A DNA stretch of 64,000 nucleotides from a virus: positions 8,362 through 72,361 of the IMG/VR virus record IMGVR_UViG_3300032093_011758, one strand, 5' to 3'. The notes beneath the pieces were generated by a model. It was not told the origin of the DNA. It saw nothing but the letters and a program-made list of their open reading frames with translations, and searched no databases. Both the position numbers and the translations under genes were made by a program. Positions 1 to 64,000 of the stretch are shown here, in pieces (the first letter of the stretch is position 1; every line of letters begins with the position of its first letter).

Positions 1-56
1 ATATAAAAAATATTTCAAAACAACAGAAAAATCAGAAAGATTTAAATATTGGTAAT

Positions 57-87
57 AAAAAAAAGGGAAGTTTAACTTCCCTTTTTT
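57..87. terminator. intrinsic (bidirectional-type) terminator hairpin at the 3' end of clpC
   Basis: A-run, GGGAAGT-TTA-ACTTCCC, T-run; the loop coincides with the clpC stop codon. Confidence 0.75.
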
Positions 88-2093
88 GTTTTTGTCATTT
101 GTATGGTTTCCCCATCTTCAGTTTTCAAGGTATACTTGACACCTTCTTTTACATTTCCTTTTAGAACTTCTTCGGAGATAAAATCCTCAACTTTATCTTG
201 AATTGCTCTCTTTAACGGACGGGCTCCATACATTTCATCGAAACCTACTTTGGAGATCATTTTCTCAATTGACTCATCAAATGAGATCAAATATTTCATT
301 CCTTCCAATCTCTTATTTAATTTCTGTAATTCAATCGTAACGATCTTACTAACATCTTCTTGTTTCAAAGTTCCGAATACAACAATGTCATCAATTCTGT
401 TTAAGAACTCCGGAGAGAAGAATTTTTTAAGTTCTTTCTGAAGAGTTTCTTTTCTGAGTTCTTCGTTTGCAAATACATTATTTGCATTTGTGAATCCGAC
501 ACCAGCTCCGAAATCTTGCATTTTCTTCACACCAAGATTGGAAGTCATAATGATGATACAGTTTTTGAAGTTGATTTTTCTTCCCAAACCATCGGTCATA
601 TGACCATCATCCAACACTTGAAGAAGTGATCCGAAGATATCTTTGTTCGCCTTTTCAATCTCATCAAATAAGATCACCGAGTAAGGTTTGTTTTTAACTT
701 GTTCAGTTAATTGACCACCCTCATCATATCCCACGTATCCGGGAGGTGCCCCGATAAGTTTGGATACTGTATGTTTCTCTTGGTATTCGGACATATCAAC
801 TCTGATTAGATTGTCTTCACTACCAAACACTTCTTTTGCAAGTTGTTTTGCTAAGTATGTTTTACCAACACCGGTTGAACCCAAGAAGATGAATGAACCA
901 ATAGGTCTGTTAGGATCTTTGATTCCCAATCTATTTCTTCTGATTGATTTTGCAATTCTTTTAACGGCTTCAGATTGACCAATTACTTTACTATTAAGTA
1001 AATTTTCTAAATTTACAAGAGCTTGAGTATCATCAGAAGTAAGTTTAGAAACTGGGATCTTTGTCATATTTGAAACAACATCATAAACTAGATCAAGTAA
1101 TACTTCTCTTTTTTTCTCAATCAATTCGTTATCAAACTTCTTTTTTTCTTCGTCTAATTTAAGAAGAACCTTTCTTTCTTTGTCTCTGAGTTCTGCGGCT
1201 TCTTCAAATTTTTGTTTTTTAACAACTTCAATCTTTTGAAGTTTAATTTCGGCAGCTTTTTGTTTTAATTCTTCAATTACTTCAGGAAGTTTAATATCTA
1301 CCTGACTTCTTGCTCCAACTTCGTCCAAAATATCAATTGCTTTGTCCGGAAACTCTCTATCTGTGATATATCTTTCCGCCAAATTCACACAAGCGTTTAA
1401 GACCTCTTCGTTAAAACTTACTTTGTGAAAAGTTTCATATCTACTTTTAAGATTTCTCAGAATTTCCAATGTTTCTTCTTTAGATGCCCCATCAACAATG
1501 ACTTTTTGGAATCTTCTTTCAAGAGCACCATCCTTTTCAAAATTCTTACGATATTCATCCAAAGTAGTTGCTCCAATACATTGAATTTCTCCTCTAGCAA
1601 GAGCAGGTTTGAAGATGTTTGATGCATCTAATGATCCTGAAGAATTACCCGCACCTACGATGGTGTGAATTTCATCAATGAATACAATAATATCAGGGTT
1701 GTCTTGAAGCTCCTCAATGATAACTTTCATCCTTTCTTCAAATTGTCCTCTATATTTTGTTCCCGCAACAATAGAGGTCATATCCAAAGACAGAATTCTT
1801 TTGTCAGATAAATTTCTTGGACAGTTCCCTTCATAAATTCTCATTGCCAATCCTTCAGCGATGGCCGTTTTACCACAACCCGGTTCACCAATAATAATGG
1901 GGTTGTTTTTCTTTCTTCTTGATAAGATCTGAGCAATCCTCAAAATTTCCTTATCTCTCCCAACTACGGGGTCTAATTTACCTTCTTCCGCTAATTTAAT
2001 TAGATCTCTACTGAAGTTATCTAACGCGGGTGTTTTGGAGTCAATTGTTTTTTTTGACTCCCTCTTGTTTTCATTATCCATTGATTCTGTCAT
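72..2093 (-). CDS. clpC: ClpC-like Hsp100 AAA+ chaperone/protease ATPase subunit lacking the N-terminal Clp-repeat domain
   Basis: Two AAA+ modules (GEPGCGKT/FIDEIH; GSTGVGKT/LFDEIEK), KYRGQFEER and GAPPGYVGY pore loops, UVR-like middle coil (FEEAAELRDKE), VGF ClpP-docking loop. Confidence 0.93.
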   Translation of the reverse strand: MTESMDNENKRESKKTIDSKTPALDNFSRDLIKLAEEGKLDPVVGRDKEILRIAQILSRRKKNNPIIIGEPGCGKTAIAEGLAMRIYEGNCPRNLSDKRILSLDMTSIVAGTKYRGQFEERMKVIIEELQDNPDIIVFIDEIHTIVGAGNSSGSLDASNIFKPALARGEIQCIGATTLDEYRKNFEKDGALERRFQKVIVDGASKEETLEILRNLKSRYETFHKVSFNEEVLNACVNLAERYITDREFPDKAIDILDEVGARSQVDIKLPEVIEELKQKAAEIKLQKIEVVKKQKFEEAAELRDKERKVLLKLDEEKKKFDNELIEKKREVLLDLVYDVVSNMTKIPVSKLTSDDTQALVNLENLLNSKVIGQSEAVKRIAKSIRRNRLGIKDPNRPIGSFIFLGSTGVGKTYLAKQLAKEVFGSEDNLIRVDMSEYQEKHTVSKLIGAPPGYVGYDEGGQLTEQVKNKPYSVILFDEIEKANKDIFGSLLQVLDDGHMTDGLGRKINFKNCIIIMTSNLGVKKMQDFGAGVGFTNANNVFANEELRKETLQKELKKFFSPEFLNRIDDIVVFGTLKQEDVSKIVTIELQKLNKRLEGMKYLISFDESIEKMISKVGFDEMYGARPLKRAIQDKVEDFISEEVLKGNVKEGVKYTLKTEDGETIQMTKTKKGS

Positions 2094-2144
2094 ACAACAT
2101 TTGTTTTTATTAACGATACAAAATTTATTCTAAAAATACAATAT

Positions 2145-2206
2145 TGACAATTTGTCGTTATATAGGACATAATGTCATAGTATTATGATACGGCACAAAT
2201 TTAGTT
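2145..2206 (+). promoter_or_regulatory. two GACA-N3-TGTC palindromes plus a sigma54-like GG-N10-GT element upstream of hsp20 (divergent clpC/hsp20 region)
   Basis: TGACAATTTGTCG (2145-2157) and GGACATAATGTCA (2165-2177) 20 bp apart; CGGCACAAATTTAGT at 2191. Confidence 0.45.
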
Positions 2207-2254
2207 GACTTATATGAAAATAAAAAATAAATTTATAAAAAACAAAAAAAAATT

Positions 2255-2641
2255 ATGAGAAACAGAAATTTTGAAAACTTAATTGACTCTTTCTTCTTCG
2301 GATATAATCCGGTAAATGTTAGAACTCGTTTACAAGAAGTCCCTTCAAATGAGTATGAAGTAAATTACACAAAAGATGGTGCTTACTGCTTTTTTGAAGT
2401 ACCAGGTTTCAATAAGACTAATCTCAAAGTAGAATTTGAGAATGGTGTTATTGAAATTGAAGGAAAAAGAAATTATAAAGTTGAAGGTGAAGAAAAAACT
2501 AAGACTATTTCTCACAGATTCAGAATTGGTGAGGGATACGACTCTTCTCTATTAGAAGCTACAGTTGAGGACGGAATTCTTACACTCTTCGTTCCGAATC
2601 TAAAAAAACCGGAACCAAAGAAAAGAATCTCCCTTCTTTAA
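2255..2641 (+). CDS. small heat shock protein (Hsp20/alpha-crystallin family)
   Basis: EVPGFNK...LKVEFENGVIEIEG...ATVEDGILTLFVP alpha-crystallin core; C-terminal IxL motif. Confidence 0.9.
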   Translation: MRNRNFENLIDSFFFGYNPVNVRTRLQEVPSNEYEVNYTKDGAYCFFEVPGFNKTNLKVEFENGVIEIEGKRNYKVEGEEKTKTISHRFRIGEGYDSSLLEATVEDGILTLFVPNLKKPEPKKRISLL

Positions 2642-2645
2642 AATC

Positions 2646-2673
2646 AAAACCCGTCGGATTAGACGGGTTTTTT
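2646..2673. terminator. bidirectional intrinsic terminator between convergent genes
   Basis: AAAACCCGTC-GGATTA-GACGGGTTTTT. Confidence 0.8.
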
Positions 2674-3160
2674 AATTTGTGAGTTTATAGATCGGTACAA
2701 ACCCATAATTTTCATAAAAATGTGGTGTTATAACCCATTGTTCGGTATCTTCTTCAATTCCTTCGTAAGGATTGTCATATATAACATCTTCAATTTTTTT
2801 GAACTCTTCTTCTTCAGTTTCATTATCTATTGTCGGAATTTTACTATTACCATAAGAATATTCTAAATGAAATTCAGGGCCGTCTTTTGTTTTCACGAGT
2901 TTGGAACTTATGTAAATTATTTCTAAAAACCCTTCACCGAAACGAGTATCAATTTCAATCCTTAATTTTTTATTATTGAAATCTTTTCGTAACCCCTCAG
3001 AAATTATTTCTTTAGTTTTTTCATAACCAAATTCTTCTACCATACTTGGAAGTAATTCCTCACAATCAAACCCGGAATATTTACATATTTCCTGTAATCT
3101 TGGATTTGGATATCCGCCGTATTTATCAAAAACTTTAAAAAGAGTTTTAACATTAACCAT
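2672..3160 (-). CDS. hypothetical protein
   Basis: 162-aa ORF with TATTTAT motif just upstream. Confidence 0.7.
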   Translation of the reverse strand: MVNVKTLFKVFDKYGGYPNPRLQEICKYSGFDCEELLPSMVEEFGYEKTKEIISEGLRKDFNNKKLRIEIDTRFGEGFLEIIYISSKLVKTKDGPEFHLEYSYGNSKIPTIDNETEEEEFKKIEDVIYDNPYEGIEEDTEQWVITPHFYENYGFVPIYKLTN

Positions 3161-3166
3161 ACTTAG

Positions 3167-3178
3167 ATAAATATTTAT
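3167..3178. promoter_or_regulatory. back-to-back TATTTAT late-promoter motifs forming the palindrome ATAAATATTTAT
   Basis: Sits between divergent genes 3160(-) and 3215(+). Confidence 0.6.
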
Positions 3179-3214
3179 ATTTTTAAGATGGGTTATTATT
3201 TTTAATAAAAAACT

Positions 3215-3457
3215 ATGGGAATAATAAAAGAAGAAATCAAAGGTACTAAAATAATAAATGAGATTCAGTCTTCTAATTTAGTCAGAACCGAATATGATAC
3301 GGAAACAAAAAAAATGTTGGCAGAATTTAAAAATGGAGCCACATATGAATATGAAGATGTCCCTCATTCTGTTTACACCAAGTTTAGGATGTCGGAATCC
3401 CAAGGTAAATTTTTCAACACAGAAATTTCAAAAAAGTTCAATTATAAAAAAATATAA
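3215..3457 (+). CDS. KTSC domain protein
   Basis: SSNL...YD......L.AEFKNGATYEYEDVP..VY......SQGKFFN pattern typical of KTSC. Confidence 0.88.
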   Translation: MGIIKEEIKGTKIINEIQSSNLVRTEYDTETKKMLAEFKNGATYEYEDVPHSVYTKFRMSESQGKFFNTEISKKFNYKKI

Positions 3458-3488
3458 TTTTTTGTAAAGTCTTTTTTAGGGTTTTGAA

Positions 3489-3495
3489 TATTTAT
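3489..3495 (+). promoter_or_regulatory. TATTTAT putative late promoter (lysis cassette)
   Basis: Recurrent motif upstream of structural/late genes. Confidence 0.6.
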
Positions 3496-3528
3496 TAATG
3501 AAAATAAATCCTAAAAACCTAATGAAAA

Positions 3529-3831
3529 ATGGCTAGAGCTAAATCTACAGCTGAAACCGTAGCTGGTGCGGTTAAACCTCCAATTTCCTTCAAAGAATTC
3601 TCTAAAGACCCCGTTAAAGGGTTAATGTTCATTTGTATTATTGCAGTTGGATACCTTTATGTTGATATTAAAATGTCAAATACAAGTATTCAAGAAAGAC
3701 AAAATTCAAAAATTGAACTTTTAGAGGGTAAATTAAATCTTCTAACTGACCAACTTCGTAAGTCAGATAGTACCTCCGCCGCATTGGCATCAAAAATAAA
3801 CGTATTACAAGAACTTGGAAAAATTAAATAA
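3529..3831 (+). CDS. membrane-anchored coiled-coil protein, i-spanin-like
   Basis: One TM segment (GLMFICIIAVGYLYV) followed by heptad coil; in the lysis cassette. Confidence 0.5.
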   Translation: MARAKSTAETVAGAVKPPISFKEFSKDPVKGLMFICIIAVGYLYVDIKMSNTSIQERQNSKIELLEGKLNLLTDQLRKSDSTSAALASKINVLQELGKIK

Positions 3832-3832
3832 T

Positions 3833-4168
3833 ATGAAACTAATATACACATTATTGTTTTTATTATTAATTGGTTGCGGTTCTGATAAAACAGAAAAAAT
3901 CGTAGAAAATGAAACAGATACAAAATTTGACTCAATTATTAATAAAAGTCAAGAAAATATTACCCTTGTTGCAGGGGCAAGTAGAAAAAGCGATTCAACT
4001 ATTACAGGGAAAGTCGAAAAAACCGTAAAGAAGATCGCAAAAATGGAAAAAGAAATAAAACAATTAAAAGAAGAAAATAATGAACTTAAAAAAATACTTT
4101 ATGATATTGACAATGATCGTGGCCAGCCATATATCATTCGCACAATATCCGACAACGAAGATTATTAA
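3833..4168 (+). CDS. lipoprotein with coiled coil, o-spanin-like
   Basis: ATG at 3833 gives MKLIYTLLFLLLIG-C lipobox; C-terminal coiled coil. Confidence 0.55.
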   Translation: MKLIYTLLFLLLIGCGSDKTEKIVENETDTKFDSIINKSQENITLVAGASRKSDSTITGKVEKTVKKIAKMEKEIKQLKEENNELKKILYDIDNDRGQPYIIRTISDNEDY

Positions 4169-4511
4169 AGGAGAAGAGGTTGTTATTATGACATCATCTC
4201 AAGCAAAGGAGATTGATAACAAATTTTTCCAAATGAAAGATAGTATCAAATTAATTAATTTGTCTCTTTTTCAAAATAAAGAAAACTTAAGATTGACAAA
4301 TGAATCTTTACTTAAAACAAATAGGAATTTGTTAATTACTCAAGATTCTTTGAAGCAAAGTTTAATGTTGAACAATGTTTACTACAAAGAAATTGAAAAA
4401 TATAAAAAGATGGAATTTGAAGATAAGAAAGTTCAACAAACTGTAGTTATTGGTGTGGTATCGGCATTAGCCGTATGGTTAACCATTTTTATCACCGGAA
4501 TAAGTCAATAA
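4080..4511 (+). CDS. exported coiled-coil protein with signal peptide and C-terminal TM anchor (lysis-associated)
   Basis: Signal peptide ...ISFA|QYP, coil, C-terminal VVIGVVSALAVWLTIFI; overlaps the lipoprotein gene by 89 bp. Confidence 0.6.
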   Translation: MNLKKYFMILTMIVASHISFAQYPTTKIIKGEEVVIMTSSQAKEIDNKFFQMKDSIKLINLSLFQNKENLRLTNESLLKTNRNLLITQDSLKQSLMLNNVYYKEIEKYKKMEFEDKKVQQTVVIGVVSALAVWLTIFITGISQ

Positions 4512-4535
4512 AAAATAAAAAAAAATCCGTATCCT

Positions 4536-4811
4536 ATGAAAAAATTCTTTTACAATCTATTTAGAGATGAGAACGACATCAACGAAAAATCTATAGTTGG
4601 TTTTGCGTCATTTGTTGTTATGGTTCTTTTCGCAATTACCGATTTAGTAACCGGTTACATGGGTAAACCTTTGTTAGTTACCGAGTTTATTTTCAATTCA
4701 TTTTTGATCTTAACTCTTGGTTCATTTGGTATTGCATCTGTGGACAAGTATATTGTTCACAAAACCGCAAAAAAACAAGAAGAAGAAACTAGTGAAGAAA
4801 TCGCTGAGTAA
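4536..4811 (+). CDS. putative holin
   Basis: 91 aa, two TM segments, charged C-terminus, directly upstream of the endolysin. Confidence 0.6.
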   Translation: MKKFFYNLFRDENDINEKSIVGFASFVVMVLFAITDLVTGYMGKPLLVTEFIFNSFLILTLGSFGIASVDKYIVHKTAKKQEEETSEEIAE

Positions 4812-4835
4812 TAAACAAAAACTAAAAACAAAAAA

Positions 4836-5435
4836 ATGGATTTGAACAAATTGAAGGGGCACATCCCTGACGCAGTTATCGGACAGATTCCCGATGTTAT
4901 GGCTAAATTTAACATAAACACAAGTTTGAGACTTGCTCACTTCTTGGCTCAGTGTGGTCACGAAAGTGCCGGATTCAAAGCCGTAAATGAAAACCTCAAT
5001 TACGGTGCGAAAGGTCTTCTTACCACATTTAAGAAGTATTTCCCAACTCAAGCTCTTGCAGAACAATATCAGAGAAATCCTGAGAAGATTGCATCAAGAG
5101 TTTATGGTGGAAGAATGGGAAATGGCGGTGAGGAAACAAAAGAAGGTTATAAATTTCGCGGTAGAGGATATATCCAATTAACAGGTAAGGCTAACTATAC
5201 TGAATTTGATAAAGTTGTTTCTGAAAACATATTAGAAAATCCGGATTTAGTTGCCACGAAATATCCATTACTTTCCGCGGCATGGTTTTGGAGTAAAAAC
5301 GGATTAAATTCTGTGGCAGACAAAGGAGCTACCGATGCGGATGTAACCGCAATCACCAAAAGAGTAAATGGCGGAACTATCGGATTACCTGATAGAATTA
5401 AACATTTCAAAGAATATTATAGCTTGTTGAAATAA
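4836..5435 (+). CDS. glycoside hydrolase family 19 endolysin
   Basis: AHFLAQCGHES, ENLNY, FRGRGYIQLTG..NY, SAAWFW, TKRVNGG..GL.DR motifs. Confidence 0.93.
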   Translation: MDLNKLKGHIPDAVIGQIPDVMAKFNINTSLRLAHFLAQCGHESAGFKAVNENLNYGAKGLLTTFKKYFPTQALAEQYQRNPEKIASRVYGGRMGNGGEETKEGYKFRGRGYIQLTGKANYTEFDKVVSENILENPDLVATKYPLLSAAWFWSKNGLNSVADKGATDADVTAITKRVNGGTIGLPDRIKHFKEYYSLLK

Positions 5436-5446
5436 CAATTTCGGAG

Positions 5447-5453
5447 TATTTAT
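5447..5453 (+). promoter_or_regulatory. TATTTAT putative late promoter
   Basis: Motif ends 5 nt before ATG 5459. Confidence 0.55.
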
Positions 5454-5458
5454 TTGAT

Positions 5459-6202
5459 ATGGAAAAAAACTCCGAAATAATTAAAAGTTTCAAGATTCAA
5501 GATAATTTGAATCCGAAAGTTTGGGGTCCCGATAATCAGATCAAATCTGATATTCGGGATTCTCTTTTAGAGATATCATATCAGTTTATTGAGTTCATAG
5601 GTGTAGACATGTTTGTTAGCGATGTACATTTTACAGGGTCTCTTGCAAACTATAATTGGTCAAAATATTCTGATGTTGATCTTCACCTTATAGTTGATTA
5701 TTCGCAATATCCGGAAGATAAAGTAGAACTATATAAAGAATTATTCAATCTTAAAAAGATATTATTCAATACCAAACATAATATTAAAATAAAAGGATTT
5801 GATGTTGAGGTTTATGTACAAGATATTGATGAACCTCATACCGCAACGGGTCTTTATTCAATTTTGTATGATGAATGGATTGAAAAACCAAAAAAAGTTT
5901 CCGTTAAAATAAACGACGAGAAAATTATTAAGAAAGTAAACGAATGGATGCAAACTATTGAATGCGTAATCAAAAACGCATCAAAAAAAGATTTGGATGA
6001 TGCTAAAGAGTTTATAAAAAAGTATAAGGAAAAACTTAAAAAATTCAGAAAAAGTGGATTAGATAAAAAAGGAGAATTTTCTGATGAGAATTTAGTTTTC
6101 AAAGTTTTAAGAAGGAATGGATATATAGAAAAATTATTTGATTTTGAAGATAAAATGTTGGATAAATCTTTATCTATGCATGAACTAAAAATGACAAATT
6201 AA
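5459..6202 (+). CDS. Pol-beta-superfamily nucleotidyltransferase
   Basis: GS-x-ANYNW...SDVDLH (GS...DxD) plus third acidic residue in DVEVYVQ. Confidence 0.8.
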   Translation: MEKNSEIIKSFKIQDNLNPKVWGPDNQIKSDIRDSLLEISYQFIEFIGVDMFVSDVHFTGSLANYNWSKYSDVDLHLIVDYSQYPEDKVELYKELFNLKKILFNTKHNIKIKGFDVEVYVQDIDEPHTATGLYSILYDEWIEKPKKVSVKINDEKIIKKVNEWMQTIECVIKNASKKDLDDAKEFIKKYKEKLKKFRKSGLDKKGEFSDENLVFKVLRRNGYIEKLFDFEDKMLDKSLSMHELKMTN

Positions 6203-6212
6203 TATATTGATA

Positions 6213-6219
6213 TATTTAT
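6213..6219 (+). promoter_or_regulatory. TATTTAT putative late promoter
   Basis: Upstream of ATG 6236. Confidence 0.55.
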
Positions 6220-6235
6220 ATAGAAATATTTCGTT

Positions 6236-6421
6236 ATGCCAACAACAATAAGTGCCGGTACATTCACATCAAAAATTTGTTATGAGTGCCCTGATGGTTC
6301 AGGGGGTACAATTGTAACCGCAATTGATGCTCCACATCCGACCTATACAGACGGTCAAAATAATTCAATTATACAACTTGATATGGTTGTAATTGGTGGG
6401 CCTAACGGATTAAACAGCTAA
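6236..6421 (+). CDS. small hypothetical protein (possible virion component)
   Basis: 61-aa ORF filling the intergenic gap, with its own TATTTAT motif. Confidence 0.6.
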   Translation: MPTTISAGTFTSKICYECPDGSGGTIVTAIDAPHPTYTDGQNNSIIQLDMVVIGGPNGLNS

Positions 6422-6440
6422 AAAATTAAATAAAAATAAC

Positions 6441-7838
6441 ATGGGAGATTTAAAAGCATTAGGTAGTGAAAAATTAGATGGAATGAATAAAATCAAAAGA
6501 ATCTTGGAAATTTCAAGATATAATGAAAACATTCCAAATCCTGTTAATGAAACATCCAAAGATCAGTATAGAATTACTTTAGCAGATGGTAATGAATATC
6601 AAATTGTTAAAGAAAAAACAGGTTACATTATTAAAAGAACTATTAGTGAATCTGTTGCGGAATATATTGATCCTATGAAACACAGAAAATATTATCCATC
6701 TTATTCTCAAGCTTTAAAAAGATTGAATTTGATGGCTAAAGAAACAAATACTTTATACGAAAATGAAGAAGGTATTTCTTTGTTTGAACAAAAGAAATTT
6801 GTTTTGAAAACTCCTAAACCTGCAGCGGCACCACCTCCACCGGCTGACGAAGAAGTAGAAAATGTTCCACCTCCACCACCAGCTCCACCTGCGGGAGGAT
6901 CAACACCTCCACCACCACCTCCACCGGGAGGGGACATGGGAGGAGCTCCGCCGCCCCCACCGCCTCCTGATGAAGAAATGGGAGGTGAGGCGCCACCTGA
7001 AGAAGAGGAAGGAGGAGATCAATCAATGCCGGATGAAGGTGGAGACGAATCATCACCTGATCAAGAAGAAGTTGTGACTTTTAAAAGTATCCAAAAACTT
7101 GTAGGTAGATTAGGTCAAAAACTGAGAACTATAAATTCAGATGAGGAAAATCAACTTTCTTCAAAAGATGTTAAATACGTTATAAACTCTATTTTATCCG
7201 CACTTGAATTAGAAAATCTTGATGAAGACGATAAGGAACAAATTATAACCAAAATAGAAGGTGAAGAAGAAGGTAATATAGATGGTGAAGCACCTCCTGA
7301 AGAAGAAAATATGGGTATGGGTGATGAGGAAGGTATGGGTGATGAGGAAGGTATGGGAAATCAACCTGAAGAACCAACGGAAGGTTATCATGAAATGAAA
7401 GAAAGTGGTGATTTTTGGGGAAACACTGCGGCTAATATGGTCTCAAAGAAAATTACTAATAGTTTAACACCTCATGAATTTAAAGAAGAGGATGATGACG
7501 TAGATGTAACTCATTTGAAAACAATTGCTGACGGGATGTTTCTTGAACACAAAGTAGGTGATATTTTGGAAAAATATTTTGTGGAAACAAAATCTGAAAA
7601 AAAGTTCAATAAGATTATTAGTGAAAATAGAAGGGAGCAAAATAATAAAAGAAAAAGTATCTTGAACAATGAAATCAAAAGATTATCCGAATCTGTTTTA
7701 CAAGAGGTTTCGGCTAGAAGATTAATGGAAAAGTTCCCTAAACTAAAATTTGTTGGTAAGTCTAATAAGAAAAATTTAGTATTTGAAAATAGTAATCTTA
7801 AACAATTTAAAATTACACCAAAAGGACAGGTAATATGA
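6441..7838 (+). CDS. acidic poly-proline low-complexity protein, likely prohead/internal head protein
   Basis: Poly-Pro and E/D/G/M tracts; many hydrophobic-x-E candidate protease sites; in the head gene cluster. Confidence 0.6.
   Translation: MGDLKALGSEKLDGMNKIKRILEISRYNENIPNPVNETSKDQYRITLADGNEYQIVKEKTGYIIKRTISESVAEYIDPMKHRKYYPSYSQALKRLNLMAKETNTLYENEEGISLFEQKKFVLKTPKPAAAPPPPADEEVENVPPPPPAPPAGGSTPPPPPPPGGDMGGAPPPPPPPDEEMGGEAPPEEEEGGDQSMPDEGGDESSPDQEEVVTFKSIQKLVGRLGQKLRTINSDEENQLSSKDVKYVINSILSALELENLDEDDKEQIITKIEGEEEGNIDGEAPPEEENMGMGDEEGMGDEEGMGNQPEEPTEGYHEMKESGDFWGNTAANMVSKKITNSLTPHEFKEEDDDVDVTHLKTIADGMFLEHKVGDILEKYFVETKSEKKFNKIISENRREQNNKRKSILNNEIKRLSESVLQEVSARRLMEKFPKLKFVGKSNKKNLVFENSNLKQFKITPKGQVI
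7314..7357 (+). repeat. 18-bp tandem repeat (about 2.4 copies) encoding GMGDEE
   Basis: GGTATGGGTGATGAGGAA x2 plus partial copy. Confidence 0.85.
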
Positions 7839-8248
7839 ATTATTTAATATTTGTGAATAGTTTAGGTCCTAATTACAAAGGGGATAACATTTACGAATTT
7901 ATATTTTCAGATACTACCAAAAATATTTGGGATGAAACGTGGAATTCTAAACCATCTTCAGGATACCCAAAACCACCTAAATTAGAGTTTATATCTAAGG
8001 TAGGGATATTGAAAAACACAAATATTGAACTTGACTTGATTCAGAATTCGGATTTTTTTAGTTTTATAGATAGTATGGATGATGTTATATCATTAGCTTG
8101 GGAAAAAGAAACTGAAGAAATTGATTTTTCAAATGTAAAAAGGTTAACATTCAGGTTTGGTCAAACAGAAAAGGAAATCAAAGATAAATTGTATGAGAGA
8201 GATTTAATTCTCCAATTTGAAAAAACAGAAGTATATGAAAACAAATAA
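7835..8248 (+). CDS. hypothetical protein
   Basis: 137-aa ORF with ATGA overlap on the upstream gene. Confidence 0.75.
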   Translation: MNYLIFVNSLGPNYKGDNIYEFIFSDTTKNIWDETWNSKPSSGYPKPPKLEFISKVGILKNTNIELDLIQNSDFFSFIDSMDDVISLAWEKETEEIDFSNVKRLTFRFGQTEKEIKDKLYERDLILQFEKTEVYENK

Positions 8249-9158
8249 GTTTGCAGATCTTATAAAATTTGGATTAAAACCAAATACTTTGTTGCGTTTA
8301 AGCGAATCAGATTTAGGTCAACTCCATAAGAGTTTGATCAAAAAAAATAAAAAAATAAATGCAAATGAAGCTCAAGTCACAACAAAATCAACAACAGAAA
8401 AGGTGGTGACAGCACTCAAACCGGGTGACGTTATACCAACTAATAAAGCGGGGTCCATCAAAGTTATTGATTCTAATACTTTGGAGTTGAATAATTCAGA
8501 AGTTAAAGAATCAGGTAAAAGAACAAAAAATAATCCTTTTGCAATTTGTACTGCAGAATTAGGAAAAAAATTCGGAACGACTAAAAGAAGTCAATGGACA
8601 CCTTCTCAAGAAAAAAAATATGAAGCTTGTAAGGCTGAGGTTGGAGAATCTTTAAAAGAAGGAAAAAATTATTTTGATATCATTTTAGAAAGAAAAATCG
8701 TATCTTTACTTGAAACAAATTTAAGTCCGAAAATTACAAAAGGAGATTTAGTCAGATTGTTGGAAGCTAAGAAAAAACAAATAAAAAAACCTATTGGTAA
8801 AATAGCCTCTTTCGGTGTTAAGACTGAAAATAAAGAATCTGATACCAAAACTAAACCTAAAACAAAACCCGGCACAAAAACCCCCCCAAAGGAAAAACCA
8901 CATGATCCTTTTAAACCTTCTCCAAGTAAACAACCAAAACCAAAGGCAAAAAAAGAAGAAAGTAATGAAGCGGTAATGGATGCCCCGGCTAAACCTAAAA
9001 CATCTCCAACTACCAAACCTGGAACTAAAACTCCACCGAGAGAAAAACCACATGACCCTTTTAAACCTTCTCCAAGTAAACAACCAAAACCAAAAGCTGG
9101 AAGAAAATTACCAAGCTGGTTAACATTTAATAGCTTAGGAATTAAATTTAAAAAATAA
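8235..9158 (+). CDS. basic Lys/Pro-rich protein with internal duplication (possible internal head/DNA-condensing protein)
   Basis: ATG at 8235; KPGTKTPP(K/R)EKPHDPFKPSPSKQPKPKA occurs twice. Confidence 0.65.
   Translation: MKTNKFADLIKFGLKPNTLLRLSESDLGQLHKSLIKKNKKINANEAQVTTKSTTEKVVTALKPGDVIPTNKAGSIKVIDSNTLELNNSEVKESGKRTKNNPFAICTAELGKKFGTTKRSQWTPSQEKKYEACKAEVGESLKEGKNYFDIILERKIVSLLETNLSPKITKGDLVRLLEAKKKQIKKPIGKIASFGVKTENKESDTKTKPKTKPGTKTPPKEKPHDPFKPSPSKQPKPKAKKEESNEAVMDAPAKPKTSPTTKPGTKTPPREKPHDPFKPSPSKQPKPKAGRKLPSWLTFNSLGIKFKK
8865..9098 (+). repeat. ~84-bp direct repeat, two copies 150 bp apart
   Basis: 8865-8948 and 9015-9098 encode nearly identical 28-aa units. Confidence 0.85.
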
Positions 9159-10462
9159 TGAAAAAAATAATCACAAGAGAACAAATGGAGTTCGGAGATT
9201 TACCCGGAGACATTAGACCTGATCCAAGTATTCAAAGAAAAGTAGAAAGAGGTGAAACTCCATATTCTAAACATCCCGCAATGCCTGAAGGGCCCAAAAA
9301 TTTTGACCAAATTGTTTCATCTAAAAGATTCAAGGATGTTGTAGAAAAGTTTGCTAGATATGCCGGAAGCACTCAAGCTTTGAGAGGTAGAAACGCGTTT
9401 CAAAATTTGATGATGAGTGCAATGGGTATGATGCAAAATATTGCTATGATTGAGATGAGAAACAAAGATTATCTTGAAAGATTAGCAGTTGAACTTGTAC
9501 GTCAAGAAATGGGTATTCCTGAGGGAAAGATTAATTTTGAAGCGGAATTGGTTCCTATGGGGTCATTAAGAGCCGCTAGAGATATGCAAGGTGAAGCCGA
9601 AGAATATACGGACGAAGAGATTAAGGATGCTTTTGAAGAAAACACTAGTGAATTAGAAGATTTTGTTGACGCCTTTGAGAAATTTAATATGGAGAAGGCA
9701 AAAAGAAGATTCATGAATTCACTCATTCAAGGTGCGGCTAAAAAAGGACACTATATGTTTGAGTTAGTAAGGTCTGAATTAGATACGATAAGTCCACAAC
9801 TCAGTAATTTATATGGTCTTTCTATGTCAACTCTTGATTATCTTTATTGGTTATATCCGGAAGATATGGTTCAACAAATGGCTTCATCTGGTCAAGGTCA
9901 AGCCGGACAAGAAGAAGTTGATTTACAAACCGACCCCCCGACAGTAAGAGCGAAAGGTTCTAGTTTTCCTATATTAGTTCATGAGTTATTAAAAGGTGTT
10001 TATGATATTTTAGCATCGCACGGATTACCTGACGATCCAAGACAATCTGAAATGGTTCTTGGATCAGAAGATACGTTACCTGCTGAAATTTGGGATATTA
10101 GACTTGGTCCTATTTTTTGGGAAAAATTTTTGGAAGCGTTTCCTGACAAATTGTTTGAAGATGATCAGAAAATGATTAGGAATTATCTTATTTCAAGATT
10201 TTCTATGTTGACAGCCGAAGAGTTTTTAGACATTTCTAAATCAGTTTTAGCGGGAGAATCAAGAGGTTCTAAATTTATAAAAGATTTAGTTGACACAATT
10301 GTTTCGGAACTAAAACAACAAGAGTACGATCAGGCAACAGGTGAATATGATGATGAAGAGGGTGGTTTAACCACGACTGACGGCGAGGATGAAGGTCCGG
10401 ATGATGACGATGATGATGATTTAGGATTCTTATCTAAATTAGGTATCAGTAGACCTAAATAA
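9158..10462 (+). CDS. hypothetical protein with acidic C-terminal tail (head cluster)
   Basis: 434-aa ORF, TAATG-coupled to the upstream gene, immediately before terminase. Confidence 0.75.
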   Translation: MKKIITREQMEFGDLPGDIRPDPSIQRKVERGETPYSKHPAMPEGPKNFDQIVSSKRFKDVVEKFARYAGSTQALRGRNAFQNLMMSAMGMMQNIAMIEMRNKDYLERLAVELVRQEMGIPEGKINFEAELVPMGSLRAARDMQGEAEEYTDEEIKDAFEENTSELEDFVDAFEKFNMEKAKRRFMNSLIQGAAKKGHYMFELVRSELDTISPQLSNLYGLSMSTLDYLYWLYPEDMVQQMASSGQGQAGQEEVDLQTDPPTVRAKGSSFPILVHELLKGVYDILASHGLPDDPRQSEMVLGSEDTLPAEIWDIRLGPIFWEKFLEAFPDKLFEDDQKMIRNYLISRFSMLTAEEFLDISKSVLAGESRGSKFIKDLVDTIVSELKQQEYDQATGEYDDEEGGLTTTDGEDEGPDDDDDDDLGFLSKLGISRPK

Positions 10463-10485
10463 CTATAATCTTTTAAAAAACAATT

Positions 10486-10510
10486 AAACCCCTCATTTTT
10501 GAGGGGTTTT
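10486..10510 (+). terminator. intrinsic terminator
   Basis: AAACCCCTCA-TTTT-TGAGGGGTTTT. Confidence 0.75.
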
Positions 10511-10512
10511 GA

Positions 10513-10519
10513 TATTTAT
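10513..10519 (+). promoter_or_regulatory. TATTTAT putative late promoter (terminase)
   Basis: Right after the terminator, 5 nt before ATG 10525. Confidence 0.6.
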
Positions 10520-10524
10520 AACAT

Positions 10525-12291
10525 ATGGGGCTAACAAAAGAACAATTAATTGTGGAGTATTCAAAGTGTGTAAAAAATACTCCATATGCGTTAAAAACTT
10601 ACTTACAAACATACGATAATACCGTATCCCAATATGTTCCTTTGGAACTTTTTCCGGATCAGGAATCGTTGTTAGAGGATTATGAAAAGTATAATGAAAA
10701 CATCGCTTTGAAATATCGTCAAGCGGGAGTATCTACAGTAACCGCGGCTTGGATATCCAAAAAGATTGCTTTTGCACAAAAGAAAAAACCGGAAAAAATT
10801 CTAATAATTGCAAATAAGTTAGATACCGCAATTGAAATGGCAAATAAGGTTCGTTCATTTACAGAACAATGGCCGAAATGGACTGGTATCGCTTTTTCAA
10901 AAGAAAAGGATTCTCAGAGACATTATAAATTGAACAATGGTTGTGAAGTTAAAGCGGTAGCAACCTCAAAAGATGCCCTTCGTGGATATACACCAACAAT
11001 ACTGATATTTGACGAGGCCGCGTATATTGAGGCTGATAGTGATTTCTGGGCGGCTTGTATGGCCTCTCTTTCTACCGGTGGTAAAGTTATAGTTATTTCA
11101 ACACCTAATGGATTTGACCCCATATATTACGAGATATACGATCAAGCCTTGAGATCTATGAATGAATTCAAAATTTCTGAGATGTATTGGTTTAAAGATC
11201 CAAGATATACCAAAGATTTGAGACTTCTCAAAGTTGACGATTTAATTCATTATCTATTGAATAGAGAAGATTATAAAAATATTGATACTATAGATTATTC
11301 TCATCTGAGTTTTACACAAAGGAATTTTGATGAGATAAAACAGAAGATTGCGGATGGATATAAACCTACTTCAACATGGTTTGAAGGGATGGTTAAAAAA
11401 TTAAAGTTTGACAAACGTAAAGTATCTCAGGAATTGGAGTGTAATTTTTTGGGATCCGGTGATAATGTATTTGATGCAAAATTAATGCAAAGTATTCATC
11501 AAAACTTCATCAAAGATCCTGAAAATAAAATGATGGGTGGGTCATTATGGATGTGGAAAGAACCGAAAGCTGATCATAAGTATATTCTTGGTATGGACGT
11601 ATCAAGAGGAGATTCTGAGGATTTTACATCTATCATTATAATTGATTTTGACGAGAGAGAACAGGTCCTTGAATACCTTGGTAAGGTTCCCCCGGATGTT
11701 GCCGCCGAGATTGCTTATAAATGGGGAATGATGTATAACGCGTTCATAGTTATTGATATCACCGGAGGTATGGGTGTGTCAAGTGCAAGGAAACTTCAAG
11801 AGATGGGGTATAAGAATTTATACGTGGATAATATTGAAGCAAATAATCCTTGGAAATACAACGCGAAATTACTTGAAAAAATACCAGGCATAAACTTCAA
11901 CAATAAAAGAGTTCAGATTATTGCGGCTTTTGAAGAGGCAATCAGACACGGGTTTAAAATTTATAGTCAAAGATTGTTTAATGAAATGAACACCTTCATT
12001 TACATAAACGGAAGACCAGACCATCAAAAAGGACATCACGATGACCTGATTATGGGAATATCTATGGCTGTTTATGTTGGTGAAAACTCATTTTCACAAC
12101 TCAAAAAAGTTGGAGAACAAACAAAGGCCATGATTGAATCATGGACAGTAAATTCAAATGAAAATAGTAGTAAGCAAATATCATTCAACCCTGTATTACC
12201 TGCCGGACCTATCATGGGAAATCAAAGAATGAATGAACCCACTAGAAAAGATTATGAAACTTACGGGTGGTTATTTGGTGGAAGGAGATAG
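10525..12291 (+). CDS. terL: terminase large subunit (T4 gp17-like)
   Basis: KYRQAGVST Walker-A variant, LIFDEAA Walker B, ISTPNG coupling motif, QELEC.F, nuclease GMDVSRG and HDDLIM. Confidence 0.93.
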   Translation: MGLTKEQLIVEYSKCVKNTPYALKTYLQTYDNTVSQYVPLELFPDQESLLEDYEKYNENIALKYRQAGVSTVTAAWISKKIAFAQKKKPEKILIIANKLDTAIEMANKVRSFTEQWPKWTGIAFSKEKDSQRHYKLNNGCEVKAVATSKDALRGYTPTILIFDEAAYIEADSDFWAACMASLSTGGKVIVISTPNGFDPIYYEIYDQALRSMNEFKISEMYWFKDPRYTKDLRLLKVDDLIHYLLNREDYKNIDTIDYSHLSFTQRNFDEIKQKIADGYKPTSTWFEGMVKKLKFDKRKVSQELECNFLGSGDNVFDAKLMQSIHQNFIKDPENKMMGGSLWMWKEPKADHKYILGMDVSRGDSEDFTSIIIIDFDEREQVLEYLGKVPPDVAAEIAYKWGMMYNAFIVIDITGGMGVSSARKLQEMGYKNLYVDNIEANNPWKYNAKLLEKIPGINFNNKRVQIIAAFEEAIRHGFKIYSQRLFNEMNTFIYINGRPDHQKGHHDDLIMGISMAVYVGENSFSQLKKVGEQTKAMIESWTVNSNENSSKQISFNPVLPAGPIMGNQRMNEPTRKDYETYGWLFGGRR

Positions 12292-12298
12292 TATTTAT
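12292..12298 (+). promoter_or_regulatory. TATTTAT putative late promoter (portal)
   Basis: Immediately after the terL stop. Confidence 0.6.
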
Positions 12299-12327
12299 TA
12301 AAAAAAAGGATATATTAAATTTATAGA

Positions 12328-14160
12328 ATGGAACAAAATAATAAAAATATGACAATTTGGCAAAGGCTATCAACCGCTTTTGGCCCAAATTCCCTTTTGA
12401 GTCAAGATTATCCTACGTTCAGGTATGATAAAAAAGAATTACTCAAAACCACAAATAAACAAGAGTACGAGAAACAAAAATTACAGGCTCAACAGACTGT
12501 ATATCTTGCCAATCAGTGGACAAAAATAGAAAATAATCTTTATGTTCAAGGAGTTTATTTTGAACCGACACGTTTGGCTTCGTATTATGATTATGAATCC
12601 ATGGAATACACACCGGAGATATCTGCCGCGTTAGATATATATGCTGAAGAATCAACTACAACAAGTCAGAATGGTTATGTCTTACAAATTTATTCTGAAT
12701 CAAAAAGAATTAAATCGGTGTTAGCGGACTTGTTTAATAATGCACTTGATATCAATACTAATCTTGTAATGTGGACAAGAAATACTTGTAAATATGGTGA
12801 CAATTTTGTGTACCTAAAATTGGACCCTGAGAAAGGTGTTGTTGGTTGTTTGCAACTTCCTAATATTGAAATTGAAAGAGTTGAAAGAAGTATGAAGGGT
12901 AAATCAACTTTGGATAGTGGTGATTCAGAACAAAAAGCGTTGAAGTTTCATTGGAAAAATAGAGATTTAGAATTTAATACTTGGGAGATAGCACACTTTA
13001 GATTACTCGGTGATGATAGAAAATTACCTTACGGAACTTCTATGTTGGAAAAGGCAAGAAGAATTTGGAAACAGCTCCTTTTGTCAGAAGATGCTATGTT
13101 AATTTACAGAACCTCAAGAGCACCTGAAAGAAGGGTATTTAAGGTTTTTGTTGGTAATATGGATGATAAAGACGTTGAACAATACGTACAACGTGTTGCA
13201 AACAAATTCAAAAGAGATCAGGTTGTGGATCACAAAACAGGTAATGTTGATTTGAGATTTAATCAAATGGCGGTGGATCAGGATTATTTTATTCCGGTTA
13301 GAGACCCCGCACAAACTATGCCAATTGAAACTTTACCAGGAGGTACCAATCTATCTGAGATAGCAGATATTGAATACATTCAAAAGAAATTATTAACCGC
13401 TTTGAGAGTTCCAAAAGCTTTCTTAGGGTTTGAAGAAGTCACTGGAGAAGGTAAAAATTTATCTTTACAGGATATCAGGTTTGCAAGAACTATCAACAGA
13501 ATCCAAAAAAATATGTTGGCGGAGTTAAATAAAATAGCCATTATACATTTATTTTTATTAGGTTTTGAAGATGAATTATCAAACTTTGTTCTCACTTTAA
13601 ATAATCCATCTAGCCAAGCGGATCTATTGAAAGTGGAAGTTTGGAAAGAAAAAATTACGCTATATAAAGATGCGGTTGGAGCTATTGATGGTATTGCACC
13701 TGTTTCACAATCATGGGCGAAAAAGAATATTCTTGGATTCTCTGATGAAGAAATCAAACTTGATATACAACAACAAAGAATTGAAAAAGCGGTGGCCAAA
13801 GAACTTGAAAATACTCCTAATGTCATTATGAAAACCGGAATTTTTGATGGTGTTGATAAGTTATACGGTGTTACCTCCGGTACTACAGGTGGAGGTGAAT
13901 CTATTAGTGGTGGAGAAAGTGGAGGAGGATCAAGTCCTGCAGGATTAGGAGGACCAAGTCCCGAACCTCCGGGTGGCGGGGAAGAACCAGGTGGTCCGCC
14001 TCCAGGTGGTGAATTAACACCCGAATCAAAGAAAGATAATTTGAACATTTTATTGGAAAATGATGATTTTTTAAGTGATGATTTGCTGATAGATTTATCC
14101 AAAGCTAAAAATTCTTTGGGTGAGATGGAAAAAGAATTGGAAAAACTTTTGAATAGTTAA
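12328..14160 (+). CDS. portal protein (T4 gp20-like) with Gly/Pro-rich C-terminal tail
   Basis: PEISAALDIYAEE, EDAMLIYRTSRAPERRVF.V.VGN, DYFIP.R, IETLPGG.NL, LRVPKAFL. Confidence 0.93.
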   Translation: MEQNNKNMTIWQRLSTAFGPNSLLSQDYPTFRYDKKELLKTTNKQEYEKQKLQAQQTVYLANQWTKIENNLYVQGVYFEPTRLASYYDYESMEYTPEISAALDIYAEESTTTSQNGYVLQIYSESKRIKSVLADLFNNALDINTNLVMWTRNTCKYGDNFVYLKLDPEKGVVGCLQLPNIEIERVERSMKGKSTLDSGDSEQKALKFHWKNRDLEFNTWEIAHFRLLGDDRKLPYGTSMLEKARRIWKQLLLSEDAMLIYRTSRAPERRVFKVFVGNMDDKDVEQYVQRVANKFKRDQVVDHKTGNVDLRFNQMAVDQDYFIPVRDPAQTMPIETLPGGTNLSEIADIEYIQKKLLTALRVPKAFLGFEEVTGEGKNLSLQDIRFARTINRIQKNMLAELNKIAIIHLFLLGFEDELSNFVLTLNNPSSQADLLKVEVWKEKITLYKDAVGAIDGIAPVSQSWAKKNILGFSDEEIKLDIQQQRIEKAVAKELENTPNVIMKTGIFDGVDKLYGVTSGTTGGGESISGGESGGGSSPAGLGGPSPEPPGGGEEPGGPPPGGELTPESKKDNLNILLENDDFLSDDLLIDLSKAKNSLGEMEKELEKLLNS

Positions 14161-14167
14161 TATTTAT
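14161..14167 (+). promoter_or_regulatory. TATTTAT putative late promoter
   Basis: Immediately after the portal stop. Confidence 0.6.
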
Positions 14168-14182
14168 TAATAAAATTACAAT

Positions 14183-14887
14183 ATGGAATTCGGACTATTA
14201 AAATCCAAAATAGAAAAAAAATTAGCAGATTCTTATCTGAATGAATCTTTCAAAAAAGAAATAGCTAATTTTAAAAAAATTGTTTTAAGTAATGAAAGCT
14301 TAAGTAAAGCGTTTCATATCTATAACGAACTAAATGATAATAAAAATTATTCAGACAGATTTGCTGAAGATTTTTTGGAGGAATGTATTGATCTTTATAA
14401 TAGATTAGAGGTTGATGAAAAAAGTTTTTTTCTTTTAGAGAAATGGGTAAGCGATGTTAAAACTGAAAACAATTATACAGTTATAGATAAAGTTTTAAAC
14501 AAAGGTTCAGTATTAATAGAAGATAGAATTAAATCTAAAACTATTATCATTGAAAAACTTAAAAAACCGAAGATTAAAAAAGAAACTATCAATATTTCTC
14601 TTTCTGAAATGGTAAATGTTGCAAATCAAAATTTAGAAAAATATCTATCTGAGTTGAATGAGTCAGATCTGAACATGATAAAGAAATATAAATCACTGAA
14701 CGAATCAGATTTGAAAAAAAGATATGAGGTGATAAGTGAAATTGTTATAGAAAAATTAGATCAAATTCAGAAAAACTCAAATGAAGAAATAAAAGGTAAA
14801 ATTAATGAGACTATAAATAAAATCAAAAGTCAAGATATTAATCCGCTAAATTTAGTTAAGTTAATTAGTTTGAACGAAACTTTATAA
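14183..14887 (+). CDS. hypothetical helical protein (head assembly cluster)
   Basis: 234-aa ORF between portal and protease, repeated LNE motifs. Confidence 0.75.
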   Translation: MEFGLLKSKIEKKLADSYLNESFKKEIANFKKIVLSNESLSKAFHIYNELNDNKNYSDRFAEDFLEECIDLYNRLEVDEKSFFLLEKWVSDVKTENNYTVIDKVLNKGSVLIEDRIKSKTIIIEKLKKPKIKKETINISLSEMVNVANQNLEKYLSELNESDLNMIKKYKSLNESDLKKRYEVISEIVIEKLDQIQKNSNEEIKGKINETINKIKSQDINPLNLVKLISLNETL

Positions 14888-15073
14888 ACTTTTTGATTTT
14901 AATTTTTGTCTGTAAATCGCCTTCTTTTTTTCAGTTCTTAATACTACAGATTTTTTCGTGAATTCTTTTTTATCTCTTAACAATTCGTTTTGTTTAGATT
15001 TAATGACCTTCTGTTTCAGAACTTTCAAGGCTTTTTCTAATGTTAAGTTTTTATCTAAATTTATTATAAACAT
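14882..15073 (-). CDS. rpsU: ribosomal protein bS21 (Bacteroidota-type)
   Basis: MFIINLDKNLTLEKALKVLKQKV...LRDKKEFTKKSVVLR...KAIYRQ; 63 aa from ATG 15073; Tyr54. Confidence 0.88.
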   Translation of the reverse strand: MFIINLDKNLTLEKALKVLKQKVIKSKQNELLRDKKEFTKKSVVLRTEKKKAIYRQKLKSKSL

Positions 15074-15089
15074 TAAATAACTTTTATAT

Positions 15090-15096
15090 ATAAATA
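15090..15096 (-). promoter_or_regulatory. TATTTAT putative late promoter (rpsU)
   Basis: ATAAATA on + strand, 16 nt upstream of the rpsU start. Confidence 0.55.
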
Positions 15097-15108
15097 TACT
15101 GAAGTTTT

Positions 15109-15137
15109 TTGACATGGATGTTTTATTTTCATATTTT
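15109..15137 (+). promoter_or_regulatory. TTGACA-N17-TATTTT promoter-like element
   Basis: -35-like hexamer with 17-nt spacer upstream of ORF 15170; similar element at 20214. Confidence 0.35.
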
Positions 15138-15169
15138 TTTTAAAATAAACTTTATGAATATGAAAATTA

Positions 15170-15619
15170 ATGAAAAAAGGAAAAAACTCTAAATTGACCG
15201 GACATAAATCATTCAAAATAAATTATGGCACCGTAGATTCAAAAAATTTAAAATCTGTTTATCTCACAATTCAAACATGGGCTGAACCTAAAAAAGAAAT
15301 AAATTCTCCAACAAGATCCGTAAATTTTCTATCAAGACAAATCAAACATTCAATATTGGACATACTTGATAAAAACCTATTCAACGAAAAATTTATAGTT
15401 GATTTAGATCTAAGATCAAGTGGTATACAAATGGGAAAAAAATCATTCCTTAATTTAGAATGTTTTTTTTACTTGAAAGAAGAAGAAGATTTTAAATCAT
15501 ACAGATTGAAAAATGAAATAAAAAAAGTTTGTGATTACATCATCAAAAAAAATTTCATCACATCTGAAACTTATACATTTTCTTTAACTAAAAAGGACAA
15601 AGCATTAAGAGAAAATTGA
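15170..15619 (+). CDS. hypothetical protein (between bS21 and prohead protease)
   Basis: 149-aa ORF. Confidence 0.75.
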   Translation: MKKGKNSKLTGHKSFKINYGTVDSKNLKSVYLTIQTWAEPKKEINSPTRSVNFLSRQIKHSILDILDKNLFNEKFIVDLDLRSSGIQMGKKSFLNLECFFYLKEEEDFKSYRLKNEIKKVCDYIIKKNFITSETYTFSLTKKDKALREN

Positions 15620-15637
15620 ATTAATAAACTTTTAATA

Positions 15638-15644
15638 TATTTAT
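15638..15644 (+). promoter_or_regulatory. TATTTAT putative late promoter (protease)
   Basis: Upstream of ATG 15658. Confidence 0.6.
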
Positions 15645-15657
15645 ATTAAAAAACAAA

Positions 15658-16386
15658 ATGAGAATACTAGGCCCAAATGAAATAGGTAAAGGAATATTAG
15701 TTGAGTATGACGCGGGTTATATTTCCCCAACAGATAAATACAACATTGAAATAATTAAGGAATCTAAAAATTTTTTAGATTATTCCAAACCTTTTGAGTT
15801 TTATGCTGTTCTTCAAAAGTATAATACACCAAATAGAAACGGAAGAATTTATCCTGAAAAGATTCTGAAAAGGGAAGCTGATAACTATAAAAAAATTATT
15901 CAGAAAGGAACCGCTCTTTCAGAATTAAATCACCCTGAATCTTCATTAATTGATCTTGATAGAGTTTCACATATGATTAGTGACGTTTGGTGGGAAGGTA
16001 ATATTTTGATGGGAAAGTTGAAATTATTAACATCTCCGGGTTTTCATGAGAGAGGTATAATTTCTTGTAAAGGGGATATCGCAGCAAACTATCTTAGACA
16101 AGGGGTTACATTAGGAATTTCATCAAGAGGTGTTGGATCACTGGCTAAGAAAGGAGATCAAAATGAAGTACAGGATGATTTTGAACTTATATGTTTTGAC
16201 CTTGTGTCTTCTCCATCTACACCAGGTGCTTATTTGTTTTTGAACGCGGAAGATAGAAATAAATATGAAGAAAATTTGGAGGAAGAAAACAAGATGAAAC
16301 AAAGTAGAATATCTCCTCTTGATAGTTCACAGACCGATAAGTCGCTTGATTTAATGAAAAAATTGTCTACATTTCTTGAAAAATAA
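15658..16386 (+). CDS. prohead core protease (T4 gp21-like)
   Basis: NRNGRIYP, ELNHP, DRVSH, GISSRGVGS, FDLVSSPSTPGA. Confidence 0.93.
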   Translation: MRILGPNEIGKGILVEYDAGYISPTDKYNIEIIKESKNFLDYSKPFEFYAVLQKYNTPNRNGRIYPEKILKREADNYKKIIQKGTALSELNHPESSLIDLDRVSHMISDVWWEGNILMGKLKLLTSPGFHERGIISCKGDIAANYLRQGVTLGISSRGVGSLAKKGDQNEVQDDFELICFDLVSSPSTPGAYLFLNAEDRNKYEENLEEENKMKQSRISPLDSSQTDKSLDLMKKLSTFLEK

Positions 16387-16389
16387 ATT

Positions 16390-16599
16390 ATGGAAGAAAA
16401 GTATTTTGTAGCAAAAATTCAGTATGATTTACCGGATGAAGCAACTGGTAAAATTAAAAAAATCAGAGAAGAAAAATTAGTAAGAGGTTATTCTGTAACA
16501 GATGTTGAAGCTAAAGTTACTAAAGCTTATGAAAGTTTTAGTCAAGAATGGAGAATCACATCAGTTGCGGAAAGTAAAATTGATGAAGTGATTAACTAA
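16390..16599 (+). CDS. small protein, DUF4494-like
   Basis: YFVAKIQY...GK.KK.REE.LV...SVTDVEAKV resembles Bacteroidota DUF4494 (from memory). Confidence 0.55.
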   Translation: MEEKYFVAKIQYDLPDEATGKIKKIREEKLVRGYSVTDVEAKVTKAYESFSQEWRITSVAESKIDEVIN

Positions 16600-16618
16600 T
16601 AAAATTAATTTTTTTTAC

Positions 16619-16646
16619 AAAGGAGAGTGTTAACTCTCCTTTTTTT
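16619..16646 (+). terminator. intrinsic terminator
   Basis: AAAGGAGAGT-GTTA-ACTCTCCTTTTTTT. Confidence 0.8.
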
Positions 16647-16657
16647 ATTATTGGAAA

Positions 16658-16664
16658 TATTTAT
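16658..16664 (+). promoter_or_regulatory. TATTTAT putative late promoter 1 (scaffold-MCP operon)
   Basis: Just downstream of the terminator. Confidence 0.55.
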
Positions 16665-16738
16665 ATGATAAATAAACCGGATATAACTTCTCTTAAGTAC
16701 AAAAAAATAAAAAGATTGTACTTTTTGATAAGTTGTAA

Positions 16739-16745
16739 TATTTAT
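16739..16745 (+). promoter_or_regulatory. TATTTAT putative late promoter 2 (scaffold-MCP operon)
   Basis: 18 nt before ATG 16764. Confidence 0.6.
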
Positions 16746-16763
16746 TGAAAATAATAAAATTAA

Positions 16764-18329
16764 ATGGCAGAAAAAAAATCTTTAGTAGAAGAAACATTAA
16801 TCCAAATGAAAGATTTGGAAAATGTTATTTCTGAAAACGCAAAAGGAATACTTCAATCTACAATGAAAGAAGAAATCGGAGAATTAGTAAAAGAATCATT
16901 GATGGAACAAGATGAAGAACCATCAGTTGGTTTCAAAGATGAAGAAGATGTTGAAGTTGATGTTGAAGACAATTTGGAAATGCCGGGTGATGAAGATTCA
17001 GATGAATTTGAAGTACCTACGGATACCGATGTTGATCAACCAATTGACTTAACTCAGGCTTCAGATGAAGAAATACTCAAAGTATTCAAAGGTATGGGTG
17101 AAGATGATGGTATTATTATCAAAAAAGATGGTAATATTATAGATCTTGAAGATACCGATGAAGATGTTGAGTATAAAATTCAAATGGGCGAATCAGAAGA
17201 AGAAAATTTTGATTTCTCTGAATTTCATGATGATGAAGATGATGATTATGAAATTGATCTCATGGGAAATAATGACGATGATCATAAATTTAAACCTATG
17301 GGTAAAATGAAAATGGATTCTGAAGAAACGTTCTTTGATGATGAGGATGATGAATATTCTCCGATGATTGCAAAAGAAGACATCGTCTACGAAATTGAAA
17401 TGGGTGATACAAATGATTTGGAAGAATCTGAAGAAGATGGGGAATATGACCTTGAAGAATCTGAAGAAGATGGGGAATATGACCTTGAAGAATCTGAAGA
17501 AGATGGGGAATATGACCTTGAAGAATCTGAAGAAGATGGGGAATATGACCTTGAAGAATCTGAAGAAGATGAAGAAGAAATTGTTTACGAAATTGAAGTA
17601 GACGAAGACGAAAACGAAGATGATTATGGAAAAGTAGAAGAAGGTTTCAAACGCAAAAAAGGAAAACCAACTTTTAAGTACAAAACTCAATCAGGTGGTT
17701 TTGATGAACACATGAAAGAAGGTCCAAAATCCGTTGGTACGGGTAGTGCTAAAAAGTTTAAGTATTCCGATGGTGAGAACGCCGGTAGTAAATTGGGTAA
17801 GAATAAAATAGTTAAAAAGTCTGAAACAAAAGAAGCTTCAAGAACTTTAGGTGCTGGTAGATATTTTGGAAAAAAAGGATTACCAAAACCTAAAGCGGCT
17901 CCAAGACATCTTAGAGTTGAATCTAACGAAGTTGAATTAAATTTGTTAAGAGAGAAGAATGAAGAGTACAGAAAAGCTCTTAATTTATTCAGAGGCAAAT
18001 TAAATGAAGTTGCAGTTTTTAATTCTAATTTGGCTTACGCAACAAGATTGTTTACCGAGCATTCAACAACTAAACAAGAAAAAATCAATATCTTAAGAAG
18101 ATTTGATTCAGTTGAAACTTTAAAAGAGTCAAAATCTCTTTACAAAACAATAAAAGATGAACTTTCATCTCAAACTAGTAACAAACCTACAAAAGAGGCA
18201 ATCCAAGAACAGATTGAAAGAACTCCGGCGTCAGGTTCTGCGACTAACTTAATTGAGTCAAAAACTTATGAAAATCCTCAATTTATGAGAATGAAAGACT
18301 TGATGGTCAAAATGAACATCAAAAACTAA
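16764..18329 (+). CDS. prohead core scaffolding protein (gp22-like)
   Basis: Very acidic; C-terminal coiled coil (LNEVAVFNSNLAYATRLF); between protease and MCP. Confidence 0.8.
   Translation: MAEKKSLVEETLIQMKDLENVISENAKGILQSTMKEEIGELVKESLMEQDEEPSVGFKDEEDVEVDVEDNLEMPGDEDSDEFEVPTDTDVDQPIDLTQASDEEILKVFKGMGEDDGIIIKKDGNIIDLEDTDEDVEYKIQMGESEEENFDFSEFHDDEDDDYEIDLMGNNDDDHKFKPMGKMKMDSEETFFDDEDDEYSPMIAKEDIVYEIEMGDTNDLEESEEDGEYDLEESEEDGEYDLEESEEDGEYDLEESEEDGEYDLEESEEDEEEIVYEIEVDEDENEDDYGKVEEGFKRKKGKPTFKYKTQSGGFDEHMKEGPKSVGTGSAKKFKYSDGENAGSKLGKNKIVKKSETKEASRTLGAGRYFGKKGLPKPKAAPRHLRVESNEVELNLLREKNEEYRKALNLFRGKLNEVAVFNSNLAYATRLFTEHSTTKQEKINILRRFDSVETLKESKSLYKTIKDELSSQTSNKPTKEAIQEQIERTPASGSATNLIESKTYENPQFMRMKDLMVKMNIKN
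17421..17571 (+). repeat. perfect 33-bp tandem repeat (4.6 copies) encoding EESEEDGEYDL
   Basis: GAAGAATCTGAAGAAGATGGGGAATATGACCTT starting at 17421, 17454, 17487, 17520 and (partial) 17553. Confidence 0.95.
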
Positions 18330-18355
18330 TAAACTAAAAATTAAATAAAAACAAA

Positions 18356-20161
18356 ATGGGTGCATTATTAGAAAGTGGTCTCGTTGGTAATATTGGATTA
18401 AAACACCTTAAAGTTATCAAAGAAGACACAATTAGCAAATGGGACAAATTAGGATTCTTAGAGGGTCTTAGAGGTCACCTTAAAGAGAACGTTGCTCAGT
18501 TATATGAAAACCAAGCATCATTCTTAATCAACGAAGCTTCTGCGACAGATTCTTCTGGTTCTTTTGAAACAGTTGTATTTCCTATCGTAAGAAGAGTATT
18601 CTCTAAACTTTTAGCTAACGACATCGTGTCTGTACAAGCAATGAACTTACCTATCGGTAAATTATTCTACTTTGTTCCTAAAATTCAGGGATACAGTGGA
18701 GGAACCGCTAACAGAAGTGGTGAACACAGAGCTCCAATCGGATCTCCAGGTAACTATCCTGGTGATGCTAACGCAGGTTACGAAGGTGCTTCAGCTTATA
18801 AGAAAAATCTTTATGATCTATTTTATGAAGGTTCTGAACCAACATTAAATCCTGGTGGTCTTTTTGATTATTCTAAAGGTCAGTGGACAGCTATCACGGC
18901 TACTACTACAGTTGTTGAATGGTCAAATGGTGACTTAGTTCCAACTGATTCTCTTACAGGTGAACACAGAAAAATCCTAATCAAAATGTGCGGTTTCAAC
19001 GACACTGGTTATGGTAAATTAATCGGACCTGATGGTTCTGAAATGGATACAGAAAGCTTCTTGTCAGATCTTCATGTTGTTGCAGGTACCGGATTGGATG
19101 TTGTTGCAGGTTGTGTTGATACAACTGCAAGTGCTCTTCCTTTCAGAGTTGTAACTCAGAAATATGGTAAAGGTATCGTTAATCCTAACTACGAAACAAG
19201 AACAACTGCTTGGCCTAATACAAGTGGTGGTAAATATGACGATGTTTGTAGTGTTGACGGATGTATCATTCTTGAAGTTGATCTTCAATGTCCTGTATGT
19301 GTTAACTGTGGTCAAAGTACTCCTGATGGATACAGTGGAGTTACAGTAACATCTGCAGCTTCTGCAACATCTTTCGTAGCTGTTTTCAGAAGATATGAAG
19401 AACTTGAGTTTGAAGATAAGATCGGTGAGGTTTCTTTTGATCTTGAATCAGTAACAGTTTCTGTAACTGAAAGAAAGTTAAGAGCTCAGTGGTCTCCTGA
19501 ATTGGCTCAAGACGTTGCGGCTTTCCACAACATTGACGCTGAAGCTGAACTTACAGCATTACTTTCTGAGCAAGTTGCTGCTGAGATTGATAGAGAAATC
19601 TTAAGAGATCTTAGAAAAGGCGCGGCTTGGACTTTAAGATGGGATTACAACGGTTGGAAAAGACTCGGTGTTACTACATCTTACACTCAGAAAGATTGGA
19701 ACCAAACTCTTATCACAGCAATCAACCAAGTATCTGCACAGATCCACAAATCAACTCTTAGAGGTGGTGCTAACTGGATCGTGGTTTCTTCTGAAATCAG
19801 TGCAATATTTGATGATTTAGAGTATTTCCACGTTTCAAACGCTTCTCCGGAGCAAGATCAGTACAACATGGGTATTGAAAGAGTAGGTACTCTTGCAGGT
19901 AGATACCAAGTATATCGTGATCCTTACTTCCCACCAAACACAGTATTGATGGGTCACAAAGGTACATCACTTCTTGATACAGGTTACATCTACGCTCCTT
20001 ATGTACCTCTTCAATTAACACCTACAATGTACAATCCGTTCAACTTTACTCCTATCAAGGGTATTATGACGAGATACGCTAAGAAAATGGTTAACAACCG
20101 TTTCTACGGACGTATTCAAGTTGATGGTGTTAGAACGTTTGATTTACAAGAGTTGAGATAA
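18356..20161 (+). CDS. major capsid protein (T4 gp23-like) with large Cys-containing insertion
   Basis: PIVRRVF, VSVQAM..P.G, RKLRAQWSPELAQD...H.IDAE.EL, EIDREI, YAPYVPL, F.P..G..TRY. Confidence 0.95.
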   Translation: MGALLESGLVGNIGLKHLKVIKEDTISKWDKLGFLEGLRGHLKENVAQLYENQASFLINEASATDSSGSFETVVFPIVRRVFSKLLANDIVSVQAMNLPIGKLFYFVPKIQGYSGGTANRSGEHRAPIGSPGNYPGDANAGYEGASAYKKNLYDLFYEGSEPTLNPGGLFDYSKGQWTAITATTTVVEWSNGDLVPTDSLTGEHRKILIKMCGFNDTGYGKLIGPDGSEMDTESFLSDLHVVAGTGLDVVAGCVDTTASALPFRVVTQKYGKGIVNPNYETRTTAWPNTSGGKYDDVCSVDGCIILEVDLQCPVCVNCGQSTPDGYSGVTVTSAASATSFVAVFRRYEELEFEDKIGEVSFDLESVTVSVTERKLRAQWSPELAQDVAAFHNIDAEAELTALLSEQVAAEIDREILRDLRKGAAWTLRWDYNGWKRLGVTTSYTQKDWNQTLITAINQVSAQIHKSTLRGGANWIVVSSEISAIFDDLEYFHVSNASPEQDQYNMGIERVGTLAGRYQVYRDPYFPPNTVLMGHKGTSLLDTGYIYAPYVPLQLTPTMYNPFNFTPIKGIMTRYAKKMVNNRFYGRIQVDGVRTFDLQELR

Positions 20162-20180
20162 TATTCTCTAATCAAATAAC

Positions 20181-20211
20181 AAAAGGGACAAGAAATTGTC
20201 CCTTTTTTTTT
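20181..20211 (+). terminator. intrinsic terminator after MCP
   Basis: AAAAGGGACAA-GAAA-TTGTCCCTTTTTTTTT. Confidence 0.88.
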
Positions 20212-20213
20212 AT

Positions 20214-20241
20214 TTGACATTTATTATATTGTTAGTATTTT
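20214..20241 (+). promoter_or_regulatory. TTGACA-N16-TATTTT promoter-like element
   Basis: Upstream of the C-methyltransferase ATG 20253. Confidence 0.35.
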
Positions 20242-20252
20242 TCTATTAAAAA

Positions 20253-21488
20253 ATGATAAATTATTGTGAAATAGATAAGTGCCCAATAACCGGTGACGAT
20301 AAAAAAATCGTTTATTTGGACTTAGGTTTAATGCCTTTGGTAAATAATTTAAATAATACAAGAGAGGATTCCCTAAATTGTGATAAATTTCCATTGGCGG
20401 TTCAAGTTTTCATGAAGAGTCAATTATCTACATTGACTATTGAAGTGGATCCCACAATTTTGTATAATCATTATTTATATAAATCAAGTGTTTCTCAACC
20501 ATATATTGAACATTGTAAAGAAATGTTTTGGTTTCTGAATACGTATTTACAATTGAAAGGAGGTGACAATATTTTAGATATTGGTGGAAATGATGGAACT
20601 TTATTAAAAACTTTTCTAAGTTTTAAACCTGATTTAAATGTTTTAAATATTGATGCATCAAAAAACCTTACTATAGAATCCGAAAAAAATGGTATACCAT
20701 CACTGAATCAATTTTGGAATTCAAATTTAGCTCAATCAATTGATCGTAAATTCAAATTGATAACAACAACTAACTGTTTCCAACATACTAAACCTATAGA
20801 AAGTTTCGTTCAAGGAATTTCTTTGAGCTTAGATAAATTCGGGATTTGGTGTTTAGAATTCCCATATTGGAAAAAAAGTATGGAAACAGATCAATTTGAT
20901 CAAATATATCATGAACACATCTATTATTATTTAGTAGAACCATTAACTAAATTATTTGATAAATATAATTTAAGGATTATAAAAGCAGTACAATATCCTA
21001 TTCACGGAGGAACAATGAGATTATTAATATCCCATAAAGGAGAGCTAGGCGAAGCTTTCCAACCTTGTGATTATAGTATTCCTCCTATATTAGAAAATGA
21101 AAAGTTTACTTTAGAGGATTATGTTAAATGGGGGGATAAAATAAAAAATAAATTTGAAAAGACTAAAGATTTTTTAGTTTCATTGAAAAATCAAGGTTAT
21201 AAAATAGCCGGTTTCGGAGCGGCGGCTAAAGGTTGTGTATTTCTCAATGCCGCTCAAATTGATTATCAAATCATAGATTATGTAATTGATGATACTTATA
21301 TAAAACAAAATAAATTTATCCCGGGTACTGGTATTGAAATAGTTTCAAGAGAAGAATTGAAACGCTCTCAAGTTGACTATATTTTAATTTTAGCTCATAA
21401 TTTTTTAGATTATATTATAAAACTTTTGAGATATGATGGGTATGAAGGTAAATTCATTGTATTGATACCTGAAACCAAAATTTTATAG
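20253..21488 (+). CDS. NDP-hexose C-methyltransferase family SAM-dependent methyltransferase
   Basis: LDLG.MPL.N, DIGGNDGTLL, FDQIYHEHIYY, IHGGTMR, GFGAAAKG, K.IPGT.I.I, ILAHNF. Confidence 0.88.
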   Translation: MINYCEIDKCPITGDDKKIVYLDLGLMPLVNNLNNTREDSLNCDKFPLAVQVFMKSQLSTLTIEVDPTILYNHYLYKSSVSQPYIEHCKEMFWFLNTYLQLKGGDNILDIGGNDGTLLKTFLSFKPDLNVLNIDASKNLTIESEKNGIPSLNQFWNSNLAQSIDRKFKLITTTNCFQHTKPIESFVQGISLSLDKFGIWCLEFPYWKKSMETDQFDQIYHEHIYYYLVEPLTKLFDKYNLRIIKAVQYPIHGGTMRLLISHKGELGEAFQPCDYSIPPILENEKFTLEDYVKWGDKIKNKFEKTKDFLVSLKNQGYKIAGFGAAAKGCVFLNAAQIDYQIIDYVIDDTYIKQNKFIPGTGIEIVSREELKRSQVDYILILAHNFLDYIIKLLRYDGYEGKFIVLIPETKIL

Positions 21489-21491
21489 TTT

Positions 21492-21860
21492 TCAATATAA
21501 AACTTGATTATATTTCTTAAGTATTTTATAACCTAAATTTATTCTAGGTTCTATTTGTGGTATAGAAAAGGAAATCAGATCTTTTATCTCATATAAAATT
21601 TCGTTGTTCTCACCTTCCAATTTTATGTTTTCAAAAAAAACATATCTGTTTTTATCAAATGTGATTTTTATTTTAGAAAAGGAGGATTCAAATCCAATTA
21701 GTTCATCAATAATTCTCTCTAAATGAAGTAGATGAGGTGATAAAACTTTATTATGGAAATCATAATCCACTTTTTGTAGATATGAAAAAAGTAAATATTC
21801 TTTATATTCTGAATCTAATGGAGAATCAATGTACCAAGTTAAAGATAATAAATTTTCCAT
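21492..21860 (-). CDS. hypothetical protein
   Basis: 122-aa ORF (W..SPLD.EYKEYLL.SYLQKV) with TATTTAT upstream. Confidence 0.7.
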   Translation of the reverse strand: MENLLSLTWYIDSPLDSEYKEYLLFSYLQKVDYDFHNKVLSPHLLHLERIIDELIGFESSFSKIKITFDKNRYVFFENIKLEGENNEILYEIKDLISFSIPQIEPRINLGYKILKKYNQVLY

Positions 21861-21875
21861 AACTAAGGTTTTATT

Positions 21876-21882
21876 ATAAATA
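21876..21882 (-). promoter_or_regulatory. TATTTAT putative late promoter
   Basis: Divergent partner of the motif at 21910. Confidence 0.55.
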
Positions 21883-21909
21883 TAATATAGTTATTTTTAA
21901 ATAATAAAG

Positions 21910-21916
21910 TATTTAT
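21910..21916 (+). promoter_or_regulatory. TATTTAT putative late promoter
   Basis: 15 nt before ATG 21932. Confidence 0.6.
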
Positions 21917-21931
21917 TAAAAAATAATTGTT

Positions 21932-23176
21932 ATGATAAAAAACTTATTTGAGGTATCTCAAGAAGAAAAAAATAGAATTTTGAGATTGCATGAAACGGCA
22001 ACAAAAAAACAATATTTAATATTTGAACAAACTGAAAACCCAGATCCTTCGGAATTTGGACCTGTGAATTTGGGTCAACATTTCGGATATGCCGATTATG
22101 AATCGGAAGCCGTTAAAGCAGACATACAAAAATTAAAACCTCAAATTGAAAAATTTATTTCGGAAAACACATCTTATTCTAAATTTGAAGTGAAAATTGA
22201 AGGTGGAGAATCTAGAGTTACAAACCCAGAAAAATTTAAACAACAAGGAAGTTTAGCATTGGCAAGAGCAAATAGTGTTAAAAAGTATTTTGAAGAAATT
22301 TTTCCCGAACAAATAAAAAACGGGGTTTTAGTAATTAATGCTCCAACTGATGTAAATCAAATCGAAATTGGTACAACACCATATGGAGGACCCGGTAGTG
22401 GGGATCATACAGATAAAGCTAAAATACCTCTATATGAAAAAGAACAATTTGTTAGATTTCAAATTAAAGGTATCGGAGAAAAAACATCAATTCCACTAAC
22501 AGGAACTACCGGTAATACTTTAAGTTGTCAAGAATCATTAACATCCTCCGGATTACAAGGTTTTGGAGATGTGACAAAGGATTTTACAGTATCAATAGAT
22601 ACTGAATTAACCATTGAAAAAGGTGAGTTCACAATAGATGGCTATACATACGACATGCCAGATATATTATATTTTAGTTTGGATGGAAATACTAACTTCA
22701 AAAATAATTCTGGAAAGTTCAGAGGTGTTGACGCTCCATGGACTAGAATATTTTTAGGAACTGCATTAAGAACAAAATATGGTACAAATCTACCAGAAAC
22801 CTTATCTTCACAAGGGTATTCAATAACTATACCTGACATAACATTTTTAAGACGAAACTTAATTTCGGCGTTCAACAGTTGGAATATTACTTCTTTTCAT
22901 AATTTGTTTTTAAATTCACCATATAAAAATGATAGTTGGTGGACATCAATGTCAAACTACCATAATTCAAAAAGAAAAAATAATGATTTAAACTTATTAT
23001 TGAAAGAGTTAGGTGATGAATTTCCATGGGGTTATCTGAATGGTGATATTCTTAGCCCACGATTCAGTGTCGGACCAATCAAAGTGGATACACCGGGAAA
23101 ACCACAAAAACTAACAGTAATCAACTTTGCTCCAAATGGTAATACTAACTGGGAGTTTCAAATAATTTGTAAATAA
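21932..23176 (+). CDS. protein with short leader and divergent OmpA-like (peptidoglycan-binding-type) domain
   Basis: Leader EEKNRILRLHE...IFE|Q; VKIEGGES...LALARANSVKKYF...QFVRF resembles an OmpA C-domain. Confidence 0.5.
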   Translation: MIKNLFEVSQEEKNRILRLHETATKKQYLIFEQTENPDPSEFGPVNLGQHFGYADYESEAVKADIQKLKPQIEKFISENTSYSKFEVKIEGGESRVTNPEKFKQQGSLALARANSVKKYFEEIFPEQIKNGVLVINAPTDVNQIEIGTTPYGGPGSGDHTDKAKIPLYEKEQFVRFQIKGIGEKTSIPLTGTTGNTLSCQESLTSSGLQGFGDVTKDFTVSIDTELTIEKGEFTIDGYTYDMPDILYFSLDGNTNFKNNSGKFRGVDAPWTRIFLGTALRTKYGTNLPETLSSQGYSITIPDITFLRRNLISAFNSWNITSFHNLFLNSPYKNDSWWTSMSNYHNSKRKNNDLNLLLKELGDEFPWGYLNGDILSPRFSVGPIKVDTPGKPQKLTVINFAPNGNTNWEFQIICK

Positions 23177-23177
23177 A

Positions 23178-23558
23178 TTAATCAATTGAACAGTTTCTTC
23201 TTGAGTGGGTTCTAACAGATAGTACAACTAAATTAGTTTCTTGAGTTGCAACATTTTTTAATGGTATCGTTAATGGAAATGTTAAATTATTTTTTTTAAA
23301 TAATGAATCAAGAGATTCATTGCAATAATAAGAATATTTGTTACTTAAAGTATCCAAAACTCCTATCATTGAAAGTTCATACCTCAACGAATCTTTTATT
23401 TCTGTTTTATACCCATTCAATAAGTAGAAACTTACTTTAACATTTAAAATTTCGGAAAGATAATTGTAGATATTATCATTAGTTGTTGGTTTTCTGACTT
23501 GAGAAAAACTAACGAAGGAGAATCCAAGGAATACTAGTGTGATCAGTTGTTTTTTCAT
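23178..23558 (-). CDS. exported protein with Sec signal peptide
   Basis: MKKQLITLVFLGFSFVSFS|Q; DSL/DTL sequons. Confidence 0.7.
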   Translation of the reverse strand: MKKQLITLVFLGFSFVSFSQVRKPTTNDNIYNYLSEILNVKVSFYLLNGYKTEIKDSLRYELSMIGVLDTLSNKYSYYCNESLDSLFKKNNLTFPLTIPLKNVATQETNLVVLSVRTHSRRNCSID

Positions 23559-23586
23559 CTTTTTTAAATTTAGAATGTAAAGATAA

Positions 23587-23841
23587 CTAATTTTCCTGAA
23601 TATCTGGTGTAGAAATTTTTCTTAAAGCTTTAGATAATAATTCTGATTCTAATAATGAGTACGCATTTCTCTTATAGGCCGATTGGGCAGCCTGAATTAA
23701 ACAATATAAAGCTTGTTCATAAGTTAAATTATTTATAAACTTTTCAATGTCTTCATTTTTGTAAAAATTGATATTATCAAATAGTATACCCATCGGGATA
23801 TCATAATTTGGGATATTTTCCTCTTTGTGATCCATAAACAT
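23587..23841 (-). CDS. hypothetical protein
   Basis: 84-aa ORF. Confidence 0.65.
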   Translation of the reverse strand: MFMDHKEENIPNYDIPMGILFDNINFYKNEDIEKFINNLTYEQALYCLIQAAQSAYKRNAYSLLESELLSKALRKISTPDIQEN

Positions 23842-23852
23842 TACTTATTAGA

Positions 23853-23859
23853 TATTTAT
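23853..23859 (+). promoter_or_regulatory. TATTTAT putative late promoter
   Basis: Upstream of ATG 23882. Confidence 0.55.
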
Positions 23860-23881
23860 AATATAACTATTTTTTTTAATA

Positions 23882-24565
23882 ATGTCTAATAATTTCAAGA
23901 AAATAAATGAAGCAACTTCCGCCGGAAATGCTGGTGGATATAGAAACCCATTAGTCATGGGTCTGAAATTATGGGGTAAAAAAACATTAGAACCCTACAA
24001 TAAAAAAGTTTCCAAATACGACAACCCTCAACTCGCACATGATAGTTATGATGGAAAATTGAATGTTTCAAAAAAGAAAGCCGCACAAATGGAAAAATTA
24101 TCAAAAAAAATTGCTAACTATTTAAAAAAACACCCAACTCTTAATGACACAGATGGTGATAATATCAATGGTGGAAATGGTCCTAAACAAAAAACTAAAC
24201 CTTTGAATGAGGATCTTGCGGTTTGGTTCGGAACGAAAAAAAAACCAAAAGGAAGTAGTCAACCTAAAGGTCCATGGGTTAATATTTGTAGAAAAAAGGA
24301 AGGTGGAGGACATCCCCCTTGTGGTAGACCTGAAGCAGAACCGGGATCATATCCTAAATGTAGAGCGGCGGGTGTTGCGGCTAAAATGACTGATGCACAA
24401 AAAAGATCTGCATGTCAGCAAAAAAGAAGGGCCGAAAAATCAGACCCCAAAATCGGTAAAGGAAATAAACCTACCATGGTTTCCTACAAACCAAAGAAAA
24501 AAACTTCAGAGGATATAGTTTTAGAAAATTTAATCAAAAATATTTTGAGACGTATGTTTATCTAA
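23882..24565 (+). CDS. basic protein with WF...WVNIC...CGR...YPKC module (DUF5872-like C-half)
   Basis: EDLAVWF...PWVNICRK...PCGR...YPKCR; INE|A and LNE|D candidate cleavage sites. Confidence 0.6.
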   Translation: MSNNFKKINEATSAGNAGGYRNPLVMGLKLWGKKTLEPYNKKVSKYDNPQLAHDSYDGKLNVSKKKAAQMEKLSKKIANYLKKHPTLNDTDGDNINGGNGPKQKTKPLNEDLAVWFGTKKKPKGSSQPKGPWVNICRKKEGGGHPPCGRPEAEPGSYPKCRAAGVAAKMTDAQKRSACQQKRRAEKSDPKIGKGNKPTMVSYKPKKKTSEDIVLENLIKNILRRMFI

Positions 24566-24970
24566 ATTACTCAGAATATTTTTTAATGAATATTCAATGT
24601 TTGATTTTATTTCCTCTTCCAATTCAATTCTTTTTCTTTCTTGTTCTTTATCTATGAGTTGTATTATTTCAAAATAATATTTATCCTCCTCAAAATATAC
24701 ATCGTATCTATAACTATCGTTGATAATTGACGCCATTCTGTTTTCAATCACAACAAACATTTTCAGAGAATCATTTTTCAAATATCTTTTATTTGACAAT
24801 GGTGCGCTTGTAATTTTTGTGTCTTTTAAAGGGATTAATTTTTTACAGATTTCAAAACAAATTATTTGTTCTTCTGAAATGGGTTTTGGATGATCAAATT
24901 TATTTTTTAAAAATAAATAAACTTTGTATAATAATCTTGGGATGTAACCTACAATTTCTTTGTTGTCCAT
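24530..24970 (-). CDS. hypothetical protein
   Basis: 146-aa ORF; TAACTTTG (Bacteroidota -7-like) just upstream. Confidence 0.7.
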   Translation of the reverse strand: MDNKEIVGYIPRLLYKVYLFLKNKFDHPKPISEEQIICFEICKKLIPLKDTKITSAPLSNKRYLKNDSLKMFVVIENRMASIINDSYRYDVYFEEDKYYFEIIQLIDKEQERKRIELEEEIKSNIEYSLKNILSNLDKHTSQNIFD

Positions 24971-25047
24971 ATATCAAAGTTAAAAAAAAATAATTAAAAA
25001 TAATTTCTTTTTCTAATTTTTTTTTGTTATTCTTAAAAAAAAAACAT

Positions 25048-25473
25048 ATGTCAAAAGTAAAAAACGGAGACACAATTAGTGTCCACTACACAGGTAAATT
25101 AGAAGACGGTACTGTCTTTGATTCTTCTTTATTGAATAACAGACAACCATTGAAAGCGACTTTAGGTCAAAATCAATTGATTAAAGGGTTTGAGAGTGGT
25201 TTAATTGATATGGAAGTTGGTTCTAAAAAAACAATTACAATTGAACCATCAAATGCTTATGGTGAATTAAATGAACAGATGGTAATTGAAGTACCTAAAA
25301 ACAAGGTTCCTGAAAATGTTGAGGTTGGTCATACTTTACAAGCTCAAACACCACAAGGACCTGTAAATGTCTTAGTTAAAGAGATTAAAGAAGAGTCGGT
25401 AATTTTGGATGGTAATCATCCATTAGCCGGAAAAACTTTGATTTTTGATCTTGAACTAATGGGAATTGAATAA
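25048..25473 (+). CDS. slyD: FKBP-type peptidyl-prolyl isomerase (SlyD/SlpA-like, with IF domain, no His tail)
   Basis: VHYTGKLEDGTVFDSS, LIKGFESGL.M.VG, P..AYG, LDGNHPLAGKTL.FDLE. Confidence 0.92.
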   Translation: MSKVKNGDTISVHYTGKLEDGTVFDSSLLNNRQPLKATLGQNQLIKGFESGLIDMEVGSKKTITIEPSNAYGELNEQMVIEVPKNKVPENVEVGHTLQAQTPQGPVNVLVKEIKEESVILDGNHPLAGKTLIFDLELMGIE

Positions 25474-25479
25474 AAAATT

Positions 25480-25505
25480 AACCCCTCGTTTAAGAGGGGT
25501 TTTTT
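25480..25505. terminator. bidirectional intrinsic terminator
   Basis: AACCCCTC-GTTTAA-GAGGGGTTTTTT between convergent genes. Confidence 0.8.
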
Positions 25506-25508
25506 AAT

Positions 25509-26315
25509 TTAACAATAAGGTGGGGAACATCTTTTTTTACCATCAGTTCCTGGCATTTTTCCTTTGCAAACTTGTACAGCGTATCCGTTTGCATATGCTG
25601 AGGGGTAAACTTTAAATTTAGCCTTTGCTGCTGACTTACCTCTAGCACATAATTTGGTTCCTGTTTTTTTTCTTCCTTCTGAAACCATATCAGAGTCATC
25701 AGATATCACATCAAAATCCGTGTCGGCTTCGTTTGTCAGAAAATCAAATACTTGGTCTATTGACTCTTTGGCAGTTGCAACATGATCTTGAGCCCAATCA
25801 TGACCATTTTCTAAAACTTGTGAAATCATATTTTCATCCATATCTAATAACAAATCACATTGTCTTTTGATTTGTTCTAAATTTTGGAAAAACATGTATC
25901 TATCGTTTCTTTGTTCCTTCAAAACCTTTTTGATAACTTTTTGAAGATAACTTTCTTCAACATGTTTTTCTCCTTTCATTTTTAAATATTTGTCTAAAGG
26001 TAGGTCATCAGATTTTATTGGAGAGTAAGGTTTTTGTTCTTTCCATTTTTCACTTCTACCTCCGATGGCTTGTTTGTAATTACGTCCTTTAGATCTCATT
26101 TTGTCTTGGAATTCTTCATCGTAATCGTCAAATGCTTCATAACCTTCCGGTGTATCATAGTCATTGGAATCATTTTCAAATTCAGTGTCATAAGTTTCTT
26201 CATCGTCTATTGTATCAGATGTGTCAATAGAATAAATTAAAGGATCTTCCGATGATAAATCTTCATCATTTTTTTTATACTTGAAATCGTATGGATTTAT
26301 AGGTTTTTTCTTCAT
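25509..26315 (-). CDS. modular acidic/basic protein ending in KVYPSAYANG module (likely internal head protein)
   Basis: Segments separated by VEE|S, LKE|Q, VSE|G; C-terminal KLCARGKSAAKAKFKVYPSAYANGYAVQVCKG. Confidence 0.6.
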   Translation of the reverse strand: MKKKPINPYDFKYKKNDEDLSSEDPLIYSIDTSDTIDDEETYDTEFENDSNDYDTPEGYEAFDDYDEEFQDKMRSKGRNYKQAIGGRSEKWKEQKPYSPIKSDDLPLDKYLKMKGEKHVEESYLQKVIKKVLKEQRNDRYMFFQNLEQIKRQCDLLLDMDENMISQVLENGHDWAQDHVATAKESIDQVFDFLTNEADTDFDVISDDSDMVSEGRKKTGTKLCARGKSAAKAKFKVYPSAYANGYAVQVCKGKMPGTDGKKRCSPPYC

Positions 26316-26316
26316 G

Positions 26317-27819
26317 TTACTTTTTATTTACAATTTGAAATTTTATTGTTCTTTTATAAGTATCTACAATCCCACTTGTGTTTACTTTAATATCTACAAA
26401 ATACTCGTTTGGTATTTTATCTCTTGTGTCAAATATAAAGTAGTATTCGTTAGTGGTCCTATTAAGTTTGGTCCAATCCTGAACTTGAACTTCTGTGTTT
26501 CCTTCTCTAACGTATATTCTATAAAATCCATCCACATTTTGAAGTAGATGTTTGGTTGTGTAAGCTTTTTTGATTACTACCCCCACTTTTCTGATATCAG
26601 TGTTCAATATTTTTTCATCTTGTTTTATTCCGTAAAAATCAAACCCATAAATTTCAGGTTCTTTAGATTGAACACCCAACATTATTTTGTTTTTATAAGG
26701 TAATAATGTAAATTCATTTTCTATGTTAGGTAATAATTCACCATTCAACTTTACATTAGACCAAACATCAGAAAATTGACAAGGGGTTTTAAATCCATTT
26801 ATAGGAGGAATTTGAACCTCATAAACCCCTTTTGTCTTTCTACATGTAGGTAGACCTATTAATGTTGGAATAGGGTCTCCATTGGGGTCTAAAATAGTTA
26901 CTGAAGGATTCTCATCTAAGTTCACATAATCTCCATTGATATATGCGAACAAATAAAGTTTGTTAGGGGTATTTTCAACAAATAAATTTCTATCATCTTC
27001 TATTAAATCATTATATGTTGTCAACAGGTATGGTTCGTAAAAAGTTTGTGTGTGTCTTGTAAAAAATGAAACACTATAGTTAGATGTAAGTCCGGTAATG
27101 TTTTCAAACTCAGGTCTGAAAGCTATACCCCATCCGGTTACGTCGGTTATAGATCCGTTGATAATTCCATTTATTTCATTGGTCATATCAAAATTGATAT
27201 CCTCATTTCCTTTATCAAAATGTTGAATATCTACAATTACTAAGTCATCATAATTGACAAATGATGAAGTATTTTTATTACTATACATTCCTTCCTCAGA
27301 CCAAAAATCCAAGTTTGTATTTTGGTACCAATTTGAAGGCCTATCAGAAACAGGATTGTCAACTAATGGTTCTGTGACCAATTGTACACCAACAAAGTTG
27401 TTAAGAGCTCTACTAGTATCATTGAAATCGTAACCAACTCCTTCATCCCAATTTTGTGGGTTTCCGTTTACACCTAATGTTTTTGGTATTCTGAATAATA
27501 TCAAATCAAAAGAACTGGCTCTTTTTCTTTCGTCTGAATTAAATGAATTCAAAAGTTCCTCATTGAATTTGATTGTGTTGGTCATCGTCAATGTATGTGT
27601 CAAATTATCAACACAACTTGTGCTTATAGTACCATCTAAAATCTTTTGAAATAATGTTGTAAAATCTATATTGAATATAAATCTACTGAACCCTTGAGGT
27701 GAAATACTTTCTCTATTAGATCCGTAATAGATATCCGTTACAGGATTTCTACCGGTATTTAAAGTACTTTCAAATAATATCGTATTATTTTTGTTAAAAT
27801 ATGACCTATGTATGGACAT
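26317..27819 (-). CDS. putative virion structural (tail/baseplate) protein
   Basis: 500 aa, beta-rich; WDEGVG and FFTRHT.TFYEPYL motifs; TATTTAT upstream; next to the spike gene. Confidence 0.55.
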   Translation of the reverse strand: MSIHRSYFNKNNTILFESTLNTGRNPVTDIYYGSNRESISPQGFSRFIFNIDFTTLFQKILDGTISTSCVDNLTHTLTMTNTIKFNEELLNSFNSDERKRASSFDLILFRIPKTLGVNGNPQNWDEGVGYDFNDTSRALNNFVGVQLVTEPLVDNPVSDRPSNWYQNTNLDFWSEEGMYSNKNTSSFVNYDDLVIVDIQHFDKGNEDINFDMTNEINGIINGSITDVTGWGIAFRPEFENITGLTSNYSVSFFTRHTQTFYEPYLLTTYNDLIEDDRNLFVENTPNKLYLFAYINGDYVNLDENPSVTILDPNGDPIPTLIGLPTCRKTKGVYEVQIPPINGFKTPCQFSDVWSNVKLNGELLPNIENEFTLLPYKNKIMLGVQSKEPEIYGFDFYGIKQDEKILNTDIRKVGVVIKKAYTTKHLLQNVDGFYRIYVREGNTEVQVQDWTKLNRTTNEYYFIFDTRDKIPNEYFVDIKVNTSGIVDTYKRTIKFQIVNKK

Positions 27820-27831
27820 AATCTTTTAACA

Positions 27832-27838
27832 ATAAATA
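27832..27838 (-). promoter_or_regulatory. TATTTAT putative late promoter
   Basis: 12 nt upstream of start 27819. Confidence 0.55.
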
Positions 27839-27850
27839 TCAATAAAACAA

Positions 27851-29398
27851 TTAATTAATCCTAATGTTTTGATTGAGGATCTTTTTATTTGCGTTTTGTA
27901 GTTCTGTTAGTATTTTGGCACTTGAAGTCCCGTCAGTTGCAACAGGAACTGGTGGTAAACCAGGAAATGCGTGGACATGACTGATCAAAAATTTTACAAT
28001 TAAATTCATAAATTTGATCAGTTCCTCACCTCTCACAAGTGAATTAGTATATGGTAAAACACTTTCAGCTAAAAATCCTTGTTCCAACTTAACCGCTGTT
28101 GATTCGTCCAAAATAATTTTTTTACCATTAATTTCTGATTCATGGGATAAAAAAACTAATTTATCGGCACCCATTACACCATATGTTGTTGAAACATTTT
28201 GTCTACTTATATCTTTCGTATAATCAATTCTTGGTGTGGTCTGTTGTCCGACTAAAAAAGGTGAAAATAATAATCCGTAACCTTCTTTTCCTTCTTTTTT
28301 GAATTTAATTTTTTCTGCGATTTTTATTACATTTTTGTATTCAGGTAAGGTTGAGTTATTGGCATCTGATATCCACTTGTAGGTCATTTTGTTTGGTCTG
28401 AAAACTATAGGATGAGGTTTTCGTATTCTTGTTATTGGATAGGGGTCTAAATTTATTTTGGCATTATCAGATTGTTTCAATACTTTATTTATTTTGTCAA
28501 TAATTTGTTGTGAAGTGAGATTATTGTACGTTAATTTCAAAATTAATGCTTTGTCCATATCATTTATCTCCGAAGAAATAGTAATTTGATTCGTAGTGTA
28601 AGCGGAATTTTCTGGTAACCCATAAATATAAACCTCTAAATCAAAGTTGTCTTGTAAATTTTCGGGACGACCTATGTTCCATTCAATTAAAGTTTTTACA
28701 AACTGAACATTAGGTTCTAACCTTAATTGTGGGATGTTACCATTGAAGTTTATTCTATCTGAAAAATTTGATAGCTGCAGGAAACTTCTAGTTTTTTTAA
28801 ATTCAATAGGAGTGTTCCTATTTAATGGATAGGACTTACTTTTACCCGCCCTTAAAATGACATCATCATCTTTGAGAATCAAATCACAAGTTCCTCTTCC
28901 TTGTAAGGCAACATCGTCCGGTTCCGCAAAGATTCCCTTCTGAGTTTCTAAATAATATTCTCCATTTTCGGGATTTTTCAAATATACCGAGCCCTGTAAT
29001 CTATCTCTTGATGCGAATAATCTTGATGATGCAGCATCTTCCCTATAAGAAGTTAGAATTGAAGAAAAAACACCCTGAATATAATATTGTTCTCCAAATT
29101 TATATTCAGGATTTGGCCACATTATATTAACTGATTCACCTACTTTTGGTGTTGTTTTTAGAAGGACAGGAATCAAAGGTAAACAACAAAATGGATCAAG
29201 TTTTGTCCACTGAAATTCAGGTTTCAAGTCACCCGAATCTTTTGTTTCTTTACCATCATAAGTGTCAGGAACACCATCTAATATTGATTGGTCATTTGCA
29301 TTGTCAATTATTGTGTCAAAACTGACTCTCACTCTGTTCATCATTAGAGGGTCATTAACACTTTTCACTTTTCCTGTATATATAAATTTTTTATCCAT
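27851..29398 (-). CDS. baseplate central spike/hub protein (gp5/gpV-like)
   Basis: N-terminal OB-fold signature GKV.SV.DP...RVRV, PKVGESV; LQGRG..D; C-terminal VRGEEL...HVH apex (HxH). Confidence 0.7.
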   Translation of the reverse strand: MDKKFIYTGKVKSVNDPLMMNRVRVSFDTIIDNANDQSILDGVPDTYDGKETKDSGDLKPEFQWTKLDPFCCLPLIPVLLKTTPKVGESVNIMWPNPEYKFGEQYYIQGVFSSILTSYREDAASSRLFASRDRLQGSVYLKNPENGEYYLETQKGIFAEPDDVALQGRGTCDLILKDDDVILRAGKSKSYPLNRNTPIEFKKTRSFLQLSNFSDRINFNGNIPQLRLEPNVQFVKTLIEWNIGRPENLQDNFDLEVYIYGLPENSAYTTNQITISSEINDMDKALILKLTYNNLTSQQIIDKINKVLKQSDNAKINLDPYPITRIRKPHPIVFRPNKMTYKWISDANNSTLPEYKNVIKIAEKIKFKKEGKEGYGLLFSPFLVGQQTTPRIDYTKDISRQNVSTTYGVMGADKLVFLSHESEINGKKIILDESTAVKLEQGFLAESVLPYTNSLVRGEELIKFMNLIVKFLISHVHAFPGLPPVPVATDGTSSAKILTELQNANKKILNQNIRIN

Positions 29399-29406
29399 TA
29401 AGAAAA

Positions 29407-29607
29407 TTATTTTGTTCTTTTTTCATATTCCTTCAGGACCTTGTTGTATAGTAGTTCAGTTTTGTCCAAATGACTTGTGAGTTTAATAATACTTTGTTTT
29501 GTTTGTTCAAAATCGTTATTGAAAAACTCCAAGCAAAATATTAGTTCTTTGTTTGTACTGTCAGTGATATTTTTAAGTATTTCATTTACTTTATCTCGTT
29601 CTTCCAT
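29407..29607 (-). CDS. small coiled-coil hypothetical protein
   Basis: 66-aa ORF in a co-oriented operon. Confidence 0.65.
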   Translation of the reverse strand: MEERDKVNEILKNITDSTNKELIFCLEFFNNDFEQTKQSIIKLTSHLDKTELLYNKVLKEYEKRTK

Positions 29608-29609
29608 CT

Positions 29610-31514
29610 TTACATTTTTTTACCAAAACTATTACCATTACCTATGGTTAATCCACCCGGAGTCATAGTCAATGGTGGAGTGAAAACTTGTACTTTACCA
29701 TTTTCATTTTCCTCTTTTTGCATTGCGCTCATTGAACCAAAAAGACTTGTCAACATTAAATTTGGACTACCATCCGGCATGGCCCCTGTCGGTAATCCTA
29801 ATTTTTGGAATTCTTCAATCATATTGATATTAGCTCTCGCAGAAGAAAATCCTGGAAGTAAACTTGAGGCTGCAAGTAAAGGACCGGGTAATTTTAAAGG
29901 GTTTCCGATAAAAGCCAACAAAGCTAAAATTTCATCAACAACACTTTTACATTTTCTCCAATCATCAACAAACTTAGCCACTATTAATAATAATTCAACG
30001 AGTTTTAGGATTATTGCTAATTTTTTACTGGCAGTTTCCCTTGCGATTTCACTTACAATTTGTCTAGCAATTACTTTTATGTCTTTTTCAATAATATAAA
30101 AAAGTTCTTCAACAAATAAGGCGGCAATTTTAGACATTACATTAAGACTAAATTTGAAGAAACTTTTAACAAAAGTCATGAAATCTTCTATTTCATCTGA
30201 AATAAGTTGCCCCAAAGCTTTTGACATTATCACTAATGGGAGTATAACTTTCGGTGTTAATAATGCAAACATAATCGCTTTAGGTAATGTTTCCAAAAAA
30301 CTCAAATCAATCTTTAGATCTAAATCAAAACTATTTGGGAACAAAAGTTTCCACTTAGGGTTATCTGTTATTGAAGAAGTTAAAGACTCGGCAATTTCTT
30401 GTTGGTCGTTAATATTGTCTGCTCTGTTGAAACTTAAAATTGCGTCTATTAAACTTTGTGAGTCAACAGGTAAAAATACGTTTTCGCAATCTTCAAATTC
30501 CATTACTCCATTTCTTATATTTGAAATTTGTGACTCTATATTTCTCAAATCAATACTATTGAATTCAAAAAAACTTTGGTCTATTCCATCTAATTCTGAA
30601 ACCTTTGAGTTTCCGGTCACATCAATTTCTTTTTTTGAGTCAAAACATAATCCTAAAATTCTTTGTAAAATTATAGAAAATTTACTTTTTATTTCTAGTT
30701 CCCCCACTCCGATACTTAGAGAAAAAGAAAATGCCCCGGATATTAAATCAATCAGTTGAAAAAAAATGTTTGAAAGATCAACAACTTTAATGGATCTATA
30801 ATAATCAACTAAAAAATCCACAACTTTATTCAGGTTGTTTATTGATCCACCGGCGAGAACAACTCTAAAAAAATCACCACTAATGTTTCCGGGTTGAGCA
30901 ACTGTTACGTATGAAATTTCAAAAAGTTTATTACCTGAAACTCCAAAAATATCTATCGGTACGTTTACGTTTTGAGTGCATTCCCACAAGGCCCTATTCA
31001 TACTATAGGGTCTTTGATTATTAGATGGTGGATTTTTTTCATAAGCGAGAGCTGCGACTTCATCGTTCGGGTCCCTTTTCAGTAGATTTTGTATATCAAC
31101 ACTACTTACTTTAATGTAAAACCCTAATCCATCCGGAAAAGTTTGTTGTTGTGAACATCCTAAAGTTTTCACTGTTTCATTCAGAAGTATTTTTGCAACT
31201 TTTGGTTCTATATTCAGAGCAGCTTGTACAAATTTTGATTTAATATACCTCATAGTTGAGGATCCGTTACCAAGATTGAATTGTGAAATATCTAGTAACT
31301 GACTCAACTGAGATTTAACCTCTCTCTGAAACCTTTTTTTTTGTTCTTTTAATTGATCAATTGAGCTTGATATTTGATCATTTTTTTTAGTCAAATTATT
31401 AAGCTGATCATTGAGTATTTTTTTTCTGTCTTTTGATACCTCTAAAAAAGTATTTGCAGCCTTTATCTTACTCTCTACGTTACCATATGAATTTTGTAAA
31501 TCTACAGACATCAC
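29610..31514 (-). CDS. hypothetical protein (possible tail/baseplate component)
   Basis: 634-aa helical ORF upstream of the spike gene. Confidence 0.7.
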   Translation of the reverse strand: MMSVDLQNSYGNVESKIKAANTFLEVSKDRKKILNDQLNNLTKKNDQISSSIDQLKEQKKRFQREVKSQLSQLLDISQFNLGNGSSTMRYIKSKFVQAALNIEPKVAKILLNETVKTLGCSQQQTFPDGLGFYIKVSSVDIQNLLKRDPNDEVAALAYEKNPPSNNQRPYSMNRALWECTQNVNVPIDIFGVSGNKLFEISYVTVAQPGNISGDFFRVVLAGGSINNLNKVVDFLVDYYRSIKVVDLSNIFFQLIDLISGAFSFSLSIGVGELEIKSKFSIILQRILGLCFDSKKEIDVTGNSKVSELDGIDQSFFEFNSIDLRNIESQISNIRNGVMEFEDCENVFLPVDSQSLIDAILSFNRADNINDQQEIAESLTSSITDNPKWKLLFPNSFDLDLKIDLSFLETLPKAIMFALLTPKVILPLVIMSKALGQLISDEIEDFMTFVKSFFKFSLNVMSKIAALFVEELFYIIEKDIKVIARQIVSEIARETASKKLAIILKLVELLLIVAKFVDDWRKCKSVVDEILALLAFIGNPLKLPGPLLAASSLLPGFSSARANINMIEEFQKLGLPTGAMPDGSPNLMLTSLFGSMSAMQKEENENGKVQVFTPPLTMTPGGLTIGNGNSFGKKM

Positions 31515-31879
31515 TTATTCAATTTATAAATTTGATTATCTCTATCAACGTCTTTTTGGATTATAGATTGAACTAAATCTTCATCCAAATCTTCCAAAGT
31601 AAAATCTTCTTGTTCTTTACTATTCTTCTCCCAAATTGTTGATTGTAGTTTTGATAATGTCAGTTTTTTTTCTACACAGTCATTTATGATTTTTTGTTGT
31701 TCTTTTATGACTGGACCGATGGTTTGCATGTCTTCAGAATCTTTCATTAAAGACAACATTTTATTTTGTATTCGTATTGCAGTATTCCTTTGTTCCACAA
31801 TTTCATTATAAATTTCTTGCATTATGGATAAAATTGAATCCTTAGTGAACTTTATTTCTTTTTTCTTTGGTCTACTCAT
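31511..31879 (-). CDS. hypothetical helical protein
   Basis: 122-aa ORF with TATTTAT upstream. Confidence 0.7.
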   Translation of the reverse strand: MSRPKKKEIKFTKDSILSIMQEIYNEIVEQRNTAIRIQNKMLSLMKDSEDMQTIGPVIKEQQKIINDCVEKKLTLSKLQSTIWEKNSKEQEDFTLEDLDEDLVQSIIQKDVDRDNQIYKLNK

Positions 31880-31884
31880 AATCT

Positions 31885-31891
31885 ATAAATA
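31885..31891 (-). promoter_or_regulatory. TATTTAT putative late promoter
   Basis: 5 nt upstream of start 31879. Confidence 0.55.
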
Positions 31892-31898
31892 TTCTGAC

Positions 31899-32651
31899 TT
31901 AGTTTTTTAAAATGTTACTTAAAAGACCCACGTATAACTTTTTGTATTTTTTCATTGAATTTCTTATTTCTTTAGTGGTCAAATTTGTCATTTCTCTTAA
32001 GGAGAGTAAAACGATGTTTTTATTGAATTTGTTGTTATCTGTATTTGATATTAAACTTTCATAGTTATCAAAAATATCTAAAAGAGCAATTCCAAGTTTC
32101 TTTTCATTCTCGTTTAGTTGTTGCTTATTGATATAATTTTTCAAGTCTATTTTAAACTGAATGATTATATTTTCAGAACTGAAATCATTTTCTTCTATTG
32201 TATATGAATATTTAACGTTTTCTTCAATAGAGGATGAAATATCTTCATAAGATATTTTTCTATTCATTTCTTTTTGGTCTTTAATTATCTGACCCATCAG
32301 ATAATTTTTACAAATAGTACCGAAATAAGAATACGCCTTTTTTTCCTTTGATGGTTTGAATTTATCAATTTTCGTCATCAAGAAGGAATGAGTATCCGCA
32401 TGAATTTCTTCAAAATTCATATCCTTTCTATACAACTTATACCTTCTAATAATTGAAGATATCATTTTGTCTAAGGGATCCCTTAAGTATTGATTATAAA
32501 TTTTGTTTCTACCTTCAAATGTTTCTTCTTGTAAAAACATTCTAACGGCCATTTCTTCTTTTACATCAAAATAATTCTCTTGTTTTGATCTTCTACCTCT
32601 TTTTTTTGTTTCATTACTTATAGAAATTCCGGTCAGTTCATAAGATTCCAT
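31899..32651 (-). CDS. phage late-transcription sigma factor (T4 gp55-like, sigma70 region 2)
   Basis: KIDKFKPSKEKKAYSYFGTICKNYL matches the gp55/sigma region-2 pattern (F.P.K...AF.YF..I); start at TAATG overlap 32651. Confidence 0.72.
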   Translation of the reverse strand: MESYELTGISISNETKKRGRRSKQENYFDVKEEMAVRMFLQEETFEGRNKIYNQYLRDPLDKMISSIIRRYKLYRKDMNFEEIHADTHSFLMTKIDKFKPSKEKKAYSYFGTICKNYLMGQIIKDQKEMNRKISYEDISSSIEENVKYSYTIEENDFSSENIIIQFKIDLKNYINKQQLNENEKKLGIALLDIFDNYESLISNTDNNKFNKNIVLLSLREMTNLTTKEIRNSMKKYKKLYVGLLSNILKN

Positions 32652-33454
32652 TAAAATTGAGGCGTAAATTTCAATTGTCTTTCGTCTTTGAAGAAATATT
32701 CTTTTTTCGCGGATTCTATCCAAAATTTAACTTCTTGTTCAGTCAAGATGTTATCACCATTCTTGTAGTTCCAAAAAATAGATCCTTCTCTGAGATTGAC
32801 GTGTTTATATCCCAATTTGGGGATGGTCATTATTTTGACAGAATTAAAAGTTAATCTTAATAAGAATTCATATACGAAGGTTAGTTTAAAATTTCCTTTG
32901 AAGCCTCCATATTCTTTGATGATATCTTTTTTGACTACCATACCCGCAGTTTGAAAGTTTTGAAAATTATGTAAAGTTTCATTTGTTAAAAAACCTACCT
33001 CTTGACTGAAATTAGATGCGAAAGTCGCTTCATTTGTAAATCCAGCAAACAAACCCTTTTCATCAACATCAATAACAATAGGTAAAAAAGCTTTTACATC
33101 TTTGTAAAGATCTATGTATTTTTTTACATTATCAAACCAAATACCGGAGTATTCATCATCAAATTCTAAAAATGAAACCCATTCTGAAGATGCGGATTCA
33201 ATTCCGGCATTCATTTGTTTTGCAAAATTTGGTTCATCAATCCATTTGACTTTTTTTACATTTAAACTACCGAAATCATAATTGTTCAATTTGGTTTCTA
33301 AAAGTTCTTCATCTGTATGAACTATAACAAGTTCATTTACAGAAACTTTTTGATTGATGATAGAATCAATTGCTTTTTTCAAATAGTCGTCAAAATCTCT
33401 AGCCGTGGCTGTCTTTATTGGTAAAATTATTGATACGTCAATTTTATTATCCAT
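32651..33454 (-). CDS. glycosyltransferase family 2 (GT-A)
   Basis: VSIILP, KAIDSI..Q, NAGI...SSEWVSFLEFDD. Confidence 0.85.
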   Translation of the reverse strand: MDNKIDVSIILPIKTATARDFDDYLKKAIDSIINQKVSVNELVIVHTDEELLETKLNNYDFGSLNVKKVKWIDEPNFAKQMNAGIESASSEWVSFLEFDDEYSGIWFDNVKKYIDLYKDVKAFLPIVIDVDEKGLFAGFTNEATFASNFSQEVGFLTNETLHNFQNFQTAGMVVKKDIIKEYGGFKGNFKLTFVYEFLLRLTFNSVKIMTIPKLGYKHVNLREGSIFWNYKNGDNILTEQEVKFWIESAKKEYFFKDERQLKFTPQF

Positions 33455-34508
33455 TTTCTTCAGTTTTTAATTTGTTTAATTGTTCTGTGAAAGATTTTTC
33501 TCTAATTTCTAAATATTCAGTAAATAATGTGACCACATTATTTTCAAAAGTTTCTTTATTTGGTAAAGAATCCACCGTTTTTTTCATACCTTCATAGAGA
33601 TCGGGACTTATGTTATCTTCCAACCAATTTTGTAAGAAATCGGCAACGAAATCAGGTAATTTATTGTCTTCAGTAATCCAAATACCATTCTCAGCGTTTA
33701 ACCAATGCGGATATAATGTAGGTACTTTTCCTATAACCGGTACTCCGCACTTCATTGATTCCAAAGGAAATGTACCAAAACCACTTGTTTCATCTATCCA
33801 AACACTTAAAAAACATTCTTTCAAGAAATTTGCAAAATCACTTTCACTCAAACCTCTCATATCTCTGAAGGTTACCCATCTATATTGTGGAAATTTAAGG
33901 TAAAAAGTTTTAATGAAATTAATCGTTTTTCTCGGATCTCTTGAATGTACCGCCACAAAAGGTTTGGGTGGATATTTGTTTGTTTCAAAGCTCTCCGAGA
34001 TCATAGGTGTCAAAACATCAATTGAAACATTCCTCATAACTGTTGAAATGTATTCTTTTTGAAATTCAGACGTTGTGATACATTTTAAGAATCCGTAATT
34101 AGCCCAACCATATCCAGGTTGAAGTGTCTCTAACATATGGTCGTATGCTTGACATAAAACAACTTTACCACAAGGTAAATCCTTAATTTGTTCCATTACA
34201 AAACCATAAATTTCAGGAATAATGATTAAATCTTCAGGTGATATTTCTAAATTTTGACCTTCAATTGATTTGTGAGGTAATTCCATATACTCTTCACCTA
34301 ACCATTCAGAAACACCCGTGTAATCAGGTTTTTCATGTAAGATTATTGGGTTAAACCCTGATTTTTTTAAGGCAAAACCTAACTGATAAATGTATCTAAC
34401 TCCGGCTTTAGGATTTCCTTTTGTATCCTGAACAAATAGATAAATTCTAGAACTTTTATTTTTTAGGTTTTCAATTGATTTTTCTAACTTTTCTACTTTT
34501 TGATCCAT
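33447..34508 (-). CDS. GT-B glycosyltransferase (GT4-like)
   Basis: D.IIIPEIY, C-terminal SGFGTFPLESMKCGVPVIG. Confidence 0.8.
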   Translation of the reverse strand: MDQKVEKLEKSIENLKNKSSRIYLFVQDTKGNPKAGVRYIYQLGFALKKSGFNPIILHEKPDYTGVSEWLGEEYMELPHKSIEGQNLEISPEDLIIIPEIYGFVMEQIKDLPCGKVVLCQAYDHMLETLQPGYGWANYGFLKCITTSEFQKEYISTVMRNVSIDVLTPMISESFETNKYPPKPFVAVHSRDPRKTINFIKTFYLKFPQYRWVTFRDMRGLSESDFANFLKECFLSVWIDETSGFGTFPLESMKCGVPVIGKVPTLYPHWLNAENGIWITEDNKLPDFVADFLQNWLEDNISPDLYEGMKKTVDSLPNKETFENNVVTLFTEYLEIREKSFTEQLNKLKTEENG

Positions 34509-34510
34509 GA

Positions 34511-34786
34511 TTAATATGATTTAATTATTCTTTTATTCAATAAGGTGTTAAATGCCAATCTAAATGGTATAGAAAGATGTTTTGAACTTTTTGAACCTAA
34601 TGACTCATCAATTTCTTCACCTCCGTCCATTAACACTTCTAGCATAAGTTTTATTGATTCATACCTAACAATATTGATGTGATGTTCTCCGGTTAAACCG
34701 CTGATTGGATTATCAATCATAACATACTTATCAATTTCATCAGTATCTATAAAGTAATGTTCATTCATTATTTCTAACATACTCAT
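34511..34786 (-). CDS. hypothetical protein
   Basis: 91-aa ORF in operon. Confidence 0.7.
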   Translation of the reverse strand: MSMLEIMNEHYFIDTDEIDKYVMIDNPISGLTGEHHINIVRYESIKLMLEVLMDGGEEIDESLGSKSSKHLSIPFRLAFNTLLNKRIIKSY

Positions 34787-35430
34787 AAATTTAAATTTTT
34801 GATTATAGATTTTAACTCCTTAATAGATGAAATTGTCAGATCATTCTTAATTTCTTTATTGTATGAAGTTTCAAATTTTATAATAATTTTATTTTTGGGG
34901 TAATTCAATAATAAGTCAGGATTAGCAGTAAGTAAAATGTCTAATTCATCCCACATAGATTTTTTAGTGGAATTACTAAAAAATTTTATTTTTTCTAATA
35001 AACATCCAAATTTTGAGAGAAAAAAAAGAGTTGCGGGTTTTGATTTACCTATTTCATCTGAAACAATTAGTAAGTCATGACTATCTCTAATGTCTAAATA
35101 AAACTCATTTAAATCGTTCATAGAAGACATTTCAGTAGATCCTGCATGACCAAATATTTGCATAGGAAAATCTCTATACATAAAATCGTATAGTTCTTCA
35201 TCTGATTGAAATGCAAAATGTTCTCTTAAATTCAATGAGGTGATTTCACTTAAGATCTCATATTTGAACGGTTTGAAGATTTCTAACTCCGTATTACCTG
35301 ATGAATCTAATTGATAAGTTTCAGTATCAGAATCATTTTGGCTTTCGTCTACTAAATGTTTCTGATATAATTGGGATATTTTTCCAACAGTGTCTCTTAA
35401 AACACCATTTATATCAATCGCTATTCTCAT
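34783..35430 (-). CDS. HAD-superfamily 5'(3')-nucleotidase-like protein
   Basis: N-terminal MRIAIDINGVLRD (HAD motif I variant). Confidence 0.65.
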   Translation of the reverse strand: MRIAIDINGVLRDTVGKISQLYQKHLVDESQNDSDTETYQLDSSGNTELEIFKPFKYEILSEITSLNLREHFAFQSDEELYDFMYRDFPMQIFGHAGSTEMSSMNDLNEFYLDIRDSHDLLIVSDEIGKSKPATLFFLSKFGCLLEKIKFFSNSTKKSMWDELDILLTANPDLLLNYPKNKIIIKFETSYNKEIKNDLTISSIKELKSIIKNLNL

Positions 35431-36169
35431 TATTTTCGTAATTTTTTAATAATTTGGATATCAAAGGATTTCTTACAACATCTTCATCTTTAAATTGAAA
35501 GATCCCGACATCATCAGTGTTTTTGTGTTTTCTTAAGGCGTCCCACAATCCTGTTTGAGTTTTGTTTTTGTGTCTATCAAACTGCTCCAAATCCCCTGAG
35601 ATAAAAAATTTAGAATTGAATCCGATCCTTGTCAATAGTAATTTCATTTGTCCGGGAGTTGCGTTTTGAGCTTCTTCAAAAATTAATATAGTATTATCTA
35701 TGTTCATTCCTCTCATGTAAGCTAATGCAAAAACCTCAATAACATCAATTTCTTTTAGTTTTTCGCGAGCCTCTTTACCTATAATTTTATTAAGAAGATA
35801 ATAAGAAGGGAAAATATACGGATCTAATTTTTCTTCCACATTTCCCGGTAGTGATCCTAATTTTTCTTCGGCTTCTACTGCGGGTCTTACAATTACTATT
35901 TTTTCGTAGGGTGTTGTTGGGTCTGATAAAAGATCAACAGCCGCTTTCATGGATATATAGCTTTTACCAACACCGGCAGGTCCTGAACAAATAGTGATTT
36001 GATTTTTAGTTAAAATATCATAGTATATTTTTTGACTCTCAGATAAAAATTTTTCCTTTGTCTTTTTTTTAATTATTTGAGTTATCTGTTCTTTTTTAGT
36101 TAATTTTGGTTTAAACTCAGTTTGAGTTTCTTCTTTTTTTACTGTTGTTCTTTTTTTTCTTTCTGTCAT
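35414..36169 (-). CDS. phoH: PhoH-family ATPase
   Basis: GPAGVGKS, RPAVEA.EKLG.LPG, AYMRG, EEAQN, GDLEQ.D, DVVRNPL. Confidence 0.95.
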   Translation of the reverse strand: MTERKKRTTVKKEETQTEFKPKLTKKEQITQIIKKKTKEKFLSESQKIYYDILTKNQITICSGPAGVGKSYISMKAAVDLLSDPTTPYEKIVIVRPAVEAEEKLGSLPGNVEEKLDPYIFPSYYLLNKIIGKEAREKLKEIDVIEVFALAYMRGMNIDNTILIFEEAQNATPGQMKLLLTRIGFNSKFFISGDLEQFDRHKNKTQTGLWDALRKHKNTDDVGIFQFKDEDVVRNPLISKLLKNYENNENSD

Positions 36170-36177
36170 AAATTAAA

Positions 36178-36768
36178 TTATTTTTTTACTACAATTAGTA
36201 AATCATCATATCTCCTTTTTATATGTCTAAGATCAACTAATTCTATGCTTTTGTGTTCTATATTTTTAATACTTTCCATCAATATTTTAACATAATTACC
36301 ATCTTGAATATCTTCTATTATTAGAATTCCGTTTTCTTTGAGTAAAGGTAAATAATTTTGTAGTGTATATATTTGTGAATCTAAAGAATGTGGGCCGTCT
36401 TCTACAATTATATCAAACCCTTCAGGGTACGTATCAGATAAAAATTTAAGATTTTCGTCTTTGAAGGCATCTATTTCGTAAAACACATATCTTTCAGGAT
36501 TCATTGACGAAAATATATACTCATTTACTTGATTTTTAATATCAACTAAAACCAGTTGTGATTGGGGTAAATAATCATGCCACAGTAAGGATGACCCACC
36601 GTATTGTACCCCTATCTCAAGAATTGTTGTTTTTTTATTGAGATATGATTCAAAACTTTCGGCGTAAAAGTTATCGTAACTATGGTCTGAAGCTTTATCG
36701 GTACCACCTCTATGATTAAATCCGTTTATTTGATGTTTTTCTAAAATTTCTATAATTTTGTTAGTCAT
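36178..36768 (-). CDS. class I SAM methyltransferase (MycE-like sugar O-methyltransferase)
   Basis: TDK...HSY...Y, ILEIGVQYGGS..W..Y, FDIIVEDGPH, G.LIIEDI. Confidence 0.8.
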   Translation of the reverse strand: MTNKIIEILEKHQINGFNHRGGTDKASDHSYDNFYAESFESYLNKKTTILEIGVQYGGSSLLWHDYLPQSQLVLVDIKNQVNEYIFSSMNPERYVFYEIDAFKDENLKFLSDTYPEGFDIIVEDGPHSLDSQIYTLQNYLPLLKENGILIIEDIQDGNYVKILMESIKNIEHKSIELVDLRHIKRRYDDLLIVVKK

Positions 36769-37411
36769 ATTTTTTTAAAATTTTAATTCCTGTATAGTCA
36801 ATTTTTTCAATTTTATATTTGATTCCCGAAGATTCAAAATATTCATCTACGGCCTTTTTAGAACCCGCCCAATGTCCATAGTCATCTACAATTAAAATCC
36901 CACGATCAACTAATTTTGGGTATAGAACATCAAGTTCTTTTTTTGTTGATTTATACCAATCTGTGTCTAATCTTAAAATACATATATTTTCAGGAGTATT
37001 TGACAACTCATCTAAAGTTTCACAAACGTCTCCTACTACAAATTTTATGTTCTCTTTAGGAAACATAGAGGAAGATAAATTATTTTTTACTTCGCTTAAA
37101 GAAGAATAACAAAAAACTTGAGGTAAAATATCTGAAGCTTTACGGTTGTTTAAATCAATGTCAACTTCTTCGGGTTCAGTCATCCCTCTGAAAGTATCGT
37201 ACAACCAAACTTTTTTGTCAAAAATTTCGTGAAAATTAAGATATTCAATAATACCTAGTATATTACCTCCTTTCCAAACACCACATTCTACAATATCACC
37301 ACTTATTCTTTCTTTACGTATGTACTCTAAAGAATTATATAACTCAGATATTCTTTCAACAGATGTCATTGAGTAGGGACTGACAAGTTTTATGAATTTT
37401 TCAAGGTTCAT
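36761..37411 (-). CDS. TylF/MycF/NovP-family sugar O-methyltransferase
   Basis: GDIVECGVWKGG, LYDTF.GM, LRLDTDWY.ST, IVDDYG.W.G...AVDEY. Confidence 0.9.
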   Translation of the reverse strand: MNLEKFIKLVSPYSMTSVERISELYNSLEYIRKERISGDIVECGVWKGGNILGIIEYLNFHEIFDKKVWLYDTFRGMTEPEEVDIDLNNRKASDILPQVFCYSSLSEVKNNLSSSMFPKENIKFVVGDVCETLDELSNTPENICILRLDTDWYKSTKKELDVLYPKLVDRGILIVDDYGHWAGSKKAVDEYFESSGIKYKIEKIDYTGIKILKKYD

Positions 37412-37417
37412 ATTTTT

Positions 37418-37960
37418 TTACTTTTTTGTTAAACAGAATGATGGACAACCATCTTTTGTAAGATATTTCATTTCATAATTTTCTTGATTACAAAATTCAT
37501 CAATCGCTCTCACAACACCAGGAAACATAGCTTTAGAATAATCATGACCACAGATAAGTCCATCCTTTTTAATTTTTTTAAAAGAAATTATCAAATCTTT
37601 TTTCACCCCTTCGTAAGAATGATCACCATCAATGTAAATATAATCAAAATATTCATTAGGGAAAGTTTCAAGAATATCTTGACTATATCCTTTATGTAAA
37701 GTCACGACTTTATTGTCTGAATATGTTTTTTTTAAATTTTCATATTCAGATTCTAAGGAAGTCCAAACAATATTATTACCATCTTTATCCCCTGAACACA
37801 TTTGACCTTCAAAAATATCAATTAAATGTAATTCTTCCGGATCCATTTTTTGTAAAATCAACTTAGAAAAATCCCCTTTGAAAACGCCGATTTCACAAAA
37901 TTTTTTTTTCTTGTCAAGAATTTCAATTAATTCATCTCTTGAGTTTAAAATATTTATCAT
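37418..37960 (-). CDS. SAM methyltransferase (Methyltransf_24-like)
   Basis: EIGVFKG, FDYIYIDGDHSYEGV..D, GLICGHDY, GV..A.DEF. Confidence 0.88.
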   Translation of the reverse strand: MINILNSRDELIEILDKKKKFCEIGVFKGDFSKLILQKMDPEELHLIDIFEGQMCSGDKDGNNIVWTSLESEYENLKKTYSDNKVVTLHKGYSQDILETFPNEYFDYIYIDGDHSYEGVKKDLIISFKKIKKDGLICGHDYSKAMFPGVVRAIDEFCNQENYEMKYLTKDGCPSFCLTKK

Positions 37961-37965
37961 ATTAT

Positions 37966-38691
37966 TTAATTTTTATATTTAAATTCTTTCATTTTTGAAA
38001 ATTTATTGGAATAATTACCGGGACCGCCAGCAAAATGTAATGCCGACCCATTATACTCTTTAAGATTGTATCCATTGTGACTTACCATGTTTGATAAATC
38101 TGTTTTATATAAATTGTTTCTAAAAAGATAGACATTAAAAAATGGTTGCTCTAAACATATATTTACCAATTGTTTATTTTGCAATAAAAAAGTTTCAATC
38201 TTTTCAAGATGATTCACAAGTTTTGAGTTGAATCCAAAAATTCCGGCATTAATTCCTTTAATTTGTTTTTTTTCTATGATCAATTTTTCCTCAGTTGTTA
38301 ATATTTTTCCTCCCCACCATTCTTCAGACATTAATGAATTTTCATTACTTACATAAAAAAAATCTTCATTTATGTTATTAAAAATATTATCAGGTGAGGA
38401 TGTCCAAACTATATCCGCATCACAAAAAATTATTTTATCATAATCTTTTAAATTTGGGTATTTATAAATTTTTAATTTATTTGCACTAGATTCTAACAAA
38501 CCCGAAGTTTCAATAGTTAGAAATAAAGGTTTTTTTTCAAATTCTAAACTATTCAAAAGTAATTCTTGTAAATTGGTGATGAAAAGTACGTCACCATCAT
38601 ACTTTTGATAATACAAACTTTCTAAACATATTTTGAGAAGGTTTATGTATTCGGGATTATTACTAATAGTGAAATATATTAATTTTCTCAT
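37966..38691 (-). CDS. GT-A glycosyltransferase (GT8/GT34-like)
   Basis: KIIFCDADIV (DxD), GINAGIF, LEQP.FN, LHFAG. Confidence 0.75.
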   Translation of the reverse strand: MRKLIYFTISNNPEYINLLKICLESLYYQKYDGDVLFITNLQELLLNSLEFEKKPLFLTIETSGLLESSANKLKIYKYPNLKDYDKIIFCDADIVWTSSPDNIFNNINEDFFYVSNENSLMSEEWWGGKILTTEEKLIIEKKQIKGINAGIFGFNSKLVNHLEKIETFLLQNKQLVNICLEQPFFNVYLFRNNLYKTDLSNMVSHNGYNLKEYNGSALHFAGGPGNYSNKFSKMKEFKYKN

Positions 38692-39464
38692 TTTGAACTA
38701 ATTATTTTATTTTTCCAAAATTCGCAATCCAACATTTTTTTATCAAAATGTTTTTTTTTAATTTCATTATACTTTTCGTTTATGAGTTCTTCATCATTCA
38801 GTTCGTTAATAGAATTCAAAATAATAATTGGAAACATTTTATACATTTCATAAATTTTGAAATTTCCGGTTTTAATTGTGATTGGTATGCGATCAGAGTA
38901 TAAAACTTCCCACAACCTGTGTGTATCCACTCCATTTCCGGCGGGACACACGACCATTTCATAATCTAGAATTTTGTCAAAAAATTCTCTAAGTGATAAG
39001 TTGGGTCCCTCCCAATCAATGAATTTTGAAATTAAACATTTCTGTTTTACTTCGTTTCTATGTGAATAATTAGTGTTTATCTGAAAATTTGAATAAATCT
39101 TTCTTTTTGGTTTTATATTTAATTTGCGATTAAGTAATATTTCTTTTTCTAATACTCTTTCATGATATCCAATCCCATGACCATTTCTAAAACTCTCTAT
39201 TTTATTTTCTATACCAAGAGGTATTGGTTCAACAATATTATTATTACTTAATATATTTTGACCATACCATTTTTTTACATTTTTAGGTAATATTTTTAAA
39301 TGTTGGTCTGTAATAGGGTAATCTGAATTACCAGTGATCAATATTATGTCATTATCCAAATTTGATATCGTGTCAAAATCACTTACTATAAAATCTGTTT
39401 TACAGAAAAAAATACGTTTCCCATCGTGGAGTTCTGAAAATTTATTCAATTGTAAAAAATCCAT
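38688..39464 (-). CDS. exostosin-like (GT47-like) glycosyltransferase
   Basis: VVCPAGNGVDTHRLWEVLY...IPI; PIPLGIEN. Confidence 0.72.
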   Translation of the reverse strand: MDFLQLNKFSELHDGKRIFFCKTDFIVSDFDTISNLDNDIILITGNSDYPITDQHLKILPKNVKKWYGQNILSNNNIVEPIPLGIENKIESFRNGHGIGYHERVLEKEILLNRKLNIKPKRKIYSNFQINTNYSHRNEVKQKCLISKFIDWEGPNLSLREFFDKILDYEMVVCPAGNGVDTHRLWEVLYSDRIPITIKTGNFKIYEMYKMFPIIILNSINELNDEELINEKYNEIKKKHFDKKMLDCEFWKNKIISSK

Positions 39465-39466
39465 AA

Positions 39467-40060
39467 TTATTTTTTTTCAAAAATTGCAAACCCATTTCCT
39501 TCATGTGAATACTCAATCATTTGGTATGTGTCATCAATTTTTAACTCGTCAAATATTTTTTTTGTTTTGATTTCTCTGATATCATCTAAAATTACTGTAT
39601 TAGTAATATCTTTTAGTTTCTGCCATTCCAAATAGGTTGAAAACTCACCGCCATCCAAGATTAATAAATCTATTTTTTTAGGTAGTTTTTCTAAAACAAA
39701 TTCACACATATCCAAATTTTCCAAATCTTCCTTTAACCAAGTTTTTCTTGGTTCTTCTAATTGCATGTCAGATGTATAGTTTTCAACTTCATCTTTTGTT
39801 ACAATTGATCCATTTAATAGTGTAAACTTATCTAAGAAATTTAACAAATTTTTTTTAGCTATTTTGTAAAAATTAGGATTTGACTCCAATGAAAAGAACT
39901 TTGTATCTTCTTTTATATTTTCTAATATACAAGAAGTTGACCCTAAACCATTCCAACATCCAATTTCTACTATAGTTTCGTAATTTTTTTGATTAATGGT
40001 TTTTATTAAAATTTTTCCTCTTTCAGTATTTGAATTAATTTGACCCGGAGTATTAATCAT
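39467..40060 (-). CDS. putative SAM-dependent methyltransferase
   Basis: IVEIGCWNGLGST, IDLLILDGGEFST, ILDD. Confidence 0.65.
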   Translation of the reverse strand: MINTPGQINSNTERGKILIKTINQKNYETIVEIGCWNGLGSTSCILENIKEDTKFFSLESNPNFYKIAKKNLLNFLDKFTLLNGSIVTKDEVENYTSDMQLEEPRKTWLKEDLENLDMCEFVLEKLPKKIDLLILDGGEFSTYLEWQKLKDITNTVILDDIREIKTKKIFDELKIDDTYQMIEYSHEGNGFAIFEKK

Positions 40061-40878
40061 TTTTTTAAATTTTTTAATTTAATTTTCAAATCTTGAATTG
40101 TGTCATTCAAGAGTTCCTTATAAGGATAAAAACAAGTATCACTTTTTAAATAGTATTCTTTTTTGATTTCATATTCGTTGTATTTATTTTTGTTTTCTAT
40201 CACAAAATCTTCATATGATAATTCAAAATTATCGTATATATCTCTAATGAAATCATTTACAAAAGTTAATCTACCTGATCCAATTATTGTGTGTTCCGAT
40301 TGTTCAATTGATTTTTTCACTACAAATTTGGGGTGTATTAAATCTCTGTAAAAATAGGTATCACCTATGTCAATTTTGTTTTTGTTTATTATTGAGTTAA
40401 ACACTTTACCGAAAAGAAAATTATTATCTCTATAGATGGAATTGAAGTTAAAGGGGAATAAAATTACTACGTTTTTGAATTCTTCCTTATTTTTTATTAT
40501 ATAGTCATATATTCTATATTTTGAATTTAAATAGGGTGTTTCGTAAAAATTTGGTTTCATAGATAAATCTATCCTACCGTCATATTTGTTCCATAGTTCA
40601 CAAGTTGAATATATTACTATTTTGTTTGATATTGATTTGAATTTATTTATAATGTCTAAAGTTAAATGAAAATTGACTTGATCGTAAATTTCTATATTTT
40701 CAATATATTTTCTTGACTCTCCTAAACATATAAAAACATTATTCCAATTGTTTTTAGTATATATTTTTTCTTCTATGTTCCTTGATGAAACTTTTACATA
40801 TTCGTTGGGGAAGTAATAGGATAACTGTGAGGTGTTCCCTATTACAATATTCCTAAACGTTTGGTTTGAGTTTTTCAT
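40057..40878 (-). CDS. degenerate NAD-dependent epimerase/dehydratase (extended SDR)-like protein
   Basis: IVIYST, YxxSK catalytic motif, RDLIH, IGSG; Gly-rich NAD motif degenerate (IGNTSQL). Confidence 0.6.
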   Translation of the reverse strand: MKNSNQTFRNIVIGNTSQLSYYFPNEYVKVSSRNIEEKIYTKNNWNNVFICLGESRKYIENIEIYDQVNFHLTLDIINKFKSISNKIVIYSTCELWNKYDGRIDLSMKPNFYETPYLNSKYRIYDYIIKNKEEFKNVVILFPFNFNSIYRDNNFLFGKVFNSIINKNKIDIGDTYFYRDLIHPKFVVKKSIEQSEHTIIGSGRLTFVNDFIRDIYDNFELSYEDFVIENKNKYNEYEIKKEYYLKSDTCFYPYKELLNDTIQDLKIKLKNLKK

Positions 40879-41218
40879 ATCCCATTTTTTTTTCGTTTAG
40901 AACAGAAGAAAAAAACTTTTTTTGTAAACTTTCTTTGCTTATCATTCTTTGATAGTTACATTTGTCCACATAACTGGCTAAAACATCATCAGTTTTTGCT
41001 TTGTCGACGGCTTCAAAGGTTAAATTGTTGGATTCAGTTAAATCAGAATATTCTTTTGAATGAATTATTTCTTCAAATTTCTGATGTCCTATTTGTTCAA
41101 TCAATTCATTTTTGATTTTTTCCTGATATTCTGAAACATCTGACCCTTTTTGTTTTTTTAACTCTAAAATTGACAAGAAATCAAACGCATAAGCTTCATC
41201 TACACTTATTTTTAACAT
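40853..41218 (-). CDS. hypothetical protein associated with glycosyltransferase clusters
   Basis: 121 aa; DFLSILELK motif. Confidence 0.65.
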   Translation of the reverse strand: MLKISVDEAYAFDFLSILELKKQKGSDVSEYQEKIKNELIEQIGHQKFEEIIHSKEYSDLTESNNLTFEAVDKAKTDDVLASYVDKCNYQRMISKESLQKKFFSSVLNEKKMGYEKLKPNV

Positions 41219-41221
41219 AAA

Positions 41222-41875
41222 TTAATATATAATTTTGAATTTATTTAACCCTACTGAATTCAAATACGGACTATAATTTCTCACATATTGGTGGTAATAG
41301 AAGGTGGGGTTATCCATTTTATAACTGTTTACTAAACATTTTATACTTGATTCCATTAAATGGACTTCTTCGGCATTTTCTATTAATGTTATCAAATTAA
41401 ATATATTATATTTTTTAGGATTTTCAATTATTTTTATATCTTTTCTTACTTTATTTAGATCTACATTATGTGTAAAGATATACTTTTCTTTTTGTGGGTT
41501 AAGATCTTCAACAATTTTTTTTTCTAACTCATAATCTCTTTCTAAATAAAATTCATCGTATCTCATAGAGAAAGGGAGAGATTTACCAACATAAAAAGAT
41601 TCATCAAATGTTTGACCCCCGGTCATGAATTCAAAACCTACTCGTATTACATCTTTTTGAATGTTTTTTTCTTTTATAAATTTTTCTACATCTTTATCCT
41701 CACCAATATTCAATATTTTTATATTATCATTATCTCGATACATGTATTCCACATTTTCAAAGTTGTGTGGTTTGCAGAAAATTGAAATATTATCATATAC
41801 TTTTTGAAAGTGTCTTGAAAGTCCATTGCATATTATGTGATCACCTAGACCTAAATGATGATAGATGTATTTCAT
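41222..41875 (-). CDS. putative glycosyltransferase (GT-B/GT9-like N-terminus)
   Basis: HHLGLGDHIICNG, IENAEEVHLMESS. Confidence 0.55.
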   Translation of the reverse strand: MKYIYHHLGLGDHIICNGLSRHFQKVYDNISIFCKPHNFENVEYMYRDNDNIKILNIGEDKDVEKFIKEKNIQKDVIRVGFEFMTGGQTFDESFYVGKSLPFSMRYDEFYLERDYELEKKIVEDLNPQKEKYIFTHNVDLNKVRKDIKIIENPKKYNIFNLITLIENAEEVHLMESSIKCLVNSYKMDNPTFYYHQYVRNYSPYLNSVGLNKFKIIY

Positions 41876-42561
41876 TTTGAAAAATTTTTGTAAACTGACT
41901 CCATTTCATATGATTTTATATAATGAAATGTAAGTGGTTTATCAATTAACTTAGAATAAAATGAAGGTGATTGAGAATACATACCATCACCATGAGTCAA
42001 TTTCAGATTTAAAAATTTTTTTACCATATAGCTTATCGCAATATCACCACATGCGTAGCATGATTCCACAAGTTTTCCATTGATATACATATCTAACCAC
42101 TCTTTATTGAATTGATCTATGAAAGGATATATTTTTTTCATTGCTGAATTACTCAAAAAAAACCCTGCACCCCCAGCAAAAACCTCAAAATCTAAACCAT
42201 CTAATTTTTCAAATCTGTTATATGTTTCACAAAATATGGTGTCAATACTAGAATCTTGTTCTCGTAAAAAAGAACTGATACTATCTTTAAAAAGCACGTG
42301 GTCACAACCTACAACACAATACCAATCATCTTCAGGATTTTTTTCATACATGAATTTTAATGCATATTGTTGTTTAGGAAAAAAACTATTATAATCTTCA
42401 TTCGCATCAGGAACCCGTATCAGATTAGTATTTTCAACATTATTACCACCAAAATAATATATGTGGTCAAAATCTTTTCCCCATGAATTTTGGCATGAGG
42501 TATATCTATCTTTTAAATTTATTGATGTTACAACACCAATTGATACTATACTTTTTGTCAT
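41872..42561 (-). CDS. Fringe/GT31-like beta-1,3-glycosyltransferase
   Basis: SWGK, DWY...GCD (DxD variant), FAGGAGFFLS, DIAIS, PLTFHY. Confidence 0.7.
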   Translation of the reverse strand: MTKSIVSIGVVTSINLKDRYTSCQNSWGKDFDHIYYFGGNNVENTNLIRVPDANEDYNSFFPKQQYALKFMYEKNPEDDWYCVVGCDHVLFKDSISSFLREQDSSIDTIFCETYNRFEKLDGLDFEVFAGGAGFFLSNSAMKKIYPFIDQFNKEWLDMYINGKLVESCYACGDIAISYMVKKFLNLKLTHGDGMYSQSPSFYSKLIDKPLTFHYIKSYEMESVYKNFSK

Positions 42562-43301
42562 AAATAGTTTTTAAAGTAATTTTTTATTATTTTATTTTTA
42601 TAATCAGATTCTGCTGTGAAAGAAAAACATCTATTATGTTTTTCTAAAATAGGTTTTAGTACAGGATAAAGACATACTGCCTGATGTCTTACCATACCCA
42701 CCCAAAATTCGGCAAAAAATCTATCAGGTGAAGTTGTTTTTAACAAATATTCAGATATACTTGGTAACGAAGATAAGAATTCAGATTTTGACCACCAAAA
42801 ATTTCCTGAAAAGTGGGCTGTGGATCCAGGTACTGATCCGGAAGGTATATAGTTACATCCAACAATATCGTAGTTTTTTAATTCTTCAATACAAATATTA
42901 TAGTGATCTATACAAAAATGTTCCATGATGTTTCTCCAATTTTCTACATTTTTGTACGAATAATTACCGTAATCTTGATCTAAGATTCTTGTTGCACCTT
43001 TCGTGTGAAAATACAAGTAATATTGATCATTATTTTTAATCGCGTGTTTTTGTAGTAAATCTAATGTAGATAACTCATATAAATTACTTGGAGAAAATGT
43101 AATATTTCTTGTAATAGATTCAAATAGGTTCAAAATTGTTTCAGAAGGTTTTATAGAATTTTCTTCTAGCGCAAAATTTATATAAAAATCAATATTTTCT
43201 ATTTTTTCTTCTAAGAATTTGATCTTAGAAAATTGATCAATTATTATTGATTCTGAATTTTTTTTCCAAAAAACATGATAAAAAACATTAATTTTATTCA
43301 T
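42558..43301 (-). CDS. putative glycosyltransferase-like protein
   Basis: YELSTL, YLYFHTKG, WR..M, HFSGNFWWSKS, AEFWVG. Confidence 0.55.
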   Translation of the reverse strand: MNKINVFYHVFWKKNSESIIIDQFSKIKFLEEKIENIDFYINFALEENSIKPSETILNLFESITRNITFSPSNLYELSTLDLLQKHAIKNNDQYYLYFHTKGATRILDQDYGNYSYKNVENWRNIMEHFCIDHYNICIEELKNYDIVGCNYIPSGSVPGSTAHFSGNFWWSKSEFLSSLPSISEYLLKTTSPDRFFAEFWVGMVRHQAVCLYPVLKPILEKHNRCFSFTAESDYKNKIIKNYFKNYL

Positions 43302-43963
43302 TATATACTAACCCTTAAATAATCATATCCGATTGGTTTATCATTTTCGTCTAATCTATCACCAACGAATCTCCCAATTTCTCTTGATATTGGGAATGGT
43401 TTTTTTTCAAAAAACTCGTCATGGGTGCATCTATCATTTTCAAAGATAGAATAAATAGTTTTAAGAAATGCTTGGTCATTTCCATAAATGTTTTGTTTGG
43501 TAAGTTGGGATTTATAGATCATATCTTTAAGAGGAACTACTCCCGATTTTATTCCCCACATACCGCCTAAAATACCTAATGAATCATTTCCATAAGGGAT
43601 TCTATGTGCCGGATGGTCTCTCATTACATGTAAAGATTTACCGGAACTAATCCATTCATCAACCGCCAACTTTTCCCTCAAAGTTATTCTTGAATCTGCA
43701 TCTCTGAAAATTGCATATTCTGAATATGGTAAACTTTCAGCCAAGAAACGCCAAAACATTCCGTACAAATTTTCATTCGTAACATCAATGACTTCTACAT
43801 TTAATTCTTTTAAACTTTGTATTGTAAGATCCGGAACGGAGTTGTCATAATAAACAACCATTTGCCAATCAGGATAAATTTGTTTCCAAAGTTCGGCGTT
43901 TCTAATTGCACCAATATTATATACTGGTTTATCACCCCATAAACTAAAACTTAGATACTTCAT
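43301..43963 (-). CDS. putative GT-A glycosyltransferase
   Basis: SFSLWG...Y, MFWRFL, RDADSR (DxD), MRDHP.H, GGMWG, DQ.FL. Confidence 0.65.
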   Translation of the reverse strand: MKYLSFSLWGDKPVYNIGAIRNAELWKQIYPDWQMVVYYDNSVPDLTIQSLKELNVEVIDVTNENLYGMFWRFLAESLPYSEYAIFRDADSRITLREKLAVDEWISSGKSLHVMRDHPAHRIPYGNDSLGILGGMWGIKSGVVPLKDMIYKSQLTKQNIYGNDQAFLKTIYSIFENDRCTHDEFFEKKPFPISREIGRFVGDRLDENDKPIGYDYLRVSI

Positions 43964-45384
43964 AGATTTTCAACTAATTTTTTCATTCCAGTTTCAAAAT
44001 CCATTTTATGAGGTTGGGTTTCGTGTGAATTCATTTGAAGGTGTTGTATTAATCCTCTTGTTAATGCAACTTTTTTACTCTTAAGAAGATAGAAAAAAGA
44101 TATCGCCCTTTCAAAAGAATGTCCACAATACGTGTCTTCTTTTATAAAATCTATAAGTGGGTCAAACCAACTCATAAACTCATCAAAAATCTCACTCTTC
44201 ATTGTGATATTACTTGTGCTTGACCACAACAAATTAGGGTTATTTCTAATTGTTGCTGTCAAAGTTTTTTCAAAATCAATTTTATATACTGATTTTATAC
44301 CTTCAAATAATTTATCAACTAACTTTCTTTCTCTTATGTATTGGCTATGATTTGCGGGGAATGGTATATATCCAACCATCTCCCAATTTTCATAAAAGAA
44401 TTTACTCTGAGATTGAGGGACGTTTTCGGCTAAAATGATATCATATTCAAATAAGTTTACGTATCTCTTAGTTATTAATTTATTCTTCCACAAAAGATAC
44501 CATCCTGTAAATGCGGTAAATAATGGGTACTTTTCTAAATTATTTTCAAAGTTTCTTGCTACAATTACATTTGGCAAAGATTCAACTTTATCTATGTCTC
44601 TATTACCCAAAAATACGTATTTGTAGTTTTTGAAATTTTTGAATTTTCCTTTTTCCTCAAAGTCCAAAACTATCCTTTGATCATGGACAAAAATAAATGT
44701 CTCACAATCATCTTCAATTTTTGTTATATCCATTGGTAAATTATTTTTATATTTTTCTGCGAATTCAATTCTATTTGATTCCCATTGTTGATTTGTTTGA
44801 CCAATAGATAAATGAGTGACTCTGTTATTGAAAGTAACTCCTACTTTTACACCATCTATAAAATTAGGTAAACAAAATCCTAAATCGTAAAAGTGAAATC
44901 CATCAATAGATTCATCAAACTTATGTTTTATTTTTGTTTTATCAAATGCGATGAATAACCCATCAACTATGACAGTTTCTTCAATTTTATCATTTAGATT
45001 TTGAGAGTAAGTTGATGTCCATTTTTTTCCTTCATGTTTGTGATTAACAATACCATACATTGTTTGTGGTACTTTCCACCATTGTCCGGATTTGTCTAAA
45101 AATTTAGTTCCTGCTAAACCAAGAATACCATACTCAGGATTTTTTTCAAAACTCCTCAACAATTTATCCCCCCAGTTTTTTGTGTCAAATTCTAAATCAT
45201 CATGACACAATACAATAATATCATGATTTGATTCTTCAATTATTTCATTGTAAACCTGAGATAACGATTTTTCTCCATTGTTTATCTTTTCAATAATTTG
45301 AACTTCTTTATACATACATGTCTTTTGTAAGTAATCCTTGTATGTCGGGTTTGAATTTCTTGTACTATATCCTATCGTTATCAT
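43960..45384 (-). CDS. two-domain glycosyltransferase (GT2-like N-domain plus second GT-A-like domain)
   Basis: SL..VYN, VLCHDD, VDGLFIA, FDE...GFHFYD; second domain LFEYD and H.FER. Confidence 0.8.
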   Translation of the reverse strand: MITIGYSTRNSNPTYKDYLQKTCMYKEVQIIEKINNGEKSLSQVYNEIIEESNHDIIVLCHDDLEFDTKNWGDKLLRSFEKNPEYGILGLAGTKFLDKSGQWWKVPQTMYGIVNHKHEGKKWTSTYSQNLNDKIEETVIVDGLFIAFDKTKIKHKFDESIDGFHFYDLGFCLPNFIDGVKVGVTFNNRVTHLSIGQTNQQWESNRIEFAEKYKNNLPMDITKIEDDCETFIFVHDQRIVLDFEEKGKFKNFKNYKYVFLGNRDIDKVESLPNVIVARNFENNLEKYPLFTAFTGWYLLWKNKLITKRYVNLFEYDIILAENVPQSQSKFFYENWEMVGYIPFPANHSQYIRERKLVDKLFEGIKSVYKIDFEKTLTATIRNNPNLLWSSTSNITMKSEIFDEFMSWFDPLIDFIKEDTYCGHSFERAISFFYLLKSKKVALTRGLIQHLQMNSHETQPHKMDFETGMKKLVENL

Positions 45385-45396
45385 AATTTAACATTT

Positions 45397-45966
45397 TTAA
45401 ATCCCTGTTGATCCGAATCCATTTTCATCTCTATCTTTTTTATCAACCGATTCAACTCTCGTTAGTGTTACCCAATCACCATTAATTACGGGGCTTAATA
45501 CGGCTTGAGCAATTTTCATACCCTTATGAATTTTAATTTTTTCTTTTGAGGTGTTGAATAAAATTACTTTGATTTCCCCATTATATCCTGAATCTACAGT
45601 ACCTGGAGTGTTTAATACAGTTAACCCTAAGTTCAAGGCTAAACCACTTTTTGGTCTTATTTGAATTTCTGTACCATCAGGAATATTAAATTTCAACCCT
45701 GTAGGAACTAACAATCTTCCAAAAGGTTCTATTTCTCCATCAATTATTGAATATAAATCAAAGCCCGAGTCTGAAGGGTAGTTATATCCCGGTTCTACAG
45801 CATCTTCATTTGTCACCTCATACTTTACATCTCTTGTGGGATGATAATTATCAAATTGTTCTTCTAAATATTTTAAATCCAAACCGATATTTTTCATAAT
45901 ATCGTTAATTTTATCTTCTGAAAAATCATCATCTTCAAAAAATTTTGAAATGTCTTCGTTGATCAT
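45397..45966 (-). CDS. dut: trimeric dUTPase with N-terminal extension
   Basis: DSGFDL, QIRPKSGLA, NTPGTVDSGYNGEI, KIAQAV, R...GFGSTG. Confidence 0.95.
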   Translation of the reverse strand: MINEDISKFFEDDDFSEDKINDIMKNIGLDLKYLEEQFDNYHPTRDVKYEVTNEDAVEPGYNYPSDSGFDLYSIIDGEIEPFGRLLVPTGLKFNIPDGTEIQIRPKSGLALNLGLTVLNTPGTVDSGYNGEIKVILFNTSKEKIKIHKGMKIAQAVLSPVINGDWVTLTRVESVDKKDRDENGFGSTGI

Positions 45967-45967
45967 G

Positions 45968-46669
45968 TTACTCTAAATTTTTTAATTTTTTTATTATGTG
46001 TATTAATACTTCAACATCTTTTTCGCAGTATTCTGTAATTTCTTTTAATTTGTTTTCTTCCCAATATGCGTGATGTACTTTATCTCCGGTTACCTCACCA
46101 TCTTTTGGTGTTGGTATATCCATAGTTGTACATAAAAGATCTAATGAACCTATTGAGGTGTAAGCTCCGTATTGCCAAATTTCTTTTGTGTCTATCGCTT
46201 TGATCTCCCAAGGTTTTGTATCATATGATGGAAGAATAGAAGGAGGCATAAGTCCATTTATAATCATACGTTTCGCCAGCATCGGTATGTCAAAGTTCTT
46301 TAAATTATGCCCGCAAAGATAAAAATCTAACTTACCACATCTATCTAAAAGTTTCTGACAATCTTTTAGAAGTTGCTTTTCATCATCACCTGAAAATGTT
46401 TGTTTTTTTATTTCATCTTTATCTGTGACAAATGCAACACTTACACATACAATTTTTGCAAATTCAGGAACAAGAGCCGCTCTTTTTAAGAAAACCTGAT
46501 CTAATGATAACGTATCATCTTCAGGAAATCTTTTCCTGAACCAATCAATGTACTTAATATACTGATCTGCAACCTTTGGGTTAGATGTTCTACAATCTTC
46601 ATACGACTTACATCCACCGACAGTTTCAATATCAAGAAACAAAATTTTTGTTAAAGGAATCTTAATCAT
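45968..46669 (-). CDS. PolB-type 3'-5' exonuclease-like protein (DEDDy)
   Basis: FLDIET, GHNLKNFDIP, YCEKDV. Confidence 0.88.
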   Translation of the reverse strand: MIKIPLTKILFLDIETVGGCKSYEDCRTSNPKVADQYIKYIDWFRKRFPEDDTLSLDQVFLKRAALVPEFAKIVCVSVAFVTDKDEIKKQTFSGDDEKQLLKDCQKLLDRCGKLDFYLCGHNLKNFDIPMLAKRMIINGLMPPSILPSYDTKPWEIKAIDTKEIWQYGAYTSIGSLDLLCTTMDIPTPKDGEVTGDKVHHAYWEENKLKEITEYCEKDVEVLIHIIKKLKNLE

Positions 46670-46674
46670 TTATT

Positions 46675-47889
46675 TTATTTTACAAGTGAACGATACCATT
46701 CCGCTCTATCTTTGGTTACTTTGTTAAGATCGTATGTGTCTTTAACTGTTTCATATAATCTTTCTCCCATATCAGTAATTAAGTTTGGATTCTTAACTAA
46801 TTTCTCAATATACTTAGCCCAATCAGAGTGATTTCTGTTTTCATCAACTAATAAAGCGTTTCCATCCACAAAATTACCATTTTTTAAGCAATGTGTCAAA
46901 TCTATTGTGTAAGGACCCACATTAGACGCTATGAGGGCCTTTTTATAAAATCCCGCTTCAATAACCTTCAGTTGAGATTTCATTCGGTTGAATATGTGAT
47001 TTTTGATCGGAGCTAAAGATATGTCAAATTTTGAATAATTTTTAGCGTAAGAAGTGACAGGTCTTGTCCAAACCCTTGAATAGTTTAAATTTTCAACACC
47101 CGGATATTCTTCCTCTTTGAATTTTTTCAGGAATTTTATGTAGTCTTCAGGTAATCCATAATAATTATCTGTTACGATTTGTTCATATGTGGCCCAAACT
47201 GTTTCTTCAGGTTTGATTGGTCTTTGTTTTTGTTCTCCGGTTTTTTGATTTATCTCTGTAATTGTACCCCGAGTATCAAAACCACATAAAACCATTTGTA
47301 GTTTGTCTCTCATAGAACTTATTTTTGACATTGAAGGAATCATAAGTTCCAAATCGTGCAGATGAGAAGAACCTCCTAACCAGCCGATTCTGATTCTTTC
47401 ATTTTCTGGTGTTGGTTCTTTAAACTGAGGTTCGTCCGGATTGATTGCATTAGGAAAAATAAAAACATTTTTATTGAACTTAGAAATCTCATCTGCAAAC
47501 AAAGATGTTGTAGTCGTTACAAACTCTGAGTTTTTAAGATTATTGACGATCTTTTCATTTATTTTATTGATTCTAATGATGTCGTGAATTGGATGTTCTT
47601 TGGTTGGAAGCCAATAATCATCAATATCCACGATAGCCTTAATACCTTGGTTTTTTAACCAATTGAGAATTTGAGGGGTGTTTTCATAAATATGTCCGAT
47701 ATTTCTGTGAATATGTACAATTTGGTAATTTTTCCAATAATTAGGATCATTCAATTTAGGTTCATAATCAATATCAACATGAAATTCATCGGGATACATG
47801 TTTTGTAGGAAAATGTGAGGATCAACAGATCTGAACTTCCCAACACCTGTTTTATCGGATGGGAGAACTAAAACATTAATTTTTGTCAT
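46675..47889 (-). CDS. GT-B glycosyltransferase
   Basis: G.GKFRS..P, DIDDYW, IGWLGGSSH..DL, DISLAP...FN..KSQLK.IEAG...IAS. Confidence 0.85.
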   Translation of the reverse strand: MTKINVLVLPSDKTGVGKFRSVDPHIFLQNMYPDEFHVDIDYEPKLNDPNYWKNYQIVHIHRNIGHIYENTPQILNWLKNQGIKAIVDIDDYWLPTKEHPIHDIIRINKINEKIVNNLKNSEFVTTTTSLFADEISKFNKNVFIFPNAINPDEPQFKEPTPENERIRIGWLGGSSHLHDLELMIPSMSKISSMRDKLQMVLCGFDTRGTITEINQKTGEQKQRPIKPEETVWATYEQIVTDNYYGLPEDYIKFLKKFKEEEYPGVENLNYSRVWTRPVTSYAKNYSKFDISLAPIKNHIFNRMKSQLKVIEAGFYKKALIASNVGPYTIDLTHCLKNGNFVDGNALLVDENRNHSDWAKYIEKLVKNPNLITDMGERLYETVKDTYDLNKVTKDRAEWYRSLVK

Positions 47890-47956
47890 TACTTTTTAAA
47901 GAAGAATAACAAAAATTAGATTATAAAGAAAGAATTATGCTACTTTTTTTATTTAA

Positions 47957-47963
47957 ATAAATA
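47957..47963 (-). promoter_or_regulatory. TATTTAT putative late promoter upstream of the glycosylation/sigma operon
   Basis: About 67 nt upstream of start 47889; longer spacing than the other copies. Confidence 0.35.
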
Positions 47964-47975
47964 GACAAAATAAAA

Positions 47976-48806
47976 TTAGAAAGAAATAGACGATTGAACG
48001 GATTCAATCCTTTTTTTTATTATTTCATAATATTCTACAGAAATTTCACTTCCTATGTAATTTCTACCTTTCAATATACAAGCCTTTGCTGTTGTTCCAC
48101 TACCCATAAACGGGTCATAGACTAAATCCCCTTCGTTAGTCCAAGACAACAAGTTATCAATTACTAATTGTGTTGGAAATATCGCGGGGTGATTATATGC
48201 AATTTCATCTTCTTGACCATTTTTAGAAGTTTTAAAAGTCCATACATTATATCTTTGACCGAATTCCTCTATAATTTTTTTCTTTCTTTCCACCATTGAT
48301 CCGTCAACTTGTCTAGATGTATTTTTACCCCAACTACCGACTTGTCCACCATATACATTCTTCCTATCTTTTATAGGATTAAAAGTTTTAGGCTTACCTT
48401 TACTTAATATAAACATATATTCAAAAATTTGATGATACCTATTTGAAGAGGGGTTTGAAAAGTTATTTTTCATATAAATCATCGTGTCGTGAATATTAAA
48501 TCCGATTTCTTTGAAAAAAAGTGCCTGTCTAAATGAGGTTCCGGTCTCACTTCCTTTTTCTGTTGCATCTCCCACAATCCAAGTTATTACCCCCCCCTTT
48601 TTTAATGTTCTATATAATTCTTTAGCAATGTTTTCAAAATCAAACGAATAACCATTAAATTCTGTTTTATTTCCTAAAATATGATTATTGTAATTCCTCA
48701 GATCGTCGTAAGGTGGTGATGTAATAACATAATCTAAAAATTCATTTTCCATTTTAGATAGGGTTAATAAACAATCTTCATTATAATTTTTATTTATCTC
48801 AATCAT
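47976..48806 (-). CDS. beta-class amino DNA methyltransferase (probably N4-cytosine)
   Basis: TSPPY motif IV preceding HPAIFP and DPFMGSGTT motif I. Confidence 0.9.
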   Translation of the reverse strand: MIEINKNYNEDCLLTLSKMENEFLDYVITSPPYDDLRNYNNHILGNKTEFNGYSFDFENIAKELYRTLKKGGVITWIVGDATEKGSETGTSFRQALFFKEIGFNIHDTMIYMKNNFSNPSSNRYHQIFEYMFILSKGKPKTFNPIKDRKNVYGGQVGSWGKNTSRQVDGSMVERKKKIIEEFGQRYNVWTFKTSKNGQEDEIAYNHPAIFPTQLVIDNLLSWTNEGDLVYDPFMGSGTTAKACILKGRNYIGSEISVEYYEIIKKRIESVQSSISF

Positions 48807-49251
48807 ATAGCTTGAAAAATTTTTTAGAGGTTATTGATTTATTCTTTCCTAGTTTCATATTTTTAATATCTTCTTTAGTCACTTCAATACTTGTATATTC
48901 CCCATTATACAAATTTCTTAAATCTAAAACCACAAATCTATCTAAAGATTCTAGTTTTTTATTAAACCCTTCTTCTGTAACCTTTCTACCATATCCGATC
49001 TCTTTTGAGGAAGCAAATGAAACGGTTTTAGTTATGGATCTTATTTCTGTTTTAATGTTATCAGGTTCAATAATATCAAAAGATGAATTTTCTTTTTCTC
49101 GTTTACCCTTATTAAAATTTGAATGTGTGAATTCTCCTAATCTACCCATAATTCTTCCATCATTTAAGAATGATAAAGCTTGAGTTTCAGTAAGACCTAA
49201 AGATTTTGCAAATAGGGGGATATCTATTGAGAAAGTGTTAAGTTTTTTCAT
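48799..49251 (-). CDS. putative small PD-(D/E)xK endonuclease paired with the methyltransferase
   Basis: 150 aa from ATG 49251; E...FDI....TEIRS pattern; overlaps the MTase start. Confidence 0.4.
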   Translation of the reverse strand: MKKLNTFSIDIPLFAKSLGLTETQALSFLNDGRIMGRLGEFTHSNFNKGKREKENSSFDIIEPDNIKTEIRSITKTVSFASSKEIGYGRKVTEEGFNKKLESLDRFVVLDLRNLYNGEYTSIEVTKEDIKNMKLGKNKSITSKKFFKLYD

Positions 49252-49290
49252 TGAAATAATGATAACAAATTCAATGAAAAAATTCAAATA

Positions 49291-49881
49291 CTATTCTTTA
49301 ATTTTTTTTATTTTGGTTATCTTACCCTCAAAAATATGTTGACCAACCTTAATTGAGACAACCTCACTTGTTTTAGATGTTGATTCGGCAATCAATCCGT
49401 TTTCTTTGAAAACTTCTTGAACCACTTCTTTGATCATTTTTTTCAAATCAGTATTATTAGTTTGAGGTTGTGGCGTATTTGTTGTTTTTTTCACTATTTG
49501 TGGTTCTTGTCTTGTATTTCCCATCAACTTTGTTGCCTTTTCAATTAGTTCATCAGATAAAATTGATTCTGACCCCATTAAAGGGTTGGAAGGCGTAATT
49601 GGGTTTTCAATCATTAACTTTTTAATTTCGTCTGGTAACTTTGAGTTCATGATTAAATCTTTTGTGATTGGTTGGTTAGCGGTTTTCTTTGCGGTTGGTA
49701 AAGAATTTTCTGAAAGGAATTCTTGAGGTATATTATAATTCGCAGTGGGAACTGAAAAATCTTCAACTTCAGGATTAGTAATATTAACCATAGGTTCAGT
49801 TGCACCTCCCCTTTTGATTTGATTGTGTTTATCCATAATTGCTTTGGATATCGCTAACTTTTGCATTAAATCTGCACTCAT
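49291..49881 (-). CDS. hypothetical protein
   Basis: 196-aa ORF. Confidence 0.7.
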   Translation of the reverse strand: MSADLMQKLAISKAIMDKHNQIKRGGATEPMVNITNPEVEDFSVPTANYNIPQEFLSENSLPTAKKTANQPITKDLIMNSKLPDEIKKLMIENPITPSNPLMGSESILSDELIEKATKLMGNTRQEPQIVKKTTNTPQPQTNNTDLKKMIKEVVQEVFKENGLIAESTSKTSEVVSIKVGQHIFEGKITKIKKIKE

Positions 49882-49882
49882 A

Positions 49883-50293
49883 TTATGCTAAATTTTCTAT
49901 ATTTTGATTATCGTCAAATTTTGCGTTGACGGTCACACTCACCATACTATCATCACCATTAAAATTATAATTTGGTCTTGGTTCATTGTAAACTTCTCCT
50001 GTTGGTTTAGCACTTAGAATTTTATCTAACCTGAAAAGCCTCCATCCAGGAAGCGGTTGTTCTTTTGTTTTGTCGGTGTGCGATGCCCCTTCAATATCCC
50101 AAGCTCTGAGAACTCTATTATTAGCCTTACTAACTCCTATACAAACAGGTTCTATTCTTCGCAAACCTTTACCTCCATCCTCATCTCCGTCATAGCTGAT
50201 TATCAGTATTTTTCTTTTTTTTACCGCATCAACTAAATCTCCGAAATAGGCTTGTTCAATTAATAAATTTTTTAATGATCCTAAAAGTTTCAT
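49883..50293 (-). CDS. stand-alone WYL-domain protein with short N-terminal leader
   Basis: I.ISY.......R.IEP...G.......LRAW......WRLFRLDKI. Confidence 0.75.
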   Translation of the reverse strand: MKLLGSLKNLLIEQAYFGDLVDAVKKRKILIISYDGDEDGGKGLRRIEPVCIGVSKANNRVLRAWDIEGASHTDKTKEQPLPGWRLFRLDKILSAKPTGEVYNEPRPNYNFNGDDSMVSVTVNAKFDDNQNIENLA

Positions 50294-50586
50294 TAGAAGT
50301 CAGGATATGTTTTCTTTTGATTATACCTATTAATTTTAATTCCTTCCTTTCTTTCAACGTTATCAATGTTGTTTCCAGCTATGTTATTGTAAACATCTAA
50401 AAAACCACCAGTACCTTTTCCTTGTTCATCACCTGTGGCCAACGCGTCAGGGCTAACCGCGGAATATGTCTTTGATGTGTTGTAGTTGTTTTTAGGGAAT
50501 AATTTTTTTCTTTCTTGATCCGCATATTGACTCAATGCGTTATTCTCTGTTTGAGATAAATCAATAGGTTCTAATTGATCTGCCAT
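50293..50586 (-). CDS. hypothetical protein
   Basis: 97-aa ORF, TAATG-coupled to the WYL gene. Confidence 0.7.
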   Translation of the reverse strand: MADQLEPIDLSQTENNALSQYADQERKKLFPKNNYNTSKTYSAVSPDALATGDEQGKGTGGFLDVYNNIAGNNIDNVERKEGIKINRYNQKKTYPDF

Positions 50587-50588
50587 AG

Positions 50589-50981
50589 TTAAATTAATTT
50601 TGACATTATTTGGTTTATTCTTTTAAGCGCTTCAGTTATTTTAACATCTTGATTTACATCATTATGGTTACTAAATCCTTGTTTTTCGTGAGGTCTGATA
50701 AATTGATTTTGCATTCCGGTGTCTGATTTAACTTTTTTTGATGTCTCAATTGATCCTCTATCGGAATTTAATGTTTGGTTTACCCAATTATAAAAAGAAT
50801 CCTCACCTAATTCTTTTTTTTCACCATTTTCCATTCTGTGTTTCAACTTTTTCATTTGAGAATATGAGATATTTCCATTTGATAATAAATTGGAAATAGA
50901 TTCATTATTTGAATATTTTTTCAAATGATCCAAAATGTTATTAGGTATCTTGTATTGTTTTCCGTATAAGTCCTTATTCAC
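50589..50981 (-). CDS. hypothetical protein
   Basis: 130-aa ORF. Confidence 0.7.
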   Translation of the reverse strand: MNKDLYGKQYKIPNNILDHLKKYSNNESISNLLSNGNISYSQMKKLKHRMENGEKKELGEDSFYNWVNQTLNSDRGSIETSKKVKSDTGMQNQFIRPHEKQGFSNHNDVNQDVKITEALKRINQIMSKLI

Positions 50982-51825
50982 TTTTTAACATTTTAATAAG
51001 TTGATTTAGAGTTATTCCTTCTCTATCTGCAATTTTTTTTAATGAATCTATATTTTTTTTCACAATCTTTGAAATCGGTTTTTCTTTTTCGTTAATCTCT
51101 CTATCATCTCCTTTTCCTTTCATAAGTAGATCCTCAACCATTTTGATCATTTTGTTTTTTTCAATTTCACTTAATGTCATTCTATCTATAAATCCAGGTT
51201 TTTTTCTTATTCTTGCGGGGGCTTTTTTTGTTCTTTTTCCTAAAGGATCTTTTCCTTGTTGTTTTGTTCTTTGTTTTGCGTCGTCAGGATCCATATCAAG
51301 TTTCTTGACATAATACTTGTAGGTATTTTTTCCATCCATATCTTTTGTTTCCTCGTAACCGAAAGCGTCTGAAAAGTCTACTTCATTCATAACATTTTCT
51401 TGTTCAATTGATTCACCATAGTATCTTCTATAACCCCTTGTTACAGGATTATTTGTCATTCTAGCCATAACGATTGTTTGGTCTGTCGTTTTTCTAGGTG
51501 CCATGGCCATATCAAGTTTTGGAATTCTTGAACTTTTGAATGTGCCATCCGCATCAATAAATTCCTCAATTTCCCCCGACTTTTTAACCGGTTCAAAAAA
51601 TTTTTTAATTTGCCCTTTTGTTTTTATTTTTTTGTCTTTCAAAATTTTCAATATACCTTTTCTCACTTTATCTTTATCCTTTTTTTCAAAATCAAGTTTT
51701 TCGTCTTCTTTCTTGGATTCATTTAAAGTATTTCCTATAGAGTAATAAAGGGATATTCTATCACTCTTTTCAGTTAGAAAAAAATAATAGGGTTTAAAAA
51801 AATATTCTTTGCCTATTTCTATCAT
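50974..51825 (-). CDS. hypothetical basic protein (possible internal head protein)
   Basis: 283 aa; LNE|S, MNE|V, INE|K candidate sites; TATTTAT upstream. Confidence 0.65.
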   Translation of the reverse strand: MIEIGKEYFFKPYYFFLTEKSDRISLYYSIGNTLNESKKEDEKLDFEKKDKDKVRKGILKILKDKKIKTKGQIKKFFEPVKKSGEIEEFIDADGTFKSSRIPKLDMAMAPRKTTDQTIVMARMTNNPVTRGYRRYYGESIEQENVMNEVDFSDAFGYEETKDMDGKNTYKYYVKKLDMDPDDAKQRTKQQGKDPLGKRTKKAPARIRKKPGFIDRMTLSEIEKNKMIKMVEDLLMKGKGDDREINEKEKPISKIVKKNIDSLKKIADREGITLNQLIKMLKSE

Positions 51826-51837
51826 CTTTTTTTATAT

Positions 51838-51844
51838 ATAAATA
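51838..51844 (-). promoter_or_regulatory. TATTTAT putative late promoter
   Basis: Divergent partner of the motif at 51858. Confidence 0.6.
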
Positions 51845-51857
51845 CTGCGATACAAGG

Positions 51858-51864
51858 TATTTAT
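51858..51864 (+). promoter_or_regulatory. TATTTAT putative late promoter (fibre block)
   Basis: 9 nt before ATG 51874. Confidence 0.6.
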
Positions 51865-51873
51865 CTATGAATT

Positions 51874-54060
51874 ATGGCATATCAGAATATTAATCAATAT
51901 GTTTTTAAGAAATGGCGTATAATTGAAAGACCAATAATACAAGATTTCTCTCTTGCATCAGATGAAAAAGACTACAAAGAGGAGGTAATCTTCTCAAGAC
52001 AAATTATTGCCCATGATGATGGAAACAAATTACCAATAAGTTTTGATTTGGATGATTCCAATTCAAGTGAATTGTTTGTTCTAAATTACAAAAACTATAA
52101 CCCTTTCAATAATATTATATCTACTAATTTTTATAACCCTAAGAACGAAGATTTGACTTGTTTTAGTTCACAAACTTCTTGTGATATAGGTCTTACAGGT
52201 ATAGATAATGGGTTAGTATCTGAAATGACAGGACAAACAATAACATTTACAAAAGGTTTATTGCCTGATTCTGAAAAGTTTGACAGGTTATCATTTGATA
52301 GAAGATTAAAATTACATCAGGTTACTGGGTATACTTGGCAACCTAATTTGCAGTTTTCAGGGTTACCTGAGAATATGTTATTTGAAGTCGTATCAAAACA
52401 AAATAGTAAAGTTGGTGTGTATCACGAACTTTATGGTGGGTTTTATCAAGGATTTTATAAATTATTCGGATATGATTATGAAACATTTCCAAGTAGGGTA
52501 AACAAAGGGTGGTCAGTTGAGATGTTGATCAAACCAAGAATTGTGGATGAATTTGTTCCAAATCCTGATGAAACATCATTAAATGAAGTTTATCCAAATA
52601 ACAAAAATATTTTCTTTTATTTGGGAACTAGATCGGAGAATAAATTTTATCACCACGCTGATGGATCACCAAGTTCTTTGTCAGAATATAGTAGAGTTAC
52701 TTCAAGTCTGACATCTTTAGAAACTTGTGCTTGTTGTAACCCTGAAAATACAAACTCAAGATGCATATATGTTTATCCCCCAAGATCTATAAATAACGAA
52801 CACGATCCTCATAATAACTATGGATGTAATGTGTGTGGGGCGAGTTATGAATTCATGAAACCAACTTGTGAGTGTAATTGTGATCCGATACCCACATGTG
52901 GATGGGAGTGTAAACAACATGGTTGTGTAACAAAATATACAACAACCACAACAACTCAAAAATCTGATTGTGGAACACCTTGTGAAACATGTCAAAGCTG
53001 TGAATCGGTATCTTATGGTTCGGTTGAAAACACTTGTGAAACAGATCCATTGTATGATGGAATGTCAAATGCAATATCTTTCAAATTATGTGGAGACCCC
53101 AAAAATCCTGGTATCGGAGTTAGAATACTTCGTTTTACCGGGGGATGTGAAGTTTCCGGATCATGTCCCACAGGTGCAACATACACGACGGGATATACTG
53201 TAGATGACTACTGCACGACTAAAAAGATTTATGACTATTGTATCGCAGAAGGAAACCCTGAGTTCTTGGAACAGGAACATTGGATCCAAGTAAACTTTGT
53301 TTGGGAAAGATATTCCAACTTAGAAGATTGTGATTTGGTAAATAAAGGGGGATTAGGATTAATTACTGAAATTGAATATTTGGATTCATTAGCAAATAAT
53401 TCGGTGTCTCTTATAAAACCACCTGTAACTCAAGGGTGTAGTTCGGCGGATGAAATAGAACTTGTGAATCTTAATCAAAATTGGTTAGATGAGAAGAAAT
53501 ATAGAATGGGTAGATTAAAAATTTATGTTAATGGTAGAGTGTTTGAAGTATTAGAAAATATAGAAGAAATAATCCCAAGAGCCCTTAATACTGATAAAGA
53601 AAAACAAGTTGGGGTTCCGTTTAATATTTCTTGGGGTGGAGGAACTCAAGGATTACATAACCATTTAACGTTCACAGGAATACCCGAATCAACATCAGGT
53701 TTGATCTATCAACAAGATCCGGAATTATTTCCAACAAACATTTTGAGTGGAACTACCTTCTCTGAACTTAAAACAAACATACTTTTAGAACAAAACTTTG
53801 GTGGAACATTTGAAGGAGGAATTTCTCAATTCAGAATGTACACCCAACCTTTGAGTGCTGATGAGGTAAAACACAACTTTTTATTATTAAAAAATAAATT
53901 TGACTTGTTCGACTATGATTGTCCGAATTGTTGTTTGGGTGATGATTTTGAATTTACACTACCAACACCAATTACTACGACAACCACTACTTACGTACCA
54001 ATTACAACCACAACGACATTCATTCCTGTAACAACTACAACAACTTATTTTGGTGGATGA
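51874..54060 (+). CDS. LamG/concanavalin-like beta-sandwich virion protein with Cys-rich insertion and Thr-rich tail
   Basis: [10 protein letters not shown]...W.QV.FVW...LKIYVNG...ISWGGG...[13 protein letters not shown]...EV..NF; about 29 Cys. Confidence 0.6.
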
Positions 54061-54061
54061 T

Positions 54062-55738
54062 ATGAATAATTTGATAACGATACAAAGTAAAATATATAGT
54101 GGAAAAACTCTCAATATTGTTTTTATCCCGGATAATCAACACATTAAAATTGATTTGGGTAATCACGTTATTCCTTATAATTTTAATTCTGCATTGTTGT
54201 CACCCCCTCGTGAAGTTTATGGTCAATATATCATAAATTCTTTGAGTGGAGATTGTTTATTTAATTTATTTGTTGTAAGACCAACACCTACTAACACACC
54301 ATCACCAACTAAAACACCTACAAATACTCAAACACCTTCCGTTACATCAACTAATACTTTAACACCGACTCCAACTCCAACGAATACAGAATGCTTCTTC
54401 CCGACATATACTCCAACTAGTACACCTACATCGACAAACACACCAACACCGACTAATACACCTACAAATACGGAGTGTTTCTTCCCAACATTACCTAATG
54501 TCACACCTACTAACACACCAAGTAATTCATCAACACCTTCTAATACACCAACTAACACAGGCACACCAACTCAAACTTCTACACCCACAATTACCCCAAC
54601 TCCAACAAATTTACCGATACAAACTCCGACTGTTACTCCAACCAACACACAAACTCCAACTAATACAGAAACATCTACTAATACCCCAACTCCTACAAAT
54701 ACACAAACACCAACTAATACAAATACTCAAACACCCACAACAACCAATACACAAACACCAACAAACACAGAAACACCTACACAAACTTCAACCCCAACTA
54801 ATACACAAACACCAACAAACACAGAAACCCCTACCAATACTCCGACTCCTTCAGTTACAATAGGATTAACCCCAACTGCAACAGAAACTCCCACCCCTAC
54901 AAATACACAAACACCAACTAATACAGAAACTCCCACCCCTACAAATACAAGCACTCAAACTCCAACTAACACAGAAACTTCAACCCCAACGAATACACCA
55001 ACTCAAACTCAAACACAAACTCCGACTAACACTCCAACTCCAACTAACACAGAAACCTCAACACCTACCAATACTCCAACTAACACAGAAACACCAACTC
55101 AAACTCCAACACAAACAACTCCATTGAGTTGTGACTTTACATACACGTTGATTGAAAATTGTGACGCCGAATATCAATTTTTAGGCGTCCCTCCGAGTTT
55201 ATTTGTTTGGGAATATTTGAATCCCGGAGATTACATAGACGGATCATTACAAACAAATAGAGGAACATCATCTGTTAAAATGACAACTTCAGGTGGTAGT
55301 TTGGTTCCTGATTGTGTCACGAGCGGAATAACATTTGCCGGTTTAGGAACTGAAGTTCCACAATTTCAAAACTACTTGGTTTGTGGAATACCAAACACTT
55401 TAACCACGGATGCTTATAGGGTTATATCACCAATAGAGATGACATTCACATTCACACCCGCAGTCACAAATCCATTACTCGCTTTTTGGTCTTTGGGTCA
55501 ATCGGGAATATGTCAAACTTTTAGTGCCGACACTAACTTCCAAAACTTCCCGTATTGTTATAATACAGCCGAGCAACCATTAACACTCAATTTGGTTAAT
55601 AGAACTATAACCGCATGTGAAGGATTTGGTGTAATTGAGTTCCAAGGAACATTCAGTCAAATTAAATTATCTGTATTGTCAACAGAATGTAGAACTAATT
55701 TCTTGTGGGCAAACATAATATGGGGATTTGAGGAATAA
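54062..55738 (+). CDS. mucin-like Thr/Pro-rich virion fibre/decoration protein
   Basis: Small N-domain, ~280-aa TPT(N/E/Q) stalk, C-terminal beta domain; no signal peptide. Confidence 0.7.
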
Positions 55739-55752
55739 ATGAACATAAATAA

Positions 55753-55759
55753 TATTTAT
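55753..55759 (+). promoter_or_regulatory. TATTTAT putative late promoter
   Basis: 12 nt before ATG 55772. Confidence 0.6.
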
Positions 55760-55771
55760 AATTAAATAAAA

Positions 55772-57076
55772 ATGATAATAGGGGTTTACATATCAAGTTC
55801 TAACTACAACGGACAAACTGCGTTCGTAACCTTTTCTCCAACTACAGGTGGAACTATAACCATAGGTAATAAGTTAATACCCTTTAATTATTATGACAAC
55901 TATCCCTACGGAACTTATAATTTATATTTTTCTTCCATAAACCAAACTTGTATCGTTGAGGTTATTCAACCGACACCGACACCAACACCAACCAATACCG
56001 TAACCCCTACTGAAAGTCCATTAATAACTGAAACCGCAACTCCAACCCCAACTGCAACACCTCCAATTATAACTTGTGAAGAACTTCTTGTTTCAGAAAA
56101 TAACCTTTATATAATGACTGAAGGTAGTGATATCATTTCTTTACAACAAGACCTATGTCCTAGCTCAACGCCAACAAACACCCCAACTGAAACTCCAACC
56201 CCAACTAACACTCCTACAAATACAGAAACACCAACCAATACTCCAAGTGAAACCCCTACCGAGACACCAACCCCAACTAATACCGAAACTCCAACTGAAA
56301 CCCCGACGCCTACCAATACCGAAACTCCAACTGAAACCCCAACCGAGACACCAACCCCAACTAATACCGAAACTCCAACTGAAACTCCAACACCGACTAA
56401 TACAGAGACACCAACTGAAACCCCTGTTGCAAGTCAAACAAACACACCAACAAATACTGAAACCCCGACTGAAACTCCAACAGAGACACCAACTCCGACT
56501 AACACCCCAACTGTAACTTCAACTCCGATTTGTGATCAATTATTAACGAATGAAAATGATGACAATATACTATATGAAAATGGTGATTTCTTATCATTAG
56601 AACAGGACTTCTGCCCGAGTCAAACCCCTACTAATACACCAACAAACACACCAACTCCAACTAATACCCCTACTGAAACAGAAACAAGCACACCTACACC
56701 TACTGAAACAGAAACAAGCACACCTACACCTACTGAAACAGAAACAAGCACACCTACACCTACTGAAACACCAACTCAAACTCCAAGTGAAACACCTACC
56801 GAAACTCCAACCCCAACTAACACAGAGACACCAACTGAAACTCCGACCCCAACTAACACAGAGACACCAACTGAAACTCCAACTAACACTCCAACTCCAA
56901 CCCAAACAGAATCTAATTTACCATTAGAGACACCAACACCAACCGCAACAAGTTCTGAAACACCTACTGAAACACCAACACCAACTCCAACTCCAACTGA
57001 CGCGAATGAAAATATGACAGCCGAAAATGGAGATACAATAACCGCTCAAAATGACGATCCAATTATTTTTGATTAA
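55772..57076 (+). CDS. mucin-like Thr/Pro-rich protein with three xxEN-type short repeats
   Basis: N-domain paralogous to ORF 54062; TPTET stalks; LLVSENNLYI, LLTNENDDNI, MTAENGDTI motifs. Confidence 0.7.
   Translation: MIIGVYISSSNYNGQTAFVTFSPTTGGTITIGNKLIPFNYYDNYPYGTYNLYFSSINQTCIVEVIQPTPTPTPTNTVTPTESPLITETATPTPTATPPIITCEELLVSENNLYIMTEGSDIISLQQDLCPSSTPTNTPTETPTPTNTPTNTETPTNTPSETPTETPTPTNTETPTETPTPTNTETPTETPTETPTPTNTETPTETPTPTNTETPTETPVASQTNTPTNTETPTETPTETPTPTNTPTVTSTPICDQLLTNENDDNILYENGDFLSLEQDFCPSQTPTNTPTNTPTPTNTPTETETSTPTPTETETSTPTPTETETSTPTPTETPTQTPSETPTETPTPTNTETPTETPTPTNTETPTETPTNTPTPTQTESNLPLETPTPTATSSETPTETPTPTPTPTDANENMTAENGDTITAQNDDPIIFD
56669..56770 (+). repeat. perfect 30-bp tandem repeat (3.4 copies) encoding PTETETSTPT
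   Basis: CCTACTGAAACAGAAACAAGCACACCTACA. Confidence 0.9.
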
Positions 57077-57100
57077 ATGTAAAAAATCATAAACTCAATA

Positions 57101-57107
57101 TATTTAT
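57101..57107 (+). promoter_or_regulatory. TATTTAT putative late promoter
   Basis: 14 nt before ATG 57122. Confidence 0.6.
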
Positions 57108-57121
57108 AAAATAAAAAAACT

Positions 57122-57748
57122 ATGGCAAACGTAAAAATATCTCAACTACCTACTTACACAGGTAATACACAAAACACTTGGATGGTAATAAACGATTCAG
57201 GTGAAACCACGAGTTATAAAGTTCAAAAACAATATTTCTTTGCGGCCGCAGGATTTTCTTGGGTAGACACCGGATCGGGAAGTAACTACCCTGCGAGTGA
57301 TAGATATGGTAATCTAACAAACGCTTCAGATAACTATATGCCTTTTAATACGACAATTTTTAACAATAATACAGATGTATTTGAATTAGTTAATTCAGGA
57401 TCTGTATCTGGAACTTTAGGTGATACGGGAGCTAGGGTTTATATTAAAGTTCCTGGAATATATCAAATATCTTGTCAAGTGCATTTGTTTGACCTTTTCG
57501 GTAATATTGATGTTTTAGTCAAATTATCATCATCATCAACCTCGGCAGGAACAATGTCTTTGGTTACTTTACTTCACGATTATAAGTCAGTTGAAACATC
57601 TGCAGATCAATTAATGAATGGAACACTTTTGATAAATGTAACCGATCCTACTTATTATGGACTTGCGGTAACTCCAAGTGCAAATACTCCATTCCCTTCG
57701 GCAACCAATTCAACCCCAACAAGGTGGTTCTTCCAAAAAATATCTTAA
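57122..57748 (+). CDS. fibre tip-like protein (MANVKISQLP N-terminus; C1q/BclA-CTD-like C-domain)
   Basis: MPFNT...N...F...VYIKVPGIYQISCQV resembles TNF/C1q-like trimeric tip domains. Confidence 0.55.
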   Translation: MANVKISQLPTYTGNTQNTWMVINDSGETTSYKVQKQYFFAAAGFSWVDTGSGSNYPASDRYGNLTNASDNYMPFNTTIFNNNTDVFELVNSGSVSGTLGDTGARVYIKVPGIYQISCQVHLFDLFGNIDVLVKLSSSSTSAGTMSLVTLLHDYKSVETSADQLMNGTLLINVTDPTYYGLAVTPSANTPFPSATNSTPTRWFFQKIS

Positions 57749-57753
57749 TAAAG

Positions 57754-57778
57754 AAACCCTCGAATAAATCGGGGGTTT
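57754..57778 (+). terminator. intrinsic terminator
   Basis: AAACCCTCGA-ATAAA-TCGGGGGTTT. Confidence 0.7.
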
Positions 57779-57818
57779 ATGTTTTTAATTAATCACTTGA
57801 ATTTAATTCTATTACAAC

Positions 57819-57829
57819 TATTTATTTAT
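57819..57829 (+). promoter_or_regulatory. overlapping tandem TATTTAT putative late promoter
   Basis: TATTTATTTAT, 11 nt before the in-frame ATC at 57841. Confidence 0.55.
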
Positions 57830-57840
57830 AAAAATAAGTT

Positions 57841-60174
57841 ATCTCCGCCTTTTTACAAATATCAAGCATAGTTGGAACCCCCCCATTTCAGGTTTACGTT
57901 TGTGATGTCACTGGTTCATATTGTGAATTAGTTGATACAATTACGGGGTCCGTTCCTCCATCGGTTTTGATTCAATTACCGAGCTTCTTTGACCTTGCTC
58001 CCGCAGTATTGGTAAAAATAGTCGATGCAAATAACTGTGAAAATTATGAGATAAGACCTTGTCAAACAACTCAAACCCCAACTCCCACCCCTACGGTTAC
58101 ACCAACTAACACTCAAACACCGACAAAAACTCCTACTCAAACACCAACAGTTACGCCAACAAACACTCAAACTCAAACGCCAACTAACACTGAAACCTCA
58201 ACTAACACACCAACACAAACAAATACTTCCACCCAAACACCTACAAGTACTGAAACACCTACTAATACACCAACACAAACAAATACTTCCACCGAAACAC
58301 CTACAAGTACTGAAACACCTACTAACACACCAACTAGCACTACAACTCCAACAAGTACGGAAACACCAACACCAACTAATACTGAAACTTCAACTGAAAC
58401 ACCTACCGAAACTCCAACCCCAACTAACACAGAGACACCTACACCTACAAACACGGAAACAACAACACCAACGAATACGGAGACACCTTCAAACACCCCA
58501 ACTCAAACACCAACCTCAACACCTCCTCCGGCAATATGCTTTACAATATCTGATGAGTTCTCAAGTTGGTCTTGCACAATTTCACCATCCGGATATCATA
58601 ATACAAAAGTTTACTACGCGGTATATGGATCTGATTGCACAACTGTCATAGGTTATGTCTATTGGTCTATAACTAACGATAGATGGGAAACTTCTAATGT
58701 CTTGGATGGAACGGTATATGGATACTTGGATAATGCGGGTGATGATTATCCAATTAATGGTCAATTCTTCTTCTGGGTTCCTGTGAGTGGTGATTATGAA
58801 ATAAATGCATCTATTGAAGGAATTTGTCCTACACAAACTCCAACACCAACAAATACGACAACTAATACTTCAACACCAACAAATACGGCAACTAACACTC
58901 CAAGTAGTGTAACTCCAACACCGACACCTACAAATACTCAAACACCAACTGAAACTCCAACTCTAAATACCTGTCTGATCCAATCATGTTGTGAACCAAC
59001 AGACCTCAGAACGGCATATGTTAGTATCCCTGACGCAATTGTTGGTAGAACCGGTCTATTGGGCGGATTCTGTTTCCAAATCCTTCAAGTTGGTATTTCA
59101 GGAACTCCGAGCAATATTATGACACAATTCTATGATAATTGTTTAGATTGTGAAACCGTTAATCCTTGCCCAACTCCAACACCAACAAGAACTCCGACTA
59201 GAACACCAAGTCAGACACCAACTCAAGCAACACCAACTCCAACATCAAGTAATACTCCAACTTTAGCGACACCTACACCAACACCTTCACATACTCCAAC
59301 AAATCAAACACCAACCGTCACACCAACAAATAGTCCATCCTATTTGAATTGCGTTGCCGAATATTGTTGTGATGTTACAGATCAGGAAATCTTGAAGGTA
59401 AGAAGTGATCTTGCAATTATTGGAAATACAGTTGTATTCAATAACAAATGTTATAGAATTATTCAAAACAATCTTGTTATTGCGTTTGATATTATAAATT
59501 CCGCTTATAGTAGTTGCGCAACATGTTTAGTTGATTACGGATGTCCTACTTCAACTCCAACTCCAACTAACACAAGAACACCATCAAATACTCCTTCCAA
59601 TACACCAAGTGGTGTGACTCCGACTCCAACTCCAACTAACACACCAAGTAGTGTAACACCAACTCCAACACCAACAAACACCGCAAGTAATACACAAACA
59701 CCATCCAATACCGCAACGAACACACAAACTCCATCAAATACTCCGACAAATACTCAAACACCAACTAACACAAGAACAAATACCCCAACACCTTCCAATA
59801 CTCCATCTAATACTGCAACTCCGACAGAGACACCAACTAATACTCCAACCAACACACAAACACCAACTAATACTCCAACCAACACACAAACACCATCTAA
59901 CACTCCTACTAATACCCAAACCTCAAGCGAAACTCCAACAAATACACCAACTAATACTGAAACTCCAACCAATACTCCTACTAACACAACCACATCTACC
60001 GAAACTCCGACTTCTACTCAAACTCCAACAGAAACACCAACTAACACTCCAACCAACACAGAAACTCCGACTCAAACTCCAACACCTACACCAACAACAT
60101 TAGAGGAAGGTTTTTTACAACAGGAAAATCTATTCTATATCCTCCAAGAGGACCAGAATAATATCATAATATAA
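57841..60174 (+). CDS. mucin-like Thr/Pro-rich multi-domain protein with Cys-rich modules (probable start at non-canonical ATC 57841)
   Basis: Frame is open from 57838 ([22 protein letters not shown]...); several TP stalks; two CC...C...CxxC...C modules; C-terminal [15 protein letters not shown]. Confidence 0.7.
58201..58320 (+). repeat. 60-bp near-perfect tandem duplication in TP stalk
   Basis: 58201-58260 versus 58261-58320 differ at 2 positions. Confidence 0.85.
59831..59895 (+). repeat. 30-bp tandem repeat (2.2 copies) in TP stalk
   Basis: CACCAACTAATACTCCAACCAACACACAAA x2. Confidence 0.85.
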
Positions 60175-60188
60175 TTGAATAAATGAAA

Positions 60189-60195
60189 TATTTAT
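60189..60195 (+). promoter_or_regulatory. TATTTAT putative late promoter
   Basis: 3-6 nt before ATGATG 60199. Confidence 0.55.
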
Positions 60196-60198
60196 AAA

Positions 60199-63100
60199 AT
60201 GATGCCAAATTTACCAATATCACAGCTACCCTCAGTGGGTAATACGGGTTATACTGAATCTGATATACTTGTTTTTGTTAATTATCAAATTGAAACTGGA
60301 ACAACATCTAACACACCCTTATCACAAGTTAAGGAATGGGTTTTATCCGGATTAAGCGAAAACTACCTTCCTTTAAGTGGAGGGACCGTAAGTGGTGACA
60401 CCATATTTCAGAGTGGATTAACCGCTAATACAATATCGGCCACAACATATTTGAATTTACCTGATGTTGAACCGAGTAAAAAAATTGTTCTGAAAAAACT
60501 ATATCTAGGTAATAGAAATGTTAATAACAGTACGAACCCTTTTGTTAGCTCAATATTAAATCAATCGTTAAACAATCAAACAAAACGTATTTTTACATCA
60601 CCAAATCAATATACCGGAAGTTTTCTTGATTATTATTTTACCGTGAATGATGGTGTTGAGAGAAAAAAGATTTTGTTTTCTAGGGGTATTGCACCTAATA
60701 TCATTACAGGAACTACGATTGATGACATGGTTGATTATATTGTTGACACATATGTTGATGTTAATGTAAACTTTTACTGTGAATTATGGGTTTTTTTGGA
60801 TAAAAATTTTAACGAAATTAAACAACTTAAATTAGTAAATCCTCTTTTTAATTCTTTACATCCGAGGAAATTAAATTCAACCAGATCCTATCTCGGTGTA
60901 ACTGAATTTGTTAGGAAAACAGAATACCCTGACTTTTCTTGGTTAGACGATAATACAATTACAAGTAATTTTAACGCTCCTTCTGACATTTGGTATGATC
61001 CTCTAACTTCAGAGGATATACCTAAGAAGATTCATGATATTGTTAACACATCCGGTTTTTACGGAACATTGTCAGGTTTTGCTCAAACAGTAATAAATGT
61101 GGGTTCTTGGGATACCGATGTGAGAAATGTTGTTAATAATTCAGTATATGTAGAAACCTTACAAAATTTTTATACCAAATTCATAGTTCCAACTAATAGA
61201 TATAATTTTACAAACGTAAATTTACAAAAGTTGAATAACTTTTATGGTGATATTTTTTATGACAACGTAAGTGGATCTCCTTTGGTGTTTTCGGCCAACT
61301 CAAATACAGATGTTTATCCATCACCTTATTTTCTACAATTGATAGACACATACAAAATATATCCGTCGGGTCAATTTGGTTATATTTTTTATTCTTCGTC
61401 TGCTGAAGCAGATACACAACTCAACGACCTTAATTATAGTGTTGGTCATGACAATGAATTAAAATACATAAATAGAAACACAAGAGAATTCGGAAGTTAT
61501 ATCCAAGTTATACCAGGAATTAATGAAAACTATTCTCTCAACGTTAAAATTTCAGGTGATCCGGATCAAAATTTATGTAATTCTTTCATAGATGATCTAT
61601 TTGATAACAGATTGGTTCTTAATAACCCAAATGTCAAGTTGAACAGTTCTGCATGGCAAAATATAAAAAATTTTAACAAATCTGAATTTTATAATTCTGT
61701 GTTGACCGGTCAAACCGAGTTTAATTTCCTTCTTCAGTCCACAGATGTGAAAATGGAGCAATTGTCTGAAAATTATCAATTTACCGGAAGTTCTTTTGTT
61801 AGAAAAATTTACAACTCCGGAGAATTCTCATACTATGGAGATAGTAGTGGGACGTATCTCCAATTTGGAGTAAATTCACTTTCCGGAGAAGGATTATTTG
61901 ACCAAAATTTCAATAGTGGCGGTTTCGGGAGTGACAATTTAGGTCAATGTATTGACAAACAAAGTAATGGGAAAATAATTGTTGGTGGGGCTTTCTCCGA
62001 ATATGATGAAAGTACCTCAACATATTATATGAATAATATCATGAGATTGAATACTGATGGAACTTACGATACATCGTTCGTTAATGGAATTGGATATGGG
62101 TTTAATAATCCAGTATATGCGGTTGCTGTTCAATCAGACGATAAGATAATCGTTGGTGGTGTGTTTAGTACATATACTGATAATACAGGATCTTATTCCT
62201 GCAATAACATTGCAAGATTAAACTCTGACGGAACTTTTGATACAACATTTAATAGTGGTGGTAATGATTTTGATGACTATGTCAATACAATAGCAATTCA
62301 ATCGGATGGTAAAATAATATGTGGTGGCGCATTTAATATATACAACGATATTAATGGAAATTGGAACACAACATATTTGATAAGGTTAAATACAGATGGG
62401 ACTGCGGATTTGAGTTTTGTTGGAGATAACTATGGATTTAATAATATTGTTCGTGTGGTATCTATACAAAGTAATGGTAAAGTATTAGTTGGTGGTGATT
62501 TCTCACAGTATTCCAATAGTGCCGCAACAAACAACATGTCCCACATATGTAGATTAAATACTAACGGAGATTTTGACACATCTTTCGGAACAATTGGTTT
62601 TGGATTTGATGATTCTGTTGACGCATTTGCGATTCAATCTGATGGAAAAATATTAGTCGGAGGAGTTTTCAATTTATACACTTCGGGCCCTTATGAATGT
62701 GCAAAGATTGCAAGATTAAATTCAGATGGTAGTTTTGATACTTCATTTTTAGACGGAATCGGAGTATATGGTTTTGCCGGTGGTTGGGTTAGAGATATAA
62801 AAATACAAAATGATGGAAAAATTTTGGTTGTTGGTGGTTTTTATTCTTATGATGATGAAACCGGATCTTATTTTCCCAATAGAATCGCTAGGTTAAATAG
62901 CGATGGAACTTATGACACAACATTCAACCAAGGGGGGACAGGATTCACCGGTTGGGATGTTTATCAAATGTTATTGACAGAAGAAACAGTTATTGATAAA
63001 ATCTCTGTTGATGCGATTTATAAGGGACATTCTTTTAGACCATTCATATATCCACTAAATCTAACACAAATATTTTTTGATGTTCCATCGTCTTATTTAT

Positions 63101-63513
63101 ATGACGGAACAAATTTGATTCCTTCAGATAATTCTTCAAATAATATTTTTGAGTTTGTAGGATCAACCATTACAAATAAAAAACTTTGTTTGATTGTATA
63201 TTACAAAAAACTTGATTCTTATGATTTATTTGTTGAGGATATTGTTTTGGCAGAACCTCGCGGTGGTTTCGGTTATGTTGAAACCAATGTTATAACTTTG
63301 ATGATAAATAACTTAGAAAAAATATTCACAACTAATTTAGGTAATAACGTCAAGTCAAGACAAATCAAACCAAATAATTTAGAGGTTTACCTTGGAATAC
63401 TTGATGTAGATACAAACAAAGTTAATACGATACCAAACTATAAAATTGTAGTAGACAATTATGGTGGTAACCTGATATTTAGATTAGTAAAGGGTGGTCT
63501 TAATATGAATTGA
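60199..63513 (+). CDS. large fibre/receptor-binding-like protein with delta-60 (DUF5122-type) beta-propeller repeats
   Basis: N-terminal MPNLPISQLP and YLPLSGGTVSG; six (I/V)Q.DGKI.VGG.F...I.RLN.DG..D.SF repeats at about 61950-62960. Confidence 0.8.
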   Translation: MMPNLPISQLPSVGNTGYTESDILVFVNYQIETGTTSNTPLSQVKEWVLSGLSENYLPLSGGTVSGDTIFQSGLTANTISATTYLNLPDVEPSKKIVLKKLYLGNRNVNNSTNPFVSSILNQSLNNQTKRIFTSPNQYTGSFLDYYFTVNDGVERKKILFSRGIAPNIITGTTIDDMVDYIVDTYVDVNVNFYCELWVFLDKNFNEIKQLKLVNPLFNSLHPRKLNSTRSYLGVTEFVRKTEYPDFSWLDDNTITSNFNAPSDIWYDPLTSEDIPKKIHDIVNTSGFYGTLSGFAQTVINVGSWDTDVRNVVNNSVYVETLQNFYTKFIVPTNRYNFTNVNLQKLNNFYGDIFYDNVSGSPLVFSANSNTDVYPSPYFLQLIDTYKIYPSGQFGYIFYSSSAEADTQLNDLNYSVGHDNELKYINRNTREFGSYIQVIPGINENYSLNVKISGDPDQNLCNSFIDDLFDNRLVLNNPNVKLNSSAWQNIKNFNKSEFYNSVLTGQTEFNFLLQSTDVKMEQLSENYQFTGSSFVRKIYNSGEFSYYGDSSGTYLQFGVNSLSGEGLFDQNFNSGGFGSDNLGQCIDKQSNGKIIVGGAFSEYDESTSTYYMNNIMRLNTDGTYDTSFVNGIGYGFNNPVYAVAVQSDDKIIVGGVFSTYTDNTGSYSCNNIARLNSDGTFDTTFNSGGNDFDDYVNTIAIQSDGKIICGGAFNIYNDINGNWNTTYLIRLNTDGTADLSFVGDNYGFNNIVRVVSIQSNGKVLVGGDFSQYSNSAATNNMSHICRLNTNGDFDTSFGTIGFGFDDSVDAFAIQSDGKILVGGVFNLYTSGPYECAKIARLNSDGSFDTSFLDGIGVYGFAGGWVRDIKIQNDGKILVVGGFYSYDDETGSYFPNRIARLNSDGTYDTTFNQGGTGFTGWDVYQMLLTEETVIDKISVDAIYKGHSFRPFIYPLNLTQIFFDVPSSYLYDGTNLIPSDNSSNNIFEFVGSTITNKKLCLIVYYKKLDSYDLFVEDIVLAEPRGGFGYVETNVITLMINNLEKIFTTNLGNNVKSRQIKPNNLEVYLGILDVDTNKVNTIPNYKIVVDNYGGNLIFRLVKGGLNMN

Positions 63514-63562
63514 CCGCCTCATAAGAGAAGATCGTTAATATAAATTCGGTCTTTCATAATTA

Positions 63563-63600
63563 GGGCGGCGTTAATAAAAATTCGCCGCCTCATTTTTTTT
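63563..63600 (+). terminator. intrinsic terminator with competing upstream pairing partner
   Basis: GGCGGCG-(AT-rich loop)-CGCCGCC-TCA-TTTTTTTT. Confidence 0.75.
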
Positions 63601-63609
63601 ATAACGAAC

Positions 63610-63616
63610 TATTTAT
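63610..63616 (+). promoter_or_regulatory. TATTTAT putative late promoter
   Basis: After the terminator, upstream of ATG 63644. Confidence 0.55.
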
Positions 63617-63643
63617 ATATAAATAAAAATTAAAATATAGATT

Positions 63644-63964
63644 ATGAACACTTATACAATGGAAATTAAAGACATGATTGTGATCTCAGAAATCAGCGGA
63701 TACACAAATTTTGTGACTAGAATATCGTGGAATTACAAAGGTGTCAATGAAATTGGGGTTGAAAGTGAATTCAACGCTGTTACCAAGTATACCCAAGTTG
63801 ATGAAGAAAATTTCATTGAATATTCCGCTCTTACAGAATCAAACGTAATATCGTGGATTGAATCTCATCCTGATTTATTAAGAGTTAAATCATATGTTGA
63901 CAACTCAATTGCAAATAAAATGAGTAAATCAAAAAAAAGATTACCATTCCCTTGGTTAACATAA
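63644..63964 (+). CDS. small tail-fibre-associated protein
   Basis: V..I.W...G, FI.Y..LTE..VI.WI, terminal PW motif typical of fibre-associated small proteins. Confidence 0.6.
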   Translation: MNTYTMEIKDMIVISEISGYTNFVTRISWNYKGVNEIGVESEFNAVTKYTQVDEENFIEYSALTESNVISWIESHPDLLRVKSYVDNSIANKMSKSKKRLPFPWLT

Positions 63965-64000
63965 TCATATGATTAGATATAATACTAAAAGATATTGGGG

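What the first reader, a model, noticed from the sequence alone, without database searches (positions are those of the whole stretch)
32651..60174. Candidate phage-encoded virion glycocalyx: glycan-building cluster plus mucin-like Thr/Pro fibre proteins
Seen: about 10 glycosyltransferase-like genes of diverse folds (GT2, GT-B, GT8-like, GT47-like, GT31/Fringe-like), four SAM methyltransferases and an SDR-like gene at 32651-47889. Three late-promoter-associated genes (54062, 55772, 57841) encode hundreds of residues of T/P-rich stalks and have no signal peptide. Known: PTS-rich domains are the classic O-glycan acceptors, and GT31 includes the mucin core-1 galactosyltransferase and Fringe. Bacteroidota host O-glycosylation is periplasmic, so it could not reach cytoplasmically assembled virion proteins. 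Inference: the phage builds its own methylated O-glycans on extended mucin-like virion stalks, analogous to chlorovirus/mimivirus glycosylation but at mucin scale on a tailed phage.
Basis: partly seen in the sequence, partly recalled or inferred. Interest (0 to 1): 0.85.

Follow-up and report, generated by a model that had tools for sequence, protein, structure and literature searches.

The report
Phage sugar island and Thr-Pro stalks
A large T4-like phage, probably of Bacteroidota, carries a strain-variable set of sugar-building enzymes close to fibre-like proteins with very long threonine-proline stalks; these could form a sugar coat on the virus particle, but the link is unproven and each feature also occurs without the other.

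Summary
Both halves of the observation are real. 32651-47889 (minus strand) holds seven genes with glycosyltransferase (GT) signal, four methyltransferases (three solid), and one epimerase/dehydratase-like gene. PhoH, dUTPase and an exonuclease lie among them. Three plus-strand genes carry 296, 324 and 494 residues of T/P-rich tract.

New here:
- The sugar genes are four lineage-conserved soluble GTs around a hypervariable island (36178-43963). That island is replaced by a different sugar cassette in 4 of 4 fetched relatives.
- The TP tracts are stalks between small conserved N-terminal beta-sandwich domains and variable distal domains. All 120 of 120 listed homologues of one such domain have this layout.
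- TP tracts also sit in the tail sheath of relatives.

For virion glycosylation: no membrane or lipid-carrier components, one conserved GT related to the Agt family (cytoplasmic glycoprotein elongation), virus-only GT families, and no hydroxymethylase/TET route for DNA sugars.

Against a necessary link: a complete 30-kb phage has TP stalks and no GT. Flavobacterium phage immuto and a phi92-like coliphage have GT clusters and no TP tracts. No initiating protein GT was recognised.

Verdict: plausible, untested. My odds are about 0.35 for virion-protein glycosylation.

The parts
32651..33454 (-). Conserved GT2-family glycosyltransferase (GT2_a)
   Evidence: PF00535 at 29.2 bits, above cut-off. 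Orthologues in 4 of 4 relatives at E 1e-102 to 1e-110. No hydrophobic segment.
33447..34508 (-). Conserved GT-B glycosyltransferase (GT-B_a), distant relative of the Agt/AmGGT family
   Evidence: PF00534 at 22.8 bits, below cut-off. A profile of 5 orthologues hits PDB 8xsg at E 3.4e-13, with the next hit at 0.012. Orthologues in 4 of 4 relatives. No match in the phage record collection.
34511..36169 (-). Conserved non-sugar genes inside the block: two unknowns (91 and 215 aa) and PhoH
   Evidence: PhoH E 2.7e-61. All three are present in 4 of 4 relatives.
36178..43963 (-). Hypervariable sugar island of 12 genes. It holds three Methyltransf_24-type methyltransferases (36178, 37418, 39467; the last is weak), a TylF O-methyltransferase (36761), a GT8-like gene (37966), an RXYLT1_C-like gene (38688), an epimerase/dehydratase-like SDR (40057), a Fringe-like GT (41872), and four unknowns (40853, 41222, 42558, 43301).
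   Evidence: Pfam and Atlas. Eleven of the 12 genes have no syntenic counterpart in any of the 4 relatives. The methyltransferase 36178 has only a weak, non-syntenic match in G003 (E 4e-12). The gene at 43301 has an orthologue in G004. Each relative carries a different sugar cassette of 2.7-10.4 kb at the same site.
43960..45384 (-). Conserved GT2-like glycosyltransferase (Glyco_tranf_2_5) with an extra C-terminal domain
   Evidence: PF13712 E 4.5e-25. Orthologues in 4 of 4 relatives, there fused to a second GT2-like half. In G003 the C-terminal domain is a separate ORF.
45397..46669 (-). dUTPase and 3'-5' exonuclease, interspersed nucleotide-metabolism genes
   Evidence: Pfam. Conserved in 4 of 4 relatives.
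46675..47889 (-). Conserved GT-B glycosyltransferase (GT-B_b) of a virus-only family
   Evidence: PHROG 7162 at 8.7e-46. Atlas clusters are 96-100% viral. Orthologues in 4 of 4 relatives at E 1e-186 to 1e-201. Homologues at 26% identity in phi92-like coliphages.
51826..51873 (.). Divergent late-type promoter region (a TATTTAT motif in each direction)
51874..54060 (+). Conserved Cys-rich structural protein (728 aa) with a T-rich C-terminus. Its homologues in three of the four relatives carry TP tracts.
   Evidence: Orthologues in 4 of 4 relatives at E 1e-197 to 1e-285. TP tracts of 20-72 aa lie inside the homologues in G002, G003 and G004; the G001 homologue was not flagged. No Pfam or PHROG family.
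54062..55738 (+). TP1: N-terminal domain A (about 70 aa beta sandwich), a 296-aa TP stalk, and a 198-aa C-terminal domain
   Evidence: The C-terminal domain has no relative in viral contigs.
55772..57076 (+). TP2: N-terminal domain A, then three TP tracts (324 aa in all) separated by short acidic motifs
   Evidence: Late motif upstream.
57122..57748 (+). 208-aa fibre-like protein. Its N-terminus resembles that of 60199 (by eye).
   Evidence: sequence inspection only. Late motif upstream. No family match.
57838..60174 (+). TP3: N-terminal domain B, four TP tracts (494 aa in all), and three small Cys-containing domains
   Evidence: Domain B is shared with G002_226680 and G004_75615.
60199..63513 (+). 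1104-aa fibre-like protein with a DUF5122 beta-propeller
   Evidence: PF17164 E 6.4e-64. The same module carries a TP tract in the GT-less phage G018.
20253..21488 (+). Sugar C-methyltransferase-like gene in a second variable spot just after the capsid gene
   Evidence: PF08484 E 2.8e-30. Absent from 4 of 4 relatives.

Best explanation
The region combines two real and separable systems.

**(1) A soluble glycan-assembly pathway.** It is expressed without the late-type promoter motif. Four GTs are conserved across the lineage (32651, 33447, 43960, 46675). They bracket a strain-specific cassette (36178-43963) that in this phage supplies extra GTs, an NDP-sugar epimerase/dehydratase-like enzyme and sugar O-methyltransferases.

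**(2) Late virion proteins built as domain - stalk - head.** A small Ig-like beta-sandwich N-terminal domain is followed by a long (T-P-T-x)n stalk and then variable distal domains.

**Most likely mechanism (inferred, not shown).** The conserved GTs start and extend a core glycan on the phage's own structural proteins in the cytoplasm. The cassette then diversifies the outer sugars by methylation and by deoxy or amino sugars. The Thr-rich stalks are the most probable acceptors. The result would be a strain-variable sugar coat on fibres or decoration proteins.

**Shown here.** Gene content, conservation pattern, solubility of the enzymes, stalk architecture and late-type promoters.

**Inferred.** The acceptor, the existence of any glycan on virions, and the order of GT action. 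The stalks themselves work as length-conserved spacers and evidently do not need phage GTs in every phage.
For: - **All soluble.** None of the 21 genes 32651-47889 has a hydrophobic 19-mer, apart from a marginal internal one in the exonuclease. No Wzx/Wzy/ligase-like or polyprenyl-phosphate transferase-like protein appears here or in the islands of 4 relatives.
- **Link to cytoplasmic protein glycosylation.** The only solved relative of GT-B_a is AmGGT of the Agt family (profile E 3.4e-13). The characterised member ApAgt elongates glucose on peptides glycosylated by NGT, and NGT and Agt share an operon (PMC12159676, abstract and sections 4 and 9). That this glycosylation takes place in the cytoplasm is recalled, not read in those sections.
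- **Virus-specific family.** GT-B_b belongs to virus-only clusters and is shared with coliphages of an unrelated host. That argues for a phage-borne or universal acceptor rather than a host-specific surface glycan.
- **Core plus variable layout.** 4 GTs are conserved in 4 of 4 relatives, while 11 of the 12 island genes have no syntenic counterpart in any relative and different sugar genes sit at the same site. These include RmlD-like, UDP-GlcNAc 2-epimerase, DegT, hexapeptide acetyltransferase, WbqC and PIG-L genes.
- **Candidate acceptors are universal in the lineage.** TP tracts are present in 5 of 5 genomes or fragments. They include the tail sheath in G002 (1107 aa) and its sheath-like homologue in G003 (1119 aa). 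All 120 of 120 listed homologues of domain A have a TP tract starting at residue 50-100.
- **Conserved synteny.** The order GT-B_b ... 51874 homologue ... domain-A gene holds in 22 of 57 loci.
- **GTs in other TP-rich records.** 3 of the 10 further TP-rich records tested have GT2 or GT1 hits: G010, G012 and G013 (94%, 55% and 22% complete).
- **DNA route unsupported.** The only thymidylate-synthase-family gene in the complete relative G002 passes the ThyA equivalog cut-off. There is no C5-methylase in the window's contig. G002's C5-methylases lie more than 160 kb from the GT block and have no dioxygenase beside them. phi92-like phages that carry GT-B_b homologues are reported as exceptionally sensitive to restriction (PMC8594841, passages).
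- **Precedent.** Phage-encoded virion glycosylation is reported for mycobacteriophages. I saw that paper only as a citation in PMC12619734 and PMC13313380.
Against: - **No direct evidence of any glycan on any protein.**
- **TP stalks without GTs.** G018 is a complete 30,055-bp phage with terminal repeats. It has six TP-tract ORFs (25-256 residues) and a DUF5122 fibre, but no GT family among 27 ORFs at E<=0.01. Long TP stalks therefore work without phage GTs.
- **GT clusters without TP stalks.** Flavobacterium phage immuto has 5-6 annotated GTs plus aminotransferases, an epimerase and a methyltransferase, with 0 TP-tract residues. The phi92-like phage PaulScherrer has GT-B_b homologues in a 4-GT block and 0 matches to a TPTPTPT pattern, against 7, 26 and 51 in the positive controls.
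- **No quantitative co-variation.** The relative with the largest island (G001, 10.4 kb) has the least TP (232 residues). The one with the smallest island (G003, 2.7 kb) has 628.
- **No recognised initiating protein GT.** GT41 is absent from 5 of 5 records, 3 of them at least 94% complete. The Agt alignment does not reach the residues that set acceptor type.
- **Genomic setting.** The GT genes sit among nucleotide-metabolism genes and lack the late motif.
- **Unknown base rate.** I did not measure how often large aquatic phages carry GT genes, so co-presence within one lineage may be simple inheritance.
Confidence: 0.35

Rival explanations
1. The sugar genes remodel a host glycoconjugate during infection, such as a lipid-linked O-glycan precursor, LPS or capsule of the Bacteroidota host. 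They would act on the cytoplasmic face and use the host's own priming, flipping and ligation steps. The benefit would be blocking superinfection or stopping progeny from sticking to debris. The TP tracts would be bare spacers.
For: - Comparable clusters in T4-like cyanophages are read this way. S-SCSM2R has 13 GTs (PMC12801897, passages).
- Most GTs that build O-units are themselves soluble, so the absence of membrane proteins does not exclude this (established knowledge, recalled).
- Relatives encode T9SS-sorted surface proteins, which shows that the lineage manipulates the host surface.
- Hypervariable sugar cassettes resemble host O-antigen or capsule loci in content.
- TP stalks occur without GTs, and GT clusters occur without TP stalks.
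Against: - No priming transferase, flippase, polymerase or ligase is present in the window or in 4 relatives.
- GT-B_b is a virus-only family shared with coliphages whose hosts have unrelated envelopes.
- Building a complex, methylated glycan de novo needs host export machinery that accepts a foreign structure.
Confidence: 0.25
2. The glycans are put on virion proteins, but not on the TP tracts. Acceptors could be the capsid, sheath or fibre globular domains, as in mycobacteriophages where the C-termini of capsid and tail-tube subunits are modified. The TP tracts would be unmodified linkers.
For: - The same evidence for a soluble, phage-directed pathway as in the best explanation.
- The decoupling of TP tracts and GTs in G018, immuto and the phi92-like phage fits an acceptor other than TP.
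- The mycobacteriophage precedent was seen as a citation only.
Against: No candidate acceptor motif was identified. Thr-rich extended tracts are chemically the most accessible hydroxyl-rich surface in these virions.
Confidence: 0.1
3. The GTs hypermodify phage DNA with sugars on hydroxymethylated pyrimidines to escape restriction. The variable cassette would reflect an arms race with host nucleases.
For: - The GT genes are interleaved with dUTPase, exonuclease and PhoH, and a DNA methylase follows.
- In phi92-like phages the homologous GT block lies beside primase/helicase and DNA polymerase.
- Thousands of phage gene clusters put mono- to trisaccharides on 5hmC (bioRxiv 10.1101/2023.12.21.572611, abstract).
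Against: - No C5-methylase is found in the window's contig, and no Tet/JBP match in 5 records. The control genomes were silent for Tet/JBP, so that negative is weak.
- The thymidylate-synthase-family gene of the complete relative scores as a true ThyA.
- G002's C5-methylases are tandem, far from the GT block, and have no dioxygenase next to them.
- phi92-like phages with the homologous GTs are exceptionally sensitive to restriction.
- Seven or more GTs, an NDP-sugar-modifying enzyme and three or four sugar O-methyltransferases exceed anything in that abstract.
Confidence: 0.08

Closest known systems
Virion glycosylation in mycobacteriophages (Freeman et al. 2023, Cell Host Microbe). The paper is not held here. 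I saw it only as a citation in PMC12619734 and PMC13313380; the details are recalled.
   Same: A tailed phage encodes its own GTs, often with a methyltransferase. These would act in the cytoplasm on structural proteins.
   Different: There, a few GTs modify short C-terminal tails of capsid and tail-tube subunits. Here there are 7 or more GTs, a strain-variable cassette, and candidate acceptors hundreds of residues long. Homology to those GTs was not tested, and modification here is unproven.
Autonomous glycosylation machinery of chloroviruses and Megavirinae (review PMC9614988, seen in a search listing only; details recalled)
   Same: Virus-encoded soluble GTs, sugar-nucleotide enzymes and methyltransferases. 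Gene clusters differ between clades. The products coat capsid or fibrils.
   Different: Those are eukaryotic giant viruses with different acceptors (capsid N-glycans, fibril proteins). No sequence relationship was tested.
NGT-Agt cytoplasmic protein glycosylation of Actinobacillus (PMC12159676, abstract and sections 4 and 9 read)
   Same: GT-B_a is a detectable relative of the Agt/AmGGT family (E 3.4e-13). Members of that family elongate a sugar already attached to a peptide.
   Different: No NGT (GT41) partner is present. The alignment covers only residues 96-329 of AmGGT and misses the acceptor-defining residues. AmGGT itself uses free oligosaccharides.
MT-5mYOX-GT DNA sugar hypermodification clusters (Pyle et al., bioRxiv 10.1101/2023.12.21.572611, abstract read)
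   Same: Phage GTs related to LPS and teichoic-acid enzymes, diverse glycans, and metagenomic abundance.
   Different: The defining neighbours, a C5-methylase and a 5-methylpyrimidine dioxygenase, are not next to these GTs.
'Moraphages', freshwater jumbo phages with predicted Flavobacteriia hosts (PMC12619734, abstract passages and section 12 read)
   Same: The core set matches: PhoH, dUTPase, a ClpA-like ATPase, T4-like portal, capsid and prohead protease. Four core orthogroups are putative GTs of unstated function, and there are unexplored variable islands.
   Different: Membership could not be tested by sequence. The orthogroup tables are in data files I could not see. That paper does not describe the sugar island, its fixed site, or the TP-stalk proteins.
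Pro-Thr linkers of bacterial glycoside hydrolases and mucin PTS domains (recalled)
   Same: Extended low-complexity T/P tracts join globular modules. In several systems they are O-glycosylated.
   Different: Those proteins are secreted and are glycosylated outside the cytoplasm. Here the proteins have no signal peptide and assemble in the cytoplasm.

Membership tests
Phage virion glycosylation (mycobacteriophage type) | Phage-encoded glycosyltransferase(s), often with a methyltransferase | tested here: met
   7 genes with GT signal and 3-4 methyltransferases
Phage virion glycosylation (mycobacteriophage type) | Glycans covalently attached to virion structural proteins | not testable with these tools
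   Needs purified virions and mass spectrometry
Phage virion glycosylation (mycobacteriophage type) | Sequence relationship to the mycobacteriophage GTs | not tested
   The paper is not held and I searched with no reference sequences
Giant-virus autonomous glycosylation | Soluble virus-encoded GTs plus sugar-nucleotide modifying enzymes and methyltransferases, with clade-variable clusters | tested here: met
Giant-virus autonomous glycosylation | Glycan on capsid or fibrils | not testable with these tools
MT-5mYOX-GT DNA hypermodification cluster | C5-cytosine methyltransferase in the cluster | tested here: not met
   PF00145 is absent from the window's contig. In G002 the copies lie at 24-27 kb and 271 kb, and the GT block lies at 190-204 kb
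MT-5mYOX-GT DNA hypermodification cluster | 5-methylpyrimidine dioxygenase (TET/JBP-like) | tested here: inconclusive
   PF12851 found in 0 of 5 records, but no control genome rang. No dioxygenase-like ORF was noticed beside G002's methylases, by eye
T-even type hydroxymethyl-base glucosylation | dCMP/dUMP hydroxymethylase (diverged thymidylate-synthase homologue) | tested here: not met
   The only PF00303 gene in the complete relative G002 passes the ThyA equivalog cut-off (268.8 bits against 108.35). None in the window's contig, which is only 24% complete
Seroconversion / lipid-linked glycan pathways (Gtr, Wzx/Wzy) | Membrane components: flippase, polymerase, bactoprenol-linked GT, priming transferase | tested here: not met
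   No multi-span hydrophobic protein in the block or in the islands of 4 relatives
Mucin-type O-glycosylation | Long PTS-type acceptor domains | tested here: met
   296, 324 and 494 residues of T/P tract
Mucin-type O-glycosylation | GT31/Fringe-like extending enzyme | tested here: met
   PF02434 at 31.7 bits, cut-off 21
Mucin-type O-glycosylation | Initiating polypeptide GT acting on Thr, and a secretory-pathway location | tested here: not met
   No initiating family was recognised in Pfam or NCBIfam scans, and no signal peptides were found
NGT-Agt cytoplasmic protein glycosylation | Agt-like elongating GT-B enzyme | tested here: met
   Profile E 3.4e-13 to 8xsg. The relationship is distant and the coverage partial
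NGT-Agt cytoplasmic protein glycosylation | GT41 N-glycosyltransferase partner | tested here: not met
   PF13844 in 0 of 5 records; the control rang in 2 genomes
Moraphage lineage | Core gene set: PhoH, dUTPase, ClpA-like ATPase, T4-like portal/capsid/protease, four GT orthogroups | tested here: met
   Searches compared with Table 2 and the text of PMC12619734
Moraphage lineage | Sequence-level placement within the published clade | not testable with these tools
   The published genomes and orthogroup tables were not available to me

The most novel reading that the evidence does not exclude
A widespread lineage of large Bacteroidota phages, and perhaps other aquatic phages, dresses its fibres and decoration proteins in a strain-variable, methylated O-glycan coat. 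The coat would be built entirely in the cytoplasm by phage enzymes on Thr-Pro stalks hundreds of residues long. That would be a mucin-like glycocalyx on a tailed phage. A swappable sugar cassette would diversify the coat in the way O-antigen loci diversify bacterial surfaces.
Probability: 0.28. Interest if true: 0.85.

Novelty: new variant of a known kind. Interest (0 to 1): 0.55.

Why it matters
**If the link is real.** This would be the first case of dense, mucin-style O-glycosylation on a tailed phage, made by a fully cytoplasmic pathway. It would extend virion glycosylation from a few actinobacteriophages to abundant freshwater phages. It would also give a concrete function to the four 'core glycosyltransferases' and the unexplored variable islands noted for the moraphage group. 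A swappable sugar cassette on the virion would be a new axis of phage diversity. It could affect adsorption, particle stickiness, protease resistance and recognition by hosts or grazers.

**Even if the link fails.** Two descriptive results stand.
- A fixed-site hypervariable sugar island is bracketed by four conserved soluble GTs.
- A very large family of phage proteins is built as beta-sandwich N-terminal domain, Thr-Pro stalk and variable head. There are 265 clusters, and stalks in other lineages reach about 800 residues. I found no description of this in three literature searches.

**Testability.** The question can be tested with a handful of recombinant proteins.

Tried and rejected
- **Close DNA relatives.** None found in the phage record collection (megablast). 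tblastn with the 521-aa protein at 16764 also found none.
- **C-terminal domain of TP1.** No relative in viral contigs.
- **N-terminal domain A as a single-sequence query.** It found only its own cluster. An alignment query then reached 265 clusters.
- **The search for related loci with that alignment.** The call failed because no stretch was conserved enough. I used one consensus-like member instead.
- **AlphaFold model of GT-B_b from 5 orthologues.** Too poor to search with (mean pLDDT 59.9), so no fold search was run on it.
- **Model of N-terminal domain A.** Good (pLDDT 86.6), but it gave no PDB match at E<=0.001. The best hits were generic Ig/FN3 domains at E 0.18 or weaker. In the viral library the best hits were uncharacterised phage proteins (E 0.04-0.09). 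The fold says 'small beta sandwich' and nothing about where it attaches.
- **Sequence searches of GT-B_b against solved structures.** Nothing as a single sequence, and only one chance-level match (E 0.52) as a profile.
- **GT2_a.** Its best NCBIfam row is the SunS peptide S-glycosyltransferase, but at 23.6 bits against a cut-off of 350. I give it no weight.
- **Head fibres.** I considered that the stalks might be the head fibres reported for a jumbo Tenacibaculum phage (recalled). The search gave only reviews, and I did not follow it.
- **Not run.** A complex prediction of GT with stalk was not attempted, because enzyme-substrate pairs are a poor use of that test. Sequencing-run and read-mapping tools were not used, because they cannot show glycosylation.
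- **Unavailable.** The Freeman 2023 paper is not held.

Full report
**What the window is.** The window is bases 8362-72361 of a single 72,361-bp viral contig estimated at 24% complete. It encodes a T4-type large terminase, portal, prohead protease and Gp23-like capsid protein. G+C is about 0.25-0.40. No near-identical record exists in the phage collection. The nearest cultured capsid proteins are from Microcystis phage Mel-JY01 (43%) and Flavobacterium phage immuto (42%). In IMG/VR the capsid has at least 597 relatives, and the best 80 are 75-84% identical. I fetched four of their contigs whole: G001 (229 kb), G002 (296 kb, rated 100% complete), G003 (106 kb) and G004 (99 kb). A relative encodes a subtilase with SprB repeats and a T9SS C-terminal sorting domain, which points to a Bacteroidota host. 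Gene content matches the 'moraphages' described in 2025: PhoH, dUTPase, a ClpA/B-like ATPase, T4-like structural genes and four core GT orthogroups of unknown role (PMC12619734, passages and section 12). I could not test that membership by sequence.

- Seven genes in 32651-47889 show GT signal. Three pass Pfam cut-offs, two are confirmed by other means, and two are weak.
- Three methyltransferases are solid and one is weak, including a TylF-type sugar O-methyltransferase.
- The 'SDR-like' gene has no Pfam hit but groups with NDP-sugar epimerase/dehydratases in the Atlas.
- PhoH, dUTPase and an exonuclease are interleaved with the sugar genes.
- The three T/P-rich genes carry 296, 324 and 494 tract residues. 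The tracts are degenerate hexapeptide-like repeats around T-P-T-N-T-(E/Q).
- A TATTTAT motif lies 10-22 nt upstream of most plus-strand structural genes, including 55772, 57122, 57841 and 60199. It is not upstream of 54062, which overlaps the end of 51874. None of the 21 genes 32651-47889 has it. The enzymes and the stalk proteins therefore appear to be in different expression classes.

**Anatomy of the sugar block.** A phmmer comparison with the four relatives splits the block.
- Conserved in 4 of 4 relatives: GT2_a, GT-B_a, two unknowns, PhoH, the Glyco_tranf_2_5 gene, dUTPase, the exonuclease and GT-B_b.
- Between PhoH and the Glyco_tranf_2_5 gene (36178-43963), 11 of the 12 genes have no syntenic counterpart in any relative. 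The methyltransferase 36178 has only a weak, non-syntenic match in G003. The gene at 43301 is shared with G004.
- Each relative has a different sugar cassette at that site, 2.7 to 10.4 kb long. G001 has RmlD-like reductase and UDP-GlcNAc 2-epimerase genes. G002 has DegT-type aminotransferase and hexapeptide acetyltransferase genes. G004 has WbqC-like and PIG-L deacetylase genes. These sit among further ORFs that look like GTs and methyltransferases by eye.
- This is a fixed-site hypervariable sugar island bracketed by four conserved GTs.
- No protein of the block has a membrane-spanning hydrophobic segment, here or in the relatives' equivalents. There is no flippase, polymerase, ligase or priming transferase.

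**Anatomy of the stalk proteins.**
- TP1 and TP2 share an N-terminal domain of about 65 aa (domain A). TP3 has a different one (domain B). Both recur in relatives, always followed directly by a TP tract and then by variable domains.
- A profile of domain A finds 265 protein clusters. All 120 of 120 listed have a TP tract beginning at residue 50-100. The median is 95 tract residues and the maximum 443.
- Domain A models confidently as a six-strand beta sandwich (pLDDT 86.6). It has no significant structural match.
- In relatives, TP tracts also lie inside the tail sheath (confirmed by Pfam for G002), in the 51874 homologues of G002, G003 and G004, and in a gene next to the portal in G003.
- The shared core is TPT. 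The variable position differs between genomes.
- A near-identical variant of TP1 (P0003) is 100% identical in domain A and 97.4% in the C-terminal domain. It is only 80.6% identical in the stalk, with 22 gap columns, yet total length is 558 against 560 residues. The stalk evolves fast but keeps its length, as a spacer would.
- Stalks of this size are not unique. Other viral contigs carry tracts of 711, 812 and 840 residues.

**Does the sugar system act on the stalks? Evidence for.**
- The pathway is entirely soluble.
- The only solved relative of GT-B_a is AmGGT of the Agt family (E 3.4e-13; next hit 0.012). The characterised member elongates glucose on peptides glycosylated by the partner enzyme NGT (PMC12159676).
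- GT-B_b is a virus-only family shared with phi92-like coliphages. A host-specific acceptor is therefore unlikely.
- The conserved-core plus variable-cassette design parallels giant-virus glycan clusters (recalled).
- Both features are present in 5 of 5 lineage genomes. They are syntenic in 22 of 57 loci retrieved with a domain-A protein.
- Of 10 other TP-rich records tested, 3 have GT2 or GT1 hits: G010, G012 and G013, rated 94%, 55% and 22% complete. Of the seven without a hit, six are fragments rated 12-36% complete, and the seventh is the complete phage G018.

**Evidence against.**
- G018 is a complete 30,055-bp phage with terminal repeats. It has six TP-tract ORFs and a DUF5122 fibre like the window's, but no GT family among 27 ORFs.
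- Flavobacterium phage immuto has an 11-kb sugar cluster and no TP tract.
- The phi92-like phage PaulScherrer has GT-B_b homologues in a four-GT block beside replication genes and no TP pattern.
- TP amount does not follow island size.
- No GT41 or other recognised initiating protein GT was found.
- The Agt alignment stops short of the acceptor-defining residues.
- I did not measure the base rate of GT genes in comparable phages.

**The rivals.**
- *DNA sugar hypermodification* is a well-documented use of phage GTs (abstract of 10.1101/2023.12.21.572611) and fits the nucleotide-metabolism neighbours. But the window's contig has no C5-methylase. No Tet/JBP match appears in five records, though the control was silent. 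The complete relative's thymidylate-synthase gene scores as a true ThyA. Its C5-methylases are tandem, distant, and have no dioxygenase beside them. The coliphages carrying the homologous GTs are reported as exceptionally sensitive to restriction 'despite a putative dTDP glycosylation machinery' (PMC8594841, passages).
- *Remodelling of a host glycoconjugate* cannot be excluded, because host machinery could supply the membrane steps. This is the usual reading of similar cyanophage clusters (PMC12801897, passages).
- *Other virion acceptors.* Glycosylation of virion proteins other than the stalks also remains open.

**Verdict.** The sequence features are confirmed and sharpened. The mechanism is plausible, specific and testable, but circumstantial. 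I put virion-protein glycosylation with the stalks as main acceptor at about 0.35, host glycoconjugates at 0.25, other virion acceptors at 0.10 and DNA at 0.08. The rest is unassigned.

Three literature searches for Thr/Pro-rich or glycosylated phage fibres and two for phage virion glycosylation found no description of this architecture or of the fixed-site sugar island. Supplementary files, including the moraphage orthogroup tables, were not available and could bear on the lineage assignment.

Noticed in passing
window 25024-25473 (+): The phage encodes an FKBP-type peptidyl-prolyl isomerase (PF00254, E 1.1e-24). The match spans 135 residues against a 94-position model, so there is an inserted segment. 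It is also present in the complete relative G002 but not in the three other contigs. A prolyl isomerase is notable in a phage whose late proteins are up to 17% proline.
   Followed up: partly
window 20253-23558: There is a second variable spot directly after the capsid gene. Here it holds a sugar C-methyltransferase-like gene (PF08484, E 2.8e-30) and three unknowns, none of which has a syntenic counterpart in the 4 relatives (one has a weak non-syntenic match in G002). In G001 and G002 the same spot holds ORFs that look like signal-peptide-bearing T9SS cargo (confirmed by Pfam for one G001 subtilase). In G002 and G004 it holds large repeated ORFs.
   Followed up: partly
L181+L182 (G018, whole 30,055-bp record): This is a complete small phage with terminal repeats. 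It has six ORFs with TP tracts (25-256 residues), one of them a DUF5122 beta-propeller protein. No glycosyltransferase was found among its 27 ORFs.
   Followed up: yes
L151 8513-11191; L175 3619-9384; L180 8912-12517: Other viral contigs encode proteins with 711, 840 and 812 residues of T/P tract. One is an 893-aa protein that is 80% tract. Mucin-scale Thr-Pro stalks seem common in environmental phages.
   Followed up: partly
window 57838-57967: The third stalk gene has no ATG/GTG/TTG at the position where its homologues start. The frame is open from 57838, the late motif lies just upstream, and the first codon after it is ATC at 57841. Either an unusual start codon is used or there is a sequence error.
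   Followed up: partly
window 56070-56160, 56540-56620, 57015-57076, 60110-60174: Short acidic motifs of the form L-x-x-E-N-x-x-x-[IL]-x-x-E recur between and after the TP tracts of TP2 and at the C-terminus of TP3. Examples are 'ENNLYIMTEGSDIISLQQD' and '[18 protein letters not shown]'. Similar motifs flank TP tracts in G002 and G003.
   Followed up: no
window, upstream of most plus-strand structural genes: A conserved TATTTAT(A) motif lies 10-22 nt before start codons. It differs from the T4 late promoter TATAAATA read on the same strand. It also forms a divergent pair at 51826-51873.
   Followed up: partly
window 18356-20161 (+): The capsid protein is 601 aa. It aligns to other Gp23-like proteins in two pieces covering only 53-59% of its length, so it carries a large lineage-specific insertion or extension.
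   Followed up: no
window 72-2093 (-): A ClpB/ClpA-like double AAA+ chaperone is encoded by the phage. It is conserved in 3 of 4 relatives.
   Followed up: no
G002 24348-26943 (L082): There are three tandem C5-cytosine DNA methyltransferase genes with near-identical N-termini. A fourth lies at 271 kb.
   Followed up: partly
G002 162864-165965 (L089): The portal ORF of this relative is about 1030 aa, against 610 aa here. It may contain an intein or an inserted domain.
   Followed up: no
G000:C1:5089-5814 (outside the window, upstream): A 241-aa protein carries a Ser/Thr/Asn-rich tract of about 45 residues. This is a different low-complexity type from the TP stalks.
   Followed up: no
L119 5623-8799 (Escherichia phage PaulScherrer): phi92-like coliphages carry a block of four GT genes beside primase/helicase and DNA polymerase, including two homologues of GT-B_b. 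Their target is unknown, and these phages are reported as sensitive to restriction.
   Followed up: partly

Follow-up and report, generated by a model that had tools for sequence, protein, structure and literature searches.

A short acidic tag on phage stalk proteins and an N-terminal module encoded by the next gene as candidate halves of a fiber joint

Introduction

How does a phage fasten an exchangeable head to its fiber? Receptor-binding heads that can be exchanged determine which bacteria a phage attaches to, and just a few model phages have shown how a virion holds its heads. The question is raised by a locus on a T4-like jumbo-phage fragment (whole record, 72,361 bp), of which we analyzed a 64,000-nucleotide portion (the window). 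Two Pro/Thr-rich stalk proteins encoded there carry four copies of a short acidic tag that repeats every 8 residues (EN tag), and the gene directly behind each stalk gene begins with M-x-N-x-x-ISQLP (ISQLP module). A first-pass annotation of this DNA had proposed that tag and module act as plug and socket, in the manner of cohesin and dockerin, to hang different adhesin heads on flexible stalks.

Results

The stalk proteins and their tags are arranged in the window as follows.

55772 to 57076, plus strand: stalk protein 1 (434 aa; from the ORF list), with a beta-sandwich anchor, Pro/Thr linkers and three EN tags
55772 to 55975, plus strand: anchor domain at the N-terminus of stalk 1, a small six-strand beta-sandwich of about 65 aa in the AF2 model
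56075 to 56158, plus strand: EN tag 1, internal, bracketed by Cys102 and Cys129 (residues 102 to 129), CEELLVSENNLYIMTEGSDIISLQQDLC
56531 to 56614, plus strand: EN tag 2, internal, bracketed by Cys254 and Cys281 (residues 254 to 281), CDQLLTNENDDNILYENGDFLSLEQDFC
57014 to 57073, plus strand: EN tag 3, the C-terminus of stalk 1, with an ISQLP gene directly downstream, MTAENGDTITAQNDDPIIFD
57841 to 60174, plus strand: stalk protein 2, with Pro/Thr linkers, small Cys-rich domains and an EN tag at its end
60112 to 60171, plus strand: EN tag 4, the 20-residue C-terminal end of stalk 2

The coordinates in the translated frames confirmed all motif positions of the first-pass annotation; its position 56084 is the first Leu following C-E-E in EN tag 1. 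Pro and Thr together make up 50% of stalk protein 1. The anchor of this protein reached a pLDDT of 91.8 in the top AF2 model and 47.8 to 58.7 in the remaining four models, and a Foldseek search of the PDB gave no specific match (top E value, 0.18; generic FN3/Ig-like beta-sandwiches). Related anchors are found at 54062 and in five other contigs, two of which (L015 and L046) also share the layout of stalk 1: the same type of anchor, an EN end, and an ISQLP gene next in line. The frame of stalk protein 2 is open from 57841, and its first canonical start is a TTG at 57967, with no ATG, GTG or TTG earlier. EN tag 4 is close to the ends FLTKEDTDLILQEDNNKIIV and YLAQENESLILQEDNSNIIT, which were found before ISALP/ISQLP genes in unrelated contigs, and internal Cys-bracketed copies of the tag were also seen in four relatives (L002, L005, L016 and L042). 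Pfam and PHROGs searches assigned the stalk proteins to no domain family, and the sole element common to them is the tag of about 24 aa. The tags in the window are divergent: a profile built from relatives gave two of the four copies scores of only 9.3 bits (tag 2) and 9.8 bits (tag 3). Within the window alone, the motif is low in information, and simple patterns match other acidic low-complexity proteins too. Its significance stems from the comparison with other phages, not from the window by itself.

The two genes behind the stalks encode the head proteins.

57122 to 57748, plus strand: head protein 1 (208 aa), ISQLP module and C1q/TNF-like jelly roll
60202 to 63513, plus strand: head protein 2 (1103 aa when counted from the second ATG; 1104 aa from the first), ISQLP module and delta-60/DUF5122 propeller

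They start with MANVKISQLP (57122) and MPNLPISQLP (from the ATG at 60202, the later of two), and among the six-frame ORFs of at least 40 aa in the whole 72,361-bp record, the pattern [ILV][ST][QE]LP occurs only at these two starts. The module of head 1 covers approximately residues 1 to 38 (57122 to 57235) and scored 81 bits with the module profile. In the AF2 model, the head 1 monomer takes a jelly-roll fold of C1q/TNF type (mean pLDDT, 70.5; residues 1 to 40, below 50), and the model and the Foldseek matches together agree with the ten-strand fold of that family. The best match was the C1q head 2wnv_B (E = 2.6e-6; TM score of 0.76 on the target); other top matches were CD40L, BclA and TNF, with weaker E values. 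Membership in the C1q/TNF family suggests that head 1 is a homotrimer, and the collagen repeats of its relatives also imply trimers. Head 2 contains six DUF5122/delta-60 stretches (PF17164 in Pfam, E = 6.4e-64, 212.3 bits versus a cut-off of 27) and lies above the curated repeat cut-off of TIGR02608 (198.5 bits versus 76.5); its best repeat is at residues 645 to 684 (62131 to 62250). The module of head 2 is divergent (36 bits), and its MPNLPISQLP subtype is also present in three other contigs. AF2/Foldseek and Pfam/TIGR02608 thus bear out the earlier observation that a shared N-terminal start is joined to different heads, one C1q-like and one a delta-60 propeller.

Sites that may bear on the expression of these genes are as follows.

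57101 to 57110, plus strand: TATTTATAAA, a putative promoter-like site 12 nt upstream of 57122
57754 to 57778, plus strand: terminator-like hairpin after head gene 1 (10-bp stem and then a T run)
57823 to 57832, plus strand: sequence match to TATTTATAAA before stalk gene 2
60189 to 60198, plus strand: sequence match to TATTTATAAA directly before head gene 2

That stalk and head are separate proteins, as first proposed, is confirmed by the stop codons that lie between both gene pairs. Stalk-head fusion by frameshift or read-through was considered and rejected: several stops interrupt the frame in the window, and the gaps in relatives are not multiples of three. The further proposal, that each gene has its own promoter, is not general. 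In the window, the promoter-like TATTTATAAA is present in five copies versus 1.73 expected (5 of 100 shuffles reached five), three of them just upstream of 57122, 57841 and 60199. Many related pairs, however, are only 11 to 18 nt apart, and separate transcription is therefore not part of the system.

Across relatives, the EN tag is about 24 aa long and consists of three beta-strand-like units with an 8-residue period, each of the form hydrophobic-x-hydrophobic-x-x-E-x-(G/N)-D. It is placed either at the C-terminus or in a Cys-bracketed loop within a Pro/Thr linker. The ISQLP module is approximately 35 to 38 aa long (consensus, M-A-N-x-K-I-S-Q-L-P-x-Y-T-G-...-V-M-N-N-S-G-E-T-x-T-F/Y-K), with 13 positions conserved at 89 to 100% across 146 clusters. 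The module has invariant lysines at K5 (90%) and K33 (99%), and the tag has Glu, Asp and Asn; the presence of such residues is no evidence of a Lys-Asp/Asn isopeptide bond like that of covalent tag/catcher pairs. Identity at codon positions 1, 2 and 3 was 0.42, 0.57 and 0.42 in the tag and 0.72, 0.78 and 0.61 in the module, and the Ser codon of ISQLP alternates between AGY and TCN. Judged by codon usage, selection at tag and module acts on the protein, not on the DNA.

In sequence comparisons, both motifs behave as portable parts, while the anchors on one side and the heads on the other vary. At least five unrelated families of N-terminal anchor occur in tag-bearing proteins, and the heads behind the module fall into 11 sequence clusters, some of them collagen-like. 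At E ≤ 1e-3, the module heads 616 protein clusters; of the best 150 cluster representatives, 149 have it from residue 1 onward, in proteins of 40 to 910 aa. Collagen repeats directly follow the module in 4 of 10 heads tested and in one additional protein (P0046). The first-pass annotation had named fusion of the two motifs in other genomes as a check on the joint, and this came out negative: the best 150 representatives included no fused chain, and the tag was absent from all of 152 module-bearing proteins. There is therefore no fusion-based argument for direct contact.

The companion check, adjacency of the motifs in other genomes, was strongly favorable in two contig sets and in cultured phages. 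The first set comprised 56 viral contigs retrieved through the N-terminal module alone. An EN-like C-terminus lay directly upstream in 32 of 50 nonredundant junctions, with gaps of 2 to 37 nt. When frames were scored by a measure defined solely from the four motifs of the window, 29 of 51 frames ending beside an ISQLP start reached a score of at least 30, versus 8 of 700 others (Fisher's exact test, P = 3e-31), and several of these 8 control frames are real tags. Most junctions without an adjoining EN end still have a tag close by: six contigs (L016, L019, L025, L031, L036 and L042) have an internal tag in an upstream giant protein, and in two (L023 and L026) the tag is one gene off. In L020, the order of tag and module genes is reversed and adjacency is kept. 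The replicate set consisted of 80 contigs with the more generic MANxKISQLPAA... type, three of which are shared with the first set (L094, L096 and L165, identical to L066, L068 and L065). A fixed pattern matched 33 of 65 nonredundant upstream frames versus 15 of 1957 control frames; with a strict pattern, the counts were 28 of 65 and 5 of 1957. In both sets, approximately one-third to one-half of the ISQLP-type genes had no recognizable tag in the adjacent gene.

Among cultured phages, gp54 of Roseobacter phage CRP-4 (RISESGDSRVSELGD..., TEAGDTRITEEGD) is followed by the fiber protein gp53 (MANIKISQM...), gp59 and gp58 of Methylophilales phage MEP401 by gp57, and gp20 of Octadecabacter virus BD1 by gp21. 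The pair was also found in podoviruses. A 286,785-bp relative (86% complete) has a single canonical module, and tags of at least 12 bits occur in one protein, located about 1.3 kb away. In Synechococcus phage S-B68, the module follows a 3105-aa tail fiber protein without an EN end. A tblastn search with the module of the window returned S-B68 alone, weakly, and megablast of the region against named phages gave no match. A locus search with the 208-aa protein as the lone query returned nothing, whereas a narrower module alignment did give loci.

Discussion

We consider it fairly likely, on the basis of sequence comparison, that the EN tag and the ISQLP module together are the joint through which tethered stalks bear trimeric heads. 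The plug-and-socket proposal stands as the best reading because adjacency is strong and both motifs are portable; the half of the check that did not favor it is the search for a fused form. The tag and the module would be the two halves of a conserved joint linking two separately encoded fiber parts. The stalk would be fixed in the virion by its N-terminal anchor, with the tag displayed where its flexible linker ends. The gene behind it would supply a trimeric head, of C1q-like, collagen-like or propeller-bearing type, that docks on the tag via its N-terminal module, which probably folds only upon binding. Such a joint would let any anchor bear any head. Direct contact between tag and module, the stoichiometry of that contact, the attachment site of the anchors and the use of internal tags as extra sockets for multi-socket branching are elements that we infer. 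A complex prediction from alignments of three modules and three tags, run at a single stoichiometry and without controls, gave scores of 0.02 and 0.06 (mark, 0.32), values that speak neither for nor against contact. Co-variation in a Mantel-type analysis was hardly higher for tag and module (Spearman coefficient, 0.49) than for module and head (0.45) and is not separable from shared ancestry.

A more elaborate version is rather doubtful, and we offer it tentatively. A monomeric tether would bear several trimeric heads, its 24-residue acidic tag, either a free C-terminus or a disulfide-closed loop, recruiting fibers via a 35-residue module that folds on binding. The result would be a branched structure with three sockets on a 434-aa stalk, open to any anchor and any head. 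Each 8-residue unit might engage one trimer chain, which would solve the monomer-to-trimer mismatch, and the bond might be covalent.

The adjacency could also arise without any contact between tag and module. The module would then bind a third common virion component, the EN repeat would be a folding or oligomerization element, such as a beta-hairpin cap at fiber ends, and the two would be neighbors through the clustering of fiber genes. The junctions that lack an adjoining tag (18 of 50, 32 of 65 by pattern, and S-B68), the unequal numbers in the window (four tags versus two module genes) and the lack of excess tag-module co-variation all fit this explanation. We nevertheless regard it as unlikely, given that tag proteins are alike only in linker and tag (at least five anchor families) yet directly precede the module gene, with gaps of 2 to 37 nt. 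Moreover, each motif is unique in a 286-kb genome, where some 1.3 kb separates the two, the reversed order in L020 retains adjacency, and the tag is missing from other fiber-module genes at the same loci (matches in just 8 of 700 and 15 of 1957 control frames).

Module proteins could instead be assembly chaperones or transient partners of the stalk C-terminus and not permanent heads. Tail fiber assembly proteins are encoded downstream of fiber genes, the same order as seen here, and certain module proteins are small (80 to 170 aa). Their C-terminal parts, however, are typical receptor-binding or structural folds (C1q/TNF, collagen and delta-60 propeller), and CRP-4 gp53 and MEP401 gp57 match tail fiber PHROGs, which makes such a role very improbable. 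We give least credence, close to none, to the junction being a DNA-level recombination linker for exchanging head cassettes, with the protein motifs as a by-product. Boundary sequences for recombination are known in principle at lambdoid and T-even fiber genes, and anchors and heads are indeed shuffled on both sides of the junction. Comparison of the junction DNA largely refutes this idea: identity is low (0.42, 0.57 and 0.42 at the tag codon positions), Ser codons change between the AGY and TCN families, and intergenic spacers vary in length and sequence. The motifs are also kept across phage groups of very different base composition, and internal tags, distant from gene boundaries, are conserved as well.

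Returning to the proposed joint of tag and module, our searches turned up no paper on this pair, nor any family model or solved structure for it. Pfam, PHROGs and NCBIfam hold no model for either motif (the sole matches, to phrog_15511, fell on the low-complexity linker), and chance-level matches were all that PDB sequences gave to the two motif profiles and to gp54 and gp53 of CRP-4. Searches for the peptide strings in the open-access literature returned no phage paper, and a description elsewhere is possible; concept searches of that literature returned just Klebsiella docking-peptide work and general cryo-EM papers. The pairing across many unrelated phages probably represents a widely shared snap-together joint. 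If so, annotation could match stalk genes to head genes across thousands of genomes of uncultured phages (616 clusters are recognizable by the module alone), the tethered, multiheaded fibers of giant phages made from low-complexity linkers would be accounted for, and a small natural tag/module pair would be available for study as a protein-assembly device. Since cultured marine phages that are harmless have the pair, the idea is directly testable.

Several known systems resemble the proposed joint. In Klebsiella podophages KP32, K11 and KP34, published work describes a branching domain on RBP1 and a conserved N-terminal docking peptide on RBP2 (PMC6872550, PMC13352976). As in the joint proposed here, the second fiber or spike, from a neighboring gene, is hung via a short conserved N-terminal element, and heads are exchangeable; in our set, this element opens the protein, from residue 1, in 149 of the best 150 representatives. 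The Klebsiella socket is described there as a branching domain that is folded and belongs to a trimeric tailspike, whereas the candidate socket here, a tag of about 24 aa, follows a Pro/Thr linker or lies within it in a disulfide-bracketed loop, on proteins with many unrelated anchors. No T4 gp10-like branching domain, or any other domain family, was detected in the stalks, and with Pfam, PHROGs and NCBIfam blank for both motifs, no sequence relation to the Klebsiella systems was found.

The first-pass comparison with cohesin and dockerin serves as an analogy only: the joint is no homolog of that pair, and a Pfam search (E ≤ 0.1) detected neither domain in any of the six fiber-module proteins. 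The likeness to cellulosomes lies in portable docking modules, Pro/Thr-linked scaffolds and possibly several sockets per scaffold. The modules differ in size (dockerin, about 70 aa; cohesin, about 150 aa), and the partner here is probably a trimer. T-even phages have distal joints between gp36 and gp37 and, in T2/S16-type phages, gp38 adhesins on the gp37 tip. The window belongs to a T4-like lineage (its terminase shares 26 to 28% identity with the terminases of Flavobacterium phage immuto and of an uncultured huge phage), and, as in the proposed joint, the distal binding part of T-even phages is encoded by the next gene and attaches with its N-terminus to the C-terminus of the shaft. The T-even joints match neither in sequence nor in family, a low-complexity tether takes the place of their rigid trimeric shaft, and the motif pair extends to podoviruses. 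Finally, module proteins resemble C1q and the collectins in their order of N-terminal region, optional collagen repeats and C1q/TNF-like head, except that the ISQLP module makes up their N-terminal region and that the proposed partner of this region is a tag on another protein.

Paired motifs in the fiber genes

The EN repeat, or EN tag, is an acidic repeat of about 24 residues with an eight-residue period, carried on Pro/Thr-rich stalk proteins. We confirmed three copies in the 434-aa product of 55772-57076 (stalk 1), two of them internal, each between a cysteine pair, and one C-terminal, and a fourth copy, which closes the 57841-60174 frame (stalk 2). As the first-pass annotation had reported, the next genes start with MANVKISQLP (57122; head 1) and MPNLPISQLP (60202; head 2), the opening of a conserved N-terminus here called the ISQLP module. 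The identities it gave to the heads also proved correct: one is a C1q/TNF-like jelly roll, and the other is a delta-60/DUF5122 propeller. In a six-frame translation of the 72-kb record, ISQLP-type words occur at these two sites only. Judged from the window only, the EN repeat gives a weak signal: low-complexity acidic proteins at other places in the record match simple patterns as well. Both pairs lie in the following block.

Features of the fiber block
51874-63513, + strand: fiber-like gene block, rich in Pro/Thr linkers, containing the EN/ISQLP pairs
51874-54060, within the block: 728-aa protein starting MAYQNINQY...

The EN tag is absent from the window's 728-aa protein, whose ends, by eye, resemble the two parts of a lectin domain of the concanavalin/LamG type, presumably split by a Cys-rich insert. 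Its homologues in related phages (L009/L038, L016, L031, L036, L041, L045, and L048) have a terminal or internal EN tag and then an ISQLP head.

The IMG/VR virus record (72,361 bp; window, G000:C1:8362-72361, with a G+C content of about 30%) has an estimated completeness of 24% (CheckV). In the window, PHROG matches mark genes for the large terminase, the portal, and the major head protein. The terminase shares 26 to 28% identity with its counterparts in an uncultured 484-kb phage and in Flavobacterium phage immuto, and the record is therefore part of a large T4-like phage genome. The gene at 16764-18329, just 5' of that for the major head protein, encodes a highly acidic product containing EDGEYDLEES repeats in tandem, perhaps a scaffold or core protein; it lies outside the EN/ISQLP finding.

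Pairing of tag and module in other phages

Adjacency of the two motifs in other genomes had been set beforehand as a test of the pairing, and it was recovered. With a profile built from the first 40 residues, we retrieved 56 viral contigs and inspected in them the gene ending just upstream of each match. The same repeat type ends this gene in 32 of 50 non-redundant junctions (consensus, ..Y-K-L-Q-A-E-N-x-D-F-I-Q-T-E-N-G-D-N-I-x-I-E-x-stop), with gaps of 2 to 37 nt. With a C-terminus score defined from the window's four motifs alone, the relatives not being used for training, 29 of the 51 frames that terminate next to an ISQLP start scored at least 30, compared to 8 of 700 other frames (Fisher p = 3e-31). 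Several of these eight are genuine tags, e.g., in L020, L023, and L028. Where a terminal tag is missing, the giant upstream protein mostly contains an internal one, usually bracketed by cysteines (L016, L019, L025, L031, L036, and L042); others have one intervening gene (L023 and L026) or a reversed gene order (L020). A profile of 25 tags detected a tag of at least 15 bits in 45 of the 56 loci, a count that is descriptive only because the profile was drawn from the same loci. A scan of an entire 286,785-bp relative (86% complete) yielded one canonical module, with tags of at least 12 bits in one protein only, about 1.3 kb away. In some relatives (L005, L006, L008 [e.g., L008:6726-7952], and L012:4810-6033), a conserved gene of 407 to 409 aa (MED..LLDE..GVGYGYK..) lies between the tag-bearing and ISQLP genes; its sole match, to the NARROW LEAF 1 N-terminal domain, is below threshold (17 bits versus a cutoff of 27).

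A second search, seeded on a more generic module type (MANIKISQLPAASA...), returned 80 contigs, mostly from quite different phages. Three of them (L094, L096, and L165) are shared with the first set, being the contigs of L066, L068, and L065. In this replicate set, a fixed pattern of two acidic turns eight residues apart matched 33 of 65 non-redundant upstream frames versus 15 of 1957 control frames, and its strict form matched 28/65 versus 5/1957. About six further upstream frames end in the motif by eye and were missed by the pattern. Many of the upstream proteins are only 60 to 130 aa long; they have a small domain, Cys-rich or of another kind, and then end in ...FLTKEDTDLILQEDNNKIIV-stop or ...LLLETGDVLLMESGDYILLES-stop, ends closely similar to the window's fourth tag. 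In loci L127 and L131, Cys-knot-plus-tag proteins of 67 to 73 aa are encoded upstream of the fiber genes.

The pair is widespread among phages, including cultured marine ones. The gp54 of Roseobacter phage CRP-4 contains three such repeats and comes before the putative fiber protein gp53 (MANIKISQM...). In Methylophilales phage MEP401, gp59 and gp58 precede tail fiber gp57, and in Octadecabacter virus BD1, gp20 precedes gp21. The cultured cyanomyovirus Synechococcus phage S-B68 is a counterexample. Its ISALP-type module protein (MK016664.1, 113955-115760; L070; profile E value, 3.8e-11) comes directly after a 3105-aa tail fiber protein that ends without an EN repeat, W-x-D-x-x-x-G-x-x-Y-I-Y-Y repeats standing in its place.

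Modularity of tag and module

Tag-bearing proteins have only the linker and the tag in common, and their N-termini belong to at least five unrelated multimember families plus singletons. One anchor family is the small beta-sandwich at the start of the 55772 product (pLDDT of 91.8 in the best model and low in the other four), for which structure comparison found no specific structural relative. The same anchor forms the N-terminus of a 289-aa protein in another locus (L016:8766-9632), whose end (..NSWG..WG..GY..) we take, by eye, to be papain-type peptidase-like. Given this combination, the anchor domain may carry cargo besides fibers. The internal tags checked (L002, L005, L016, L042, and, in the window, 56075-56158 and 56531-56614) are flanked by Cys on both sides. 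Terminal tags are generally without flanking Cys, those of L014 and L005 having one. This difference suggests that an internal tag would be displayed within the linker as a disulfide-closed loop.

Searched against 1.84 billion representatives, the module profile matched 616 clusters (E value, ≤1e-3). Of the best 150 clusters, 149 have the module beginning at residue 1 (protein sizes, 40 to 910 aa), and the sole exception is a repeat-protein false positive. Thirteen positions are 89 to 100% conserved across 146 clusters (M1, K5, I6, S7, L9, P10, G14, N24, S26, G27, T29, T31, and K33). A free N-terminus is not strictly required, since two representatives carry a second module copy, in tandem in P0054 (about residues 42 to 82) and internally in P0052. 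None of the 152 module proteins checked contains the tag. The heads downstream of the module form 11 sequence clusters. Collagen triple-helix repeats come straight after the module in 4 of 10 heads tested and also in representative P0046. In view of these repeats and of the C1q fold, the module would lie at the N-terminus of trimeric proteins.

Selection on peptides and a proposed joint

Junction DNA shows low conservation, serine codons change family, and spacer lengths range from 5 to 38 nt; what is selected is therefore the peptides, as opposed to an RNA element or a linker for recombination. The first-pass annotation had also assigned each gene its own TATTTAT. The window has five copies of TATTTATAAA (1.73 expected), and three lie just before 57122, 57841, and 60199, so the claim stands locally. 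It does not extend to relatives in general: boxes are also present in L015, L030, L035, and L038, but in most relatives the spacer is shorter than a promoter would need. For this reason, the boxes are a local feature outside the paired-motif system. A strong terminator-like hairpin lies 3' of the 208-aa head 1 gene. The stalk 2 frame is open from 57841, with a domain-like N-terminus already encoded, and its first in-frame ATG/GTG/TTG is a TTG at 57967, which suggests that translation begins at a noncanonical codon (ATC or ATA), that the start is leaderless and follows the TATTTATAAA box, or that the sequence contains an error.

For two conserved, portable peptide modules that exclude one another and lie side by side, the simplest account is that tag and module bind each other, which we consider somewhat probable from these sequence patterns. 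Tethered stalks would then carry the tag distally, and trimeric heads would carry the module at their proximal ends; internal tags, if occupied, would make the fibers branched. As read by eye rather than computed, the tag would form three short strands connected through tight turns of the E-N-G-D type, and the module would form a strand, a loop, a strand, an N-N-S-G turn, and a strand. The module would fold on binding, which fits its disorder in the monomer model (pLDDT of <50 for residues 1 to 40). Co-variation weakens the case for binding: the Spearman coefficient between tag and module (0.49) is close to that between module and head (0.45) and not clearly above the expectation from common descent.

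In the distal fiber joints of T-even phages, a second receptor-binding protein is hung on the first via a conserved N-terminal peptide. The same principle is established for Klebsiella podophages (PMC6872550 and PMC13352976). There, the socket is described as a folded branching domain, whereas the candidate socket here is a linear tag. Family searches detected no domains in common with the Klebsiella podophage, T-even, or cohesin/dockerin systems; the EN/ISQLP pair belongs to none of these families, and the cohesin/dockerin comparison first made for it is an analogy only. Family-library and PDB searches found no curated family or solved structure for either motif, and the open-access literature yielded no paper with the motif strings.

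Neighboring glycosyltransferase-like genes

Beside the fiber genes, a block on the - strand (33447-47889) is rich in glycosyltransferase-like genes.

Glycosyltransferase-like matches in the neighboring block
33447-34508, - strand: GT1, weak match
38688-39464, - strand: RXYLT1-like, weak match
43960-45384, - strand: Glyco_tranf_2_5 match (E value, 4.5e-25)
46675-47889, - strand: GT1, weak match

The Pro/Thr linkers may be glycosylated. Glycosyltransferase-like genes come right after the head gene in related loci too.
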